A stretch of 64,000 nt of DNA from an uncultured virus (IMG/VR IMGVR_UViG_3300021387_003647) (lineage: Duplodnaviria; Heunggongvirae; Uroviricota; Caudoviricetes): IMG/VR virus record IMGVR_UViG_3300021387_003647; one strand, written 5' to 3'. The translations under genes and the position numbers were made by a program. This document shows positions 1 through 64,000 of this stretch, piece by piece. The number at the start of each line of letters is the position of its first letter. Position 1 is the stretch's first letter. The notes below the pieces were generated by a model, which ran no database searches, was not told where the DNA came from, and saw only the letters and a list, made by a program, of their open reading frames with translations.

Positions 1-1
1 C

Positions 2-151
2 AAACTGCTGTGGGAATACAACAGCGGCGACGAGATGAAAGAGAAACTCTGGGAACCACAGACAGCATCTGGAAGAATCTTCTATTTCCTGCATTATGAA
101 GCAAAAGAACAGTCAGCAGAGGGCATCATAGAAGATAATTTTCCTAAGTGA
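2..151 (+). CDS. Partial hypothetical protein (3' end)
   Basis: Open frame from window edge, KLLWEYNSG...DNFPK, TGA at 149-151. Confidence 0.6.
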   Translation, partial: KLLWEYNSGDEMKEKLWEPQTASGRIFYFLHYEAKEQSAEGIIEDNFPK

Positions 152-166
152 GATAAATACTTCGTT

Positions 167-457
167 ATGCTATGGTATATCATATACATAATAGTAGCGA
201 TTTATGTGCTATTCTGCCTGTCGTATAACATACGAAAAGGCAAGAAGTTCTTTAAGAAACAGATCAGGAATAGCCTGAATGGACGTCTCGGAACTGTCAA
301 GGACAATCTCGGAGGCTGTGCATATGAAGTATTGGTATATTCACCAGAAGGAAACATCAAGCGGACGTGCTGGTCCGAGACCGGAGACATAGAAGTAGGC
401 ACGGAAGTGACACTACAATGGAACGAAAAAGAAAACAAATATTTCTTGCAGCTTTAA
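167..457 (+). CDS. Small membrane protein (N-terminal TM helix; possibly NfeD-like C-terminal domain)
   Basis: Hydrophobic N-terminus MLWYIIYIIVAIYVLF; ATAAATA at 153-159. Confidence 0.6.
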   Translation: MLWYIIYIIVAIYVLFCLSYNIRKGKKFFKKQIRNSLNGRLGTVKDNLGGCAYEVLVYSPEGNIKRTCWSETGDIEVGTEVTLQWNEKENKYFLQL

Positions 458-537
458 ACAAGCGCATTGCTTTTGACATAGTTAATTTATAAATTTTTCG
501 AGAGGACAATTCGTTCTCTCGTTTTTTATATTAAAAA

Positions 538-562
538 GAGTGCTCCCGTTTCTGAGAGCACT
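538..562. terminator. Intrinsic terminator hairpin (GAGTGCTC...GAGCACTC)
   Basis: Inverted repeat with an A-tract, between convergent genes. Confidence 0.6.
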
Positions 563-599
563 CAAATCAATGAAAGTATTAAAACCACAAAACATTTCA

Positions 600-1709
600 T
601 TACATATCCAGATAGTCGGACATATCGTCATCTTCGGGCTTCGGAGCCTTGCTGATGCGACTGTCTTCAATCTCTTCGGGATTCTCCTTCATGAATCCTT
701 TCTCAATAGCATCAATACTGAGCTTAATCTTCAGCACTGAAGAAATCCAGTTCAGAATCAGTTTACCGGTCCGGCGAGTCTCTTCGTTCTTGAAGAAGTC
801 ATAGACGTTGGTAATGTCACTGCTCTTCGGTGTGGGCTGTGCAATCTTACCGTCGATACCGCCATCGAGCCAACCCTGCTTCTTCATCACACGATAAGCC
901 ATCTGCGGAGCCTTACAACCGTAGATAAGATTCTCGTTCACTGCTACATACAGACGGAACATAAAGCTCTTCTGTGTGTCGCCGATAAGGATGTAGTAGA
1001 TGTTGTAGAACGGAGTGTCAGGATCTTCCGGCTTCTCGATATTCTTCTTACGCTGTACGATGCAGACTTCATAACCGCTGGCGGGAGTCTCGTCAATAGG
1101 CAGATACTCACCTTCAGTCACGTAACGCTGACGAGCAGGTGCTTTGTCACCCATAAAGTAACGGTAGTGAATGCTGGTGCCGAGCAAGTCGTTAATCTGT
1201 GCGGAAACTTCCTTAGCCATTGCCTTGTTACGACCCAATGCACAGCCGATAGCATACAGGTTGCTCTTGGCGATAGCACGACGCTGATACAAGTTGGCAA
1301 TGTCGGTCTTAATGTCCATCGATTTAATCTCAACGAGGTCGCTCTTGCGAATACGAACTACAGCCGTGTAGTTCTTCTGGTACTGGAACACCAGCACGTT
1401 CATATTGTGCGGTGTGTAGTTGGCAATCGTGAACACGCGGCCTCCGGGAATTTCAATCTCCTTCAGGATATCGAGCGTCACTTCGTGCTCAGTATGCTGT
1501 TCACGAGCCAGGGCTTCATCACCCATAGAACGGAACCGTGCTGCCAGGTCAGTCTGACCGTACTTCTCAGCACGCTCAGCAGCATCGTAGTACATCGTGC
1601 TGCTGGCCTCATCCAGTGTCATAGCCGATACGTAAGCATCAATCATCGGCCCGCACTGTTCTTGAATCTTTTTTACGATGGCATCAACCATCTTCTGTTT
1701 GTCTTTCAT
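600..1709 (-). CDS. Hypothetical protein, 369 aa (late-type promoter)
   Basis: Long ORF; ATAAATA on minus strand at 1743-1749. Confidence 0.8.
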   Translation of the reverse strand: MKDKQKMVDAIVKKIQEQCGPMIDAYVSAMTLDEASSTMYYDAAERAEKYGQTDLAARFRSMGDEALAREQHTEHEVTLDILKEIEIPGGRVFTIANYTPHNMNVLVFQYQKNYTAVVRIRKSDLVEIKSMDIKTDIANLYQRRAIAKSNLYAIGCALGRNKAMAKEVSAQINDLLGTSIHYRYFMGDKAPARQRYVTEGEYLPIDETPASGYEVCIVQRKKNIEKPEDPDTPFYNIYYILIGDTQKSFMFRLYVAVNENLIYGCKAPQMAYRVMKKQGWLDGGIDGKIAQPTPKSSDITNVYDFFKNEETRRTGKLILNWISSVLKIKLSIDAIEKGFMKENPEEIEDSRISKAPKPEDDDMSDYLDM

Positions 1710-1764
1710 TATTATTTGCGCAAAAAATATTTTAATTTGTGTTATTTATCAACGACTGTCAGAG

Positions 1765-2055
1765 TCATTTTAAATATTCGTCTTCGTTGAGCGAGAGATT
1801 GAATTCCGTCTCGTGCTCGTGGTCGTGAACCAGGTGCTGTGGGAACTTGTCTTCGGTCTTCTTGTGACACCCGACATAGATGCCGACATTGCCCGTCTGC
1901 ATCTGTTCAATGGAGCAATAGTAATACTCGTAACCTTCTGGAGTCCAGTACTCCGCCAACAATGCGTAGTTGCGCTTATGCTCGTAATAACTGATAGTGC
2001 GGGTCGAATACTCTTCGAGAAAGTCCCAGTCAATAGAATGAATATGTGTGTACAT
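1765..2055 (-). CDS. Hypothetical protein, 96 aa
   Basis: ATG-TGA ORF co-oriented with neighbours. Confidence 0.6.
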   Translation of the reverse strand: MYTHIHSIDWDFLEEYSTRTISYYEHKRNYALLAEYWTPEGYEYYYCSIEQMQTGNVGIYVGCHKKTEDKFPQHLVHDHEHETEFNLSLNEDEYLK

Positions 2056-2114
2056 CTTAATATTAAATTAGTTTCTTTACAGTATTTAACTGCGTTTTTG
2101 CGGAAGTTTGGACT

Positions 2115-2828
2115 TTATGTTGTCGCATTATCATCGTCTTTACGAATAGTTCCCTCGTTAATCGGAATCGACAATTCATCAACAAGCAGTGTCGGGTCGG
2201 ATGCTTTATAAATTCGAGTACGAGTTTCCCCGTCATCAATATCGAAAGCAGTTGACTGCGAATCGCTCATTGCAAGTGTATTATTCCGTGTTGCTTCAGA
2301 ATAAGAAAGTGCTGAAGTATTATTGTTATTATTCTATGAATATGTTGGTGTATTCGCAGAAGGAGTTGAACTTGACATTGGAATATTGCTAACATCTGTT
2401 GAATAGAAATATGCAATTTCTTTTCTTCGTCTTCCAGTTAAAAGCCCTTTGCAAGTATATGAATTCAACCAAAGATTAATAAACTTCTACTTGTCTGTTT
2501 TCCACATTCCCGATTTTGCCGCTTTTCCAACAGCAGTCTTTGATACGGTGCCGTGATTATATGCTAATGAAAATAATGCACCGAATGCACCTTTTGGCAT
2601 ATCACTTGTCCATACTTTATTTACATCTTTTTCAAAACGTTGTTTGTCTTGATTAAAAAGACTTTGAATTTCAGCATCAGAATATATTTTATTCGGAATT
2701 ACATCTGGCCCATAGTGTCCTAAGCCAACTGAGAAATAACGTTCTGATTTCGTTGCTTTATACGGGCGACTGCGTTTTCCTTCCTCGCGGACTAAGAAAT
2801 TATAATCACTCTATGACAAACTACCCAT
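2115..2828 (-). CDS. GH24-type lysozyme/muramidase, 237 aa, 3 in-frame TAG (2811, 2487, 2334); absent from ORF track
   Basis: Manual translation MGSLS(Q)SDYNFLVREEGKRSRPYKATKSERYFSVGLGHYGPDV...FGALFSLAYNHG...GLLTGRRRKEIAYF matches the GH24 pattern (EG..PY..GxGH, ALxSxAYN, GLxxRRxxE). Confidence 0.88.
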
Positions 2829-2830
2829 CG

Positions 2831-3601
2831 TTACGTTGTCTAATTATTTCCGTTTGTTGATGCATCTTCTCGGAGAGTGCCTTCGTTCATCGGGATAGAC
2901 AGTTCGTCGAGTGTAATCTTCGAAGTAGATGCAGCATAGATACGAGTGCGATGACCGTTTTCATCATCAGCACCAATATCTCCTAATGCTGTTGCCGGAG
3001 ACAGTTGGTTACTCATCGCATCTGAGAACACGCTCTGGTCAACACTTGCTTCTTGCGCTCCAGCAATCGGAGCAACATACGGACTTTGATTATCCCACTG
3101 TTGTGGAGTTCCGTAAGTCGGTGTATAAGGAGCTGGAGCAGCAAGCGGACCAGCTCCACCAAGTCTCCAGAAAACAGTATAAGATTTGATTTTTGCAGAT
3201 CTCGTCGGTAGACCTCCGCGTGACACATTGTGATTAGAACCCCATGACCAAGAAGTGTGAGAACCATTTACTTTACCATTATAAATCTCTACGTGTCCGG
3301 GAAAAGCAATAATATCATACGGTTGAACAATATCTAAACTATAACGATATTGTTGGAATCCTGCTTTAGTCAGCAAATTATATAATGTTCCGCTTGTCGC
3401 AGCAAAGTCTCTTGAACAGAAACACTGCGATGTGCTGATATATCCTGCTACTCTCAAGCAACATGATACAAATCCGGAACAGTCTTTCCGGACATTTCCA
3501 GCATTAGGCAGTGGACAGCGAATCCAACCCGCTTGGTTATATTCGTTGATATTTTGTGCGTACCAGTTGCCGCACTGTTGTACTACTGAAGGCCAACTCA
3601 T
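2831..3601 (-). CDS. NlpC/P60-family cysteine peptidase/amidase, 256 aa (TAG at 2840 read through)
   Basis: DCSGFVS and GHVEIY catalytic motifs; TAA at 2831 lies 2 nt before the lysozyme ATG. Confidence 0.85.
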
Positions 3602-3684
3602 AATCTTACTATCGAATTATTTTGTGTATTTATTACGATAATTTTAGAATACTGCCCAAAGTGACCTATTAAATCGATTAAAAT

Positions 3685-3792
3685 TCATCTATCGAATGAG
3701 TTGCAAGTCGTCTATCGAACGGATTACAAATCGATTCTCGAACGATTTTGAAGTCATTCAATAGACGAGTTACCTATCGATTCAATAGATGA
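3685..3792. repeat. Four 12-bp TCRTCTATYGAA boxes, two direct and two inverted
   Basis: TCATCTATCGAA 3685, TCGTCTATCGAA 3708, TTCAATAGACGA 3757, TTCAATAGATGA 3781. Confidence 0.7.
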
Positions 3793-3809
3793 GTTCAGAC
3801 ACAACAAAA

Positions 3810-3832
3810 AGAGCACCCGTTTAAGGATGCTC
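3810..3832 (-). terminator. Intrinsic terminator (GAGCA..TGCTC stem, U-tract on minus strand)
   Basis: Hairpin just downstream of the stop at 3847. Confidence 0.6.
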
Positions 3833-3846
3833 TCAAATCTCTACTC

Positions 3847-5148
3847 TTATTTCTTCAACTCCGGTTCACCGTTATCGTTTGTAGTCCATCGCTCAGGATG
3901 TTTCACCGGGTCGATGGGTTCACACTTGTCGATAATCTTCATCTTGCTTGGATTCTCCCCGAAGTTAATCGTCGGACGGTGCCAGCGCATCGGCTTATTT
4001 TTGCCATCATGATGTTCATAATAATCATATGTGACTTTCAAATCACGAATGAACAACCAACCAAGGTCGATACTGTCAAATTGTTTCGGATAACTTACAA
4101 TTAGTTGCAAGCAATTGATAGTCGGATATAACCAGTTACGAGTAATATACGAGAAATTGGCTTTTTTCTGATCATAATTCCATAACTTTAACTTCAGCGT
4201 CCCGTCAACAGTTATCTGAAGATATTTCTTCTTGCCTTTCTCTATCTTCGACTTGATATAATCAACATCATCAGTACTAAACCAAGCGGTCTGACTCTTC
4301 GGAATCTCTATGCGATAGCACAGTTCATCTTCGTAAGCAATGACATCTTTCGGGTCCACGTGAATCTTCTTCAGAATCTTCAACAGTTGGGTCGGGATTC
4401 TTGCTTCCTTGTCACGGTCGAACCACGCCCGGACTTGCTCCTTGAACTGACTCTTATAGTCACGGCGGACTATCCGGAACAAATTTCGCAGGATATTTTC
4501 TTCTCCCGTACTCTGCATCGAGTTCTGCAGGTCTTTGTATTTCTTGTCGTCTATGGGCCAGTGATGATGTTCGTTGCCGTAGTGGGTCCAGATGTCCAGT
4601 TTACAGAACTTGCCGCCCAGTGTCTTCTCAGCCAACTGATTAAAGACTTCAATCATCTTCATCACCATATCGATGAGTTCTTCGTCAGGACAGTCTATCT
4701 CGACACCCGACAGTGTAACACCTAGAGAATACATCTGCTGCAAGCGTCCTTCAGTCACCTGGTCCGGGTCACAATAGAACTTGATGCCGTTCTGCTCGAA
4801 TTCTTTATCACGTGCTTCAAACTCCAACTGTTTCTGACGGTAATCAGACCAGTTATCTGTCTTATACTCCCAACTAGGACGATAGACATTAACATACGAA
4901 TCATCGAAATGTATGTATTTGTTGAAGTACAAGATGCGATTGAACTGCCGGTACAGCATACGGATGCCGTTCAGATAGTCTTTGTAGTTCTCACGAATCT
5001 TCGTTGACAACTTATTGACATCGAACGTCATCGTCATCTCCCAGGCAAGGGAATCTTCCATGTCTGCCTCGGCACGGTCTGTCTCGTAGTCTTCATCTCC
5101 GACATAACGGTCCAGGAAGTCTTCGAATATGTTGTTCATCTCTTTCAT
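3847..5148 (-). CDS. Hypothetical protein, 433 aa, acidic N-terminus (IFEDFLD)
   Basis: Long ORF; ATGA overlap with the upstream gene. Confidence 0.85.
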   Translation of the reverse strand: MKEMNNIFEDFLDRYVGDEDYETDRAEADMEDSLAWEMTMTFDVNKLSTKIRENYKDYLNGIRMLYRQFNRILYFNKYIHFDDSYVNVYRPSWEYKTDNWSDYRQKQLEFEARDKEFEQNGIKFYCDPDQVTEGRLQQMYSLGVTLSGVEIDCPDEELIDMVMKMIEVFNQLAEKTLGGKFCKLDIWTHYGNEHHHWPIDDKKYKDLQNSMQSTGEENILRNLFRIVRRDYKSQFKEQVRAWFDRDKEARIPTQLLKILKKIHVDPKDVIAYEDELCYRIEIPKSQTAWFSTDDVDYIKSKIEKGKKKYLQITVDGTLKLKLWNYDQKKANFSYITRNWLYPTINCLQLIVSYPKQFDSIDLGWLFIRDLKVTYDYYEHHDGKNKPMRWHRPTINFGENPSKMKIIDKCEPIDPVKHPERWTTNDNGEPELKK

Positions 5149-6482
5149 CTCTTCGGCGGTACTTCAATGTTGTAAACTTTTGTTCCACGGGTGGTCTTGA
5201 TTTTCAGTTTCATCATAACCGGATTCGGACTGGTTTTGTAACGCGTATATGTCTTGGCACTTTCCGCAACGACTGCACTGACATTGCATCCTGGAAATTC
5301 CTTGGTCAAGTCCCATACCTTTCCAGACATCGAGCGAACCCATTCTTTGCCAAGCCCAACAATCTTCAATACAATATCTTTACACTCTGGACACATCTCC
5401 AGCACTTTCTTGGGTTGGTCAAGTGCGTACTTCATATCGTATGATTCTGTAACCGTCAATTTCAACTGTGTCAGATTACGCACAATAAACTGGTATTTCT
5501 TCTTCTACAACCATTTGACTGTTCCGTTTGCAATGGCAATAACTGTACTCGGGTATGCATTCCACACAAACTTATTACGACAGTCCACTTCTATCTTGCC
5601 GTCCACCCGCTTGAATGTCATCGTCTCCGAATACAAATCGATATACTTCAGCACTTTACGTTCAAGGTCTGTCAACTGCACACTGTCGCCGTTGAACAGT
5701 GCTGCCTTGCCGCTCAACATCGCCCGTGCTTCTGCTTCACACTCCTTATACGTCTTCTCCGGAAAGAATATCTTACAATACTTAAAGAAGTTATCGCAGT
5801 AACTGGTACCGCCGAGCCGGAGTTCCTTCACTTCATTCTCCTTGAAGTGCATATCGGTTGTCATCTTTCCGGCACTGTTCTGTCTCCAGGCCATCACAGC
5901 ATTGGGTTTAATGCTGCTGCCGAATGCCCGTTTCAGAGCAATGGCGAAAGCATTCCATATGTCAATCTCCATCCGTCGCACATCGGCAACGGTCAAGATA
6001 TTAAACCGGAAACCGACACAGAACCACATCGTGTTGTCACCGTCCCGGCGAGCAATCATCTTCCGCACTTTCTCTTCGTCCTGCACAAACCACACTCCCT
6101 CGATATTCGTATTCAGAGGAATACTCCTGCCGAGAGAGTCTTTCTCATCACTGAGTTGTGTGTACCACCGTTCGTTGGGGTGGTAATAGCCGAAACGATA
6201 CTCCAGGTGCTTCTCTGCCGAGAACTCTGTGATGACACGGGAAAGTTCCAGCATATGCACAAACAGTGTCTGGAACTTCCGGGCTTTCTCGTAGAACGTA
6301 TCGGGATTGGTCAGTTTGAACGGACTGCATCGGAAATGAAACCGCCACGGATAGTCAAAGGCACTATCCCGACTCTCGTCAGCATCTTCCGCTGTCACAG
6401 AGTCGGTCTCATCTTCGAAGTCATCAAAGCGTTTGTTATCGAAGAAGTCTTCGTTTAGTCGGTAGTTTCTGTCCATCTGCAT
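5145..6482 (-). CDS. Hypothetical protein, 445 aa (ORFs 5505..6485 and 5145..5483 joined by TAG at 5505)
   Basis: Same frame: KWL(Q)KKKYQFIVRNLTQLKL; N-terminal LNEDFFD. Confidence 0.8.
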
Positions 6483-7882
6483 CAAATCTTCGTCTATTTA
6501 CAGCCGCATCCGTCTTCGGGAGTCGGATGACTATGGTCGTGGCTCGGACTTCCTCCGGGATAAACCAGTTGCTCGGCTTCACAATTCCAACCGCATCCGA
6601 AGCCGCACACCGGCGACCACGGGTTGCGATACCAGCAACGGTGGTTCCAGAAACGGATGTTGAAGTACTCGGCATAAGTGGGATGACTACCGTTCGGGAC
6701 ATACTTCCAACCGGTTGTCTTGCTGGTGCCCTGTCCTTCGGGAACATAGTCGCCGTCTTCGTTGACTTCCAGGTTCGGCACGTCCGTATTCTCTTCGAGC
6801 CACTTGTGATAGTCGTCGTAGTTCAGTTTCTCAGCATCGTCCAGATAACAGTCGGGCTTGTCGGTGCTCATCGTAATCTCCGGATTCTGCGGATTGTTCA
6901 AGTATTCGCTCATGTATCTCATAGCATCATCAGTGTTATAATCATTTTCAGTATAGTAGTCGTGAATGTTTTCGTGGATGTTTCTCAGTGTCCGGCACAC
7001 ATCGTCTTCCGTTGTCTCGGGAATACGCAGTGCGATGTGGTTGCACCAGAGACCGGGCAGGATTCTGTTGTAGTCGTTGACGGGATACGACATATAGAAC
7101 TTCGTGTGGTCGTAAATATAGCCGTCGAAGAAAGCACCGTCTTCCGGACGCAGGAACACCGGTTCATAGACATCCTGGTCGAGTCCGTCAACCTTGATAC
7201 TGCCGCCCCGGTGCAACAGTGCTTCGTTGATGCAACAGCCGGTGGCAGTGTCCCAGATATTATGCTTGTATGCCGTCCAGTATTGTTCACCGGTAACGGT
7301 CACGCGGTCGTTCAGTGCCACACGGATCCGGTAACGCTTGTCTGTCAAGTAAGGGATATACGCACGTGGAATCAGCATCGTACTGACACCCTCTGGATAC
7401 AGACAGTAAGCATACGGACCGCTCATCTTCGGAGCAGCAATCAACCGGCCGCTCCACACAATCATATCTCCTTCAGGAATCGACTCGACAAAAGCACTCA
7501 ACAGCGGAACGTTCACGTAAGTCCGGGCCGAGCAGACCATCACATAGTCCACATCACGTATCTTATACAACAGGGTACGCAATGCCGTTGAGAGCATCCC
7601 GAAGGTATCGAAGAGCGTATCCTTGCTGTCGATGCAGACCATATTACACTCCTTGTCGAGAATGCCGATGGAACGATGTGGAGTCTTTCCGCGCAGGTCG
7701 TCCGTCATCGGACCGTAAGCAAACAGTTCGATATTCGGGTAACGGGATGTTTTCTCACTGGACTCCGGGTCGGTGACCGTCTGTTCCAGAATATCTGCAC
7801 CCCACGTATGCTCGATGTGCTCGAATACCCGGCCGTACAATTGCTCACTATTGCACTATACTAATATCAGAATCTTTTTCAT
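6482..7882 (-). CDS. Putative glycosyltransferase-like protein (GT31/Fringe-like N-terminus), 466 aa, TAG at 7856 and 6494
   Basis: MKKILILV(Q)C...IEHTW...DYVMVCSARTYVNVPLL; TGATG overlap with the next gene; family call tentative. Confidence 0.55.
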
Positions 7883-7944
7883 GCTCTATTTATCAACGAA
7901 AAAATGGAGTTGTAATAACTCCGGTTTGCTATGATAAATAAGAT

Positions 7945-9207
7945 ATGCTGAGAGCAATCAAGATAAGACTATATCCAAACAAGACTCAAGCAGCTTAGTT
8001 CAATAAGTTGCTTGGGTGTTATCGTGTAGTCTATAATCAGTGTCTTAACAGAAAGATTGAATCATATAAGAATAGTCAAATATCAGAGAATCTGACTACA
8101 TTAGGTCATTTCGTTCATCACGAACTGTTGAAAGATGACAACTTCATCTGGCTTAGGGAACAGAACACGAAAGTTCTCAAACAAGCAGTGAAAGATATGC
8201 TTTCCGCATATAAGAACTTCTTTGAACTGCATTCCGGTTTTCCAAAGTTCAAGTCTAAACATGATAACAAACAATCTTGTAGATTTGAAAAACAAGCAAT
8301 TTCTAAGTGCAACGTATATACAGACTATAGAATTTCGCTTGCAAATATAAAGAACGTTAAGTTCAGATGCAGCAGGAAATATGCTGAATATCTTCAGAAA
8401 CACAGAGACTGCATCAGGCAGGCGACACTGAAGCGTCTGCCTTGCGGAGAGTATTATCTCTCAATCTTAGTTGACGGCTGTCTGACTCATCAAGTCAGAG
8501 AAACTAACTCTGCTATCGGTATCGACTTAGGAGTCAAAGATTTTGTTATAACAAGTGAAGGTGAAGTCTTTGATAATCTTCACTTCAAAAAGTTAGAACT
8601 GAATAAAATAAAGAAGTTGCAGAAGCAACTATCAAGAAAACAGAAAGGAAGCAACAACAGAAACAAAGCAAGAATCAGACTTGCCAAGTTATATAAGAAA
8701 ATAGATGATAGAAAACAATACTATCTTCACGAAGTAAGTAATTCGCTTATTGACGAAAACCAAGTCATTTGCATGGAGAATCTGAATGTGAGAGGTATGT
8801 CTAAGAACCATAAGTTAGCAGAGAGCATATTAGAGATGAACTTCGGAGAGTTCAGACGTATGCTTGAGTATAAAGCGAAGTGGTATAATAGACGAATAGT
8901 ATTCGTTGACAGATTCTATCCGTCAAGTAAGACTTGCAATCATTGCGGTTACATAAACAGGCAGTTGACATTGAAAGACAGAGAATGGGTTTGCCCGCAG
9001 TGCGGGCAAACAATCAGCCGAGACTACAATGCTGCTTGTAATATACTTGACGAAAGTTTAAGAATAATAGGGTGCAGTACACCCGAATCTAAGCTTGTGG
9101 AGAACCCAACTGTGGATGAACCAACTGGAAACAGTTCGCTAAAAAGCAGTGGCTCTGTGAAGCAAGAAGTCAATAAAGCACAATGTTCAACTATGTGCAA
9201 GTTTTGA
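7945..9207 (+). CDS. tnpB: TnpB RNA-guided nuclease (IS200/IS605-type, no tnpA nearby), 420 aa, TAG at 7996
   Basis: MLRAIKIRLYPNKTQAA(Q)FNKLLGCYR; RuvC GIDLG / ICMENL / RDYNAA; CNHC..CPQC zinc finger. Confidence 0.93.
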
Positions 9208-9278
9208 CGTACTGTACTTCCAAAAATTTTCTTTTTTCATAATGAATCTTTAATTAGTTAATATTAAAATGTATAGTG

Positions 9279-9352
9279 TGAGACCGGCGGGACTCGAACC
9301 CGCGACCTATTCCTTCGGAGGGAATCGTTCTAATCCACTGAACTACGGTCCC
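9279..9352 (-). tRNA. tRNA-Arg(CCG)
   Basis: GGGACCG/CGGTCTC acceptor stem, ATTCC-CTCCGAA-GGAAT anticodon arm, GGTTCGAGTCC T-arm; CCA not encoded. Confidence 0.93.
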
Positions 9353-9362
9353 GTTGCTGCGA

Positions 9363-10058
9363 TTACCAGCGGTCGGCCAGTCGCAGTTTAGTTTCTCTTT
9401 CTTTCAGTGCAGCATATTCGTCCTCGATGACATCCGTCTCGTCGGACAGCAATAAGTCTTGCTGTACATCATCATCGATGCCGACAGGATGATGCTTGGC
9501 ATACTTCTTACGCTTCGGCTCGGATTTCTGCTGAGGAAGTCCGATGGCATTCTTGCCGTCTCCCCAGCGGAACTGAAGCCAGCCGTCATACTCCCCGTCA
9601 TCCCAAGTGTAACTCTTCGGGAAATCTTCCGGGCGGAAGAACAGGTCGCGCACTACCCTCTGGTCAGTTTTGCGGGAGAACACAGCGGCCGTAATAGTAT
9701 TCTTCTCGACAATACAGGCACTATGCACGAAGCAGATTCTCTGATTCGGATAGTCTTCTATGCGAAGATAGACACCGTCATTGCCCCACTTCAGGATCTG
9801 CTCTTTCTCGAAGTCGAGCACACAATAGCCCCAGTACTTCGCCCCGTCGTCATAGACGGTCTCGTACTTCTTGCTATAACGGCGGGAGTCTTTCGTCTGC
9901 TGCAACTGCGGCCGGGGAGTGTTTCCGTAGAAATTCTGAATGAGCACTACTTCTTCTTTCCACGACTCTTCCCTGTCGAACTCTGAAAAGTCCGTCTTTG
10001 CTTCCTTGTCGTCCCATATCGAGAAGACGACCATATAACGTTTACTGTGTGGTTGCAT
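9363..10058 (-). CDS. Hypothetical protein, ~231 aa
   Basis: ORF; first ATG at 10058. Confidence 0.75.
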   Translation of the reverse strand: MQPHSKRYMVVFSIWDDKEAKTDFSEFDREESWKEEVVLIQNFYGNTPRPQLQQTKDSRRYSKKYETVYDDGAKYWGYCVLDFEKEQILKWGNDGVYLRIEDYPNQRICFVHSACIVEKNTITAAVFSRKTDQRVVRDLFFRPEDFPKSYTWDDGEYDGWLQFRWGDGKNAIGLPQQKSEPKRKKYAKHHPVGIDDDVQQDLLLSDETDVIEDEYAALKERETKLRLADRW

Positions 10059-10071
10059 AATTGTCAAACAT

Positions 10072-10749
10072 TTACATATTACGAAAACTCGTCACTGTAT
10101 CGAAACCGTGACTCTCTATCTTCTCTTCGTTTGTCTGATACTTAGGACCGTCTGACCAGCCGAACAGTTCTTCGTAAATCTTTCGCTGGATGTCAGCAGA
10201 CTCATACTGCGGACTCGGCTGCGGACTATTCGGGAACAGTCGCTTGTTCTTTATGTCAACAACTTTTACTTTCTGAGAAATCATCTTCTCGAAGAGCGCA
10301 TCCAGTTCTTTGAGCAGGTCTGTGACAAAATGGTCGGGCAACGCTTTCTCCTTCGGGTAAATCTCCCACGGACGAAGTTCCTTGCTCAGTGTAATGTCAT
10401 TATATTTCGTAGTGTATGACAACGTATATTTCACATCGTCGATGTACACTTCGAGCACCCGGATTGTCTGTTCACGAACATCAAACCCGTCGTTCCCAGC
10501 AGCCTGGAGTTTATCCACTTTCTTCTTGTAGTAGAATCCGAGCGGCGACTCGCACGTAATCTCTACTTTCTCTTTCTCCCGACTGTAAAGTCCCCGGACA
10601 GTCTTGTTCTGATAGCCGAACTTCTTCTCGTCGATATACGCATAGCCGTTCAGGTGCAGACGACTTTCGTAGTCCGGCAACTGCTCAGTCCTGGTCAGAC
10701 TGACGTGATTCTTGTTGAATAGGTTCGTAACCTTTTGTCTTTTTCCCAT
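10072..10749 (-). CDS. Hypothetical protein, 225 aa
   Basis: ORF downstream of a TACCTTTG promoter box. Confidence 0.8.
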   Translation of the reverse strand: MGKRQKVTNLFNKNHVSLTRTEQLPDYESRLHLNGYAYIDEKKFGYQNKTVRGLYSREKEKVEITCESPLGFYYKKKVDKLQAAGNDGFDVREQTIRVLEVYIDDVKYTLSYTTKYNDITLSKELRPWEIYPKEKALPDHFVTDLLKELDALFEKMISQKVKVVDIKNKRLFPNSPQPSPQYESADIQRKIYEELFGWSDGPKYQTNEEKIESHGFDTVTSFRNM

Positions 10750-10843
10750 TGTTTTACTGTTTTATGCTGCAAAGACAGTGCCGACGAGTGCAATCGAACT
10801 TGTTCGAATTGCCGGGCGCAGCCTATTCTCGCACTTTCGAGTG

Positions 10844-10851
10844 CAAAGGTA
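10844..10851 (-). promoter_or_regulatory. Bacteroidota-type -7 box TACCTTTG
   Basis: Matches TAnnTTTG; -33 element weak. Confidence 0.55.
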
Positions 10852-11027
10852 AGCATTATTTTCTAAAGTTGTATGCTTTTTCGGAGAAATTTTCATTTTC
10901 AAGCGAAAGTTTTCTGAATTCTTGACAAAAAGGTGAGCGAACCGACACAAAAAAGGAGCACTCCCGCAAGGAGAGTGCCCCAAACATTAACACAAATTAT
11001 GATAAGAAACGAAGATTAATCCCGTTG

Positions 11028-14000
11028 TTAAGATTCACTGCCGCCACCGACGCAGTACAGTTCTAATTGTCTGAGTCTCTGTCTTCCCGGAGTTTCGGAA
11101 CTAGAACCCAAATACGTATCTTCGTATATGTATGGCTTGCCGCTTGGAACTGGGCAGGTGACAACAATCTTAAACATAGTTTTGTCGTCTGTTGGCGGAT
11201 TTACAAGTTTTACAGTACAGTATGCATTGACAACCGGTGACGCTGTCGGATTCGTTTGGGTATAACCGATGCTTCGTACTTCGATAGCATTTGTTTCTTC
11301 AACTTCTGCACCACTTTCGTTGCACCGCCAGAACTTAACGTCAGATGCTTGTACTTTATCAGCATCGGCCGGAACGATAAATGTTTCCGAAATTGTGCTC
11401 CATTGCTTATACTGATGCATGAATACGAACGTAAATTCATAGTCGTGTTCTGGAATGAATAATCCGTACGTCACATCGCCCAACACTATTTTTACTGTTT
11501 CCTCTGTAATATCAATGTTGCTAAAGGTACACATTGTCGGGAACGAGAACTTCTGTATGTACATATTGTTGTCAGCAGTTGTGATAACCAGGTTATACTC
11601 TTCATACGAACCGATGTGATAACCGTTTCTGGTTGTCCGACCGGTGAGTACGTGGTTTGAACCGTCTAATCCTGAACCTACCCATTGGTTGTCGCTGAGA
11701 GTACCGGTGAATATGTTTCCGAGTTCGTCGTTGTCCGTATTCGGATAATCGAACTTGATGCTCTCAATCTGATAGCCTTCGCCAGCTAGTCCACCGGGGA
11801 AGCAGTCGAAGTCTAACTGAAGGTCATTAAAACTATTGTATGCACTCGGCAGATTAAGCGTTCCTGCACCGTATTCCCAGAACTGATTATATTCGTAAGA
11901 ACTTCCGTCACCCTGTGGTGAACGTATCGAAGCCGTGTTGAGTCGTGCATACGCCAGATAGAATATTCGTGCCGTATTAAGACGTCCGACGGTAACTATC
12001 ATCGATATTGATGTCGGTAGGTCTTCGTAGTCTGGAATATCAGCAGTATTCGTCAGTGTGACATCTGTATAGAACAAATGGCTCTCTGAATCTTGCTGGT
12101 ATGCACTTACACTTACAGATACACAACTAGGCAATGTCATCGTTTGCTGAGAGGATGCATCTTCGAAACTGATATTCTCCGCAGTTATCAGCTGGTCTGG
12201 CTGAGTGTAGTCAGGAATGGTTCCGGTTGACTTTTGTGTAGCGTTCGTAATCTGAGTATGCCATACACGGATAGTCATCGTGTTACCAAGGTGTACCCCT
12301 AATACTTTATAACCCTCTGTAGGATCGGTCTTCAATTCAACAACATCGTCCAGTATATAGTCGAACGTATAAACTATTCCGGATGCATCATCCGGTAATA
12401 TAGCAGTATCATTGCTCGTTGTTACGATTTTAATTTGATACGGTTTTGATGCGTTCGAGTTCTTAGCAATGTAATATCCTTCTGCATCAGCACGCCCGAA
12501 CGTTCCGTCATATAATGAACCTATATCGACGGCTATATAATGTGTTGCATTGTAGAGTGCTCGTCTAGACTCATCAAGAGCACAAGTATACCACGGACGT
12601 CTATCTAAGAAGAAACGTGAGTTCTTACCAGTCTGACGATATGAATACAAGTTATTGTTACCGGGTACGATATGTGCTTTTGACTTATACGTCGGTGTAT
12701 TAATATCAACCTGCTCATCTATAAACTCGGGTATATTAGCGAAGATGATAGCTACACTACCGCGAGCCGGCATCTTAACTGGGCCGCTCATAGTGTTATC
12801 CCATATAGTAACAGGATCCGTTATTCTCGGATTTCCTCTAAAGACGCTAATATCCTGCGCTCTGAGAATCTTAACCAGGCTTATTTGGCTGACACTCACT
12901 CTACCGGTTACTGCCGGTATCCAATATCTGGACTGGGCAGAATCGATGCTGAGTGTAGCGGTGATGGTGCCTTCGGGTGCTTCCGGACTCTTGTTGCTTC
13001 TCAGCGTATAGAGACCGGTGGGCGATACGGATGCGATGACGACATCGCGGTCGCTGGTGGCCAGTCCGATAGTTCCGCCGTCGTATGCCCAACCCAGGTT
13101 GTAGATGGTGCCGGTGACAGGGTTCGTGGTGGTTGCCGAGATGCCGCCGCCACAGTTGATGCCGTCCTGACGCGATACCACACCGCCGCTCGACTGATAC
13201 TCGCTGGCATTGACGGTGACAGTGGTCGTCTCGTTGTAAGCGGGCTTCAGGTTGGCACTGCCGGCATTCAACTGGACTACCGGACCGACGATGCCGACGA
13301 ACGACAAGTCGTAGGTCTTCGTTGCTCCGCCGCCCGTTGCCAGATAGACGAAGTGAACCCGGAACGTAATCTGCTGGCCGGTATAGAACATTGCTCCGCT
13401 GGTCTCGTTGTATCCGTACAGATCCTCGTCCACATCGACCCATACTTGGAAACTGGTGGTGCCGGTGCCGCTCTTGTTGAGTGTGAACGGCTGAGACAGT
13501 CCGCTGTCCATCGACGGTGTGATGTCGACGATAGTCTGTGCCAAAGGAATATGTCCGGTGACAACAATGGCCTCGCCCCAACTGATAGGACTTAGCGGAA
13601 TGTTGTTCTTGCCGCCCGTCCATGCCGTTGAGGACTGTCCGTTGTGGAACGTGATACTGTCGATGACCACCACTTCTGCTACGAGCAGTTCCGACGACTT
13701 GTTCGGATACCAGTGGTTGATGTTCTGGCCGGCGATGCTGACAGTACCGGTGATGGTTCCCTGCTGCGGGGCACTTGCGCTGGTGACTTCAATGGTCCAG
13801 GCACCGCCGTCGTTCTATACTTCGTGGTCGCCGCCAGGCGGAGTCCACGTGGTAGGTTGTGTCAGCGAGAAGTAGTCGCTGATGTTGTTCGTGCCGCCGG
13901 TGTATGTGAACGTAGTGGTGACATAGTGGTTGATGCCCGTATAGTCCGCCGCATCGATGATGGCTGCGTTGTTTCCCACACGGTGTCCGCTATGGATGAT

Positions 14001-17000
14001 GGCTGAGCCGTTCCAGTACCACTCGTGGGCGCGGTTCATGAAGCACTGGAACACCTGTCCCTGCTGAGGCTTCAGTGAAGTGTCGGTGCTCCATATCTGA
14101 CAAGCATAGGTGATGACCGGTCCGACCTTCAGTTTCAGCGGCGAATCGAAGAAGTCCGCAGAACCGTCCCTCTTGATATGTACGTTGAATGGAATCTCCT
14201 GGTAGGAATGGTAGATGGGGTTGGTGGCCGAGTCATGGTCGTCGGAATAGGTATCGTTGACGTGGGACAGGTCGTCGCCAACTTTGACGTGGAACACAGC
14301 ATTGTAGTCGCTGGTGCCGCTGACGGCTTCCACTGTACCGGTCAGTGTAGAGCCGTTCTGTAGTGTGGCACTGACGGGCATGAACGTATTGCTGCTGTCG
14401 GCCAGGGAGAGTCCGTGACCGTCACGGAACTTCGCATAGATATGCAGCACGTTCTCACCGGAGCCGGAGCCGCGCTTGATGGGCGACAACAGTGCACCGT
14501 CCAGGTTTGTAGAAACGGCTTCGGTGTTGCCGTTCCACCATTTCACCTGGTGGATAGTAAACATCTTCGAGCAACTGAGTGTAGCATACTTCGTTGACTT
14601 GCCGTCGTACCAGTGCATCATGCTGATAGCCGCTGTGCCGTCAGAGACTTCTACCCTACCCAGCAATGTTCCGTCGTTGATGTTGTCTTCATCGACTACA
14701 GTGATGCGCCAGACACCGCCGTCCTTATAGTAATGCTGATGACTGTCGTCGGCCGCAGTCCACGTAGCAGCGTGCTGTACGGTCATCAGCACCGTAGTGC
14801 CATCGGTGTCGCGAACTTCCCACTGCTTGTCGTAGTTGTATGGTTCGTCGCCGGGAGCGAACGTATCCTGATGGGCTTCTGCCGGTGTAGGATTCTCTGT
14901 AAGCGAAATACCGGTGGGATACTCCCACATAACATTGAACTGTCGGCCCGTATCGGTAGTGATGCTGCTGCTGATGGCACCGTTGCTGGTAGAGACGATG
15001 TCGTTCTCGGCGTTCTTGAACCACTCGTGACCGCGCAACTGTGCAATGGTGAAGTTGTCGTTCTGTATATTGAACGCAGCATCACTGGCATTGCCAAGCA
15101 GCGGTAGGTTGTTGTGGAGTGTGATGACCGGACCGAGCTTAACGGAATAAGTAACGTTCAGTGTTCCTCCTCCACCGGCTGTGGTACGCGGAACACTTAC
15201 CGTGAATTCAACCGGCATTCCGGTGTAGTACCAGCGAGTGTCGTCATGGTCGGAAACACCACCGAGGTCGGCCAGTGTACTGAACTTAACAACTAACTGA
15301 TAGTCGGTACCGGAATGAGTTGCTATTGTTGTAGAGATATGCGTCAGACGTGTGTCGTTGAGTGCTACGGAGGCGTCTGCTGCGTTGTAGTTGCCCGGTA
15401 TGCGTAACTTCAAGCGAATCTCTACGCAGTTGTTTTCTGCAACCGGCGACAGGTATGCAGTATCCAGGTTTGTAGTTTCCTGTTTTGTAGTTGAACCGTC
15501 GCTCCAGAATACTTTCTGAATAATCATCTCGCGTGCTGCAATTGCCGAAGCAGTCTTAATGGTTGTAGTTCCTACTTTCAACGATGAAGTGAATGTACGA
15601 GCATCAACAACATCATCTTCCGCTGTTACGTGATAGCGGATGCGGTTGTTTGTTGTAGAATCCGGTCCACTGACAGTGATAGTCAGATGAGTCAGGTCGC
15701 TGACCTGTGTATCGCCGGTATTCGGGACACCCGTATTGAACGTCGGGTCGCCTTGTGCAGCATCGGGCAATCGACTGCTAGTCTTTGTGCGGATATGATA
15801 TACCAAATCTACATCAGTCTGGCCGGCATTGTTGATTGAGAACGACTCGCTTGTATAACCGAAGTGTATAACAGGCTGAATCTTGAACGTAGCATCTGCA
15901 TCAGCTCCAAGACTAATGTTTGTATCATAGACATGGACTCTCATTGTGTATGTCTCGTCGCTACTGAAGAACTCAGTGCCGCCTTCTTCGATGGGAACTT
16001 CCCACAAGTCGCTTGATGTGGTAGTAACTGAGAACTCATAGACATCGGTCTGACCGGATACTGCCGTTGCCGAACTGACTGTAGTGAACATACGGCTGAG
16101 ATTCTTGCTTCCGGAAATAAACGACAGAGTTGCTGTATGAGTAGAGTCAATTGGGAACGGTGACTTGAAGCGAACTTTGATGTTCACACCAGTAGAGTAG
16201 TTCTGTCCAGGCAGACGCTCTGAAATTGCCTTGTTGCGATCGCCTACAGCAGTCAGTGTTGCAGCAGTCAACGATGAACTGCCCAACGGTTTGTACTGTA
16301 CTTCTGTAATGGTGAATTCACCGAGAGATGATTCTACATTAGCAGACATCGTAAACGTAGTAGCCGTATCGTCGACTGTTGCCTTGAACGCATTCTTTGC
16401 ATCAGCAGAACCGGCACCCGGAGTAAAGTCCAGGAACTTAGCATGACCGTCGCCTGTAGTACCATCGATAATCAGACCGGTAGCCAGCGTCTCACTGTAT
16501 GACGTGCCGTTGATGCTGACGCTTATCTTGTTGTCGAATGTACCGGAATTCAAGACCCAAGTATTTGATGTAGTATTCCATTCCATACCCGGCTGCATGA
16601 TACGCAACATAGGAACCGGCTTCACACTGTGCTTGGTGCCGGTGGAGTCGGTAAATTCAGGACCGAACACGAAAGTACCGTCAGCCTCTGTGCTAGCTGA
16701 CGACAACGTGCGGGCTTCTTCATAATAAAGTTTAGAATCATTATGAGCCCATCCGTTGCTGCTCTGCCATATGTACTGTCCTTGCTTCATATGATAAGCA
16801 ATGATTTTCAAAGTGCCGCTTCCGGTAATACTTAACTTGACAGTTCGAGACGGGAACGATTGTACGTCACCGTGGAGAGATATTCCGCTATATGTAAATA
16901 CATTGGTAGTAATCGGGTTGTCAGTGGTTGCTTCGAGTGGTTTGAAATAATCAGAACATAGCAGTTTCTTGATACCGACGGATTCGACTATTAATCTCCA

Positions 17001-19400
17001 GCCGGGAGACCAACTGTTGATAATCATTTCAGTAGAACCGCCTTCACTTGTAGCATCGCCAGCGAACTTATAAGTCACTGTACCAGGAACAACTGACGGC
17101 TCAGTTGTCAATATTTGTCCGCCGGTCACAGTAATTCTGTTGTACTTAAGACGGAACGTTGCACTATCCGGCCAGCCAGTTGTCGGATAACGCAAGACAA
17201 CTACGTGGTCATAGATGTTGAATAAGTCAACTGTGACAGTCATCTCCCGGATATTCGGATTCAATATGATAGTATCATCGACGAAGCTTTTCTCTTCTTC
17301 TACCTTCTTCTTTCCGAGCCATTTCTTATGAGCACCGTAATCTACGTAAACATCAGCCCAGTTGTAGATAGTATGGTAACTAGCATTACGCTTAATCTTA
17401 AGTATCAATGACGGCTGTTCTGCTGAACCGGAAGCCCACGGACGACTAGACGGGAATCCAACCTGGAAATCTCCAGTAGTTGTAACTAGATAAACAGTGA
17501 AGTCGCCAATATCTTTAGAATCAGGAGTCTCGAATTTAATGGTAACAGCAATCACAGGCCGTACATACAGACTTATATTATTGTTTAATGTTTTCTTATA
17601 AACAATATCTTTGAAGTTAGCATCAGTCGGCGGATCAACTGTATCGCTCTCGGGAATAATTATATCGCCCGGCGCCCAGCTGTCAGTACCAGAACTGACA
17701 TATATATTAGTATAATCACTTTTAGAGCTAGCAAACCCATAGTTCTGGAACTTCAAGGTAAAGTAACCCGTCGCTGCATCAAAGTCAGATTCGTGAGTCT
17801 CATACTGCACGAACCAGAGATTATCGTTAATCTTATAGAGTTTGTATATGTTATTGTCACTAGAGAAATATCTACGAGCATCGTCTCCGTTAATCAGGCT
17901 TTTGGTACTTACTCGGAACTTCTCCGGGTCGGAGTATGCTACGTAAATCTTCACATTCTGACTCTTAAACAGTTCTTTAGCACGTAATGCGATGTGATAC
18001 GGACCTTTCGAGTTGGTAATCTCTGTACCGCTCTGCTGTATAGTATAGTCGAGTGTTCCGTTCTTGACAATATAATTGCGTCCGGGAATCGGTTTAGCGA
18101 CATAGCCTTCATCAGCAAACTGCCAGAACAAGTCCGGTTTAGACATATAAAGGTCATAAGAAGATGCATCGTACCAGACAGTACTAGAATCTGATGTTGA
18201 CGGGTCGAGTGTCGTAACAGAATAATGCACCTTAAACGCTGAATCATCGTGCGTTCCCAAGAGCGACATTTCCGGGCGCTCGAACTGGATGTCGTTGATG
18301 AGCGAGACAGACACTCGCCAGGCTTTCGGGTCGGAGGGCTGCGTCTTGATGCGTCCCAACGTCTGAGGAGACATCAGCACGATGCTGTCGCCGTCGTTCT
18401 TGCCGATGCTGGCATCCGGAATATTCTTCAGTTCCACGATGTCGCGCACCACAACATTGCCGTCGGAGTGCAGGATAATCTTGGCAGAAGGAATCTTCTG
18501 GCCGATGATGTAGTAATAGGTATCGTGGGAAAGATTGCTGACAGAGACCGTGCAGAGCTTGAGACTGGAGCGGGAAACACTCCACGAACCGGTGTCGGGA
18601 GTGACATCGGCACACTCGTAGGTGAAGGTCTTGATGCTGCTGGCTTCGCTGTAACTAGCCGGCAACACATGCTCGTGGAACTTGGCGATGTTCTCGCCGG
18701 TAGCGGCACTGTCGTCAACTACGTAGATGTCGGCACTCATATGGAGACCGTCCTTGCAGCGGAACTTTATCTGCTGGTACTCAGTGGTCTGCATGTTGTG
18801 GACGAGTTCGGCAGTGCTATCATAGTTGCGGGGCTCGCAGATGAACTCGATGTCCTGAAGGATGACCGTGACACTGCGGTCTGGAATCATCGCGGTGACA
18901 TCAGCAGAAGCCGGAACCTGGTTGGTACGGTAACGGCGGTTGGTGCCGGGAATGATACGCTCGCAGGTCATGCGCGGCAACTGGTCATCTTCGCCGTTGA
19001 AGAGATAGGTGCCGGTGGCAGAGCCGTTCTGGAACGTCACTTCGATGGTGTTGCGGGTGACTTCGGTGAACGAGACAGCACGGTCGTGGGGCAGGTTGGC
19101 AATCTTTGTGATAGCAGTGACTGCATCGACCGGGCCGGAGCCGTAGTACGTCTGTTTGATGTCGGGAGCATACGGCAATGCCTTGGCAACCAGTCCGCCC
19201 AGTGTCTCAACCTGACGGCGGGTGGCACCGGAATCTCCGCCGGCAGCAAAAAGCATATCGGGAGTGTCGAGAAGTTCTTCTTGAACTTCTTGAACATCCT
19301 GAGCGTTGTCTGGAGCGTTCTGCTCGGCGGGAACATCCGCGAGCACTGTCTTCCGTTTCTTATCTGTTGTTGTATTCTGTGTAGATTTCTTACGAGCCAT
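11028..19400 (-). CDS. Giant (~2790 aa) Thr/Ser-rich virion fibre/adhesin-like protein; one in-frame TAG at 13815
   Basis: ORFs 13815..19460 and 11028..13673 share a frame; the bridge (Q)NDGGAWTIEV...INHWY copies an internal repeat (DGGVWRITV...MMHWY); ATAAATA at 19427-19433; function inferred from composition. Confidence 0.75.
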
Positions 19401-19458
19401 CGTTATCTGAAAGCAGTATTTTGGTTTATTTATCAACAGAATCTCAGCAGTGCGAAAC

Positions 19459-19495
19459 AAAATCTGAGAGACCCGCAGTGAGTCTCTCAGATTTT
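19459..19495 (-). terminator. Inverted repeat AAAATCTGAGAGAC/GTCTCTCAGATTTT
   Basis: 14-bp perfect stem after the stop at 19514. Confidence 0.7.
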
Positions 19496-19513
19496 TATCT
19501 AAACAATGACTGT

Positions 19514-20053
19514 TTACTTCTTAAACTTCTTTAACTTCAGGAACAAGTCATCGAATTTGTCAACATTATAGTATGCTTTCGGGTCACCGAGGTTGATATA
19601 TCCGCTGATGCTCACTTCGTTCTCCCAATGACAACGATATGTTATCTGTCGGTCACCGAACAAGACAACTTCACCGGGTTTGCTGTCTTCGAAAGGAAAC
19701 TTACATTTCTCCGGACATTCGAACGTCTTGATTTTTATTCTCTTCTGAGCCCAAGCGGGATGGTCCCGTAAGTAATCATACAATGACGGCTTCTTTCCGT
19801 AAGGATTGTATGTTGTCATCAGACGAAGAAAAACATCTGGACTATACAAGACTTCTGTCAAAGCATTGACAATAGTACGATTCGTGGCAAAGTTGCCTTC
19901 GTTGATGGCGGGAATATACATACGCATCACATTCGGATACTCCGTCATTTGAATGAAGTATTGAACAACATCTTCTTCAGAGTTAATGTGGTAACGATAG
20001 TCTTCTTTATTGTCGTAACTTTTATCGATGATACTTTTCGTATAGTCTTGCAT
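19514..20053 (-). CDS. Hypothetical protein, 179 aa
   Basis: Tightly packed operon ORF. Confidence 0.75.
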   Translation of the reverse strand: MQDYTKSIIDKSYDNKEDYRYHINSEEDVVQYFIQMTEYPNVMRMYIPAINEGNFATNRTIVNALTEVLYSPDVFLRLMTTYNPYGKKPSLYDYLRDHPAWAQKRIKIKTFECPEKCKFPFEDSKPGEVVLFGDRQITYRCHWENEVSISGYINLGDPKAYYNVDKFDDLFLKLKKFKK

Positions 20054-20056
20054 AAC

Positions 20057-20530
20057 TCACTCAGTTTTCTTGTTACTAATGTTCTCTACTGTTATCAACG
20101 GCTCTGTGCCGGTATGCATTGCACTATGCGACATCACCGTATTCTTCATCATCTCCTGACTCTCAGCATCCATATCGAGATAACGCTGATGACGCAGTAC
20201 CTGATAGATGTCCCACAGATTATCAGCATCTTTATCAACACCGATACCATAGTCGGCATTGCCGCGAATGTCCCAAATCAAGTCACGCAACTCCGTGACA
20301 TGCTGCTCCACGAGTTTGCGCATCTCCCGGAACTCCGGTCCGGTATAGTCCAAGTGCTTCTTCTCCTGCACGAACTTATGCCAACGGTTCTCGAAGAAGT
20401 CGCGCAGGATAAAGTCCTGACCGCAGAGCAGTCGCATATACCACTCACACGTATGTTCCAGCAAAAACAACTGGTTGGCAGTCATCTTGACTTGATAAAT
20501 CTGTTCGTTGTTATCGTTCTCTTTCTTCAT
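20057..20530 (-). CDS. Hypothetical protein, 157 aa
   Basis: Operon ORF. Confidence 0.75.
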   Translation of the reverse strand: MKKENDNNEQIYQVKMTANQLFLLEHTCEWYMRLLCGQDFILRDFFENRWHKFVQEKKHLDYTGPEFREMRKLVEQHVTELRDLIWDIRGNADYGIGVDKDADNLWDIYQVLRHQRYLDMDAESQEMMKNTVMSHSAMHTGTEPLITVENISNKKTE

Positions 20531-20546
20531 AAATGTATCTTATAGT

Positions 20547-21263
20547 TTACATCATTGTCTTCGTTTGTATATTATATGTCGCTTTAGAGAGTTTCTCCTT
20601 GAACTTCTTCAGACCAGCCAGGAATCTCTCCTTGTCGTAATATCCGCAGCAGAACAAGTCGCACAAGAACTGCCACAGTTCATCGGGAGTCTTGTTCTCG
20701 AACAGTTCTATCAGTTGCTGTTTGTCATCGAAGTTGATGCGTTCTATTTCATCATTATAGTCTGCTTCTGCTTCTTCACGAGCTTCATCTTCTATCTTCT
20801 GGTCGTGCCAGGATAGTGCATCCGACTCGTAAGTCTCCAGGTAGTCAACGATTTTATAAGGTTCGATTTCGTCCAACAGACCTTTGTAGTCATATAAACG
20901 GTAGTAGTCTTCGAGCACTTCCAGCACTTGTTTCAGACTCGGGAAATATTCATCAACACAGGCATTCAGTCCTTTGTCTTCGTCTCTGTGATTCTCCCAT
21001 ATCGCCTCGAAATCATCACGGATATGGTCAATACATACCGATGCTTCATCATATTCACTAGGCGGATCGTATATGTCCGCTGCGTGAATGATGTCTGATG
21101 AAGACAGAAAGCCCTGTTCCAAAGCACTGTTCAGAATCTCTTCGAACTCATAATGTCCGAAGAGATTCGCTACCAGTGCATTAATCGGCATCTTCTTTTT
21201 CTGCTGCCCGTTCTTCTTGGATTTGTCTTGCATACTCTTGTCGTTTATTAGCGATTTCTTCAT
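20547..21263 (-). CDS. Hypothetical acidic protein, ~238 aa (start uncertain)
   Basis: ORF overlapping the upstream gene by 83 nt. Confidence 0.7.
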   Translation of the reverse strand: MKKSLINDKSMQDKSKKNGQQKKKMPINALVANLFGHYEFEEILNSALEQGFLSSSDIIHAADIYDPPSEYDEASVCIDHIRDDFEAIWENHRDEDKGLNACVDEYFPSLKQVLEVLEDYYRLYDYKGLLDEIEPYKIVDYLETYESDALSWHDQKIEDEAREEAEADYNDEIERINFDDKQQLIELFENKTPDELWQFLCDLFCCGYYDKERFLAGLKKFKEKLSKATYNIQTKTMM

Positions 21264-21939
21264 CTTCTTTCAGGAATTTCTCTGCTTCGGTAACGAACTC
21301 TTCAAACAGCACTGCATCAATCTCTTCATATCGCTCCCAGTCTGTCCAGTCGTTCTCTCCCTCCCACAGCACATTCTCATCAGCATCATAGTAGAGTTCG
21401 CAACCCTCCTGTACGGGAAGGTTCACTTCATAACGGCTGATCAGCGCAGGGTTATCTTCATGGAACACATTCTCGTAGTACGAGAGATACGGGAAGTGCC
21501 AGCCCACTTTCTGACCATAACGAGTGTCTTCGAATGGATTATACTCTACTACTTCGTAGATAAACGGATGATGCCCGGCTTTGATAAGTTCCTTGAATTT
21601 CTTCTCTTCAGAATCCTTCTTCGGCCAGTTCAGTATATGCACAGCCTTCTGTCCGTCAATCTTCAGGAAGTAACGTCCGAACAACGACTCATAGTCTTTC
21701 TTGTCAGCCGAATTCTTCATTGTCTCTTCTGCTTCAGCAATGAAATCAGCCATCTCTGAATCGTCTTTGACAGCAAACTCGTCATCTTCATCATCGATGT
21801 CGTAGTCAACCGTCAGAAATACGTTCTTCGGCAGGAAGAGTTCTATCTTCTTAAGTTCCGAAAGGTCGTCGAGCGAGAGATCCTGAATACACTGTTCACT
21901 CCACTCGGGCCATCCCACAAAATTAATCTTTTCTTTCAT
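21181..21939 (-). CDS. Hypothetical acidic protein, 252 aa
   Basis: ORF behind the class II promoter at 21968-21996. Confidence 0.8.
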   Translation of the reverse strand: MKEKINFVGWPEWSEQCIQDLSLDDLSELKKIELFLPKNVFLTVDYDIDDEDDEFAVKDDSEMADFIAEAEETMKNSADKKDYESLFGRYFLKIDGQKAVHILNWPKKDSEEKKFKELIKAGHHPFIYEVVEYNPFEDTRYGQKVGWHFPYLSYYENVFHEDNPALISRYEVNLPVQEGCELYYDADENVLWEGENDWTDWERYEEIDAVLFEEFVTEAEKFLKEDEEIANKRQEYARQIQEERAAEKEDAD

Positions 21940-21967
21940 CTGTTATACTTTAAATAATTTCCTACTA

Positions 21968-21996
21968 ATTATACTGCGGGAGAAGCAGAAAGTCTA
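21968..21996 (-). promoter_or_regulatory. Class II promoter TAGACT-N17-TATAAT
   Basis: Exact 17-bp spacer; motif recurs in the window. Confidence 0.65.
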
Positions 21997-22014
21997 GTGG
22001 AATATCCGCACAAA

Positions 22015-22218
22015 TTACTTAGCAGACTTGGAAGGTTTCTTTGCGGGAGTGCATCGGGAAACTTCTTTAACATAATAAGAACCGTCATATTCGATGACAA
22101 AAGCGGCTTCATGTGAACCACTTCCATACGATATTGACTTTATCGATGTACCGATGATTTCTCCGATTACTCCCTCGTCTGTCTTCCATCGCTTGAACTT
22201 ACAATAATGTCTGGCCAT
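22015..22218 (-). CDS. Hypothetical protein, 67 aa
   Basis: ORF 4 nt after the rtcB stop. Confidence 0.6.
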   Translation of the reverse strand: MARHYCKFKRWKTDEGVIGEIIGTSIKSISYGSGSHEAAFVIEYDGSYYVKEVSRCTPAKKPSKSAK

Positions 22219-22222
22219 ATGC

Positions 22223-23527
22223 TTATTCGGGTTTAGTTGCTTTGATGTTAATCTTCGACGGTAACATATATAATATATCTACAGTCGGGGCAATGAGTTG
22301 CTTGATTTCTTCAGTGGGCTTGTATGCCATCGGACTTTCGTCAATCGTTGCTTCGCAGACACTGGTTGAATAGACATCACCCATCGTTGCGATATAGTCA
22401 TCGAACGAAATATTCTTACGAGCTTGGTTACGACTCATCGACCGACCGGCACCATGCGGTGCAGAGAAGTTCCAGTCGGCGTTATTCTTTCCGCAACAAA
22501 CAGCAATACCGTCACGCATATTGAACGGAATGATGAGTGTCTCTGTGTTGAGTGCACTGATGCTTCCCTTGTGAATAATGTGCTGTTGCATATCGATGTA
22601 GTTATGCGGGCAGAACACGATGGGAACAGTCCGTACCTTATACTTCTTCAGAATATCCTTAATCAGATTCTGAATCGTGATGTGATTGTAATAAGCATAT
22701 GCTTGAGCAAAGCACATATCACACAAATAGCCGTCCATTTGCTTACCGGTCAAGTATCCGGGAATGTCTTTCTGCTGTTGTGCAACAGACTCCCAACGGC
22801 GGCATACTTTCTGTCCGAAGTTACGAGAACCAGTGTGGATAGTAATGCCCGCAATAAACGGAAAGTTCTGACGGTATGCTTCAGGGTCTGGTCCGACATA
22901 CTCACTGTCGTACCAATATCCGTCCTGTTTCGGAGCAGTCTTACGATTGTACCAAGGCAAATCGATGAACGAAACGTTATCTGCTTCTCCGTATTCGATG
23001 AAGTGATTGCTGACAGCCGATGAATACGTACCGAGCTGTTTATAGAACGTAGCCTTGTCCATATTCAATCGCTTCAACTGGTCATTGACCCAACGTTCAG
23101 TCACGAGGTCTGGCAATGCACTGAGATGCTCCGACCACTGCTGTTTCATCTTAGTAAACTGACGAGTCAGGAACTTAAAGAACTCTTTCTCGTCAATAAC
23201 CGGTTTCTTCTGTAAATCATAAGGCACAGCATTGCGCACTTTGTGTTCGAACTCAGCATATTTGTCTGCGGGAATCTTGTTACACAAACGCATATGACTG
23301 ACAGCACAGCCGATGTCGCCGCCGATATGACTCGGATTGATATAGTCTCCGAGCGTGGCAGAGAATCCTACTGTGCAACCGTGTCCGGCATGGACATCTG
23401 GCATATAGTGAACAGACTGTCCTTCGAATGCGGAAGAGTCCACTATCTGCTGAATCTGTTCTTTAGCAGCATCTTCAACATTCTCTGTGTGAATAACTGC
23501 TGTTGTGAATTTTCCTTGTATGTTCAT
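22223..23527 (-). CDS. rtcB: RtcB-family RNA ligase
   Basis: MPDVHAG, GGDIGC, NHFIE, HTGSRNFG, PHN, HGAGR, DESPMAYK motifs. Confidence 0.93.
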   Translation of the reverse strand: MNIQGKFTTAVIHTENVEDAAKEQIQQIVDSSAFEGQSVHYMPDVHAGHGCTVGFSATLGDYINPSHIGGDIGCAVSHMRLCNKIPADKYAEFEHKVRNAVPYDLQKKPVIDEKEFFKFLTRQFTKMKQQWSEHLSALPDLVTERWVNDQLKRLNMDKATFYKQLGTYSSAVSNHFIEYGEADNVSFIDLPWYNRKTAPKQDGYWYDSEYVGPDPEAYRQNFPFIAGITIHTGSRNFGQKVCRRWESVAQQQKDIPGYLTGKQMDGYLCDMCFAQAYAYYNHITIQNLIKDILKKYKVRTVPIVFCPHNYIDMQQHIIHKGSISALNTETLIIPFNMRDGIAVCCGKNNADWNFSAPHGAGRSMSRNQARKNISFDDYIATMGDVYSTSVCEATIDESPMAYKPTEEIKQLIAPTVDILYMLPSKINIKATKPE

Positions 23528-23537
23528 TTTATAACAA

Positions 23538-23882
23538 TTAATTATTCATTACACATCCTTGGATATTTGTTTTGTGTGCATCATTATACAACCCCAATGG
23601 AGCATTATCTCGTGTTATTAACTCGGGGATATATTCAAATTCCTCTTTGTCTGTGTCTATGACGATAGTAATACCTTGTGGTTTCCCTCTACGAAATACA
23701 TTAGCCAATTTTATTACTTCGCATTGAGCAATATTTGTGAATTTTAATTCCCAATCCATAATACTACCGGTCTGTTCTGAACCATTTTCTATAGATTTAT
23801 AATACATTTGAACTCGTTCTTTGTTCTCTATATAAATCGGGTTATTATGAGAGAACTGCTTGATAAAATCTTCTAATTTCAT
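23538..23882 (-). CDS. Hypothetical protein, 114 aa
   Basis: Operon ORF. Confidence 0.7.
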   Translation of the reverse strand: MKLEDFIKQFSHNNPIYIENKERVQMYYKSIENGSEQTGSIMDWELKFTNIAQCEVIKLANVFRRGKPQGITIVIDTDKEEFEYIPELITRDNAPLGLYNDAHKTNIQGCVMNN

Positions 23883-23887
23883 ATGCT

Positions 23888-24118
23888 TTAATTTTTATAT
23901 AATGTTAATACTCCTATTATGTATACTACGCAACAGATTGCCGAGTATAATACGGAATTCCAATAAGTGATGTGACTTGTCAAACCGAATAATGTCGGGC
24001 CGACCCAGTTAATGTGAATTGCCAAGACTAGCGGACCTATTCCGAAGATGACAGCTCCGAAAATGAGCACTAACAGTACCCAAGTCCACACTTTAAAACG
24101 ATCTTTAAATTTCTTCAT
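23888..24118 (-). CDS. Small 2-TM membrane protein
   Basis: Two hydrophobic stretches; ATG at 24118 after TATTTTTG (24146-24153). Confidence 0.65.
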   Translation of the reverse strand: MKKFKDRFKVWTWVLLVLIFGAVIFGIGPLVLAIHINWVGPTLFGLTSHITYWNSVLYSAICCVVYIIGVLTLYKN

Positions 24119-24224
24119 AAGCACGTTAATTATTGTTTTTTGCTGCAAAAATAATACATTTCCGGCAATGTTGTATCATTATTGCTGATAATTTAGGTAT
24201 TTTTAGGAAAACGTCTAAAAACAA

Positions 24225-24253
24225 AGAAGCAGAGTCATAGTAACTCTGCTTCT
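24225..24253 (-). terminator. Terminator AGAAGCAGAGT/ACTCTGCTTCT
   Basis: 11-bp stem after the stop at 24274. Confidence 0.7.
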
Positions 24254-24273
24254 CTAATGTTGTAAGTTATAAG

Positions 24274-25875
24274 TTATAATGCTTCTTTCTTCAGTTCAAA
24301 TTCCACTGAATCAATGAGAGATACTTTCCAAGTGATTCCATTAACAAACGGTTCAGTGCTTTCAACTACAGTTGTCCAAGTAGTTCCCATTGTCAATGGA
24401 TTATCTCCGTCAACTCTTACGAAGTATTCATTCTCTACTTTTCCTTCGGATGTTCCGATAATATGAATCATCGTATCTGTATATACATTGCTTCGCCGAA
24501 CATTGTTGTTCTTGATGTTAACTTGAATGCGATAACGCAAATATCCGTTCTCTAATGTATTCAATGAGAATTCTGTTAATTCCGGCTTAGCAAATCGCTC
24601 TTCATTCTTTGCTTCATCTACGAGAATATCATCGATATTACCACTCACCTGTACCCAACAGAATTTGTTTCTGTCATAGCATACACGGACTTTCGCAGCA
24701 ACATCGGGAACAATGAACTCACGAGACATCCATATACGCTTGGTATCAGATGTGTTGCTCCAAATAATCTTCCATTCGCTATTTTCGTTAGCATATAATG
24801 TATGAAGATTGCCGACAATAATACCGTTCTCATCTACAAACTCTACGGCAACCTCATAATCATCTGTCACTTGTTCGTTGTCATAACAATATGCATACAC
24901 CCGGATTTTCTTCTCCTTTTCATTATTATAATATAGATTATACGTGCGAGTATAATAAGCATCGCTGACATCATCCCGGACTATTCCGTTATCGACAACA
25001 ATATGTACTGGTGAATCTGCCTGGCCGACTTCTCCTTCGTAGTAAATCTCATTAGTCGTTCCTTCGTTATCAAACACAGGCACCGGTGTCAGTTCTTCTG
25101 TAGAATATGTCATATTACTGCATATTCCTTTCAGTGAAGTGATGGAGTTTTCTTCCTTCAGCACACTGGAATATTCATCATAACTAGTTATATCATCATT
25201 CTGATTCGTGTATAAGTCGGCATCGATGATAATCTGCTAGTCTGATTCAATGACATAACACTGGTTATTAGCATCGAAATAGATAGACAACTGTGCATCA
25301 CTCTGACCGGAAAGAATGGCTTTCATATCCAGAAAACGAATCTTTCCGTCACTCTGCTGTGTATCACTGATAATCGTCAACGGTGCTTCAATAAGATTCA
25401 GTTCTTCATCGGGCAAATCAGATGTATTGATGACGAATCCTTTGTAGTCTTCTGAATTCAGCACTTTACGACCGTTTGCATTAACCGGTTCAAAACTGTC
25501 TTCATCAGTACTGTCCAATACGATTTCTCCAACAGATTCAAAATACTTCTCGAAACTGTCTGATGTCAAGTGATCGGCAACGTTATTCAATCCGACAATA
25601 TCGCTGATTTTATATAGTTGCCGGTTAGGGAACAAAAAAGTATCGCCGTCGATGTAATCGCGTCCGATAAACTTAGATGAGCCGACGACGGGCATCTTTC
25701 CCTGACGGATACAGTTACCGAAGTTCTTCAGTGCTTCAGCATTCGAAATATCATACTGACTGACAAATAGCGACGTGCCGTTCATACCGGACTTTCCGTC
25801 CCGTCCGTCAACACCATAGAGTGGAAGACCGGGAGCATATTGCGTGTTGTTGTATTTCTGACTAACCAATTTCAT
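24274..25875 (-). CDS. Putative virion structural protein, 533 aa (joined through TAG at 25237)
   Basis: IESD(Q)QIIIDADLYTNQ bridges two same-frame ORFs; short GxY run near the N-terminus. Confidence 0.75.
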
Positions 25876-25886
25876 GTTACTATATT

Positions 25887-28800
25887 TTAATACTTATAAA
25901 TTTTCACTTGTGGGTGGATAATGACATCTTCGAGTGTATTCATCGTAATCGTCAGTATCATCTCATTGTTCTCTACGGTAAACACAGATTCGAAACCGTC
26001 TATCAAAGACCATTCGTCTGTTGTCACATCAACATCTTCAAACGTTACATTCATACCGGAATTTCTCTCACCGTTCTTTGCATACAGCACAACTTCTTTC
26101 TTGCGTTGCATATTATAGATGTTGAAGATACTGTTCTGAATGTATTTTCCGATTGCTGAGTCTGAACTGGAAAATCCTCTCCAGTTGCTGCGAAACACAT
26201 CATCTGTATAGAACTTCTCGTAAATGCTCTGCGTGATATTTATTGTTATCTTGCACTGGATACGGTTCTCAGCATACCGGTTATACTGACTGTTCCCGTA
26301 CTTCACCGTCGGATTAGAACGAGTGTTATTGAAATCGCTCAATAAGATATATTCATTCTTAATGACTATACACTTCGAACCGAAGAAAGATTTATCTTCT
26401 ATACCAGAATCATATCCGTTGATATATTCCCAGTTTGTTTCGCTTTTATATCTGCGATAGTATTTGTTGTCCCAATTAGAAGAGAATATCGATTTCTCGT
26501 CCAAAATGAAATAGTTCTTACTGACGGGAATCTCTTTTGACTTGTCGAATACTTTATTTCCTGTATAGGTACGCAGACGAGTGATAGAATCAATCTTCGT
26601 ATTACCGAGCAACATACTCATATCGAGCACTTCTCCGAGGTCATAGTCATTCGTATTGAAATTAAAGACATCATAGAATCTCGGCATAAAGTATCCGAAG
26701 TTGAACTTCGTTTTCTTCGGTACTTGCAGACTGATACTAATCGGATTGTATGTCTCTTCAAGTTCAATAGACTCTACTGCACCGTTTCTGATGACATAAC
26801 ATTCGAAGTTGCCGTTCAGAGAGTCCATATATTCGCTGATGCGTTCACCCGGACTTTCTATAGTACGTTCAGTGTTATCATCAAACAATGTCATAACGAA
26901 CGAGTCATTTGTCCTTCCGTTATTAGTAGTCAAGTTCTCATACTCAACACCGTCATTCAGTTCATCAAACAAACTGGTCACATACGGATTGTTTCCAGTT
27001 GCTTTCTTGAGAATTCCGATAATACCATCGTTGACACTGATGATGTTTTTGGATGTTTTCTCAACAAGTTCTCCGCTGTTGACAGTGTTCCAGTATATAT
27101 AATGTGTCTTTACTGCTTCATTGCCTCTCTGTATTTCAGAGCGACGGTCTTCCTGGATATAGTAAGCATCTTCTATCCAGTCTGGATAATCCACCAATTG
27201 ACTGTTTGTCTTATGACACATCATTGAAGTCTGATAACCGCAGATACTATCTGTGTAGATACTGTAAGGAGCATTGAATACACCGTATTCAGCAGTGGGA
27301 GTCAACGTAGATGTTGCTTCGTGTATCTGACTATATCGTCCATTCATCTTACGGATGTCGAACTTATGGTTCACAAACAGGATTATCTCTTCATCAACAG
27401 AGATATACAGTTCGTTGTTCTTGTCAGTATCGCTGTCGTTGATAATAAACACTTCGAAGTTGTTATATTCACCGATTCGCAAGTTCTGATTATAGTATTC
27501 ACTATTGAACTTGATATTAAACTTGATACCGTAATAGATAAACTCCAGTGACTGTACATATGAGTTATAGTAGCCGACAGCAGTGTCGATATTGCTGTTC
27601 TGAATCAACATCTTCTTGATAAGATGAATATCCAGTACGGAAGTAATGATGTCTTTGAAGTTATTGACAGTCAGACCGTCAGTAAACCACGAATCGGTAC
27701 TGTTCTTCGAGAACATATTCTTTACACTGTCGATAAGCGGAGAATATCCGTGCTCCGTGAAGAATCCTTCTGGCTGGTAACTCTTAGTCAGCAGCATATT
27801 CACATCAAGCACTGAATTACTGTCGAGATACAATCCGTTAGATTCCCACAAAGTATTCGTCTGTGGCACAACACTGATATTCAGGTCACTGGTATCCGGA
27901 TTCTTCCGGTCCTTGAAATAGTTCTCGTCTTTCTGGACTGGAATCGTTTTCGAGAATTTGTATGTCTGATACTCAGAAGAGTTCTCTGCATACAACACAA
28001 CATCCGTTGCAGCAGTCAACAAACCCGTATACATCTTTGCTTCATTCGGTGTTTCAGAGTCTGGGTTCGTTGTATAGTAGATGTCATCACCCATAATAAT
28101 GAACTTATACATCGAGAACTCGTTGAATGCCCCGGAAACGATGCGATACAGAATGTCTTTCTGAACACGATAGTCACTGACTGAATCAATGGAAAGAGTC
28201 GTACCGGCAGGAATAGTCACAGACATATCACTCTCTATTTCTTCACTCTGGTCCAGGTTGATGCTCATATCAATATCTTTAACCGAGATGATTCCCATCA
28301 CAGCAAGAGCAGCACTTTCCGGATTGAACACAGCCAATTCGAAGTTGTGCAGATACGGTTCATCGCTAAAGTCAATCAATACTTCGTTGACATTATACGG
28401 ACAAATAATAAACGAACGGATGTTCGGAGTCTCTACAATCTTCTGAGTATGAATATGCAGTTCATCAATACCGAAGTTCAATAGTGTATTGTCAGTCAGA
28501 TAACCGTTATTAACAGTCACCGACCGTGTCGTCGCAAACTGTCCGTGCTTCATCTTGATGAGCGGATGCTTCACGTTCTTCATCAAATCTGTGATGTCAT
28601 CATAGACTGTATAAGGATTGGTGAAGTCTCCGATGCTCTTGAACTGTACCAGGTTACTGTATCTCCATCCGAGAGTTTCCATATCCAGCAAAGAGAACAC
28701 AGCATATCCAGAACTATAGTTGAAAGTATCCGGAGAGACGGGAGTCATTTCCGTATCTTCAATCACAGAGAAATAACGGATAGTATCTGTTATCTTATTC

Positions 28801-31121
28801 TCTAAGTCTGTATATTCAATATAAGATACGGCTCTGTCTTTTGCTGTATCTGAGAAGAAAATGCCGTCTGACTCATAGTCATTGTCCATAAACACATCAG
28901 AACCAGCCAACTCACCCATTGCTTTCTTTAAAGTCAGGAGATAAGAACTGTCACTTATCTTCTCATTACGAGTATAGTGTATGTCGTACTTATTGTTTTT
29001 CTTCGTCAGATAAACTTTCCAGATTTTCGGGTCTTCGTGAATATTAGGAGCAGCGATATGCTGGAACCACACATTCTGATGCGTGGAGACAATACCGAGT
29101 GTATCATCGTTATATGACACAACTCTCACAAATGAATTAAAACGAAGCAACGCAGCACGTATTCTTTCCAGTTGAGTCTTTACATCTGCTACCTGCTGAC
29201 TGTCGTCTGCTGTTTGCGTATAGAAACCGATACGATAGAATTCGGTTTCCGGTTTCACTTTGTCGTCATCCGGGTCACTATGTGTAGAGAAATCTGTGTT
29301 ATTAGTCGATATATACGGAGATATAAGATTGTCTGCCGATACCAACCGACTGTCATTCGTGCCGATAAGTTCCAGACAGATATTCTTCTCTGTGCCGTCT
29401 TCATTGATGTTCAAAGCAATGAAACGCAGATGTTCACCGTAATGGACTGGTTCAGTGAAGTGCAGAGTAATGAAATTCTTGTCATTATCTTTCCACTTCA
29501 TCTTCTCCGACTGAATATTAACGATATTCACATCGGGATTGTCCACAACATATGATTTAATGAAACCCTGGACATCTTTCTCATCTTTCACACGAGCAGC
29601 ATCGTTGTTTGTTGTCATAAAGAATATCTTATCCTTGAAATCGTTCAAGTTAAAGATATTATCCAGAACATTCCTGTCAGATATTTCATTATCATCAACA
29701 TCATACTTATGTTGTACATTACTGTCATCTGTAATAATGCAACTATAATTCAGGAAATCGTTCTCAGTCAGATAGAGTCCGAAATAACGATGCATCGTAA
29801 ACTCATCCGTTTCCGGATCATTGTCATTGAACATAAACTCCAGGTTCAGGATGTACGGATACAAGATATTATTGCGCTCGTAACCGTTAATGATAAAGTT
29901 ATCGAAGTTTTCCTGGACTGCTTCTCCAGAGTTCAACACACGGTTGGCAAAATACGAAGACTCGATTTTGTTCGTGATGATGCCGCGAGCAACATCGATT
30001 CCTCGCCATGAATTGTTTCCCTGACGATAATTGTTCTCTGCGCCTGCTTTAGCGGTTGCTTCCGTTACTTTCTCTGAGTTCTGTTCAATGAACTGCATAT
30101 AGCACGAACCGTGCAGAAACTCAGAAATGGAGTTGTTATAATTCCGGATATACTGTCCGATACTTGTATAACTGCGCAAGTCGAATATCTTGACAACAGT
30201 AGAATCCATTAACAGAGTTTCTATTGCCTGCATGTCATTGACATCCGTCGACTGGTATGTCTCAGTATTGTAAATATTCTCAGAACGGAATATACAGAAG
30301 AAATCTGGATTGTTCTTACCCAGATGCAATGGAGCGAGAATCTTCATATTCTCCGGATACAGTTCGTCTGTATTCGTCTCTGCACCGTATTCATAGTCAG
30401 TGATGTACTGTTGATCGTAATTGTTATAATACTTATGTGGGTTCAGCGAATTGTCGGGAGTCTTGAAGAGTTCACTTTGCGGCAGACTACTGAATACAGT
30501 CATCACATCGTGCGGATAGTTTCCGTCACTCGATATGGGATATTTCCGGTAGTTCCGGGAATTCAGAATACTCGATGCCTTGAAAGTATCAAGATACAAG
30601 TTGTAGTCTGAATCAACAACCAGTTTGATATTACCCGTCAGTTTCGGATTCGTCCGGACTAGCATAAACGTATTCATCTTGCCGTTCAACTGGTTTGCTT
30701 CATACGTAGCCGGATATATCTTCTGAATGTCAGAGTCAGATACATAGACTTTCAATGGAGTTGCCTGGTTGAAAGCCGTTGATGAGTCATCAGCAAACAG
30801 ACTGACAGTAAACATACCGGTAGAAAACTCTCCTGCTTTCGGGTCGATGCGAAGCAGGAAGATAAACGGCCAGGCCGTAGAAATCATATCAGGACTATTA
30901 TCGTTGGTACGATTTGTCTTATATCGTATACTATTAATGTATAGTCCGTTCTGAATATAAACAGAGAACGGGTCATCAGACTGACTATAGTCTATGTGTA
31001 AAGAAATTTTCGAAGCATCACTCTAAGACAAGCCGTAAAGACTGGCAACATTGAGCAGCAGTGTACTCTTCTCGGGTGTGATGTTCGCAATGAACTTTCT
31101 GTTTGTTGAAATATCTGACAT
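25887..31121 (-). CDS. Large putative virion protein, 1744 aa (N-terminus extended through TAG at 31023)
   Basis: MSDISTNRKF...GLS(Q)SDASK in frame with the 1666-aa ORF; ATAAATA at 31149-31155. Confidence 0.8.
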
Positions 31122-31173
31122 TGTATAGTTCGTTCTTGAATTCTGCTTTATTTATTACGCAAAATAAAGAAAC

Positions 31174-31629
31174 TCATTCAACCGGTTTTACTTTTGCTTC
31201 TGTCCAAGATGGATTGTTGCAGAGATTGAACCCGAATATTTCATTTACTTCCAATACAGTGCCGTCTCTGTCAACTTCTCCAGCCATTGATGCCGCTACT
31301 CCCATCTCATTAGTCTGAGCAACTATAGTCTGTGCAACTTTTCCCCTCGGAGTATCTAACAACTGAATCTTGCCGAACAATTTACCGGTTTCTTCATCAA
31401 AATTGAATTCAGTAATCTTATGAGAAATATCAGCAATATTCTCGTTTGGATGACACGGTGCACCGTAATAGTATCTGTCTTGGTCATCACCCAAATAACC
31501 GAATGCTTTTCCGTCAGCAACTTTCTTCTGGTAGTCAGCAATAGCATTCTGCATAATACTACTATCGTATGTGCGTCCGTTACTGTTCTTCACTCCGCAG
31601 CACATAAATGTTCCTTCGAGTTCCATCAT
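31174..31629 (-). CDS. T4 gp21-like prohead core protease homolog, 151 aa
   Basis: KNSNGRTY, HP..ISHKI, GKIQLLDTPRGK, NPS motifs; Ser motif degenerate (GVAASMAG). Confidence 0.75.
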   Translation of the reverse strand: MMELEGTFMCCGVKNSNGRTYDSSIMQNAIADYQKKVADGKAFGYLGDDQDRYYYGAPCHPNENIADISHKITEFNFDEETGKLFGKIQLLDTPRGKVAQTIVAQTNEMGVAASMAGEVDRDGTVLEVNEIFGFNLCNNPSWTEAKVKPVE

Positions 31630-31736
31630 TGTTTACTTTCTATTTCGTTTCTGATTCGTTCGTACTCTTTACGGTTTCTCTGTTGGTCAAACCAAGCATT
31701 ATCTCTTTCTATTTCTTCTTTCGTATATTCGGGATT
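31626..31736 (-). pseudogene. Orphaned 3' remnant of a gene interrupted by the mini tnpB element
   Basis: NPEYTKEE...ESKQ* ends in an ATGA overlap with the protease start but has no start codon of its own. Confidence 0.55.
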
Positions 31737-31737
31737 A

Positions 31738-32002
31738 TTGTACTATTTTCATAAATTTATAAATTCTAATCAAATCTATAAATTAAACTACTCATTTCGT
31801 GCTCTGTCTGTTCTTCGGATTTTTAAATCCCCGAACATTCAGAACACATGGTGATACAACGTCACCTCTATCCAGTAAACTGACTAAGTCAGTATCCTGT
31901 ATTACATTACGGAGAAACTGATTATTCTTGCTCATATACTATTTATCATAGATTTTTACAAAGTTGACTCATTATATTTTATTTACTAACTTAAATACAT
32001 TC
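31738..32002 (-). mobile_element. Non-autonomous, internally deleted tnpB element (265 bp)
   Basis: Both ends nearly identical to 33259-34762 and 47464-48974; in-frame deletion junction at 31908/31909 gives a 47-aa mini-ORF (31792-31935). Confidence 0.88.
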
Positions 32003-32253
32003 CTGCGCTTCGGATGTTTGTCTATCCACGCATCAGAATGAATCCAAATACAATCATCTCCGGGATTCTTTCCGGGAATACATCTTTCTAAAGAATATCC
32101 AAGTGTCTTTTTATATACATTTAACAATATCCCCAAATTAGAAGAAGAATCAATCACACTCTTCGCCAACTCTTCAGACGGTTTCTCATCATTCAACCCA
32201 GTCGGTTCGAATAATGATTCCATCATTTTACTATAATCCGGTTTATTTTCCAT
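31972..32253 (-). CDS. Hypothetical protein truncated by the mini element
   Basis: Last residues NVFKLVNKI* come from the element's left end. Confidence 0.6.
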   Translation of the reverse strand: MENKPDYSKMMESLFEPTGLNDEKPSEELAKSVIDSSSNLGILLNVYKKTLGYSLERCIPGKNPGDDCIWIHSDAWIDKHPKRRNVFKLVNKI

Positions 32254-32719
32254 CTTGTTGTTTTCCTTCAAACTTTTCTTTTAAACGCAGATAGTTAGCA
32301 TACTCTCGCTCTTCTTCTTTGCGAGCATGTTCTGCCTTGATACGCTTCACTTCTTCATCAGAGAGATGATAGGGTCCCATATCGATGAGCATCTGGAGCT
32401 ATAAGTCGAATGATACCTTTCCGTCCGGACTGACATAAGAATGATAGACTTCCAATGAATCGTTATAAACTTTCTGAGACTGAATCCAGTTGTCAGTCAA
32501 CTTCATCTCATCAGTATTATCTTCTTTATACTCCATACCGACACAGACGAATGACTTGTCAGTAAACAAAATCAAGAACATCTGTTCACTATGGTCACCG
32601 CGATCGACAAATCCTACTTTGTCAACTACTTTACCGGCCCACTTCTTGCCGTCTCTGTTGTCATAATACGACCAGTCCACATCGTGCAGTCGTAATTGTT
32701 TGTAACCTTCTATCTTCAT
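32243..32719 (-). CDS. Hypothetical protein, 158 aa (TAG at 32399 read through)
   Basis: FDL(Q)LQMLIDMG...EREYANYLRLKEKFEGK to TAA at 32243. Confidence 0.75.
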
Positions 32720-32726
32720 ATGCTTA

Positions 32727-33272
32727 TCATTTATAATTATTTTCTGCCAAGAAAGAAATCTGAATAGGTTCTTTCATTTCAATACCCTGGTTCTTCGCTT
32801 CTGCTTCCACCATTTTGTTAATCCAGCATTCATAATGCTTGTAGATACGTTGGCGAAGACAGTAATAGTCATAGTCTTTGACGATGCTGCCTGCATCTGG
32901 ACTGTTCAACTCCCAGTCCGGGAAGAAACTCTCAGGAACACAAGCAACTTCAATAAAACGCAAACGAAGATAACGCAGCAGTTCTTTCTCTTCATCAGTC
33001 AAATCAACCGGTTTTTGTTCTTTCGGTTTATTCGGAACAATGAACTTCACATTCGTTTCGTATATGTTATCAGAGAAACGATTAATAACGAAAGCATCCT
33101 CGGTCTGACGAATCAGATTATACGGACGAATCAGTGTCTCTATATAAGAAATGTAATAATGTCCGTCACTATACCAATCTTCTGTAATCGGATTTCCTTC
33201 AGCATCTGCAATACGAGCAGAACTGAAATAGCCATATATCAGGAAGTTGCGAATATGATTGTACATTTTCAT
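32727..33272 (-). CDS. Hypothetical protein, 181 aa; start codon lies in the tnpB element right end
   Basis: ATGAAAATGTACAA is shared element-end sequence. Confidence 0.7.
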   Translation of the reverse strand: MKMYNHIRNFLIYGYFSSARIADAEGNPITEDWYSDGHYYISYIETLIRPYNLIRQTEDAFVINRFSDNIYETNVKFIVPNKPKEQKPVDLTDEEKELLRYLRLRFIEVACVPESFFPDWELNSPDAGSIVKDYDYYCLRQRIYKHYECWINKMVEAEAKNQGIEMKEPIQISFLAENNYK

Positions 33273-34762
33273 AAAATTTATAAATCTAATTGATTCTATA
33301 AATTATACTACTAATTTTGTGCTCTGCCTATTCTACGGATTTTTAAATCCCCGAATATTCAGAACACTTGGTGATACAACGTCACCTCTATTCAGTAATC
33401 TGCTCAGAGCAGAATCCTGTATTACGTTTGCTTTACGTAAGATTCCGACTGCACCGTTGCAGTCGGCATTCATCAATTTTCCAGTTGATGATTTGAACAG
33501 ACCACGCTTCGTTCTCTTTCCTAAGTAAGAATCGTGATGTTCCATAACTTCTCCAGCCAAGTGGTCACACTTAGATGTGTAACTTTCTTCTACTTCTATG
33601 AATTCTATCCCAACTTCTTCAAGTTTATACTTCAACTTTGAAATTAGTTCAGAATGTGGAATTGAACAAAATAGACGATTGTTCTATTTGTTCATATCTG
33701 CATTCTGCTTCCAGAATTCATTATGACCGACGACTACTCTACCTATACAATTCTTTAAACAATAATCTCTTATCATACTGCTTACATTATGAATATAGTT
33801 GAATTTGTAGTTATCATAGTCGAAGAGAATTCTATTCATTCTCCGTGAAAGTTTCACTTGTTTTAATAACCCGTCTTTACGAGAAACTTTAGTCAGTTCT
33901 CTGTTCTTTGAAATCAATACGCAAGACTATAGATGAGAAATTGTGTCATTTGTTTCGTTGATTCTTTGTTTCAGTTCGCTACTGCGAACTATGAAAGAAT
34001 CTTCTTTGTCTAACCCGAATGTAACACAAGTCAACAGATTCTTGACTCCCAAGTCAATACCCAATGCTTTATCTTTTGAAACAACTATCTTCAATTTAAC
34101 TTTATTCTCTCTTAAATCATCAATATACTTCAGATTCTAATCGTATATGAACGTAATCTTGAATTTAGAGTTATTTACATACTTTATCTTTATCATTACA
34201 ATCCAATCTTTCTTTAAAACACTTGGTATTTGAATCTTATAACTAGAACATGGTAGTGTTATCTTATCAGAATCTTTTCCTCTGAATCTGGTCTTGTCTA
34301 TTGTGATTATATTGTGTATTTTCTTTCTGTATTTGTATTTAGGCATCTAAGGTTCACTTGTGTATTTCTCTGGATGGTTTCTGTAGTCTTTCTTTGCATT
34401 AATCCAACTGAACCAATTATTATATGCCTAACTTATACACTCTTTCTTTACATTAATATCTAATTTAGAATTTCGAAATGAATCAGTTGGGTTAACTAAA
34501 TCAAACAAACCAAACTTTGTTGGATATTTCGGAATTTCAGACCAATTTAAATCTCTGCATCTGAAATATTCTTGACGAAGGAAATATAGTCCCTAATCAT
34601 AGAGCGAAACAGAATCTACGGTCATACTGTTTAACCGTTCATCGTAATTAACGAACGTGTGAACAGAACGGAGAAACTGATTATTCTTACTCATATACTA
34701 TTTATGAAAGAATTTTCACAAAGTTGACTCATTATATTTTATTTACTAACTTAAATACATTC
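33259..34762 (-). mobile_element. tnpB-only element, copy A
   Basis: Ends shared with two other loci; exact boundaries uncertain by a few nt. Confidence 0.85.
33303..34694 (-). CDS. tnpB: TnpB, 463 aa, 7 in-frame TAG (34593, 34428, 34347, 34137, 33927, 33684, 33333)
   Basis: SLYD(Q)GLYFLRQ; GIDLGVKNL; VEESYTSK; NADCNGA; all fragments in one frame. Confidence 0.9.
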
Positions 34763-34835
34763 TACTAATTGTACTACGTAATTTCAAAAAAGTTTTTCGT
34801 GCGGAAATTAAATGCTTGTTTGAGGAAATCCAGAA

Positions 34836-34864
34836 TAGACTTCAGGGAGAATCCGATGTACAAT
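34836..34864 (+). promoter_or_regulatory. Class II promoter TAGACT-N17-TACAAT
   Basis: Exact 17-bp spacer upstream of the 34940 gene. Confidence 0.65.
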
Positions 34865-34939
34865 TTACAGAACGATAAATTTTTGTAGTTATGACAGTTC
34901 ACAGAAGAAAAATTGAAGAAAAATAACAAAGATACTATT

Positions 34940-35386
34940 ATGAATAAGAAAGAAAAGAAACTGACTACGGCAGTTGCCTTCGGAGAATTGCTCGACAAGA
35001 AATGTCAGAGTTGGCGCAGATTAGCAGACCAGAAGATGGTTCGTGAAAACAAACCCGTTTACGGAGGGAAGACGATGCCGATGCGATTATTCGTATCGCT
35101 GACAGATGAGAGTAAACTGGACTATCTCCAATGGTCTATTTTCAAAGATGAGGGAATCGATACCCGCTCAACAAATCCAGACCGTAAATATGCACTATTC
35201 TCATGGTGTACGGAAACAGCTGCTAACGGCACGGATGTGATGAGTTACGTCAAGAACAACCAGGTGTTCATTCCTATCCAGGTGCTGTTGAAAGTGCTCG
35301 GTGCTAGAACAGAAGAAGAAGACAAGACTATCCGGGTATTCTTCCTGGATGAAGAAGGAAGTGAACGGTTGCAGCAGAAGAAATAA
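34940..35386 (+). CDS. Hypothetical protein, ~148 aa
   Basis: ATG at 34940, TAA stop. Confidence 0.75.
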   Translation: MNKKEKKLTTAVAFGELLDKKCQSWRRLADQKMVRENKPVYGGKTMPMRLFVSLTDESKLDYLQWSIFKDEGIDTRSTNPDRKYALFSWCTETAANGTDVMSYVKNNQVFIPIQVLLKVLGARTEEEDKTIRVFFLDEEGSERLQQKK

Positions 35387-35432
35387 TCACTGTTGCGTAG
35401 TATAATTTATAGAATTAAAAAGAATTAAAGAA

Positions 35433-37001
35433 ATGAATTTACCTAATAATCCGGACACCTATACAGAGACGATGGTGTTCTTCTATGCACTGGACCATAT
35501 CGACCTGGCTGTCAAGTTCAAGCCGGCCTATTTCTCTGATCAGCGTCTGCAACGACTCTTCGAGATACTGAAACCGTATATCCTTCAGTATCGGGAGACT
35601 CCCTCGAAAGAGATTACCATGCTGCTGATAGAGAAGTCGGGCTACAAGACTGACCTGACAGCAAACATCATCGATGCACTGTGGAATATCAAGGGTCAGA
35701 TGCGAGGCTTTACTGATGAGTGGCTCAACGACTGTACGAAGTCATATGCAGAATGGAACAGTTTCGTAGCCGGTGTCACCAGACTCTATTCATACCTGTT
35801 GACAACACAGGCAGAAGTGACGGTTGACACTGCCCACGCATACATCGAGAAAGCCAAACAGTTGTTCCTTGACAGTACTACGTTCAATCTCGGCAACGAG
35901 AGTCTGGGTCACGACTTCTTCAGTGCTCTCGAACATACAGTGTCAGTCATCGATATGGTCAGCACAGGCTATAAGTTCATGGACGACTGTATGCTCGGTT
36001 CCGGTGCTCTGTCGAAGAAACAGTTGATATGCTTGCTCGGCGGTCCTAAGACCGGTAAGAGTATGTGGATGGCTAACGTGTGTGCCAATACAGTCCGCGA
36101 GGGAAAGAAATGTGCATATATCTCGCTGGAGATGAGTGTAGAACTCGTCAACAAGCGTTTTGCTGCGAATATGCTGAGTATTCCCATCAACCAGTATGCG
36201 AAATATGCTACTGACCAGAATATGATGTCTCAGAAACTGCACGAACTGCGCTGCTCAACACTGAATATGGGTGAACTGATTATCGAAGAATTTCCGACCA
36301 GTAGTCTGACGCCTATCCAGTTGGAGACGTGGCTCTTGAACGTAGAACAGGCAAAGACTGCCGAGACCGGCAAGCCCTGGAAGTTCGATATTGTCTATGT
36401 TGACTATGTGAATATCATGGCTAGCGGACGTCCTGGCGGTAACTCAGCAGACTCGTACACGAAAATCAAGCAGATTTGTGAAGACTTGCGCGGCATTGCT
36501 GTGAAGAACGAGTGGTGTATCTTCAGTGCTACACAGACAAACCGTGGTGGTATGGAATCTTCCGACCTGAACTTAACGAATGTCTCTGAGTCAACGGGTC
36601 TGATCATGACTGTTGATGCTCTGTTCGGTATTATCTCTACTCCGCTGATGAAAGCAGAGGGTGTATATTATCTGAAGGCCCTGGCACTGCGTAACTCTAA
36701 CAAGACCGGCGACAAGAAGAAATATGTGATGAGCGGCGACTATATGCGCATCACAGAAGACACCACAGAAGATGTTATTCCAGAAGGTTTCGGAGTTCCG
36801 GAGAAATATGCCAGCTATGACGAGAATGCCCGTCAAGGGGGTTATGCAAAGCGATTCACCGGAGGTGGTCAGCGCAGCAACCAGCAACCGATGGCTCAAC
36901 AGCAGAACAGCAATGAACCGAGACTCAGTCCTCCGCCACCAGCACCGTCTCTCGGTGTGACAGAACCAAAGATTCAAGGCTTCGACTTGTTTAATATGTA
37001 A
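35433..37001 (+). CDS. dnaB: DnaB-like (T4 gp41-type) replicative helicase
   Basis: Walker A GGPKTGKS, ISLEM, VYVDY, SATQTNR, SES motifs. Confidence 0.92.
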   Translation: MNLPNNPDTYTETMVFFYALDHIDLAVKFKPAYFSDQRLQRLFEILKPYILQYRETPSKEITMLLIEKSGYKTDLTANIIDALWNIKGQMRGFTDEWLNDCTKSYAEWNSFVAGVTRLYSYLLTTQAEVTVDTAHAYIEKAKQLFLDSTTFNLGNESLGHDFFSALEHTVSVIDMVSTGYKFMDDCMLGSGALSKKQLICLLGGPKTGKSMWMANVCANTVREGKKCAYISLEMSVELVNKRFAANMLSIPINQYAKYATDQNMMSQKLHELRCSTLNMGELIIEEFPTSSLTPIQLETWLLNVEQAKTAETGKPWKFDIVYVDYVNIMASGRPGGNSADSYTKIKQICEDLRGIAVKNEWCIFSATQTNRGGMESSDLNLTNVSESTGLIMTVDALFGIISTPLMKAEGVYYLKALALRNSNKTGDKKKYVMSGDYMRITEDTTEDVIPEGFGVPEKYASYDENARQGGYAKRFTGGGQRSNQQPMAQQQNSNEPRLSPPPPAPSLGVTEPKIQGFDLFNM

Positions 37002-37043
37002 TCGAATATTAATTTCATACTTAACTTTATTGTTTAAAACGTT

Positions 37044-37080
37044 AGAGAGCATCCTCGTTCGAATGATGCTCTCTCTTTTT
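37044..37080. terminator. Terminator AGAGAGCATC/GATGCTCTCT plus T-tract
   Basis: 10-bp stem between convergent genes. Confidence 0.7.
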
Positions 37081-37115
37081 AAATTTATGAAACTGTCTAT
37101 TAGAAAGTATTGTTA

Positions 37116-37727
37116 TCAGCAACTACCGCCGGGACTGTCATTACAACGGTCGTCATACGGTTCTTCTTCATGGTTATACTCCGGGAACTTCCTGCCATGC
37201 AGTGTGTCGAGAATAGCATTCAATACTATATCGCTGACATCATTCGCTCCAATCCAGAAGCCGTCTGGATACTGTCCCGGACGTTTCTTGAACTGATACA
37301 TCAGTTCGTCCCAAACCATCGAAGAATACTTATTGGCATATGCCAAATCATCAGACATATACTCTGGCTGTGGAGCCAACAGTTTGTCAACCATACTATA
37401 GAAATAAGCAACTTCAGGTTCTCTGTCGATTGTCACCATACGGTTTGACAACAGCACTGTATTCGTACCTTTCTCTACAATACATTCAGTATGTGTGTTA
37501 TGCCCGATGTCGAGCGTAGCCGAAAACGTATCTTCATCCCACAGAATCATTATCGTTCCGTTGCCGCCAGTAGTCACGCTGACATTCTGAAATACATACT
37601 TGAAACTGTTACTCCAGTCAACAATCCTGGAAGCGTGTCTGCGCACAGTGCCGCTTATAGGAGTCTCGCCGGGACTTGCTTCAATGTTTCGGATTATCTC
37701 CTTTACTTCATCTTTCTTCATAGTCAC
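37116..37727 (-). CDS. Hypothetical protein, ~203 aa
   Basis: Operon ORF. Confidence 0.7.
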   Translation of the reverse strand: MTMKKDEVKEIIRNIEASPGETPISGTVRRHASRIVDWSNSFKYVFQNVSVTTGGNGTIMILWDEDTFSATLDIGHNTHTECIVEKGTNTVLLSNRMVTIDREPEVAYFYSMVDKLLAPQPEYMSDDLAYANKYSSMVWDELMYQFKKRPGQYPDGFWIGANDVSDIVLNAILDTLHGRKFPEYNHEEEPYDDRCNDSPGGSC

Positions 37728-38206
37728 TTTCCTCCTAAACTTCCGCCAAGACCGAGTTCCAAGTTACCATCGGGCTGACTTTCTACTGCAACAGTCGGAG
37801 CTTTGGAGCCGTCATCAATATCTTCCAATTCATTATAAAGAATCTCGTACAGAATGTATTTAAGTGTCTTTGCATTGCACTCTCCGTCTGAGAAGTCATT
37901 GCCGCGATGCCAGTCTTCCAGAATACCCATCGTTCTGTTAGTATAGTCACAGCCCATATAATTTTCGCGGACATCGATAGTATAACGAGCCTTCTTCGTG
38001 TAAAGATAGAGATAGTAATACTTCTCTTTGTCTGTCGCCTTGAGAATACCAATCTTAGCGTTCTTTGTCCGCCAAAAAAGAAGATTCTCAACAAATTCCT
38101 TCATAAACGGGTAATCAGTTACCAGTTCTTCTACTGTTCCTTCTCTCCAGCCTTCACGGAATCTCTTCATGATACAGCCGGAATCAATTCGTTCTTGTAT
38201 TGTCAT
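37724..38206 (-). CDS. Hypothetical protein, 160 aa
   Basis: Operon ORF. Confidence 0.75.
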   Translation of the reverse strand: MTIQERIDSGCIMKRFREGWREGTVEELVTDYPFMKEFVENLLFWRTKNAKIGILKATDKEKYYYLYLYTKKARYTIDVRENYMGCDYTNRTMGILEDWHRGNDFSDGECNAKTLKYILYEILYNELEDIDDGSKAPTVAVESQPDGNLELGLGGSLGGK

Positions 38207-38221
38207 AACTTATTATTTTAA

Positions 38222-38569
38222 TTATTTTCTCATATCAACCATTCCACATTTAGTACAAACGTAAACATCATAGTTTTCACCATATGACTCACTGTCATAT
38301 TTGAAATCGTGGTCACAATTAGCCCAGATTCTTTTGCGAGAATTAAACAGTCTCTGTTGCTTCTTTTCTATTTTAGACTGCTGCTTCTTAATATTCTCAC
38401 GCAAATCCAACAAATACTGAGACTCGCTCAAATCTTGTTCTTTCATTTGCTTAATACCACCGTCTAACTCATATATTAAACGTTCCAACACACCATTTTC
38501 TGCAATAGTTGCATTAAGTTGTAAAGTGTTCTCCAGTGCTTCTGGATTGGTTAAAACTTCTTTATTCAT
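38222..38569 (-). CDS. Coiled-coil protein with C-terminal CxH..CxxC zinc ribbon
   Basis: CDHDF...CTKCG; TATAAT at 38597-38602. Confidence 0.7.
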   Translation of the reverse strand: MNKEVLTNPEALENTLQLNATIAENGVLERLIYELDGGIKQMKEQDLSESQYLLDLRENIKKQQSKIEKKQQRLFNSRKRIWANCDHDFKYDSESYGENYDVYVCTKCGMVDMRK

Positions 38570-38610
38570 CTTTCTAAATTTTAATTTCTTCTACTAATTA
38601 TACTCACGAT

Positions 38611-39060
38611 TCAACTATTTTTCTTTTTGCGGATTGTCCGTTTCAGATTTACCGGGTCGTTATTCCTTTTGAAATGAATATCTCCCCGGAACCGTTTATT
38701 CGTTTTCTTCAGAATCTCGCAACACAATGAAGCATCTTCATTATCGGGAATCATCATCTTATCGCTCACCGGAACGTACTCACCGGTTTTCTTGTCAACA
38801 GTATCTTTCTCGACTTTATGAATCTGTGCGTAGAACGTAGCCAGTTTGCTAAGTTCTACACGAAAACCTTGTGCCGTTTTGCTCTCTATAACACTACATA
38901 TCGCTTGACCAGCAGCATTGATGATATAACTGCTCATACCACATTCAGCAGCTGCTGTCTCACAGACTTCTTCGAATGTGAGTGTATTCGTGTGGACTGC
39001 TCTAATGAACTTCATATGATGTTCTTCGTCCCTAATGATTGTATATTGTAAACCTGTCAT
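38611..39060 (-). CDS. HU-related DNA-binding protein (Bacteroidota extended HU type)
   Basis: LTFEEVCETAA...GFRVELSKLATFY pattern. Confidence 0.6.
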   Translation of the reverse strand: MTGLQYTIIRDEEHHMKFIRAVHTNTLTFEEVCETAAAECGMSSYIINAAGQAICSVIESKTAQGFRVELSKLATFYAQIHKVEKDTVDKKTGEYVPVSDKMMIPDNEDASLCCEILKKTNKRFRGDIHFKRNNDPVNLKRTIRKKKNS

Positions 39061-39157
39061 CTTCTTTTTCTATATATTAATTAACTGTTTTGATATACCT
39101 TTTATGAGCGACTTTCTATACCTTTACTGAGAGAATTTCTCTACCCAAAGCAAGAGA

Positions 39158-39237
39158 ATATACTGTATATTTGCATCGGATATACTATATATTATGACTA
39201 AATATACTATATATTTGTTAGCAATATACTGTATATT
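39158..39237. repeat. Four ATATACTRTATATT boxes at an exact 22-bp period
   Basis: Starts at 39158, 39180, 39202, 39224. Confidence 0.85.
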
Positions 39238-39246
39238 CGCTCACTC

Positions 39247-39528
39247 TTAGTTTACCTTCGTCCTCAGTTTCAGTGTACATTTCCGCTTGGACTTGCCGTA
39301 GAGTTTCTCCAGCTGATAGTCTAAGACATTCTCTGTCTTTTTCTTACCGCACCACTCTATTTCTTCAGTCTTAACCAAAATATCCTTCACAAGATACTTT
39401 TCATTCGTCACAGTAATCAGCGTCTCTCCCTTGTTGGGACGTTCCGCCGCTTTATTCGTAGCGAATATCTAACCGAAGAACTCAGGCTGATGATACTCAT
39501 CATTTAAATACGTCAATCTTAAAAACAT
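39247..39528 (-). CDS. Hypothetical protein, 93 aa, TAG at 39469; absent from ORF track
   Basis: MFLRLTYLNDEYHQPEFFG(Q)IFATNK... starts 4 nt after the pspC stop. Confidence 0.7.
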
Positions 39529-39532
39529 AGTC

Positions 39533-39742
39533 TTATTTTATTTCTTCTTCATTTTCTTCACTTGGCATACATATCCATAATATAATATATGCGAGTCCGA
39601 TGGGAATAGTCGGACACAGGAAGAGTCCGACAACTATCAAACGGAGGACATTCGAATCGATTCCCCCAAAGTACTGCGATATGCCTCCACAAACGCCGCC
39701 TATCCAGCAGTCATCATTACTTAAATACAATTTCTTTTTCAT
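39533..39742 (-). CDS. pspC: PspC-domain membrane protein
   Basis: KKLYLS..D.WIGGVCGGISQYFG.D...LRL...AYIILWICMP. Confidence 0.88.
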   Translation of the reverse strand: MKKKLYLSNDDCWIGGVCGGISQYFGGIDSNVLRLIVVGLFLCPTIPIGLAYIILWICMPSEENEEEIK

Positions 39743-39846
39743 CGTTTTAAACTTGTTTCTTTATATATTGTACTACTGAAAATCGGACTTTTCCAGTACG
39801 GATTTCCTAAAAATGCTTAAATCCGGAAATTTTTTGCATAAAACTG

Positions 39847-39877
39847 CTTGCCGGTTAAAATAAAAGTATTAAATTTG
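39847..39877 (+). promoter_or_regulatory. Bacteroidota-type promoter CTTG-N19-TAAATTTG
   Basis: Matches the -33/-7 consensus. Confidence 0.65.
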
Positions 39878-39931
39878 CAGCGGAATTCATAAAATATTAA
39901 CGAAATTGTTTAATTAACACATTATTATATT

Positions 39932-40516
39932 ATGCATAGGAATGCTTTCGGAGATTTAGTAATGTCTCGTGATGCTAGAACAGAAGCAGCTCATTACTAT
40001 GGACTTGCTGAAGATTTAGAACGTCAATTAGAAGATGCTAATAGTAATTTAGGAGACTGGCAGAAGATTAAGGAACTCGAAGATGAAGTATCGAGAACAA
40101 AAGAGAAACTGTCGTCTGTCCAGAAACAACACTACAACGTGATACTTAACGGTTTTATGAAATCACATCGTCTGAAAGACGGAGAGCATATCCGTTATTA
40201 TAACGAAAAAGACAAGAGTATGTATATCATACTTCGCAGAAACGGGAAATACTGGTTATATTCTTGCGAACTAAAACGATATATTTGCGAAGATGAATGC
40301 AAAGACGACAGAGTGTTATACACGAACAAAAAGAATAAACGTGAGTATACTCTTAAAGACCTACACCGTCATATTGAATATATGATAGAACGGAATAAAA
40401 GAGAATTCAAAACCGGAATAGAGACGATAGACAAGTATGAAGCGTTCAGAAGAGCAGAAGAGAACAAGACACTCAAGGAAATTTTGAAATATGTTGACAA
40501 AGTAACGTGTATTTAA
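39932..40516 (+). CDS. Hypothetical protein, 194 aa
   Basis: First ORF behind the host-type promoter. Confidence 0.75.
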   Translation: MHRNAFGDLVMSRDARTEAAHYYGLAEDLERQLEDANSNLGDWQKIKELEDEVSRTKEKLSSVQKQHYNVILNGFMKSHRLKDGEHIRYYNEKDKSMYIILRRNGKYWLYSCELKRYICEDECKDDRVLYTNKKNKREYTLKDLHRHIEYMIERNKREFKTGIETIDKYEAFRRAEENKTLKEILKYVDKVTCI

Positions 40517-40529
40517 AAACATTAAGCAC

Positions 40530-41201
40530 ATGATGTACTTAACAAGAAGTAAAACGGGCAAACTTTTGTTATGTCAAAGAAAGCCGAGTCACTGGAGCGG
40601 GAAAAGACGTTCCGGTCAACGTAGGAAGTTTATGACGGATATGTGGAACTGCGGGCAGGTGTTTACACTGGACCGAGAGATTCCCGGTTCGGAACTGATT
40701 CCGCCGGCAGATGAGAAAGGGAATATGTATTGCGTGGCAGTCGAGTTGTTCTATATCCCGCAGGGTGCTACTCCGAACACAAAGGAAGAGCAGTGGCTGA
40801 ATCCGCTGTGGGTGACTCGTGAGCGCAGCGGCTACCTGATGCTGCACTACAAGGTAAAACCGACTCGTATGAGGGACTCTCGGGAGTGGAAGTATCTGGT
40901 ACAACGACACAAGGAAGATGTTGCGGGCGGTTATTACAAACGGGACTGTCGCATCAAGAAGGACGGTATGAAATGGACTTCGTGGAAAGGTCATTTCCGT
41001 TTCGCTGCCGAGTTCAGGGGCTCTACGAATATCAAGTTCGAAAACGAGTTTCCCTCAAAGGTCGGACTGCATATCCCGAAAGAGATGCTGATGCCTTGGA
41101 AAGAATGGTTCAACGGTCCGAAGAACGTCTATCGCCGACCCATTATCGAGAACCGAGTAGAATTGATACAATGTCCTAAACCGAAAGACTACAATGAATA
41201 A
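40530..41201 (+). CDS. Hypothetical basic protein, 223 aa
   Basis: Operon ORF with an internal duplicated motif (YLTRSKTGKLLL / WVTRERSGYLML). Confidence 0.75.
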   Translation: MMYLTRSKTGKLLLCQRKPSHWSGKRRSGQRRKFMTDMWNCGQVFTLDREIPGSELIPPADEKGNMYCVAVELFYIPQGATPNTKEEQWLNPLWVTRERSGYLMLHYKVKPTRMRDSREWKYLVQRHKEDVAGGYYKRDCRIKKDGMKWTSWKGHFRFAAEFRGSTNIKFENEFPSKVGLHIPKEMLMPWKEWFNGPKNVYRRPIIENRVELIQCPKPKDYNE

Positions 41202-41793
41202 CTTTGAATTTGAACACGAGGGTGAGACATACTGGTACTCACGCTCGATGACAGTTGTGACATACCTGTTTACGACCCGACTGAAGAAAGACCGTAACGG
41301 ATACTACAGTGACCGCCACTGGTATGTACTGGCAGACAAGCGAGGTATCGCTCTGCCGAAGAACCGTCATAAATGGAACTGTCCCGGCGGTTATCTCGAC
41401 TTCAACGAGACACTGACACAGGCTGCTTGCCGTGAGATTCACGAAGAGACGGGAGTGTCTCTCAACCCAGATCAACTGCATCCGTTTGCTGTGAAGAGTG
41501 AACCGATGGGTCAGGCACAGAATATGAACATCTCGTTTTGGGCATATGTTCCCGATACAGAGTTTGCTGAAGCGAATCCGTTGACGAACGAATATGCCGA
41601 CCAGGATGAAGTGGAAGAAGTGCAGTGGATTGACATCGAGAAACTCGGTGACTATAAGTTCGGATACAACCAGCAGAACACGATACTGTATCTGTATCAT
41701 ACGTATATCCGTCCGCGCAGCATCTGGAAGTATCTGATGTACAAACTCTGGGAGAAGATTAACAAGAAGTATAATTTCTTAATGATTAAGTGA
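41194..41793 (+). CDS. Nudix hydrolase
   Basis: Nudix box GGYLDFNETLTQAACREIHEETG. Confidence 0.92.
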   Translation: MNNFEFEHEGETYWYSRSMTVVTYLFTTRLKKDRNGYYSDRHWYVLADKRGIALPKNRHKWNCPGGYLDFNETLTQAACREIHEETGVSLNPDQLHPFAVKSEPMGQAQNMNISFWAYVPDTEFAEANPLTNEYADQDEVEEVQWIDIEKLGDYKFGYNQQNTILYLYHTYIRPRSIWKYLMYKLWEKINKKYNFLMIK

Positions 41794-41795
41794 CT

Positions 41796-42161
41796 ATGAA
41801 GATGAGTAATAAAGTTGCCGCAGATTATCTTTTGATAATACTGGAGCAAATGATAAGCGATTGCGAAAATAATAAGCACACGAATCTTTCGAGTGTATTA
41901 AATTCTTCGTTTAATCGTCAAGCATTGCAAATAGCAATTAATGAATTGAGAAAACCAAATGAGTCAGTGGTATGCAAAGATTTGAATAATAAAGTTAAAA
42001 TTCTTCAAGAAGAGTTAGAAAAAGAAAAGAAAAATAAAATAGCAGAAATACAAAGTAATTGTGACCATCATTGGGGACCAGTTGAATGGACTTGGTCTTG
42101 CGGTGGTTATCGTACTTGTACTAAATGTGGATTGACAGAAGATTATTACGAAAGAGATTAA
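41796..42161 (+). CDS. Coiled-coil/zinc-ribbon protein
   Basis: CDHHW...CTKCG, similar to 38222..38569. Confidence 0.7.
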   Translation: MKMSNKVAADYLLIILEQMISDCENNKHTNLSSVLNSSFNRQALQIAINELRKPNESVVCKDLNNKVKILQEELEKEKKNKIAEIQSNCDHHWGPVEWTWSCGGYRTCTKCGLTEDYYERD

Positions 42162-42221
42162 TCAAACTTTTGAGTAAATCTGCAAGTAGAATTGAGTAAA
42201 ATAACCAAACATTTGAGCAAA

Positions 42222-43217
42222 ATGGAAGAGAACGAAAAAGGAAAAGAGATTGCACTGACTGGCAAGTATGCTGTGGTTCGTGCACTGAAGAAGGTCTTGA
42301 AAGACCCGATTGCCGGTGAAGTGATGAAGAGTCAGGGCAAGCAGTTGCCGTCAGACTTTACCAAGCCGGAATGGTTCCCGTATCGCATCGGACTGTGTTA
42401 CGGTGAAGATGAACTCGTAGAACTGAACCCGTTGCTGGAAGACAGTTCTCCACTGTCGTATTATATCGAATCACTGGAGCAGAAAGAGAAGACTTGGCTG
42501 CATCCCAAAGTGTATATCGTAGATGACGAAGCAACGGCAAGGATGAAAGCCGATGAGTTGAATGCACAGAAGAAGGAAACTCTCTATACAGACTTTCAGC
42601 GAGAGTTTATCTATAGGTGGATTGCTGACTATACGCTGGCTAACCCGGAGAAACTTCTCGATTTCATCGACAAAGACTATATCACGGCTGAAGCATATAC
42701 TTGTGGCGACAGTTATATGTTTGGTATCAAGCGAACTGCCGACCTTGAAAACGTTAAGCGGGATGACATCCGGTTCATTCGCTTGGTTGACAAAGACCCG
42801 ATGAGTAGTGAAATCGATTACGATGCTGTTATTACAACTCCGGAAGAGACTGACGATCATATGTTGGGTATCTATGTCTCACATTTCAATATCATTGTTC
42901 CCGACTACTACAACGAAGACGACCATATGCACGGGATGCTCTGTAAATGGACTTATCCCTGGCATCGTTTGACACAGGAAGACTATCCAGTCACAGAAGG
43001 CCTCTACTTCATCAAGACTACTGGTGGTGCTCCCGGTATTGCTTTATATGCCGGTCACGGATGGTTCGACATCACGATTTCTGCGTGGGGGTCAGACAAC
43101 GACAAGATTCTGCTGTGGATGGAAATTCCCGATGACTATAAGATGGCTTGTGATTATCACGGAAAGCAGATTCCGCAGTCAGTAGCCAAAGAGTTTAACG
43201 AAAATAAGAAAGGATAA
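42222..43217 (+). CDS. Hypothetical protein, ~331 aa
   Basis: ORF; first ATG at 42222. Confidence 0.75.
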   Translation: MEENEKGKEIALTGKYAVVRALKKVLKDPIAGEVMKSQGKQLPSDFTKPEWFPYRIGLCYGEDELVELNPLLEDSSPLSYYIESLEQKEKTWLHPKVYIVDDEATARMKADELNAQKKETLYTDFQREFIYRWIADYTLANPEKLLDFIDKDYITAEAYTCGDSYMFGIKRTADLENVKRDDIRFIRLVDKDPMSSEIDYDAVITTPEETDDHMLGIYVSHFNIIVPDYYNEDDHMHGMLCKWTYPWHRLTQEDYPVTEGLYFIKTTGGAPGIALYAGHGWFDITISAWGSDNDKILLWMEIPDDYKMACDYHGKQIPQSVAKEFNENKKG

Positions 43218-43221
43218 AACT

Positions 43222-43701
43222 ATGACAGGACAAGAGAAGAAAGAAAAAGTCATTGCATTGATGAATGACTTGAAGAGCGATTCGAAGACTAAGTCCGAGA
43301 ACGCTGAACGAGAAATTATTGCATTGTGTGAACCCATAATCAAAAAGCACTACGAAATTGCGAAAGAGTTCGGGTTGACAACTGGTAGTATCGGCGACAG
43401 ACCGTTGGATGAATGGGATAATGACTATGTTGCTTCCCGAGGAAGTATCGACAAAATCGAAGATAACATCGAAGGAACATCTATTGAGTTCTACTATTCA
43501 GACGGTTGCCGTGGAAATATCTATGAAGCGTATATTGATATGCCCCTCGACTGGCTCAATGCTGAAGACTACGATTATGAGTCTTATCGCAGACATTGTA
43601 AGTTGGCTGCACTGGAACGACAGGAGCAACGTATCAAGAACGCTCGTGCTGATTTGATTAAGCTAGAAGAAGAATACAAACGCTTACAGGCATTGCCATA
43701 A
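43222..43701 (+). CDS. Hypothetical protein, 159 aa
   Basis: Operon ORF. Confidence 0.75.
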   Translation: MTGQEKKEKVIALMNDLKSDSKTKSENAEREIIALCEPIIKKHYEIAKEFGLTTGSIGDRPLDEWDNDYVASRGSIDKIEDNIEGTSIEFYYSDGCRGNIYEAYIDMPLDWLNAEDYDYESYRRHCKLAALERQEQRIKNARADLIKLEEEYKRLQALP

Positions 43702-43755
43702 TATTAAATTTAAGTTTAACAAAGAGAGAGCCCGTCGTGATGACGCGCTCTTTTT

Positions 43756-44223
43756 TTATTTTGCTTTCTGAACAGTCCGTTCTGTGTGTACAACAATACC
43801 AGGGTCCGGATACCAGGAAGGACTGTCCGGCTTCACCAAGTCACAGTCTGCCGAGATACGTTTCTCAAAGATGTGGGTCTTTCCGTTACATGTACAAGTC
43901 ATTATGGCTTGTCGGATACACGGCAGTTCGTTGATGATACGTTCCCAATATGGCAAAACCTGTGCCACAATTTCTTCTTCTCCGAAATCACGCAGCGAGC
44001 CGAGCAACACAATCGTGTTCAAATCATTTATCTGAAGCGTCTTCTCTGCAATGATTCCCTTGATATACGAATCTTCCGTGCCATGGAGAGACTTCTCTTC
44101 AGCGAATATTTCTTTCAACAGTTCAATACGGTTATGCCACTCTTCGAATACTTTCGTTGTATTCGGAGACATCGGGTACCAGTCACATCGGATGATTCCC
44201 GTTACTTCAGTCCAAGTACTCAT
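43756..44223 (-). CDS. Hypothetical protein, 155 aa
   Basis: Operon ORF. Confidence 0.7.
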   Translation of the reverse strand: MSTWTEVTGIIRCDWYPMSPNTTKVFEEWHNRIELLKEIFAEEKSLHGTEDSYIKGIIAEKTLQINDLNTIVLLGSLRDFGEEEIVAQVLPYWERIINELPCIRQAIMTCTCNGKTHIFEKRISADCDLVKPDSPSWYPDPGIVVHTERTVQKAK

Positions 44224-44227
44224 AGGC

Positions 44228-44752
44228 TCAACAGTTCAATATTTGTTTGTCCTGAATGGAATTAATCGCATTGTTCGTCAATCGCCAAGCCTGCTCCCAA
44301 TACTTCTTGTCCTGACCGCGCTTCTCGTCGGCAATCTCCAGAATACGCAGATTCAGACTCTTCAACAGAGCCAATACATCAACTGGCTTCTGCGGCATCA
44401 AAAAGTCTTTCCGTGCAATCGTCAATAACTTCGATGCGTGGTTCTTAACTGTCTCTTCAGACACTTCAATAAACGGGCTCAGCAAATCAGCAACAGCCTG
44501 TTCGAACTCAGTAAAATCTTCTTCGTTCAGTTCGATGTACACATTCGACATCATCGACAACTGAGGTTCTCCGTGCTCATTAATACGGAACGGCACAGCA
44601 TCTTCTTTAGAAGCCATCACAACAATAGGATACTCTCCACCAACATCTTTGTTGATTATCTTGACTTCAGTTCCACACTCCAGAACAAGTCGAGCTTCTC
44701 CCGGCTTCAGATTCTGACATAACTCGCTGTTAAAAGGAATTCTTTTCTTCAT
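44228..44752 (-). CDS. Hypothetical protein, 174 aa
   Basis: Operon ORF. Confidence 0.75.
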   Translation of the reverse strand: MKKRIPFNSELCQNLKPGEARLVLECGTEVKIINKDVGGEYPIVVMASKEDAVPFRINEHGEPQLSMMSNVYIELNEEDFTEFEQAVADLLSPFIEVSEETVKNHASKLLTIARKDFLMPQKPVDVLALLKSLNLRILEIADEKRGQDKKYWEQAWRLTNNAINSIQDKQILNC

Positions 44753-44767
44753 ATGCTTTAATATTAA

Positions 44768-44947
44768 TTATTTAATTTCTTTCAAATCATTAAAAGAGTG
44801 ACGTTTAGCTTTACTTAATACTTCTTTCTCAAGTTTTTCTGCAATCTTAGTAATTGCTTGTTTGCCATATAGTGTATGCTTCTGATAAGTATCTAACTTC
44901 AGAATTTCTACTAACTCATCAATATGTTTTTGTTTTGAAGTATCCAT
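44768..44947 (-). CDS. Hypothetical protein, 59 aa
   Basis: ATG at 44947 after ATTG-N19-TATCTTTG (44975-45005). Confidence 0.6.
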   Translation of the reverse strand: MDTSKQKHIDELVEILKLDTYQKHTLYGKQAITKIAEKLEKEVLSKAKRHSFNDLKEIK

Positions 44948-45031
44948 ATATGTACAATTTTTAAATTCACAGTGCAAAGATAAGCATTTTCTTTTAACAG
45001 ACAATGCATTTGCTGTAAGATTTAGGTTTCT

Positions 45032-45727
45032 TTAACTTCTGAGGTTCTCGAAACCGCGTTCTTCAACGTATTCGTACATAAAATCGACGAGTTTGCTTTT
45101 CGCTTCAGCAGTCAATATAGAGGCAGCGTCCACCATCGTGCCGTTATCAGCACAGATATAACACTCGGTCAACTTACAATGGTCAATATCTGCTCCTTCA
45201 GTTTCCGGACCAGTAATATCATTATAGTCAGTCCATCCCTCGTGATAGTCGTATGTCATACCGAGCGCGATATACCAATAATAGTCAGTATCAGTAAAGA
45301 TGCGGAATGCTTCGTCCGGGTCAACACCGGGAATGCTATAGAACTCTTCTGGCCAGTCGAATAACGTATGTGAGACGCTGACCCACCGATAATGGTCAAC
45401 TACTTTCTCTGTAAGTTCAACTTTCTCCAAGTCTCCGGTTTCATCATCGTGATAAGACTGACACCAAACCAATACATTGAACGAAGCATAGCCCTCTCCG
45501 GCATTCGGCATATCATCAATTGCGAGAATATCCATATCGAGCATGATTAGCAACATTTCAGAGAACTGCTCTCCCGTCAAAGTGACTTCTGCACCGAATT
45601 CAGTATGGATAGTAATACTGTCGTTAGCAACAGTGCCGATAGAAGAAGACTATTCTTCCTTGAGTATCTACTGCTCCATCAGTCGCTGTTGCTGAATCTG
45701 CCGTTGTATGTCTTTTGTGAATTCCAT
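45032..45727 (-). CDS. Acidic hypothetical protein, 231 aa, TAG at 45668 and 45650
   Basis: MEFTKDIQRQIQQQRLMEQ(Q)ILKEE(Q)SSS in frame with the 182-aa ORF. Confidence 0.75.
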
Positions 45728-45734
45728 GTCTTAT

Positions 45735-46598
45735 TTATGCCTGCTGCTGTTCAGCCTCAATCGCTTTCAGTAGTTTACGTTTCTGAATAGCGAAATCAAC
45801 AATCGCATTCAGTGTCTTCGAAGAATAAGGAACTTTCTCAGTATAGATGATATAGTTCTTTCCGCTTGGCTGTACCGGACCTTTCTGCAAGTTCACAATC
45901 GCACAGACTACATCTGTGTCTTCAGCCAGACCGTAGGTGTTTACCAGTGCATTCTTGTAAGTTTGCACCTGGATGCTGTACTTCGATATGTCACAGTCGT
46001 CATAGACGAATGCCGGACCCATCATCGTCTGACCACCGAACGACTTCGTCTTGATTTCATCTGTTGTCTTCCAGTCTACGATAAACAACTTGTTCGTCAC
46101 TGTACTCTGTCCGAGCCAGTCAATACGGCCCGTCACTACATTGCCTTGGGGAGTCTCCACATAAACCGTAATCTCCCGACCCACAAACTGATACTGATAG
46201 GGAGTAAGGTCGTTCCAGAACTGGTCCAGGCCGAGACAATTAGCCCGCAACCGCTCATCATAGTCGAAGTTGTTATCCATCTTCCACAGCATCATCGAAT
46301 TCTCTGTACCACAGAACTTCTGTTCAGAGTAGTCGTCGAGCAATCGTCCGTAACGCTTCGACTCTTCTGCCTTTGCTTCCCACTGAGCAATAATCTGCTC
46401 AGCAGTCATACCAGCATACTTGTAGTTCGGGTCTGTTGCACCTTTCTCAGCACACTTCTTTGCCTGGCCTTCTTTATCGAACGGTTTCGAAATAAAGTCA
46501 GACAGTTTCGATACTGAGATAATCGACTGTCCGTTCATTTCCTTGAAGCGAGTCTCGTTCACTTCATTGATTCGCTGTATAATCTCTTGTTGTGTCAT
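45735..46598 (-). CDS. PD-(D/E)xK exonuclease-like protein
   Basis: GRID...IVDWKT...YSIQVQTY motifs; start MTQQE at 46598. Confidence 0.82.
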   Translation of the reverse strand: MTQQEIIQRINEVNETRFKEMNGQSIISVSKLSDFISKPFDKEGQAKKCAEKGATDPNYKYAGMTAEQIIAQWEAKAEESKRYGRLLDDYSEQKFCGTENSMMLWKMDNNFDYDERLRANCLGLDQFWNDLTPYQYQFVGREITVYVETPQGNVVTGRIDWLGQSTVTNKLFIVDWKTTDEIKTKSFGGQTMMGPAFVYDDCDISKYSIQVQTYKNALVNTYGLAEDTDVVCAIVNLQKGPVQPSGKNYIIYTEKVPYSSKTLNAIVDFAIQKRKLLKAIEAEQQQA

Positions 46599-46600
46599 CT

Positions 46601-47065
46601 TTAAAATAATGTATTTTGTTCTATAATTGTACTCTCTTTCTTCTCCGGTGTCTTTTTCTTGGGATAGTCCGGATATTCCTCGATATTTAATCCCGAGATT
46701 CGTTCGTTCAACCACTCAGCCAGAATATGCCGGTGACAGAAGTCTTCCGGACGTTCGTAACAAAGGAGTGCAATATCGCGGTTGTCTTCCTGACTGGAGA
46801 AATACTTCAGTAGGTTGACAAGATATTCCGGATGAAACCGGTAAGCACACAACACTTCGTTGATGTATCGCTGCTTGTAACGTTCTTCATCTGCCGGAGT
46901 ATGTTCCGACTTCTTGATTTCTGCCAGTATCGAGTTCGTCGGAGCCACTGACTCGATGTTCGGACCCTTGAAGAATGTCGGCACTTTATTGCATATCGAC
47001 ACACAATAGAGCCCGGCTTCTTCCAGTGTCTTCAGGTTTGCAAAATAACTAGTGTATATTCTCAT
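46601..47065 (-). CDS. DUF488-like protein
   Basis: IYTSYF...LLCYERPEDFCHRHILAEWL. Confidence 0.8.
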   Translation of the reverse strand: MRIYTSYFANLKTLEEAGLYCVSICNKVPTFFKGPNIESVAPTNSILAEIKKSEHTPADEERYKQRYINEVLCAYRFHPEYLVNLLKYFSSQEDNRDIALLCYERPEDFCHRHILAEWLNERISGLNIEEYPDYPKKKTPEKKESTIIEQNTLF

Positions 47066-47478
47066 TGTTTTCTTCGTTCGTAAAATTCTTCTTTTGCTTT
47101 CTCAAATATTTCTTCCCAGAGTTCTTTATCCTTGTGATATTGCTCAAATGCTTTTTCGAGGACTTTTTCTACTTCATCAACAGTCCCGTCAATGAAGTGT
47201 GCTACATTCTTCTTATAATATTCGTCCCACACATACAGAACACAGAATTCTGTCTTTGGTCGGACTACTGCCGGCCAGTCATCATCGTATTTTGACATCT
47301 GTTCGAACTTAATACATCTACTGATGTCCGATAGTTCGAAATGAGTATCACTTGACAGAGACGGACGATATGTTTCTCCGTCTGATGTCCCACTTGTAAG
47401 ATTCCACTCAGGCAATATGACGCTTGCGTGAAAATCCGAGAACATATATGGTTTACTGTAACGTTGTACTATTTTCAT
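47062..47478 (-). CDS. Hypothetical protein, 138 aa; start codon lies in the tnpB element right end
   Basis: MKIVQ is encoded by the shared ATGAAAATAGTACAA. Confidence 0.7.
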   Translation of the reverse strand: MKIVQRYSKPYMFSDFHASVILPEWNLTSGTSDGETYRPSLSSDTHFELSDISRCIKFEQMSKYDDDWPAVVRPKTEFCVLYVWDEYYKKNVAHFIDGTVDEVEKVLEKAFEQYHKDKELWEEIFEKAKEEFYERRKQ

Positions 47479-48974
47479 AAAATTTATAAATTCTAATTAA
47501 ATCTATAAATTATACTACTCATTTCGTGCTCTGTCTGTTCTACGGATTTTTAAATCCTCGAACATTCAGAACACATGGTGATACAACGTCACCTCTATCC
47601 AGTAAACTGACCAAGTCAGTATTCTGTATTACATTTGCTTTTCGCAATATCCCGACTGCACCGTTGCAGTCGGCATTCAACAATTTTCCAATTGATGATT
47701 TGAATAGACCACGTTTTGTTCTCTTTCCTAAGTATGAATCGTGATGTTCCATCACTTCTCCAGCCAAGTGGTCACACTTCGAAGTGTAACTCTCTTCCAC
47801 TTCAATGAATTCTATTCCGGCTTCTTCAAGTTTATATTTCAACTTAAATATAAATTCAGAATGTGGAATTGAACAGAATAATCGATTGTTTTCTTTTCCA
47901 ATATTCGATTCATTCTTCCAGAATTCATTATGACCTATAATAACTTTACCTATACCATTCTCTAAGCAATAATCTCTTATCATACTGCTCACATTATGAA
48001 TATAGTTGAATTTATAATTATTATAGTTGAAGAGAATTCTATTCATTCTCCTTGATAGTTTCACTTGTTTTAATAACCCATCTTTACGAGAAACTTTAAT
48101 TAGTTCTTTGTTTTTCGATGTCAAGATACAAGACTATAGATAAGCCATTGAGTTATTTGTCTCATTGATTTTTTGTTTCAATTCGCTGCCGCGAATGATG
48201 AAAGAATCTTCTTTGTCTAAACCAAACGTCACACAAGTCACTAAATTTTTGACTCCTAAATCGATTCCCAAAGTTTTATCTTTTAAAACAACTGGTTGTG
48301 ATTTGACTTTATTTTCTCTTAACTCATCAATATATTTTAAATTCTAATCATATATAAATGTAATCTTGAACTTATAATCATTTATAAATCTGATTTTAAG
48401 CATTACAATCCATTCTTTCTTTAGATTAGACGGAATTGTAATTTCATAATTCGTTCGAGGAATACCGATTTTATTTTCATTAGATACTTTCTTTCGAAAT
48501 CTTGTTTTATCTATTGAGACTATATTATGTGTTTTCTTTCTATATTTGTATTTAGGCATTTTGGGTTCACCTGTGTATTTTTCTGGGTGAACTCTGTAGT
48601 CTTTCTTTGTCTTAATCCAACCAAACCAGTTATCATATGCTTGACTAATGCATTGTTTCTTCACATTAATATCTAATTTAGAATTCTGAAATGCATTAGT
48701 TGGGTTAACTAAATCAAACAAATCAAATTTTGATGGATATTTCGGGATTTCAGACCAATTTAAATCTCTGCATCTGAAATATTCTTGACGAAGGAAATAC
48801 AGTCCCTAATCATAGAGCGAAACAGAATCTACGGTCATATCGTTTAACCGCTCATCGTAATTGACAAACGTGTGAACTGAACGGAGAAACTGATTATTCT
48901 TGCTCATATACTATTTATCATAGAATTTCACAAAGTTGAATCATTATATTTTATTTACTAACTTAAATATATTC
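47464..48974 (-). mobile_element. tnpB-only element, copy B
   Basis: Highly similar to 33259-34762 along its length. Confidence 0.85.
47519..48907 (-). CDS. tnpB: TnpB, 462 aa, 4 in-frame TAG (48806, 48344, 48134, 47540)
   Basis: Same RuvC motifs as copy A; TGA at 47519. Confidence 0.9.
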
Positions 48975-49042
48975 ATCGAATAAAGAAGAGCAGTTCTGAA
49001 TCTCTCAAAAACTGCTCTTCTTCTTTGTGTTGTACGTTTCGT

Positions 49043-49582
49043 TTAACCGTTTCCGGCGGGAATGTCATCACCACCAGAGTTGTTCGAACCGGTTGATGTG
49101 TCAACAGTTCCAGTCGATGTGTCAACGGTCTGATGCTCTGTGTTCTCAGAATCTCCGGCTGCTTCCTCTGTAGTCTGCTTGTCTTTGTCTTTCTTCGAAG
49201 CCCATACAAGTGTTGCTCCGTGAACACCACTTAAGATTTCTTCAGATGGCTTGTAATTTACATTCGTGTGTAAATCTTCCAACTTCAAATCTTCTGGGTC
49301 AGTCTTCCACTTGCTTCGAACTGTCGGATAGATCTTCCCCAACGGACCCAAATCGATAATCTTACCGTTTTGAAGGCCTCGTTTAGCAGCATCTAAGGCT
49401 AATTCTAGATTCATCTTCACTTCTGCTTTATGAGCAGATGTGTTTAAAGATGCTTCTTCAGCCAGGTCATCGAGTTTCATCGTACCGTTTGTCAATGCAC
49501 GGCAAATGTAACCGAGAGTCTTGACTCCATTCACAATTTGATAGAGTCTTTGTCTAACAATTGAAAACTTTGACTTTTCCAT
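49043..49582 (-). CDS. HU-related DNA-binding protein (Bacteroidota extended HU type) with acidic/Gly tail
   Basis: LDDLAEE...KAEVK...LQNGKIIDLGPLGKIYPT...VNYKPS. Confidence 0.8.
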   Translation of the reverse strand: MEKSKFSIVRQRLYQIVNGVKTLGYICRALTNGTMKLDDLAEEASLNTSAHKAEVKMNLELALDAAKRGLQNGKIIDLGPLGKIYPTVRSKWKTDPEDLKLEDLHTNVNYKPSEEILSGVHGATLVWASKKDKDKQTTEEAAGDSENTEHQTVDTSTGTVDTSTGSNNSGGDDIPAGNG

Positions 49583-49762
49583 TTTCAAATATATTTTATT
49601 AATTTTATAAAAGCAACTTTTTTAAAAAGTTGCACAACTTTTTGAAAAAGTTGCACAAATCTGTTTTTTATGTGTTCATAATTATTTATCATCGACTTAT
49701 TGAAAAAACGTTCAGTAGAACGTTAAAATTTTTAAAAAATTTGCATTTTTCTTGGAAAAAGT

Positions 49763-49793
49763 ATTGTTTGTTCAAAATTTCTTTGTATTTTTG
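49763..49793 (+). promoter_or_regulatory. Bacteroidota-type promoter ATTG-N19-TATTTTTG
   Basis: -33/-7 consensus. Confidence 0.6.
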
Positions 49794-49816
49794 CAGCGAA
49801 TTTAAAATTTATAATT

Positions 49817-50473
49817 ATGAATAAAGAAAAAGAAATCACATCAAGCATTATTACTAATGATGCATTCATCACAAATGATGAAGCAAAGAAAGAGTCTGAA
49901 CTTATATTTCTTGATTTAACTGATAAATCATATAATAATGTTAAAACGATTAATGGGAGTATGAAAATATTTAAAATGAAGCAATTCCCATCAATAAAAT
50001 CTCTTCCGTCTCATTTCCATTCATCTTGGGAATATCTATATGCTATTGAAATAGATAATGGGAAATTTCTGAAAATCGGTTATTCAAAAACGCCAAAGCA
50101 TCGTTTAAATACGCATAATAATAGTCCTAAGTCTATATTAGCGAATAGATGTAATAGAGTTGCAATTATCGGCCCCATCCGAGATGGAATTAATACAGAA
50201 CAAATTATTCACGAATATATGGGAGGATTTTACGCAAAAGAAGATTTTCCATCATCAAATGAAATATATTCTCTTGATAAAGTTATATCTTTCGATAATA
50301 ATAAAACGAAAAAATCAAACAATTTATTTGATTTATTTTGCGGAACAACAAATATACAAGATATAGATAATTCTGGTGGGATATTTGGTTTAATACAAAC
50401 ATTATATAATTGGAATAGTCAATATTCATGTAAATATGATCAAGATTTGATTATTCCGAAAGTGAAATATTAA
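49817..50473 (+). CDS. GIY-YIG/T5orf172-like nuclease domain protein
   Basis: YLYAI...LKIGYSKTPKHRL...EQIIH; AT-rich. Confidence 0.7.
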   Translation: MNKEKEITSSIITNDAFITNDEAKKESELIFLDLTDKSYNNVKTINGSMKIFKMKQFPSIKSLPSHFHSSWEYLYAIEIDNGKFLKIGYSKTPKHRLNTHNNSPKSILANRCNRVAIIGPIRDGINTEQIIHEYMGGFYAKEDFPSSNEIYSLDKVISFDNNKTKKSNNLFDLFCGTTNIQDIDNSGGIFGLIQTLYNWNSQYSCKYDQDLIIPKVKY

Positions 50474-50480
50474 CGCAAAA

Positions 50481-50501
50481 GAGCACTCAACCAGAGTGCT
50501 C
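50481..50501. terminator. GAGCACTC-AACCN-GAGTGCTC hairpin; near-identical copies at 51012-51032 and 52176-52196, variant at 62428-62450
   Basis: Perfect 8-bp stems with flanking A/T tracts at gene ends. Confidence 0.8.
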
Positions 50502-50505
50502 TTGT

Positions 50506-50925
50506 TTATTGTCTGCACATTTGCTGTGTTGCAAAACATTTTGTTCCACTAAAGAATGTATCAAGGACTTCTTTGAATATATCATCTGGAGATGCTGCAT
50601 CAAATAACGTCATTGATGAACGTAGTTTCATTGCATCTAGTGAACCCATAATGTCATTGATGTCTTTGCCTTTATGCTCCAGCAGTTCTGTAAGTATTTC
50701 TCTCATTCGTTTATTGAGCGTCTCATTCTTTAAGAATGCTTTCGCTTCATCAAGTCCAGACATTCCGTAATAGACAGAGATGCCTGACCGGGAGAGAATC
50801 TCCAGTTGCGGGTAAATAAACCAAATCCAATGGCTCTGTTTCTTTCCATTCTTAATTTCATTGAGTGCAACTTCATAATCGTTGAACTCTTCTTGTGCCT
50901 GAATAAATCGTTCGATGTTTTTCAT
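50506..50925 (-). CDS. DUF1810-family protein
   Basis: RFIQAQ..YEVALNEIKNGKKQSHWIWFIYPQ...DAMKLRSSMTLF. Confidence 0.88.
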   Translation of the reverse strand: MKNIERFIQAQEEFNDYEVALNEIKNGKKQSHWIWFIYPQLEILSRSGISVYYGMSGLDEAKAFLKNETLNKRMREILTELLEHKGKDINDIMGSLDAMKLRSSMTLFDAASPDDIFKEVLDTFFSGTKCFATQQMCRQ

Positions 50926-51017
50926 TTCTCTAATTTCTTAATTCGTTTTGGTTATTTATTAAAAAGATTCTGAAAATCACAGTCCAGCCATCAAATTTTT
51001 TCAAAATAAAAGAGCAC

Positions 51018-51224
51018 TCAACCTGAGTGCTCTTCTGTTTCTAAGTTAATAGACATATTCAAATCGTATTCAGATTCTGAAATTAACAGAGTATCTAGTT
51101 CATCTGCTATATCAAGAATCTATTTCTATAATTCTCGAACTCTCTCTGCTTTCGGTCCGGTAATATCAGAATACATATCCAGGTTCCGAGCATTCTCTCT
51201 TAGTATTGTTGTAAAACTCTTCAT
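51018..51224 (-). CDS. Small coiled-coil protein, 68 aa, 2 TAG; absent from ORF track
   Basis: RVREL(Q)K(Q)ILDIADELD; GAAACT-N17-TATAAT upstream. Confidence 0.65.
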
Positions 51225-51344
51225 ATATATTATACTCACGAAACGAAATAAAGTTTCTGAGGAAATTTCCGAATACAAGTAATTTATTATTCTGTTAAGA
51301 AATCGAAAAATTTTCGTATTCGTGAAAAATTTCTTCGAAAAAGT

Positions 51345-51375
51345 TTTGTCGGTTCAAAAATAATATGTACCTTTG
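51345..51375 (+). promoter_or_regulatory. Bacteroidota-type promoter TTTG-N19-TACCTTTG
   Basis: Consensus match; near-duplicate at 53323-53353. Confidence 0.8.
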
Positions 51376-51400
51376 CACCAGAAACGAATAATATACAAAT

Positions 51401-52174
51401 ATGAAGAAAGATTATTTTGACAGTATTACTGTACAAGACATTGATTCAGATGACTCAATAATCATCACGGATGAAGTCGAAGATGAATACATCGATAAGC
51501 ATTATGATTTTTGTGCTTACTTCGGTGCTTCATTCTACGGATATTCTCGTAATGATGTTCCGGGTATTCGGTCGATTCAGAACATTGTCGATGAATTTAT
51601 GAAAACGTACAGACGTTTGAAGCATATCACAACTGAATGTACTTTCGAAGATACGCTCTTTACGTATCCGAAGATTATCAATAACTTTAGTCATCTCCTG
51701 CCAAGTGACTTATATGTTAAAGATATTACACAGTCAAAATATAATAAAAACTTTGGGAAATTCGAAGACTTCCCTATCTGTTTTGTTGTCCGCTTCAATA
51801 TTTTTAACGATTTCCGTACATTAATGGCAATATTCCGTGCTGTCTCTTTGTTCTATAAGGATGATTCATCTTGTACGACCAGACTGTTTGAAAATAACGA
51901 AACAGAACTCGGTTATAATGTTCCGCCATACAATGAGAGACTTTCAGCAGAAGAAGCACTTAATAACAAAACTCTTATTTACCGTATGTCAAAAAGTATA
52001 ATTGAGCGTAAATTCCTTCACGATATGACAATTGATGATATTTACGACAAGTATGTGGAGTATTATAATTTCATCAAGAAAGCCGAACAAAAGAAAGAGA
52101 AAAAGAAGTTGTTCGACTTATCTGATTTTACTATCGGTTACAATAAGAAAAAGAAGATTCGAATGAAAGCATAA
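51401..52174 (+). CDS. Hypothetical protein, 257 aa, acidic N-terminus (KDYFD)
   Basis: ORF between promoter and terminator. Confidence 0.8.
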   Translation: MKKDYFDSITVQDIDSDDSIIITDEVEDEYIDKHYDFCAYFGASFYGYSRNDVPGIRSIQNIVDEFMKTYRRLKHITTECTFEDTLFTYPKIINNFSHLLPSDLYVKDITQSKYNKNFGKFEDFPICFVVRFNIFNDFRTLMAIFRAVSLFYKDDSSCTTRLFENNETELGYNVPPYNERLSAEEALNNKTLIYRMSKSIIERKFLHDMTIDDIYDKYVEYYNFIKKAEQKKEKKKLFDLSDFTIGYNKKKKIRMKA

Positions 52175-52203
52175 AGAGCACTCAACCCGAGTGCTCTTCT
52201 TTA

Positions 52204-53145
52204 TTAAAACATTCTTGATTCTTCTTCCCGGAGAATCAGATAGTCAGCGGGTATCGGAATGTTCAGATACATACAACTCTGTGCATTCGGGTCCCAATAT
52301 ACTTTGACATTCTCTGGGAGTTTCCCGGTATTCAGTTCAAACACATCGAAGTATCCTGACCAGTCCGGATGTTTCTTCTTCGTAGAACGGGCAACACTCT
52401 TCATCATTTTAGTCATCTTTTCCGGCAGCACGAACGGGTCAATATGTATATCGAATGTTTTCTTGGCAGCATAGAAGAAGACTCGTTTGTCGGGGTAAGT
52501 GTAAGTACGTCCGCCGTGAGACGGCAACAGTCCGTTTTCAAGAATAGAGTCACGGTTGAACTCCGGAGTATAGTGCAGCAAATAGAACATTGACAGTCGG
52601 TGACGAATGTCTTCCATACCACGCGGGTCCGGATTGTATATCACGAACCACCACTGCCGACCGTTTTCGTCAGTCTTCTTCTGTTGGCGGACACGGATAT
52701 ACCCGTACTCTTTCATCAAATCGTCAACGATGCGTATGTTCATATAAACATCCGGGACATACGAAAACACAGGCTGAATCCAGAATTCCGGAATATCATC
52801 TATCTCAATACTCTTGATGCCGTTGTTATCTACAGTCTTGAACTGGCTAAGTTTCATATCCGGAATCGAACCGTTGGTAATACGCTCAATCGTGTACTTT
52901 ACTGGATAGACCGTGACTTTCTGCTTGCTGTTTTCATTAAGAGACTGTTCTTCTGATTCTTTCAGCGCCTGCTCAACAGACATATCATCTTCATCATCGA
53001 TGAATGCAACGTGAGTCATATACGATTGTGTATATGACTGGTACATCTTGTCACGCAATGTCTTCAGCACACTATTAATGTCAAAGTGCTCGAACAAATC
53101 GTTCAGTGCCTGACAGTACGGGGAATTGATTCGTAGTTCTTCCAT
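52204..53145 (-). CDS. Putative ADP-ribosyltransferase-fold protein, 313 aa
   Basis: LLHYT...SILENGLLP...RVFF pattern of ART/Tpt1-like folds. Confidence 0.6.
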   Translation of the reverse strand: MEELRINSPYCQALNDLFEHFDINSVLKTLRDKMYQSYTQSYMTHVAFIDDEDDMSVEQALKESEEQSLNENSKQKVTVYPVKYTIERITNGSIPDMKLSQFKTVDNNGIKSIEIDDIPEFWIQPVFSYVPDVYMNIRIVDDLMKEYGYIRVRQQKKTDENGRQWWFVIYNPDPRGMEDIRHRLSMFYLLHYTPEFNRDSILENGLLPSHGGRTYTYPDKRVFFYAAKKTFDIHIDPFVLPEKMTKMMKSVARSTKKKHPDWSGYFDVFELNTGKLPENVKVYWDPNAQSCMYLNIPIPADYLILREEESRMF

Positions 53146-53173
53146 ATTCTTTAATTTTTAATCGTTTTGTTTG

Positions 53174-53205
53174 CAAAGGTACGAATAATTTTCTACCCAT
53201 ACAAA
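53174..53205 (-). promoter_or_regulatory. Bacteroidota-type promoter TTTG-N20-TACCTTTG
   Basis: Consensus match. Confidence 0.75.
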
Positions 53206-53322
53206 CATTTTACTGAAAAATTTTTGGAAATTCCAGACTTTAACACTAATTAGGTAAACGAAGCATTCAAACATCCAGGAAATGTTAAAAATGTTAATTA
53301 CGGAATTTTCCTTCGAAAAAGT

Positions 53323-53353
53323 TTTGCCGGTTCAAAAATAATGTGTACCTTTG
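53323..53353 (+). promoter_or_regulatory. Bacteroidota-type promoter TTTG-N19-TACCTTTG
   Basis: Consensus match. Confidence 0.8.
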
Positions 53354-53381
53354 CGGCAGAAATTTTAATATATTAGAAGTT

Positions 53382-53651
53382 ATGATGCTAGAATATGTAC
53401 ATAATCACGGAAAGAGCCGGTTCGTGCAGTTGGATGATACTGCATACGACGAGCCGATGTATATCCGTCAGATAAAGGACGGCGGATTCTTCAGCAGCAG
53501 TTGGAAGACTGTTGTGAAGAAAGGAACAAAGACTGCTATTACGTTCACTGAGCAGGAAGTGAAGAATGCCTGGGTGGGCAGTGCCATGGAGTTTGTCCCT
53601 ATCGGCGACGGCTCGACAGAATGGAAATGGCTGGAGTATGACTTAATCTGA
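53382..53651 (+). CDS. Hypothetical protein, ~89 aa
   Basis: ATG at 53382 after the promoter. Confidence 0.7.
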   Translation: MMLEYVHNHGKSRFVQLDDTAYDEPMYIRQIKDGGFFSSSWKTVVKKGTKTAITFTEQEVKNAWVGSAMEFVPIGDGSTEWKWLEYDLI

Positions 53652-54869
53652 ATGGCGATGGGAAACTATAGAGACTGGTTCGACAACCCGGAGAATACCC
53701 GTCAGATGGTAGATGATATTGACCGGGAAGTTGAGAAAACCGTTGAGATTGACATTGACAAACGGGAGAAGACAGCAGAGGAAGCTGAATTCCGGAATGT
53801 CATTATATTGCAGAATAAGTACAGAGAGAACGAATGCGATAAGGATTGTTACGTCAAGAAGATAGACCATCTGCTGAAGAATACTCCGAGCGTAGAACTG
53901 CGGTCTGTGATTGAGACAGACAATTTCAACGAGACGGATACTATCATTGCGCTGTGGTTCGGTCTCGACTACGAAGACTTTCCAAATGCGACGAGTGTGT
54001 TCCGCTTTCTGTCGAGTCTGGCTTATATCATCGAGCCGCGATGGAATGATGTGAATGCTAAAATACAACAGTCAGAAAACCCATTTAATATTACTATCGG
54101 CAAGCATACTCCATATGACCAGGGTAAAGACTGGCAGCAAGTCACACTGTCTGATTTGAAAATCATCAAGCATGTGATGACCGTGCAAGTTCCGCAGCTT
54201 CAGGCAATCGACATTCAGCGGTTGCACACACTGGTCAGTCTGTTTATGACGGATGAAGCCCAGCGGACATTCACACTGAACGAAGTGCTGGACTTCGAAC
54301 TGAGCAAGAATCTGATTCAGAGGGTATTGTGGCACGGAGACTTCACCGTCACCAACGATTACGAATACTCTACTACGTTCGAATTGGGCGGCAGAAACAG
54401 TGATATGTTCCGCGGCATCAGTCACGAAACGAACCGTTTCATCGAACCGTTGAGTGAAGATGCACTGACACTAATGGACCAGCGGGTGATAGTCCCTGAC
54501 GGTTTCATCAACGACAGCGGTATGCGGATATACATCGATGCACTGAGTGAGCGATGGCTGTCGGCCGACAAAGACCCGGACTGGAACCAGCAAGTCAGTC
54601 AGGGACTGTCCCATATCGTATATGACTATATCTCACGGGGCCGGATGCGTTTCCGCGGTCATCTGACAGAGATAAAGTCAACACCAAGATTGAGTATGCT
54701 TGAACGATTCAGTTCATCGAAACAGCGAGATACTGAGTTGGAAGTTTTCATCGTCTATATCGGAATGATTGAAGATCACGGCCGGCTATATGATGTTTGT
54801 TTATATAAACCAATAATATATTCATGGCACATCACAGAAAGAACCTCTGGAATGCATCACCGATGCTGA
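53652..54869 (+). CDS. Hypothetical protein, 405 aa (RDWFD acidic N-terminus)
   Basis: Long ORF abutting the previous gene. Confidence 0.8.
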   Translation: MAMGNYRDWFDNPENTRQMVDDIDREVEKTVEIDIDKREKTAEEAEFRNVIILQNKYRENECDKDCYVKKIDHLLKNTPSVELRSVIETDNFNETDTIIALWFGLDYEDFPNATSVFRFLSSLAYIIEPRWNDVNAKIQQSENPFNITIGKHTPYDQGKDWQQVTLSDLKIIKHVMTVQVPQLQAIDIQRLHTLVSLFMTDEAQRTFTLNEVLDFELSKNLIQRVLWHGDFTVTNDYEYSTTFELGGRNSDMFRGISHETNRFIEPLSEDALTLMDQRVIVPDGFINDSGMRIYIDALSERWLSADKDPDWNQQVSQGLSHIVYDYISRGRMRFRGHLTEIKSTPRLSMLERFSSSKQRDTELEVFIVYIGMIEDHGRLYDVCLYKPIIYSWHITERTSGMHHRC

Positions 54870-55429
54870 GCATTCCGATGAAAGAACATATCAAAGAAGT
54901 ACAGGAAGAGAAGAGGAAAGTGTTTCTCTATACTGACGGCTCGTATCACTGCAAACTGAAAATCGGTTGTGCAGCATTCGTTGTTGTACATAAAGGCCGG
55001 ATAAAGAAAAAGAATTTTTCTGTGCTTAACCGTGCTGACGGAGTAACAGAAGTGGAACTGATTGCCATTCGCAACGGTCTGGACTATATCTCCAAACGAT
55101 ACGGGAATGTTCCCGTTGTGCTGCATACTGATTCGAAGACTTCAATCCGTTTCATTGAGAGCAATGACGGTCCGAAGAAAAAGAACCGCGCAATATGTCG
55201 CCGTCTGACATCACAAATCAACGAGATTAAGTTGAATGTGGATTATCAGTGGATTAAGGGACATCCGGTCGGCATACACTTGACGAAGCACCATCATTAT
55301 CAGCAGATGTGCGATAAGATGGCAACTTCCGAGATGCGAAAGCGAGCAGAAGAAATCAAGACAGAGCACAACATACAGTACTTCCAGAAAGGATGTACGT
55401 ATGAAACAGCTCCGCGAACTGATTCTTAA
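54863..55429 (+). CDS. rnhA: Ribonuclease HI
   Basis: YTDGS, ELIAI, HTDS, WIKGH, CDKMA catalytic motifs. Confidence 0.88.
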   Translation: MLSIPMKEHIKEVQEEKRKVFLYTDGSYHCKLKIGCAAFVVVHKGRIKKKNFSVLNRADGVTEVELIAIRNGLDYISKRYGNVPVVLHTDSKTSIRFIESNDGPKKKNRAICRRLTSQINEIKLNVDYQWIKGHPVGIHLTKHHHYQQMCDKMATSEMRKRAEEIKTEHNIQYFQKGCTYETAPRTDS

Positions 55430-55675
55430 TGTTGCTAATACTCCCAGTCATCTGGAGTGAACTCAATCTTCGGGACCAGTGACCGGGCCCGAGCCTGGGT
55501 AATATAATATTATACTCTGAATTGTGTAGAGGGTTTACATGCTGAAATGTCTGGAAATCCCAAGTAAGCCGTCGACATTTTAATCAATACTTGCAACAGC
55601 GAGAAACAAAAAGTGGAGTTGTAACAACTCCACCAAAATGTTGAAATACAATATCTATAAACAAGGTAACGAAAA

Positions 55676-56533
55676 TTATTCTATTTCTTTTCCGGGATGG
55701 AACTTATTGTAGAGAGCAATAAGCTGCTTGTTGTTCTTCATCCAGCGGACGAATCCGAATCTATCTTCTAAATCCAGTAAGAATACATAGAGATAGAATT
55801 GTATGTTTCCACGAGAAATAGACCCGTATTCTCTACGCATAGCAACCTGGAAGTTAGGGACATCTGACAATTTCTGTACAGTCTTTTCCGGTTCAAGTGC
55901 CATTTTGTCTCCGTATTCTTTCTTGTATTCTTTATAATTCTGACGAATACGTTTGAACATCTCCTTGAACTCAACGATTCGAATATCTTTCTCAGTCCAC
56001 TGCACAGGCTTGAACTTCTTGGCTTCTTGACGTTCGTTATGTTTCTTAATCATATCGACGATCTCCTGACAACCTTTTGCATCAATAAGCAAAACATATG
56101 TCGGAACTTCTTTCTTGTCGTAGTATGGAGCAGAATATGTTTTGTCTTCGATTAACACAAGAGCAGCAATATTCTTTTTTCCTGTGGCTGATACGAGAAC
56201 TTCAGTAGTCGGATTATTCGTCTTTAGAACATTTGCCAAGTCTTTTTCTTCGAATATCTTTTTCTGATAAATGCTGTCGTTCTTTACACTTCCGAGTGGA
56301 ACAGCACCAGTTTCTTTATATAATTTGCCATGCTCATCGAGCATATACATACGATTCAACTTGCCGCGCCAGATAAAACCAATCTGCATATCGGTCTTAC
56401 GTTCCTTGGCAACGTGCTGGCTCTTCATCAGAAACTCACGGACGAGCGAAGACTCGAATGCTTCGTTCAGTTTCTTATTCATCTGTTTGAACAGTTCTTC
56501 AGTGACTGCCTGTTCGGTTATTTCTTTTTTCAT
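55676..56533 (-). CDS. Hypothetical protein, 285 aa (late-type promoter; LNEAFES N-terminus)
   Basis: ORF; ATAAATA at 56562-56568. Confidence 0.8.
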   Translation of the reverse strand: MKKEITEQAVTEELFKQMNKKLNEAFESSLVREFLMKSQHVAKERKTDMQIGFIWRGKLNRMYMLDEHGKLYKETGAVPLGSVKNDSIYQKKIFEEKDLANVLKTNNPTTEVLVSATGKKNIAALVLIEDKTYSAPYYDKKEVPTYVLLIDAKGCQEIVDMIKKHNERQEAKKFKPVQWTEKDIRIVEFKEMFKRIRQNYKEYKKEYGDKMALEPEKTVQKLSDVPNFQVAMRREYGSISRGNIQFYLYVFLLDLEDRFGFVRWMKNNKQLIALYNKFHPGKEIE

Positions 56534-56632
56534 CTTGATAATAAAAATGATTTCTTTTGGTTATTTATCACGAGACAAAAAAGAAAAATTACATCACGGA
56601 AAATCCCGGAGTTTGCTGCTCCAGGATTCTCT

Positions 56633-56971
56633 TTACTCGCTTTCAAATGCATAGTCGAACCGCCAATACGGGAAACCGTCCGAACGATTCTCGTCCTGGA
56701 GTATCCGGCACAGCATGACATCATTGCGCTCCAGGTAAAGTCTCAGAAACTTCTCGATGTCCTCTGCACTCCGGCCGTAGAACGACTGTCCTTCGTTGCC
56801 CCATACTTCCCGACAGCACCGGTTGTACTTCTCATGGTCCCACTGCCACAGACGGTCTGAATAAACAGACTCTTTCGATTCCTTGCCGGAACTGTACACG
56901 AGATTCATCCCGTCAACTTTCTGCTGGCCGTAATAACAGCCCGAACCGTAATAATAGATTACTTCGTCCAT
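56633..56971 (-). CDS. Hypothetical protein, 112 aa
   Basis: Operon ORF. Confidence 0.75.
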   Translation of the reverse strand: MDEVIYYYGSGCYYGQQKVDGMNLVYSSGKESKESVYSDRLWQWDHEKYNRCCREVWGNEGQSFYGRSAEDIEKFLRLYLERNDVMLCRILQDENRSDGFPYWRFDYAFESE

Positions 56972-56977
56972 AGTGTA

Positions 56978-57886
56978 TCATTTTGCGTTGTTATACAAAC
57001 TCTTGACATAGTCCAGGTGCTCACGGCTCATCAGCTTGCCGCTGTAGTTGACGTTCAGGAACACACGCAGCACGTCTTCATCAGTCGCACCTTCGTTAAT
57101 CTCCATCACGTCCAGACCCTGAACGTCCATCGAGAATATGCGGCGGGCATACTCACTGAAGTCTCCGTAGTAGTTGCCGTGCAGGTCAGGGAACTCGTTC
57201 TTCATGAAGCGCATCAACGTGTGGATACGCTGCTTGCCGTCGATGATGTCGTAGAATGCAGCCTCAGTGTTTCCGGCCTTACACTGTTTCTCAACCCACT
57301 CGTAACTGCGCTTGCGCAGCACGATAGTGCCGAGATTCAGATAGTTGTAGATGCTCTCGATGAAGTTCTGCTCGTCTTCGAGTGTCCAGCAGTAGTCGCG
57401 CTGGAAGTACAGTTTCTTGCCGTTCTTGTCATAGACATACGGATTGAAGTTGTATTCCATCACCTTGACACCGTCAATATCGGTGCAGACATTGCCGTTC
57501 TCAATCATCTCTTCAATCTTGAATACGATATGTCCGAGACCCAGTCCGGTATGACGGCAGCACTGCATCCAGTTCTTTGCAATGAACGGATTCACTCCGA
57601 TGAACAGCGGGTCCATCTCGAACGGCACAGTCTCCGGGTCAATGATGGTCGGCTTGCCGTAGTACTCATCCGGATGATAACTCGTGTTACGAACTTCGAA
57701 CTTCCCGTCAGGGAATATCTTCGTAATCGTCACATCGTTCATACCGCGGGTATATGATGCGTTCAGATACTCGGCATCAATATCTACGAGTTGTCCGGCC
57801 TGCAGTTTGCCGTTTACGTAATCCTCGATTAACTTGCGGCGCTTCTCTGTCTGGTACTTGTCCATCTTTGTCTTAACTTGTTTCAT
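56978..57886 (-). CDS. DUF262 (ParB/Srx-fold) domain protein
   Basis: FQRDYCW, IIDGKQR, FLNVN motifs. Confidence 0.85.
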   Translation of the reverse strand: MKQVKTKMDKYQTEKRRKLIEDYVNGKLQAGQLVDIDAEYLNASYTRGMNDVTITKIFPDGKFEVRNTSYHPDEYYGKPTIIDPETVPFEMDPLFIGVNPFIAKNWMQCCRHTGLGLGHIVFKIEEMIENGNVCTDIDGVKVMEYNFNPYVYDKNGKKLYFQRDYCWTLEDEQNFIESIYNYLNLGTIVLRKRSYEWVEKQCKAGNTEAAFYDIIDGKQRIHTLMRFMKNEFPDLHGNYYGDFSEYARRIFSMDVQGLDVMEINEGATDEDVLRVFLNVNYSGKLMSREHLDYVKSLYNNAK

Positions 57887-57926
57887 AATGCTTTGTTATT
57901 TCGTTATACATTTATTAATTATAGTG

Positions 57927-57958
57927 CAAAGATAAACATTTTCTTTCTAACCTGCAAA
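57927..57958 (-). promoter_or_regulatory. Bacteroidota-type promoter TTTG-N20-TATCTTTG
   Basis: Consensus match. Confidence 0.75.
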
Positions 57959-58080
57959 TATTCGGACTGTTTTTTAACATCCTTTAATACTTCGGCGAGA
58001 CTTTTAACAGTCTGTTAACAAAAAACAGACTGCCCATCAAGTGATGAACAGTCCGAAAAACTAAAAAACTTTAAATATGT

Positions 58081-58416
58081 TCATTGATGTTGAACATTGT
58101 CTTCAATGTCGTTCATAATGATTTCCTGCTCCAGATGCACAACGAGTTGGTTGAAGAACATTCGCATCGAGCGGACATTCGTTTGAAGCATCTTGAGTTC
58201 TTTCAGCAATTGCTCGCCGGCTTCGTTGTCGTCTTTCCATATGTCGAAAGCCAGGTTGAATATCTTCTCGCCGAACTCCGTCACTGTTGACATATCTGTA
58301 TCGAGATACAAAGGCGGTTCTTCCATCTCGTTCACTGCCGACTCGTTTAACTGTCCGTCAGCAGCCATGTCCTTGAGCACTTGCTCGTATATCTGTTTTC
58401 GTTTTAAAGAATCCAT
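58081..58416 (-). CDS. Hypothetical protein, 111 aa (late-type promoter)
   Basis: ATAAATA at 58442-58448. Confidence 0.75.
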   Translation of the reverse strand: MDSLKRKQIYEQVLKDMAADGQLNESAVNEMEEPPLYLDTDMSTVTEFGEKIFNLAFDIWKDDNEAGEQLLKELKMLQTNVRSMRMFFNQLVVHLEQEIIMNDIEDNVQHQ

Positions 58417-58526
58417 ATGATTAATATCAGAATTATTTCCTTATTTATCACAAAGAAAAAGAGCCACAAACGAAGTTGTGACTCCAATAAAATAAAACAT
58501 ATTTTATGAGCAAAGTAAATATTGCC

Positions 58527-59279
58527 TTACCACGAGCCACCGGCACCGCCTCCTCCGAAAGAGCCGCCACCAAATGAACCGCCACTGCTTCCCCCACCGG
58601 AACTTCCCCCATCAAAGAATATGACGAGTATCTCTCCTTTCGTTGCGAAACACAGTATAATGAAGAATATAATCAATATGACGAAGATGGTAACAATTAT
58701 CCTGTCAACTTTCTCTGAATATGCTCGCTGACCTTTGTAGAGTTCAACGACACCGTAGTCAAACTTATTGTAAATTGCCTTGACTGTGTTCAGCAGCGCC
58801 TTATCTGGATTCTCATCCTTCATTGCCGGCTTCAGATAATCTTCCGCTATACGGTTACATTCAGCATCAGTCAGTTCCGCTTCCAGTCCTTTACCCGTAG
58901 CGATGAAGTATTTGTGCTGCTGATAAGCAACTACGATGACAAGTCCGCGTCGAGTCTCCTTGCTGCCAACACCGTAGTTGTTGCCGATGTCCTGTGCTAC
59001 GCGGAAACAGTCTGCATCCTGCACTTTCTTTACAATGACAATGACACTCTCGATGCCTTTCCAGTTCAGTTTACGGCAATAGAAGTCAATGCTGTCAACA
59101 GTCGCTGGCTTAATGACGTTATCCGGATTGCAGCACCATTTGGTAGAGTCTCGGAGATGCACCATCGGAATCGTTGATGCATTCCAGTCCTCGTTCTTGT
59201 CCTTGAACCAGTCTCTGATGCCTGCATTAGCGGTCAGAAACTGGCTAAGAACTATGAATATGAACAGAAACTTCTTCAT
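58527..59279 (-). CDS. TPM-domain membrane protein
   Basis: Signal peptide, IATGKGLEAELTD, TM helix, GGGSFGGGGAGGSW tail. Confidence 0.88.
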   Translation of the reverse strand: MKKFLFIFIVLSQFLTANAGIRDWFKDKNEDWNASTIPMVHLRDSTKWCCNPDNVIKPATVDSIDFYCRKLNWKGIESVIVIVKKVQDADCFRVAQDIGNNYGVGSKETRRGLVIVVAYQQHKYFIATGKGLEAELTDAECNRIAEDYLKPAMKDENPDKALLNTVKAIYNKFDYGVVELYKGQRAYSEKVDRIIVTIFVILIIFFIILCFATKGEILVIFFDGGSSGGGSSGGSFGGGSFGGGGAGGSW

Positions 59280-59542
59280 GCTTCTTTTAGATTTGATACA
59301 AATATCTTATACGGGTCTTTGACATTATCTTTATCTTCTGGTTTACAACACACAATATGAATAATTGGTGCCATTGTTCCTTCAGATATTGTATCTATAC
59401 CGAATGATTCAAGATATTCTATTTTTCCTTCAGGAGATACTTTCTCAATAGAAATATTGAACCGTTTCGATATTTCATCGAACTGTTCCGGATTCTGTTC
59501 TCTTAACGAAATCCAGGGTGCTAATAAATCGTGTAATGTCAT
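59276..59542 (-). CDS. Hypothetical protein, 88 aa
   Basis: Between lemA and the TPM gene, ATGA overlap. Confidence 0.7.
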   Translation of the reverse strand: MTLHDLLAPWISLREQNPEQFDEISKRFNISIEKVSPEGKIEYLESFGIDTISEGTMAPIIHIVCCKPEDKDNVKDPYKIFVSNLKEA

Positions 59543-59551
59543 ACTTGTAAC

Positions 59552-60148
59552 TTAATTAAATTCTACTTTAGGCGCTTTGCTTGCATTCTCGTCTGCTTCG
59601 AACTTCGTCATTTTCTCGAAGCCGAACATATTCGCAAAGATGTTGTTAGGGAATGCACGGACAGAGACATTGTAACTCTGAACTGCTTCGTTGTACTTGC
59701 GGCGTGACTCATTGATTCTGTTCTCACATCCTTCGAGCTGGCTCATCAGGTCGGAATATAGACTTGAAGAGACTAGTGTCGGAAAATTCTCAGAAACTGC
59801 TAACAAACGTCCGAGAGCAGCGCTTAACTCTCCTTGTGCTTTCTTGAATTGCTCAAGTTTTTCTGGAGTTAAGTTTTCTGGGTCGATTGTAATTTGAGTT
59901 GCTTTAGCACGAGCTTCAGTTACTTTAATAAAAGTTTCTGATTCATGCTTCGTGTACCCTTTTACAGTCTCAACTAATGACGGCACTAAGTCCGCTCTTC
60001 GCTGATATGATGCTTCTACATCAGCCCACGAAGTTGTGGCTTTCTCCTGGTTAGTCACTAAACTATTATACGAGCAACCCGTATAACAGAACAAAATTAC
60101 GATAATGCCAATAATAATGTGGCTTGTCTTGATACTTTTAAAATCCAT
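59552..60148 (-). CDS. lemA: LemA-family protein
   Basis: YNSLV...YQRRADLVPSLVETVKGY..HE...ENRI...RRKYN...FPNN. Confidence 0.93.
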   Translation of the reverse strand: MDFKSIKTSHIIIGIIVILFCYTGCSYNSLVTNQEKATTSWADVEASYQRRADLVPSLVETVKGYTKHESETFIKVTEARAKATQITIDPENLTPEKLEQFKKAQGELSAALGRLLAVSENFPTLVSSSLYSDLMSQLEGCENRINESRRKYNEAVQSYNVSVRAFPNNIFANMFGFEKMTKFEADENASKAPKVEFN

Positions 60149-60182
60149 TTCTTTAATCTTTTAATTTTATAATATTCTACTA

Positions 60183-60211
60183 ATATTACTTCAAAAAATA
60201 AGAAAAGTCTA
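60183..60211 (-). promoter_or_regulatory. Class II promoter TAGACT-N17-TAATAT
   Basis: 17-bp spacer upstream of lemA. Confidence 0.55.
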
Positions 60212-60351
60212 AAATACGGATTTTCTTTAAATAAATAATTTGTTATTATGACTTTTAATAACAATATGATTTCATTCTCTGCGTTTTCAATTTTGAAACG
60301 CAGAGTTTTTGATAAATAGTATAGAAATCATATTTTATAATTAAAAGTTAT

Positions 60352-62439
60352 ATGCTACAAAAAGAGTTTATTAATAAAATTAAAGAATTATACGGAGATT
60401 TATATGAATTCATAAATCTTCCAGAAATCGTATGTAATAATACAAAACTTGAAGTGTATTGCAAGAAACATAATTGTACGTTCAAAACAGTTTGTTATCA
60501 ATTATTAGAAAAGAAACGTTGTCCAGAATGTATTATCGATGAAAATACTGAACGATTCATTGAACGAGCGAAAGCAATACACGGCGATAAGTTCGATTAT
60601 TCTAAAACGAGATGTATCAGAACCGATGATAAAATCGAAATAATATGCAAAGAACACGGTTCATTCTTTCAACTTCAGTCTAATCATCTAAAGGGTCAAG
60701 GTTGTCCGTATTGCTCTGGTAATGCAAGAATGACAAAGGATGAATTCTTAAAAAGAGCACACGAATTATTCGGTGACACTTATGATTATTCTAAAATCAA
60801 AGACTCTGATGTTAAGAATAGAAATTCTATAGTAACTATTATTTGTAGAATACACGGAGAGTTTCAGCAATCAGTACATAATCATTTAAGAGCAGATATC
60901 GGTTGTCCAAAGTGTGCAGGAAATGCTCGTTTAACAGTAGAATCTTTTATAGAAAAAGCACGAAAAGTCCATGGTGATAAGTATGATTATTCAAAAGTAA
61001 CCGAAATACATAACAATCATCATAAAGTTACAATTATTTGCCCAGTGCATGGAGAATTCCAGCAAACACCACAAAATCATTTAAACGGAACTGGTTGTCC
61101 GAGATGCATTGGTTTATATACAACATTCGATGAATTCCTAAAAACGGCTAAAGAAGTATATGGAGACAAATATGATTATTCTCTTGCGAAAGAAGATTTT
61201 GTGAATATGTCTAAACCGATAAGAGTGATTTGTCCAACACATAGAATATTCGAAATTGTTCCAACTGTTCATGTGCGTTCAAGATGTGGATGTCCCAAAT
61301 GTTCTCATATGAGTACAGAAGAATTTATAGAAAAAGCAAAAGAAGTACATGGTGATAAGTATGACTATTCAATTACTGAATATATAAATTCTTCTACTAA
61401 AATAGCGATTATATGTAAAGAACATGGTGTATTTTATCAATTTCCGTATTCTCATCTTAAAGGATTTGGATGCAGATTGTGTAATATGAAATATCCCATA
61501 AGAACAACAGAAGACTTTATCAGAATAGCATCGGAAGTTCATAATAATTTCTATGATTATAGTAAAACAATATATATAAATACAAAAACTAAAGTAATAA
61601 TAACTTGTCCACAACATGGTGATTTTGAATAGATGGCATATGAACATTTAAATGGACATCGATGCCCAAAATGTTCAGGGAATGTATTTATACCGTTTGA
61701 AGAATTCATTGAAAGAGCAAGAAAGATACACGGTGACAAATATGATTATTCTTTAGCAAGATATGATTACAAAAACAGCAACACGAAAGTTAGAATTATT
61801 TGTCCAAAACATGGTATATTTGAAATTTCTCCAAGTTCACATATAAATGCACAATGCGGGTGTCCGAGATGTTCTCGTCGTTTAGTGACTACTGAAGATT
61901 TTATAGAAAGAGCACGAGAGGTTCACGGAGATAAGTATGATTATTCATTATCTGAATATACGGGCAATAACAACAAATTGATAATCATTTGTCCAAAACA
62001 CGGACCATTCGAACAAATACCACATAATCATCTTCGTGGTCATGGATGTTCTCGTTGCCGTTCTTTGCAATCAAAGATATTGTTGACAGTATTAAATGCA
62101 TTAGAAGAAAACAATATATCGTATTCTGTAGAAAAGATATTCGATTGGCTGAAAGACAAGAGTTATTTGAAACTTGATGTATATCTTCCTGATTACAATA
62201 TTGCTATTGAATGTTAGGGTTATCAACATTTTAGTCCAATACCGATGTACGATAAAGACAATGATAACTTCGAGAAACGAACAAGAAGAGACAAAATAAA
62301 ATATGAGTTATGCAAAGAGCATAATATTCCCGTATTATATTATGCAGAGAAAGAATATGTTTCAGATTACTTTGATAAGATATATACAGATGTCAATGAG
62401 ATAATTGAATATATTTTAAATACAAAAGAGCACTCTTAA
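60352..62439 (+). CDS. Free-standing homing-endonuclease-like protein, 695 aa: 9 DUF723-like zinc-ribbon repeats plus a Vsr/PD-(D/E)xK-like domain; TAG at 61630 and 62215
   Basis: HGDKYDYS...CPxHG.F.Q....HL.G.GCPxC repeats; LDVY...IAIEC(Q)GYQHF; three ORFs in one frame. Confidence 0.87.
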
Positions 62440-62454
62440 CTAGAGTGCTCTTCC

Positions 62455-63018
62455 TTATCCGCCATACAACACGAGCATATCTTTATCGAAGTCGAATGTT
62501 CGGTAGACGAAGATGAGATTGAAGATGGTGTACTCCCAATAATCAGAATTGCTCACTTTATATTCTTCGTCTGGCTTTACTGCAAAATTATACTTCCATT
62601 CGAAACGTTTGTGACGTATATACTCTTTCAGATTAAACAGATGCAAGTCATCCGGAGTGACATCGTTCGTATCGATGCCGTTGTCTTTCATCTCCTGAAC
62701 ATCCGGAGCAGCATACAACTCTTCGAGCCACTTCGTGACTTCTTCTTCGTACTTGTCGATGAACAGGCGGAGTCCGGCTTTCGTCACACGATAGAAGTCT
62801 TCGCCCGTCTCCGGGTTTATCAACTGCTCGAACAGTTCGGGATTCTCCTTCTGCTCCCGACTGATATGCTCTTTCCAGACAGCCGTCCCCTCGTTGTTCA
62901 GAATCTCCTTGCCGTTAATATACGGACGTTCCTCTTCACCGGTCTCGTCATCACGTACTTTCTCCCAGACAACTGGCTCTTTCTTGTCAGCCTTATAGAA
63001 TGAAACTCTCCAACTCAT
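62455..63018 (-). CDS. Hypothetical protein, ~187 aa
   Basis: ATGA overlap at 63015-63018. Confidence 0.75.
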   Translation of the reverse strand: MSWRVSFYKADKKEPVVWEKVRDDETGEEERPYINGKEILNNEGTAVWKEHISREQKENPELFEQLINPETGEDFYRVTKAGLRLFIDKYEEEVTKWLEELYAAPDVQEMKDNGIDTNDVTPDDLHLFNLKEYIRHKRFEWKYNFAVKPDEEYKVSNSDYWEYTIFNLIFVYRTFDFDKDMLVLYGG

Positions 63019-63614
63019 GGTCTTTTGTAAATTAAACATTGACAATAGTAACTTTTATCAGCCCAATCATCATCGCCGATGGCTTTCTCGATAGCCGCGA
63101 ATATATCATCGATAGAATTCACGGCATAGTACGTGGGCTTCTTGGCATAGGGCTTCTTCGGGTCACGGCATTCCAGGAATACCTTGTTCGTAGCGAAGTC
63201 AATCTTGTGAATATCAACTTTCTCATAGACATCCTGACTCTCTGGAAACTTCCTGGTCGGGTCATAGCATACGTATTTCTCTACTTCAAGCAATGGAGCG
63301 GTCTGAAAGAGCCATTGCGTTCCCAGATTCTCACGAAAACGATGAATACGGTACGTTTGATAGTCTTGTTGGAAGCACCGATGCTGTTCGGGAGTAATCT
63401 TGCCGCGTTCCAGCAGAATGTCGAAATCACCCTTATTATGCAGTCCGTATAGACTGTGACCGTGATTACGGGTCAAACTGACAATATCTTCGTCAGTCTG
63501 GACTTTCCTGACTCTCTTCAGATGTTTCTTGTTATCTTCATCGAATGCCTTCTGAATATTGTCCTGATACTGCCGCATCACTTCTTCGTATTTCTTCTTT
63601 TTCTCTTCGGTCAT
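63015..63614 (-). CDS. Hypothetical protein, 199 aa
   Basis: Operon ORF. Confidence 0.75.
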   Translation of the reverse strand: MTEEKKKKYEEVMRQYQDNIQKAFDEDNKKHLKRVRKVQTDEDIVSLTRNHGHSLYGLHNKGDFDILLERGKITPEQHRCFQQDYQTYRIHRFRENLGTQWLFQTAPLLEVEKYVCYDPTRKFPESQDVYEKVDIHKIDFATNKVFLECRDPKKPYAKKPTYYAVNSIDDIFAAIEKAIGDDDWADKSYYCQCLIYKRP

Positions 63615-63626
63615 AACTCTATTAAT

Positions 63627-64000
63627 TTAAATAAAACCTTCAAATATATTCATATCGTGCATGTCGAAATGCTTAATGACCGAGATTGCTTCCGGCGGGA
63701 TATTGTCGGCAGTGAATATCCCGAACGGGATGAAGTTCTGGTCGTACATCAAATTCGTGTCATTGCGCAACTTTGACACATCAATGCGATAATACGTGTA
63801 CTCATAATCGTTGACGTACTCATCATCCCGCTTCGGCAGGACAATCGTAAACAATTTCTCTATAATGTCCAGCAGCATTGAATCATCCATCTCTGCATAT
63901 CCGTCATCAGTGTGGGTATTATCCAGGAACAGATATATCCGGTCTGGATAGGAGAACATCCGGTTCTTACTCTTCGGGACAAGTCCCTGCTTCAGAATCT
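63627..64000 (-). CDS. Partial ART-fold protein, paralog of 52204..53145
   Basis: ILKQGLVPKSKNRMFSYPDRIYLF...YDQNF...NIPPEAI parallels ILENGLLPSHGGRTYTYPDKRVFF...WDPN...PIPADYL. Confidence 0.6.
   Translation of the reverse strand, partial: ILKQGLVPKSKNRMFSYPDRIYLFLDNTHTDDGYAEMDDSMLLDIIEKLFTIVLPKRDDEYVNDYEYTYYRIDVSKLRNDTNLMYDQNFIPFGIFTADNIPPEAISVIKHFDMHDMNIFEGFI

Follow-up and report, generated by a model that had tools for sequence, protein, structure and literature searches.

Genes, in-frame TAG codons and upstream motifs of the window

The 64,000-nucleotide stretch analyzed here (the window) is a piece of the genome of a giant gut phage in which TAG is read as an amino acid. With TAG taken as a sense codon, 69 protein genes were curated from ORF lists, a codon-usage score, start-codon checks and Pfam. 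None of them ends in TAG, and 15 carry in-frame TAGs, 30 in total; three TnpB genes and a zinc-ribbon gene hold 14 of these, and both the 30 and the 14 agree with an earlier note on this DNA. Four of the 30 are among the final 10 codons of a gene. A tRNA search did not find a suppressor tRNA within the window. RNA-library contigs that match the window are of low depth, and timing, strand and starts are not readable from them.

The genes were sorted by three upstream motifs, which are themselves objective, while the promoter classes are our reconstruction and were assigned with the TAG positions known. Class I is the Bacteroidota-type TAnnTTTGC (8 of 19 occurrences no more than 80 nt ahead of a start, P = 6e−7), class II a GTAyAAT-type pattern (8 of 10 occurrences within that distance) and class III the T4-late-like ATAAATA, the most enriched 7-mer upstream of the window genes (14 of 20 occurrences at most 80 nt before a start, P = 2e−15). 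Class III weight-matrix scores are bimodally distributed, and the motif lies either 32 to 40 nt or 11 to 14 nt before the ATG; the shorter spacing would yield a nearly leaderless mRNA. Late promoters of phage T4 carry TATAAATA at −10 and are recognized by gp55 together with gp33 and the sliding clamp. In the window, too, the ATAAATA core is preceded by T or G. The genes behind it include lysis genes, fibre-like genes and large genes of virion type, and in the megaphage Lak-C1 genes of a portal, head protease and tail fibre. The two ATG spacings in the window are a difference from T4.

Distribution of TAG over the promoter classes

Class I comprises 23 genes in nine units behind TAnnTTTGC, and none of their 4671 codons is TAG. 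On the plus strand, a −7 box (TAAATTTGC) found by motif scan at 39870..39878 precedes a six-gene unit that includes a Nudix gene (39932-43701), and further boxes precede a GIY-YIG/T5orf172 gene (box 49786..49794, gene 49817-50473; GC3 0.18, 218 codons), orf257 (box 51368..51376, gene 51401-52174) and the unit of orf89, orf405 and RNase H (box 53346..53354, unit 53382-55429). On the minus strand, boxes lie at 57926..57934 before a DUF262/GmrSD_N gene (56978-57886) and orf112 (56633-56971), at 53173..53181 before orf313 (52204-53145), at 44974..44982 before a three-gene unit (44947-43756), at 24145..24153 before a membrane ORF, orf114, RtcB and orf67 (24118-22015), and at 10843..10851 before orf225, orf231 and a tRNA-Arg(CCG) (9278-9352). 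DnaB (35433-37001 within 35400..37001, plus strand), which has the class II box GTAGTATAATTTATAGA and is 41% identical to a Lak phage DnaB, has no TAG either. The earlier note had stated that genes behind class I promoters and dnaB are free of TAG, and this holds for the full set.

Most TAGs lie in class III units. On the minus strand, ATAAATA at 3627..3633 is located 32 nt before an ELLD hydrolase gene (2831-3601), whose sole TAG is codon 254 of 256, three codons ahead of the stop; a lysozyme gene comes next (2115-2828), in which three of the seven Q codons are TAG (codons 6, 114 and 165). A second motif (7887..7893) lies 11 nt upstream of the ATG of a GT-like gene (6482-7882; TAG codons 9 and 463), downstream of which are orf446 (5145-6485; codon 327) and orf433 (3847-5148; no TAG). 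The gene of a 2790-aa fibre-like protein (locus 11028..19434, ATG at 19400; codon 1862) is preceded by GATAAATAA at 19426-19434. The unit at 24274..31155, behind TAATAAATAA at about 31149-31155, encodes a 1744-aa protein (25887-31121; codon 33) and then a 533-aa protein (24274-25875; codon 213). On the plus strand, a zinc-ribbon endonuclease-like gene with DUF723 repeats (60352-62439 within 60312..62439; GC3 0.21; codons 427 and 622) has GATAAATAG 40 nt upstream. Of 14 genes that directly follow a class III motif, five lack TAG, namely orf96, DUF1810, orf285, orf111 and orf369 (600..1750, minus strand; GATAAATAA at 1742-1750), and all five genes with the arrangement ATAAATA-N4-ATG carry it.

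The earlier note had placed TAG in class III units, which stands, and also in four genes under class II control, a share that shrinks to two TAGs: one in orf158 (32243..32719, minus strand; codon 107) and one in orf93, downstream of PspC (39247..39528, minus strand; codon 20). The gene orf231b (45032..45738, minus strand; codons 20 and 26), which has a CATAAATAA of its own 11 nt upstream of the ATG, was reassigned from class II to class III. The gene orf86 (51018..51278, minus strand; codons 51 and 53) scores weakly as coding sequence, lacks a clear promoter motif and is followed by a terminator; it was left unclassified. A head-protease-like gene lies in a class II unit without TAG; its Lak-C1 homologue stands behind ATAAATA and has TAG at none of its 22 Q codons.

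Among Gln-type codons, TAG accounts for 0 of 169 in class I, 2 of 143 in class II (21 genes) and 26 of 350 in class III (19 genes). Class I differs from class III at the level of codons (Fisher P = 4e−5), from non-mobile class III genes (12 of 282, P = 0.0046) and in the number of genes with TAG (0 of 23 versus 12 of 19, P = 5e−6); the difference between classes I and II in the window is not significant (P = 0.21). Such a pattern might arise from base composition or from the calling of pseudogenes and wrong ORFs. GC3 does strongly affect the TAG frequency, and within class III TAG makes up 21 of 121 Q codons at GC3 below 0.42 versus 5 of 226 above, so the earlier caveat that AT-rich genes may simply accumulate TAG is half right. 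However, GC3 is nearly equal in classes I, II and III (0.50, 0.48 and 0.47). A logistic GC3 model fitted on the other classes predicts 7.6 to 9.6 TAGs in class I, where none is observed (P between 3e−4 and 2e−5, clustering ignored), and the class I deficit holds when whole genes are permuted within strata of Q count and GC3 (P = 0.008). Class I shows no shortage of out-of-frame TAGs, with 9.9 and 4.3 per 1000 codons compared with 9.7 and 6.7 in non-mobile class III. GC content alone, which the earlier note had named as a possible refutation, is hence not sufficient. Over-long raw ORFs that ran into promoters did give false N-terminal TAGs (codons 7-8 of 38222-38614, the GTG start of TnpB-B and codon 24 of 6482-7957), but the TAG-bearing ORFs are free of TAA and TGA over up to 2790 codons, and Pfam matches span the TAGs.

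Lak-C1 and the published recoding models

The segregation extends beyond the window. In the whole genome of Lak-C1 (549 ORFs), TAG is present in 4 of 55 genes directly behind TAnnTTTG (5 of 226 Q codons) versus 87 of 112 directly behind ATAAATA (549 of 1635 Q codons; Fisher P = 4e−19), or in 5 of 97 versus 130 of 172 genes with operon-mates included. The corresponding values are 25 to 59% for control 7-mers and 29 to 58% for control −7 variants, with a baseline of 40%, and the class effect persists when Q count and GC3 are controlled for (likelihood-ratio P = 1.5e−7). Reading TAG as sense raises the coding density of Lak-C1 from 52% to 85%. The relative L001 has three TAGs, each in a unit preceded by an ATAAATA-type motif, and 10 class I-box genes there are free of TAG. 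Given the GC3 model, the class counts, the out-of-frame TAGs and the Lak-C1 controls, an origin in composition or gene calling is largely refuted, and we consider it highly improbable.

A PHROGs scan of 29 Lak-C1 TAnnTTTG genes gave eight matches, none of them structural (DNA/RNA/nucleotide metabolism, 3; auxiliary metabolic gene and host takeover, 2; other, 2; unknown function, 1), and 12 ATAAATA genes picked by eye include a portal, a head protease and a tail fibre. The Lak-C1 ATAAATA class also has a helicase, an exonuclease and a sigma factor and is therefore not purely structural.

Lak megaphages of Prevotella, as described in the parts of Devoto 2019 (PMC6784885) considered here, leave TAG unused over large parts of the genome and use it, as Gln (code 15), at structural-protein regions. 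Lak-C1 has two tRNA(CUA) genes in one stretch, with upstream neighbours at 185.5-190 kb that lack TAG. Both upstream motifs peak at equal distances in Lak-C1 and the window, and the 1744-aa protein is 40% identical to a 2514-aa Lak-C1 protein. TAG in the window phage likely means Q as well, judging from alignments: of 47 window residues that align with a TAG codon of Lak-C1, 11 are Q (background 3.9%), and TAG codon 18 of TnpB1 has Q as its counterpart in 8 of 14 homologues from viral contigs as well as in one Lak-C1 copy. The two phages differ in GC content (42% in the window, 26% in Lak-C1), and recoding is far lighter in the window (15 of 69 genes versus 218 of 549 ORFs; TAG at 4 to 7% of class III Q codons versus about 34% in Lak-C1 ATAAATA genes). 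Because core shared genes have only about 40% protein identity, the window does not come from a Lak genome but from a distant relative.

According to the sections of the Borges 2021 preprint used here (10.1101/2021.08.26.457843), early genes can be read with the standard code, as can the code-change genes themselves, and recoded stops occur in structural and lysis genes. The preprint describes lysis genes, which are strongly recoded, and a homing endonuclease as significantly biased to recoded codons; production of this endonuclease, which is intron-encoded, is expected to be delayed to the late stage. Genes are sorted there by function and position, in contrast to the promoter motifs used here; section 8 of the preprint does not mention TnpB or IS elements, and the word "promoter" is absent from the parts of the Devoto, Crisci and Borges texts considered. 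The window also departs from this model in that the lysozyme is rich in TAG, yet the second hydrolase is in effect ungated.

TnpB elements and the meaning of the segregation

All three TnpB genes have ATAAATA 11 nt before the ATG. TnpB1 (7945-9207 within 7934..9207, plus strand; TAG codon 18) is, at the protein level, 75 to 78% identical to two Lak-C1 copies and 65 to 86% identical to copies in 19 viral-contig loci. TnpB-A (33303-34694; 7 of 15 Gln-type codons are TAG) lies in IS copy A (33258..34770, about 1.51 kb, minus strand), and TnpB-B (47519-48907; 4 of 14) in IS copy B (47464..48983, minus strand), whose DNA is 84% identical to copy A; the motif is internal to both copies. At its right end copy A has an outward-facing class II-like box ahead of orf181, and copy B a similar one ahead of orf138. 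The Pfam matches (HTH_OrfB_IS605, OrfB_IS605, Cas12f1-like_TNB), the multiple copies and a 265-bp deletion derivative are those of IS200/IS605-type TnpB elements; no TnpA gene was found beside the window TnpBs. What sets these TnpBs apart is the phage late-type motif directly before the ATG together with in-frame TAG, with which a full-length product is made only where TAG is suppressed.

Taken as a whole, the observations are best explained, with good confidence, by a large Bacteroidota phage, a distant relative of the Lak megaphages, that uses code 15 and a tiered transcription programme. We likewise regard it as probable that tiered transcription combined with an early/late code switch explains the TAG segregation. 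From the motifs and TAG counts we infer the timing of each promoter class, a suppressor tRNA in the phage genome and the direction of selection. Host-type promoters (TTTG ... TAnnTTTGC) would be transcribed by the unmodified host polymerase, and class I genes would be translated at a stage with active host release factor 1 and without suppressor tRNA, so that in-frame TAG would be purged by selection. As class I has TAG neither in frame nor as a stop, its genes read alike under both codes. Genes behind ATAAATA would be expressed after a phage suppressor tRNA(CUA), presumably encoded outside the window, becomes available; in these genes CAG-to-TAG changes would be tolerated and accumulate, chiefly in AT-rich genes. 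Late, lysis and IS-encoded genes that bear TAG could then not be finished early.

The earlier note went further and proposed a lock, with TAGs placed early in the frame of lysis genes and mobile nucleases to block their production before the code switch. The early TAGs it listed were found (lysozyme, GT-like, TnpB1 and 1744-aa protein); counting TnpB-A/B together and adding orf231b, six gene entries have their first TAG in the first 8% of the protein. The TAG content of all ATAAATA-N4-ATG genes, the seven TAGs of TnpB-A compared with about 1.5 at its GC3 (a hand estimate from the GC3 model), the lysis and homing endonuclease bias in the Borges preprint and a slight TAG excess at codons 21-60 of Lak-C1 class L genes (110 of 237 Q codons versus about 35% further in) point the same way. 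However, the N-terminal clustering is marginal, with 9 TAGs in the first 35 codons versus 5.8 expected from Q-codon positions (P = 0.05; 0.07 without the paralogue TnpB-B). Four TAGs sit at gene ends, and the only TAG of the ELLD hydrolase cannot gate its protein. A dedicated lock on mobile nucleases is not supported: the GIY-YIG gene stands behind a class I promoter without TAG, among 14 full-length viral-contig homologues of TnpB1 8 lack TAG, in-body TAGs of others at 129 and 169 are not shared with position 18, and the TnpB1-type copies of Lak-C1 have 0 to 1 TAG despite 34% TAG in late-gene Q codons there. In addition, TAG makes up only 4.3% of non-mobile class III Q codons versus 43% for the analogous synonymous pair, TTG/(TTG+CTG). 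We therefore consider an adaptive lock unlikely.

Somewhat more plausible, though still tentative, is that on top of the early/late rule the TAG-richest genes owe their excess to history, as inheritance from AT-rich, heavily recoded relatives or as AT-biased drift. The genes in question (TnpB-A/B, zinc-ribbon endonuclease, lysozyme) are AT-rich, atypical in codon usage and probably mobile; they have the lowest GC3 (0.21 to 0.33) and the lowest own-codon-usage scores. Within class III TAG is concentrated at low GC3, and the 29 to 47% TAG of TnpB-A/B is near that of the ATAAATA genes of Lak-C1. The identity of TnpB1 to Lak-C1, far above the 28 to 44% of seven other shared proteins, shows IS exchange between the two phage lineages, and the 265-bp derivative, 96% identical to IS copy B, recent mobility. 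Against this history, no close relative of TnpB-A/B was found in the phage collection (at most 36% identity), nor an exact match to the IS end in viral contigs, so no donor can be named; and AT-rich class I genes (GIY-YIG; orf123, GC3 0.25; orf59, 0.19) are free of TAG, so composition alone is not enough.

The early/late code switch by which we interpret the window is a model already published, including the homing endonuclease, in the parts of Devoto 2019 and Borges 2021 considered here. Our analysis adds resolution at the level of promoters, and TnpB elements that carry TAG together with a late motif. We read the segregation mainly as constraint on early genes and drift in late genes, with which a role of TAG as a safety catch can coexist.

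In-frame TAG codons and promoter classes

In-frame TAG codons segregate by promoter class in this phage, and the segregation is real, statistically sound and generalises to the complete genome of a relative. An earlier note had claimed this pattern and read it as a possible translational lock on late genes and mobile nucleases. We curated 69 protein genes by codon-usage score and inspection of start codons, which left 30 in-frame TAGs in 15 genes, in ORFs free of TAA and TGA. This is the number the note had given, and the codon positions quoted there are all right. Fourteen of the TAGs lie in TnpB1 (1; 7945-9207, +), TnpB-A (7; 33303-34694, −), TnpB-B (4; 47519-48907, −) and a zinc-ribbon gene (2), and the carriers also include the lysozyme (2115-2828) and the fibre-like, 1744-aa and 533-aa proteins. 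N-terminal TAGs of raw ORFs that overran promoters were artefacts (codons 7 and 8 of 38222-38614, codon 24 of 6482-7957, and TnpB-B with its GTG start). The 69 genes end in TAA (48) or TGA (21) and none ends in TAG, the ORFs having been called with TAG as sense and four TAGs lying at most 10 codons before the stop.

The promoter classes were rebuilt independently of those in the note, operon-mates being given the class of the nearest motif upstream; the assignment was made with the TAG positions already known, which is a weakness. ATAAATA is the top enriched 7-mer upstream of genes, with 14 of its 20 occurrences on both strands at most 80 nt before a start (P=2e-15), all 14 at a distance of 11 to 40 nt. 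By weight matrix, 14 genes score at least 10.6 and all others at most 9.5, with spacings of 32 to 40 nt or 11 to 14 nt. The late promoter of phage T4 has a TATAAATA-like −10 element, and the putative class III promoter, with the site consensus (T/G)(G/A)ATAAATA(A/G), resembles it. Class I has the motif TAnnTTTGC, found 31 to 62 nt before a start in 8 of 19 occurrences (P=6e-7) and a ninth time (10843-10851) 102 nt upstream of orf225; TTTG or TTG is seen by eye upstream of these −7 boxes. The housekeeping sigma factor of Bacteroidota uses promoters with TTTG at −33 and TAnnTTTG at −7, a consensus that class I, as a predicted promoter of this type, matches. The class II pattern, GTAyAAT-TwrTAG, lies at most 80 nt before a start in 8 of 10 occurrences and is a predicted extended −10-like box. 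We moved orf231b from class II to class III because its ATG has a separate CATAAATAA 11 nt upstream, and left orf86 and HU-HIG2, which have no clean motif, unclassified.

At five sites (7887-7893, 7934-7940, 34699-34705, 45732-45738 and 48912-48918) the arrangement is ATAAATA-R-NNN-ATG, the motif standing 11 nt before the ATG, and all five genes bear TAG. If transcription starts there as at T4 late promoters, mRNAs from such sites would be almost leaderless. Two more sites of this spacing occur in L001, a relative from a metagenome contig (about 15225 and 17663), before genes without TAG.

None of the 169 Gln-type codons (TAG, CAG and CAA) is TAG in the 23 class I genes (4671 codons, GC3 0.50); the corresponding counts are 2 of 143 in the 21 class II genes (GC3 0.48), 26 of 350 in the 19 class III genes (GC3 0.47) and 12 of 282 in the 15 class III genes that are not mobile (GC3 0.51). 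Classes I and III differ by Fisher's test at the level of codons (P=4e-5) and of genes (P=5e-6), as do class I and non-mobile class III (P=0.0046 and 1.3e-4, respectively), and among genes directly behind a motif TAG occurs in 0 of 9 in class I vs 9 of 14 in class III (P=0.0026). Classes I and II do not differ significantly in the window (P=0.21). TAG-free early genes and TAG in structural and lysis genes are what the code-switch model expects, the timing being taken from promoter type. Within the window, class III is labelled "late" on the strength of its lysins, its large proteins and its motif, because PHROGs, run on 22 window proteins, matched only head-protease-like and portal-like fragments. 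A family of paralogues of about 400 aa, with an acidic N terminus of the type (N)IFEDFLDRY (window 3847-6485 and 53652-54869; L001 15244-20206), has members without TAG behind class I promoters and with TAG behind class III promoters.

Could base composition produce the same pattern? The caveat of the note, that AT-rich genes may simply accumulate more TAG, holds within class III, where low GC3 raises the TAG share of Gln-type codons (21 of 121 below a GC3 of 0.42 vs 5 of 226 above), but not between classes, whose mean GC3 is equal. GC content alone, which the note had named as a possible undoing of its claim, fails as an explanation. Logistic regression of TAG on GC3 in the other classes predicts 7.6 to 9.6 TAGs in class I, where none is observed (P=3e-4 to 2e-5, with clustering within genes ignored), and permutation of class labels within strata of Gln-type codon count and GC3 gives P=0.008. 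Out-of-frame TAGs occur 9.9 and 4.3 times per 1000 codons in class I vs 9.7 and 6.7 times in non-mobile class III; in class I, TAG is purged from the reading frame only. The TAG-free class I genes include AT-rich ones, such as the GIY-YIG gene (GC3 0.18), orf123 (0.25), orf59 (0.19) and orf114 (0.28).

A distant relative of the Lak phages and the pattern in Lak-C1

With TAG read as sense, the window holds intact ORFs of up to 2790 codons. Pfam identifies two lysis genes, that of the lysozyme and that of a hydrolase resembling endolysins. Its mobile nucleases are GIY-YIG/T5orf172, the three TnpBs and an endonuclease-like zinc-ribbon gene with DUF723 repeats. Enzymes acting on nucleic acids are DnaB, RtcB, Nudix, RNase H and a nuclease of the PD-(D/E)XK type, and further matches are to GmrSD_N/DUF262, HU-HIG, PspC and LemA/TPM. 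The sole RNA gene found, with Rfam included, is a tRNA-Arg(CCG); a suppressor tRNA(CUA) was not found within the 64-kb window. Contigs from RNA libraries (one sample, three runs) gave 21, 4 and 1 pieces on parts of orf369, orf433, orf446 and the fibre gene, at low depth and with DNA carry-over possible.

DnaB shares 41% identity with its counterpart in the Lak megaphages of Prevotella, whose genomes measure about 540 kb, and seven other window proteins are common with Lak-C1, a complete Lak genome of 549 ORFs. Membership of the Lak clade was considered and rejected: the identity of these shared core proteins (28 to 44%) and the GC content (42% in the window vs 26% in Lak-C1) point to a distant Lak-like phage of Bacteroidota and not to a Lak genome. 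Near-identical DNA was not found in the phage collection, nor were close relatives of DnaB among the viral contigs.

The window phage probably uses genetic code 15, with TAG read as Gln. Opposite TAG codons of Lak-C1, the window has Gln in 11 of 47 cases, vs a background of 3.9%, followed by Arg, Lys and Glu. TAG18 of TnpB1 aligns with Gln in 8 of 14 homologues from viral contigs and with Met in the other six, as well as with Gln in one Lak-C1 copy, and Pfam matches run across the TAGs of both the lysozyme and the TnpBs. In Lak phages, TAG is assigned to Gln in the available text of Devoto et al. 2019 (PMC6784885).

TAGs common in early genes elsewhere in the genome, which by the earlier note would speak against its claim, were sought in two relatives, Lak-C1 and L001, and were found in neither (4 of 55 and 0 of 10 early-class genes, respectively). 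In Lak-C1, reading TAG as sense raises the coding density from 52% to 85%, and before starts ATAAATA peaks at 30 to 39 nt (79 genes) and TAnnTTTG at 40 to 49 nt (28 genes). Directly behind TAnnTTTG, TAG accounts for 5 of 226 Gln-type codons in the 55 genes; directly behind ATAAATA, 87 of 112 genes carry it (549 of 1635 codons). With operon-mates the counts are 5 of 97 and 130 of 172 genes (Fisher P=3.5e-32, compared with 4e-19 for the genes directly behind a motif), and in four of the five TAG-bearing early-class genes TAG lies within the first 11 or last 25 codons. Other 7-mers at the same distance give 25 to 59% of genes with TAG, variants of the −7 box 29 to 58%, and the baseline is 40%. 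The effect of class holds after control for Gln-type codon count and GC3 (likelihood-ratio P=1.5e-7).

A PHROG scan of Lak-C1 covered 29 of the 55 early-class genes and 12 of the 112 late-class genes, the latter picked by eye and thus a biased, small and nonrandom set. Eight of the 29 matched (three DNA, RNA and nucleotide metabolism; two auxiliary metabolic gene and host takeover; two other; one unknown function), and no structural PHROG was among those 29. The 12 late-class genes include those of portal, head protease and tail fibre and also helicase, exonuclease and sigma factor genes; the sigma-70-family gene (phrog_351) sits behind an ATAAATA motif. In the window, no gene was identified as coding for a late sigma factor of the gp55 type or its co-activators. 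The two tRNA(CUA) genes of Lak-C1 have upstream neighbours without TAG, in a stretch downstream of an early-type promoter region. Between them (184533-185512) lies a series of short ORFs, GIY-YIG-like by eye, with several in-frame TAGs and seemingly interrupted.

The scan of metagenomes gave three loci, of which L001 alone was of use. This 21.6-kb part of a metagenome contig has just two regions in common with the window, DnaB and LemA/TPM, the former 84% identical in DNA. As a small sample, its 10 genes behind three class I boxes lack TAG, and its three TAGs in confident genes, likewise few, all lie in units behind ATAAATA-type motifs, two of these motifs having the arrangement ATAAATAG-N3-ATG. 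About 370 nt of L001 (13256-13625), immediately downstream of a class I promoter, have no convincing ORF and may be a noncoding RNA gene; a 507-aa protein with a vWA-like motif, seen by eye, follows.

Some intergenic features of the window deserve mention. Three copies of a terminator-like hairpin, AAGAGCACT-CAACCnG-AGTGCTCTT, lie in a stretch of 1.7 kb (50479-50503, 51010-51034 and 52174-52198). Before an HU-HIG gene with no assigned promoter class, 39061-39246 contains about five copies of a ATATACTRTATATT box, which may be operator sites. Upstream of the hydrolase unit, 3602-3846 (245 nt) has several direct repeats of the type TCTATCGAA...CAA(A/G)TCG ahead of the class III motif. Between convergent genes lies a GC-rich gap of 246 nt (55430-55675) with visible self-complementary stretches and no Rfam match.

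TnpB elements and the question of a lock

All three TnpBs contain PF01385 and PF07282, the RuvC-like OrfB domain and the zinc-finger TNB domain expected of the IS200/IS605 family (E values of 3.7e-20 and 3.5e-25 in TnpB1, and of 6e-13 to 1e-10 in TnpB-A and TnpB-B). TnpB1 is 75 to 78% identical to two copies in Lak-C1 and 65 to 86% identical to copies at 19 loci on large viral contigs, and its family has apparently proliferated in large AT-rich phage genomes. One viral contig of 82.7 kb has four copies 65 to 68% identical to TnpB1 of the window, and several others have two.

TnpB-A and TnpB-B belong to two copies, A and B, of an insertion sequence (IS) of about 1.51 kb that are 84% identical; its ends were set by comparing the copies and a 265-bp derivative, and Rfam has no match in the IS region. 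The derivative (31738-32002, −) arose by internal deletion, its left 94 nt and right 172 nt each being 96% identical to copy B; it retains ATAAATA, with the first tnpB codons fused to the last, and lies between orf99 and the head-protease-like gene. At the right ends of the IS (33258-33310 and 47464-47520, −) an outward class II-type box, GTAGTATAATTTATAGA, is followed by ATGAAAAT, the start of orf181 and orf138, and the insertion site of copy A is immediately behind a further class II box (GTACAATTAGTAG); the IS may replace the promoter that it cuts off. The protease-like and portal-like genes (31174-31629 and 32727-33272) may be short forms or remnants adjoining the IS copies. The match to a head maturation protease covers the N-terminal domain only (151 aa vs 584 aa in Lak-C1; phrog_207, E=2.8e-22), and the similarity of the 181-aa ORF to portal proteins is weak.

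Were the TAGs placed as a purpose-built lock on nucleases? The first TAG comes very early in several genes (codon 6 in the lysozyme, 9 in a GT-like gene, 18 in TnpB1, 20 in orf93 and orf231b, 33 in the 1744-aa protein, and 34 in TnpB-A and TnpB-B), and in the window TAG is present in 5 of 5 ATAAATA-N4-ATG genes, as a lock would have it. However, the clustering at the N terminus is marginal, with nine early TAGs observed vs 5.8 expected from the positions of Gln-type codons (P=0.05, or 0.07 without a paralogue), and four TAGs lie within the last 10 codons of genes, a C-terminal clustering with a P of 0.12. The note had listed both hydrolases among the TAG-bearing class III genes; both do carry TAG, but the sole TAG of the ELLD hydrolase (2831-3601) is codon 254 of 256, so this gene is not gated. 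Moreover, TAG makes up 4.3% of Gln-type codons in non-mobile class III genes, vs 43% for TTG in a comparable synonymous pair, TTG/(TTG+CTG), and is therefore tolerated late, not favoured.

Nor is the extension of the lock to mobile nucleases supported. TAG is absent from the GIY-YIG gene of class I and so goes with the promoter rather than with function, and the TnpB1 family has no conserved lock: of the 14 full-length copies in viral contigs, eight lack TAG and three have TAG in the body of the gene at codon 129 or 169, in no case at 18. The data thus do not support a lock built on purpose for nucleases. Late-class genes of Lak-C1 have a mildly higher TAG share at codons 21 to 60, which could reflect some selection on position. 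TnpB-A and TnpB-B, both AT-rich, are also rich in TAG (7 of 15 and 4 of 14 Gln-type codons), above a hand estimate from the GC3 model. Heritage and selection are indistinguishable as sources of this excess because close relatives were not found, with identities of at most 36% in tblastn against phages and no match in an exact search of viral contigs for the IS ends.

In both TnpB families, ATAAATA stands 11 nt before the ATG, inside the element. Taken together, these features allow a tentative reading, which we think is rather doubtful as a whole, that the TnpB ISs are specialised residents of TAG-recoded megaphages. A late motif before the start codon and an in-frame TAG would mean that the nuclease is completed only late and only in a cell that suppresses TAG; TnpB1 would move between Lak-like lineages whose core proteins are about 40% identical, and TnpB-A/B would bring an outward class II-type promoter. 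If this were true, TnpB activity would be confined to the phage and silent in hosts with the standard code, and the outward promoter would restore the expression of the gene in front of which the element landed.

The code-switch model and what the segregation means

The explanation of the segregation is the known early/late code-switch model (Devoto 2019; Borges 2021), and the basic picture is already in print. In the text available, Devoto et al. 2019 (PMC6784885) describe TAG-free regions, TAG-using structural regions, tRNA(CUA) and RF2 in Lak phages. The preprint of Borges et al. (10.1101/2021.08.26.457843), in its available text, proposes the standard code for early genes, with recoding serving to coordinate the late ones and to keep lytic products from being mis-expressed; a bias towards recoded stops is also reported there for a homing endonuclease. 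These passages cover the main idea of the earlier note and, in principle, its extension to mobile nucleases. What is new is the resolution at the level of promoters and the TAG-bearing TnpB elements with a late motif. The word "promoter" is absent from the main texts of Devoto 2019, Crisci 2021 and the Borges preprint, and a literature search for TnpB with recoded stop codons in phages gave nothing on the subject by title and the beginning of the abstract.

The code-switch idea is sharpened and becomes testable, as the presence or absence of TAG tracks ATAAATA vs TAnnTTTG in two distantly related megaphages. The pattern helps to choose the promoters and the tRNA for the first tests, allows the genes of uncultured recoded phages to be sorted into expression classes from the sequence only, and offers guidance to gene callers that face two codes in one genome. 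RNA-guided TnpB nucleases reside in recoded phages with the phage's own expression signals, which is relevant to the adaptation of mobile elements to a host with a different genetic code.

Follow-up and report, generated by a model that had tools for sequence, protein, structure and literature searches.

A protein-less derivative of a TnpB-only element, with a predicted omega-RNA-like fold, in a TAG-recoded phage

TnpB nucleases are described as using an omega-RNA that overlaps the 3′ end of their own gene and takes its guide from the right flank of the element, with the TAM on the left and trimming of the nuclease's own transcript (PMC8612924, PMC10278001), and a scaffold of 116 nt is given as sufficient (PMC10097598). 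The closest described relatives of the locus studied here are the PATE-like IS200/IS605 elements of Geobacillus stearothermophilus, which, as presented by Meers et al., keep both element ends and an omega-RNA region without a mobility or cleavage protein and are presumed to depend on TnpB and a transposase in trans; use of the omega-RNAs of such protein-less elements in trans has already been proposed there (PMC10055086). One review lists homing by TnpB as shown in bacteria and between plasmids and treats homing between phages as a prediction (PMC13565253), and TnpB genes in phages have been reported (PMC12607003; bioRxiv 10.64898/2026.02.14.705889). Our literature search found no paper joining TnpB with stop-codon-recoded phages.

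Here we describe a mini element in a phage genome fragment of 64,000 nt (the whole stretch of DNA that was analysed, hereafter the window; Table 1). The mini derives by internal deletion from a TnpB-only element of 1.5 kb, two full copies of which, A and B, lie at distances of 1.3 and 15.5 kb. It has both element ends but neither a transposase nor a nuclease gene. The parent element occurs in large TAG-recoded phages from the ruminant gut. We think it rather probable that the mini is a non-autonomous, PATE/MITE-like element that still encodes a predicted omega-RNA with its guide and that homes through TnpB supplied in trans. Non-autonomous TnpB derivatives bearing an omega-RNA are an already known kind of element, and what is new is the setting: a phage-restricted TnpB lineage, TAG-gated nucleases, a promoter-like motif at the gene start, and a series of minis with an empty allele. 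The mini shares with the PATE-like elements the lack of mobility and cleavage proteins, the two ends and the omega-RNA region, along with a presumed dependence on TnpB and transposase in trans. Unlike them, it is virus-borne, has a phage promoter-like motif together with a short in-frame ORF, and derives from a TAG-recoded nuclease gene. Further differences are that the window yielded no TnpA partner, that a clear hairpin is lacking at the left end, and that related phages provide a documented natural empty allele.

Other known systems are instructive as well. Copies A and B resemble TnpB-only (IS1341-like) elements and ISDra2 in their OrfB_IS605 and TNB domains and in the expected positions of guide (right flank) and TAM (left flank), whereas their similarity to solved relatives is weak and their fold has no Rfam family; with the patterns used, the family turned up in viral and metagenome data alone. 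The free-standing seg and mob homing endonuclease genes of T4-like phages show the same presence/absence polymorphism at a precise site in related phages, and, as for these genes and for the non-restorative homing described for plasmid TnpB (PMC13565253), spread would be expected to proceed, on co-infection, by a break in the empty allele followed by repair off the occupied genome. The mini differs from the T4-like genes in that its target would be recognized by RNA and that the nuclease is absent, and it would be a parasite of nuclease-bearing copies. Occupied and empty alleles of one site, as expected of a homing element, were both found in related genomes. IStrons likewise place a TnpB-family element within a coding sequence, but the mini shows no group I intron signature (Rfam gave no intron family with its gathering cut-offs, nor over 31600-34900 when E was relaxed to 10), and the split gene is thus truncated rather than restored by splicing.

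All relevant features (mini, copies A and B, split gene) lie on the minus strand. When 31650-32100 was compared with the window by blastn, 31734-31908 matched the 3′ ends of the full copies (47464-47635 in B, 95.9%; 33255-33428 in A, 87.0%) and 31909-32002 matched their 5′ ends (48881-48974 in B, 95.7%; 34668-34762 in A, 94.7%), which places the deletion junction between 31909 and 31908; copy B is the closest relative of the mini. In the alignment, the left end is followed by ATGAGCAAGAATAATCAGTTTCTCCGT (9 codons) and then by AATGTAATACAG..., the 3′ end of tnpB. Both analyses agree with the original prediction, made by a model from the letters alone, that the left end, ATAAATA (31940-31946, inside GATAAATA) and nine codons are fused in frame to the 3′ end of tnpB and the right end. 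Its layout of a deletion derivative therefore stands, but not its exact limits, since the AAT at both junctions seen in the empty-site joint leaves the ends of the mini and the start of each flank ambiguous by 1-3 nt. Aligned with the full copies, the fused ORF has lost its sole TAG, replaced by AAG, and contains no other; the 47-aa peptide had no match in Pfam.

Table 1. Positions of the mini element, its parts, the full copies and the split gene in the window
Feature	Position	Strand	Details and evidence
Mini element	31737..32001	-	262-nt insert plus AAT on both sides; blastn, alignment, empty-site joint
Left end, non-coding, common to A and B	31936..32001	-	blastn, alignment
GATAAATA, phage promoter-like motif, 4 nt upstream of ATG	31940..31947	-	motif counts
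Fused ORF (protein P0133), 47 codons: 9 N-terminal and 38 C-terminal TnpB codons	31792..31935	-	
Deletion junction, CTCCGT joined to AATGTA	31908..31909	-	no microhomology visible
Outer stem and hairpin 1 (CUGACU/AGUCAG)	31870..31902	-	compensatory changes in 8/12 pairs, 8 sequences
Hairpin 2, GGTGA-N7-TCACC, also encoding RGDVVSP	31850..31866	-	minimum-free-energy fold
Composite hairpin 3: GTGTTCTG/CAGAGCAC, TGTTC/GAACA, GGATT/AATCC	31799..31847	-	fold and compensatory changes
AT-rich hairpin by the right end	31754..31784	-	fold and compensatory changes; weak as DNA
Candidate TAM GGAAT, 5′ of the left end	31999..32003	-	five left flanks
Putative guide/target AATCCCGAATATACGAAAGA, coding NPEYTKE of the split gene	31717..31736	-	inferred from TnpB biology
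Split gene, 5′ part (P0140): 84 codons, then 8 codons and stop from the left end	31972..32253	-	
Split gene, stranded 3′ part: 36 codons, TGA overlapping the prohead protease ATG	31626..31736	-	
Full copy A; TnpB ORF 34694..33303, 463 aa, 7 in-frame TAG	33258..34761	-	
Full copy B; TnpB ORF 48907..47519, 462 aa, 4 in-frame TAG	47463..48973	-	

Part of 31300-32400 is present in 20 runs from 12 studies (labelled ruminant or other animal gut), and contigs were mapped on 30500-33200 from the DNA runs X3 and X4 and the RNA-library runs X18 and X20. In one contig each of X3 (1,342 nt), X4 (42,862 nt) and X18 (245 nt), from three different studies, 31736 is joined directly to 31999, leaving out 262 nt, with 3 letters assignable to either side; the minus-strand sequence of the empty site is CGCAGG-AAT-AATCCCG. 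Through this joint the upstream ORF runs on for 36 codons (NPEYTKEEIERDNAWFDQQRNRKEYERIRNEIESKQ) to a TGA that overlaps the prohead protease ATG. The protein database holds both forms of this gene: an intact one (P0141, 120 aa, 12 members) and a split one (P0140, 93 aa, 4 members), the latter ending in NVFKLVNKI, residues that the left end encodes. The match of P0141 to the window is 83.5% for residues 1-84 and 100% for residues 84-120, the two segments lying immediately on either side of the mini. The empty joints and the two protein forms together identify the mini as an insertion polymorphism that truncates a small gene beside the prohead protease gene, and empty sites in relatives, which the original prediction had suggested looking for, are thus documented. 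We rejected a split of the prohead protease gene itself, the flank being out of frame with the protease and the upstream gene being the one that is split. Mini-bearing and empty alleles also differ at about 30 positions within 115 nt (32041..32155), 40-155 nt from the left end, and are nearly identical on the other flank of the mini; this patch may be a co-conversion tract or simply a variable region.

The part of tnpB that the mini retains appears omega-RNA-like, its existence as an RNA being a prediction from covariation and folding. In the parent copies, the covarying fold overlaps the 3′ end of tnpB, with helices reaching about 165 nt into the gene, and stops at the right end, as judged from the alignments. 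The minimum-free-energy fold of the mini as RNA (-51 kcal/mol, z -3.45; none of 200 shuffles as good) has five elements, namely the outer stem, hairpin 1, hairpin 2 (GGTGA-N7-TCACC), hairpin 3 with its three tiers, and the AT-rich hairpin, which lies 17 nt before the end. It contains the hairpins that had been picked out from the letters and, in addition, the CUGACU/AGUCAG hairpin with its outer stem, which had been missed; the compensatory change noted earlier in copy A is likewise real (G-C to A-U, columns 73/99). The invariance of hairpin 2 is uninformative, because the loci were found with its own 17-mer. Among the four close copies, 97.8% of cells are paired and 4 pairs are changed on both sides. 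Adding four more distant phage copies gives eight sequences with compensatory changes in 8 pairs, all in the outer stem and hairpin 1, and a covariation score of 0.429, compared with at most 0.151 in slid controls and with none of 500 shuffles as high. Across 17 phage relatives, in an alignment that was fitted to the covariance model and hence leans towards it, compensatory changes occur in 30 of 48 pairs, and 89.9% of cells are paired (32-42% in slid controls); the check by covariance model proposed at the outset thus favours conserved pairing. The G-U pairs of the fold occur on the sense (minus) strand. Between the mini and copy B there are 8 differences in 173 columns, none of them in the 96 paired ones. 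In the copy at locus L058 (see below), 3 pairs of hairpin 3 are broken, including columns 73/99, and we count this against the reading that we favour. A covariance model built from the four copies (R1) matched only the three known copies over the 64 kb; among the 3′ ends of tnpB relatives, it gave end-to-end matches up to the clade of 33% identity with E up to 0.012 (L087 weakest) and no match in L106, L108 and L109, the most distant loci searched. Rfam has no family for the fold, and inspection by eye for a pseudoknot saw no conserved pairing of the right end's terminal bases with the 5′ region.

At the ends of the element, the left flanks of five copies finish in GGAAT, AGAAT, TGAAT, TAAAT and AGAAT, and the right ends read ACAAT (mini, A, L058) or ACAAC (B). 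Together with the empty site, these letters fit either a 3-bp duplication or an insertion 3′ of (G/A)AAT as in IS200/IS605. The right end ACAAT is close to the candidate TAM (G/A)AAT, which makes discrimination of self from non-self doubtful and counts against the reading that we favour. The putative guide occurs once in the window, and its 20-mer is absent from IMG/VR. When folded as single-stranded DNA, the left end formed no hairpin of significance (-1.7 to -4.4 kcal/mol, z +0.82 to -0.47) and the right end only a weak one (-4.2 kcal/mol, z -1.16), so the pair of subterminal DNA hairpins expected of a PATE was not seen. The 75 ORFs of the window include no recognized Y1 or serine transposase, and one of four related phage records (G002) contains a Y1_Tnp match. 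This match, on a 164-kb phage contig (the record of locus L060), lies at 71763..72124 (-) in two frames, covers profile positions 2-93 and 88-121, and is about 15 kb from a TnpB relative of 38% identity.

The TnpB ORFs of copies A and B are open only if TAG is read through (as Gln). Translated in this way, both match PF01385 (OrfB_IS605) and PF07282 (Cas12f1-like TNB) above curated cut-offs, and D216, E371/E372 and D413, which we take to be the RuvC D-E-D triad (in GIDLG, EESYTSK and NADCNG), are invariant in 12 sequences (A, B and 10 database relatives). The assignment of TAG to Gln agrees with the closest relative, P0001 (89% identity), which has Q at 6 of the 7 TAGs of A and at all 4 of B; P0001 has no internal stop, and the TAGs in A and B thus look recently acquired from CAG. 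TAG accounts for 7 of 463 codons in A and 4 of 462 in B, compared with 17 of 16,956 in 48 other ORFs of the window, and for 7/15, 4/14 and 17/599, respectively, of TAG, CAG and CAA taken together. This load of the parent genes fits a suppressor-dependent, possibly late, translation; no suppressor tRNA was found in the 64-kb window. With the patterns used, the TnpB family was found at 26 viral-contig loci (33-52% identity) and in 814 metagenome-protein matches, and not among 185,579 species genomes; a single-protein scan of IMG/VR gave no match, nor did the mini locus in the GenBank phage collection. Similarity of the protein to solved structures is weak, the best PDB match being Cas12X (E 2.7e-06). 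A third, unrelated TnpB lies at 7945..9207 (+) (420 aa, one TAG; HTH_OrfB_IS605, OrfB_IS605 and TNB domains) and adjoins tRNA-Arg(CCG) at 9278..9352 (-), the sole tRNA gene of the window.

The motif ahead of these genes is enriched in the window: GATAAATA occurs 11 times against 3.9 expected, a count reached by none of 100 shuffles, and 17 of 20 ATAAATA sites lie at most 37 nt upstream of an ATG-started ORF (at least 40 codons) on the same strand, two of these 17 ORFs being inside larger genes and probably spurious. The spacing to the ORF start is either 4 nt or 25-33 nt. The motif stands upstream of two giant ORFs, the third TnpB (GATAAATA, 4 nt before ATG), copy A (CATAAATA), copy B and the mini, and the left ends of distant relatives of the element have a motif of the same kind. 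It looks like the phage's own promoter, in which case the sites spaced by 4 nt would give leaderless mRNAs. Where the original prediction spoke of a retained promoter, a promoter-like motif is indeed kept, while its being a promoter, and a late one, is something we infer from position and counts. ATAAATA occurs mostly as tGATAAATAa (e.g. at 153, 7934, 19433, 31155, 45738 and 58448). One ORF with GATAAATA upstream, at 60352..62439 (+), encodes 695 aa with two TAG and about ten DUF723/treble-clef zinc-finger repeats.

Minis are not confined to this site. Scans with 17-mers gave 77 loci, mostly chance matches, among which L058 alone was close and L060/L021, L009, L061/L040, L068/L029 and L020 were distant relatives. 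L058, on an IMG/VR phage contig (G001), is an independent mini of 366 nt with a different junction, in which 21 N-terminal codons are fused in frame to 63 C-terminal codons; in a scan with an 18-mer of the left end, the one real match out of 12 was on the same contig. Identity between the window and G001 is 82-90% for the element but about 28% for the prohead protease proteins, and almost nothing else is common at the DNA level. This far greater likeness of the element indicates its transfer among phages that are only distantly related.

Searching proteins with the mini ORF of L058 produced 12 hits; cluster members brought the set to 18 short proteins, among which there are six distinct junction classes. 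The window's own junction (9 codons + NVIQD) is found in four protein variants (P0130, P0133 from the window, P0134 and P0135) on at least six contigs. The other classes join 21 codons to SSTGK (4 proteins), 13 codons to EHHKSY (1 protein), 6 codons to IQD (1 protein), MINS, read from an ATG in the left end, to KRTKRG (3 proteins, including P0126), and, in a sister subfamily, 32 codons to TSKCDH (1 protein); three further proteins are ORFs reading into 5′-truncated copies, and one is a probable fragment of a TAG-interrupted full gene. Judged by these junctions, minis have arisen repeatedly, and the case in which the mini would be a one-off deletion is ruled out by the six classes and the independent L058 copy; the additional minis that the original prediction had asked about thus exist. 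P0126 is probably a second mini on this same genome, outside the window, its longest contig having the length (194,032) that is also the longest for the window's own ORF. Because the protein search is limited to TnpB-frame ORFs of 46 aa or more, a preference for in-frame fusion or for retention of the whole fold cannot be shown from it. In P0129, P0138 and P0128, outside ORFs run straight into 5′-truncated copies that have only the 3′ part of tnpB, and by sequence these are right ends on their own, the left end being absent. P0129 combines a signal peptide with a repeat that is presumably dockerin-like.

The mapped runs also bear on copy number. The element has a depth of about 97-190, the flanks 7 and 31, and the loose ends show several other flanks, which indicates that the element family is multi-copy in those samples. 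The RNA libraries offer weak hints, their contigs being short and without strand, ends or level, with DNA carry-over possible: in X20 (from the same sample as the best DNA run), two 115-nt contigs cover 31756-31870 only, one of which keeps the mini-specific letter at 31786, and a contig of X18 covers 31737-31846 plus 30 nt of another flank. Parts of the stretch left uncovered in these runs were not counted as evidence, and neither were small word shares in the runs outside the four that were mapped.

We propose that the mini is probably kept and spread by TnpB acting in trans, given the 3′ overlap of the omega-RNA, the right-flank guide, the left-flank TAM and the self-trimming known from TnpB biology. 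Under this proposal, the mini locus would be transcribed from GATAAATA or through read-through of the surrounding operon, and TnpB from copy B or A, translated only on TAG suppression, would trim the transcript to the scaffold plus about 16-20 nt of the right flank (AATCCCGAATATACG...). On co-infection with a relative carrying the intact gene, the complex would recognize a GGAAT-like motif followed by AATCCCGAATATACG... and cut there, and recombinational repair templated by the mini-bearing genome would then insert a copy of the mini, which amounts to homing. A protein-less element could in this way be kept and spread at the cost of nuclease-bearing copies; its first arrival at new, non-homologous sites would need another activity. 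Further observations do not sit easily with this proposal. The insertion truncates a gene, which is a cost rather than an obvious benefit; the reading frame is kept in both minis seen at the DNA level, as might be expected if a peptide or a translation-dependent effect mattered rather than the RNA; and neither a significant left-end hairpin nor a transposase among the 75 ORFs was found to explain arrival at new sites.

The many junctions and the 5′-truncated solo pieces are also what ongoing decay would predict. Random deletions in the middle of TnpB elements could leave harmless or linked remnants whose RNA, if made at all, is idle, and the disruption of a gene by the mini, as well as the bias that the search method lends to the apparent preference for keeping the fold, would agree with such an origin. 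Against it, none of the 8 differences between mini and B falls in a paired column (chance about 0.002 if random), the same junction persists in four variants on at least six contigs, and a mini is present in a phage with only distantly related genes of its own; inert decay is therefore possible, although we doubt it. A different account accepts mobility and assigns it entirely to a transposase in trans, the hairpins being single-stranded DNA signals for Y1 TnpA or sites for another recombinase. A conserved short motif at the insertion, the AAT at both junctions, the precise empty site, copies at unrelated sites and the Y1_Tnp match in a related phage contig would all be expected from it. Yet the ends of IS200/IS605 elements need far less than about 165 nt of tnpB, and the covarying helices reach that far into the gene with G-U pairs on the sense strand; together with the lack of a transposase among the 75 ORFs, of a significant left-end hairpin and of more than a weak right-end hairpin as DNA, this makes a transposase-only element unlikely.

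The original prediction had gone further and proposed a dedicated multi-guide system, that is, a domesticated weapon in which two nucleases and several guide loci act against competing phages much as a CRISPR array does. Three guides do lie beside two TAG-gated nuclease genes within 17 kb, and among related phages the mini site is often empty (12 members against 4). Each guide, though, is no more than the flank of an insertion, the guides are neither arrayed nor renewed, the harm done by the mini to a phage gene is that of an ordinary insertion, and the population of junction types, with its many deletion forms and solo 3′ pieces, resembles transposon decay or non-autonomous copies. We accordingly retain from that prediction the deletion derivative with a promoter-like motif and an omega-RNA-like fold and set aside the dedicated system, which we judge improbable. 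It is more doubtful still that the 47-aa peptide is itself functional, for example as a C-terminal TnpB fragment that modulates TnpB or downstream translation. Both DNA-level minis (window and L058) are in frame and the mini ORF has lost its only TAG, but two of two would be in frame by chance in 1 of 9 cases, the peptide has no Pfam match, and the C-terminal domain of ISDra2 TnpB is described as disordered and dispensable (PMC10097598). The reading we prefer is a non-autonomous element kept and spread by TnpB in trans. A bolder extension of it, that protein-less cassettes borrow the TAG-gated, phage-restricted TnpB in trans and drive into, or destroy, element-free alleles of co-infecting jumbo phages, seems to us rather unlikely at present. 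If true, it would amount to a natural multi-locus, RNA-guided gene drive among viruses, in which one effector and dispersed guide loci stand between a transposon and a CRISPR array.

Irrespective of the outcome, the locus is a natural test bed, combining a guide cassette without a nuclease, two candidate nucleases, a candidate TAM, and an empty allele that circulates in the same habitat as the mini, and RNA-guided spread between phages becomes directly testable here. A TnpB family can be adapted to a virus, as is shown by the promoter-like motif next to its start codon and by recoded stops that are enriched more than ten-fold, and the natural deletion series roughly maps what must be kept. Should the RNA prove active in trans, the scaffold of about 165 nt and the nuclease of 460 aa would form a new and divergent OMEGA pair.

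The full copies also touch their neighbours. The right end of copy A (33258..33272) supplies the ATG that is the only start for a downstream ORF of 181 aa (32727..33272, -). A homologue of this ORF, P0142 (281 aa, 73% identity, family unknown), has about 100 additional N-terminal residues that are found nowhere in the window, so copy A marks a breakpoint within that gene and gives it a new start. A label of 'portal' for this ORF was rejected, the match covering only 32 residues and falling below the cut-off. Copy B is inserted just past a strong terminator-like hairpin, AAGAAGAGCAGTT...AACTGCTCTTCTT then TATT (48975..49042, -), which comes after an HU-HIG gene (49043..49588), and the same ATG in its right end is likewise in frame with the downstream ORF.
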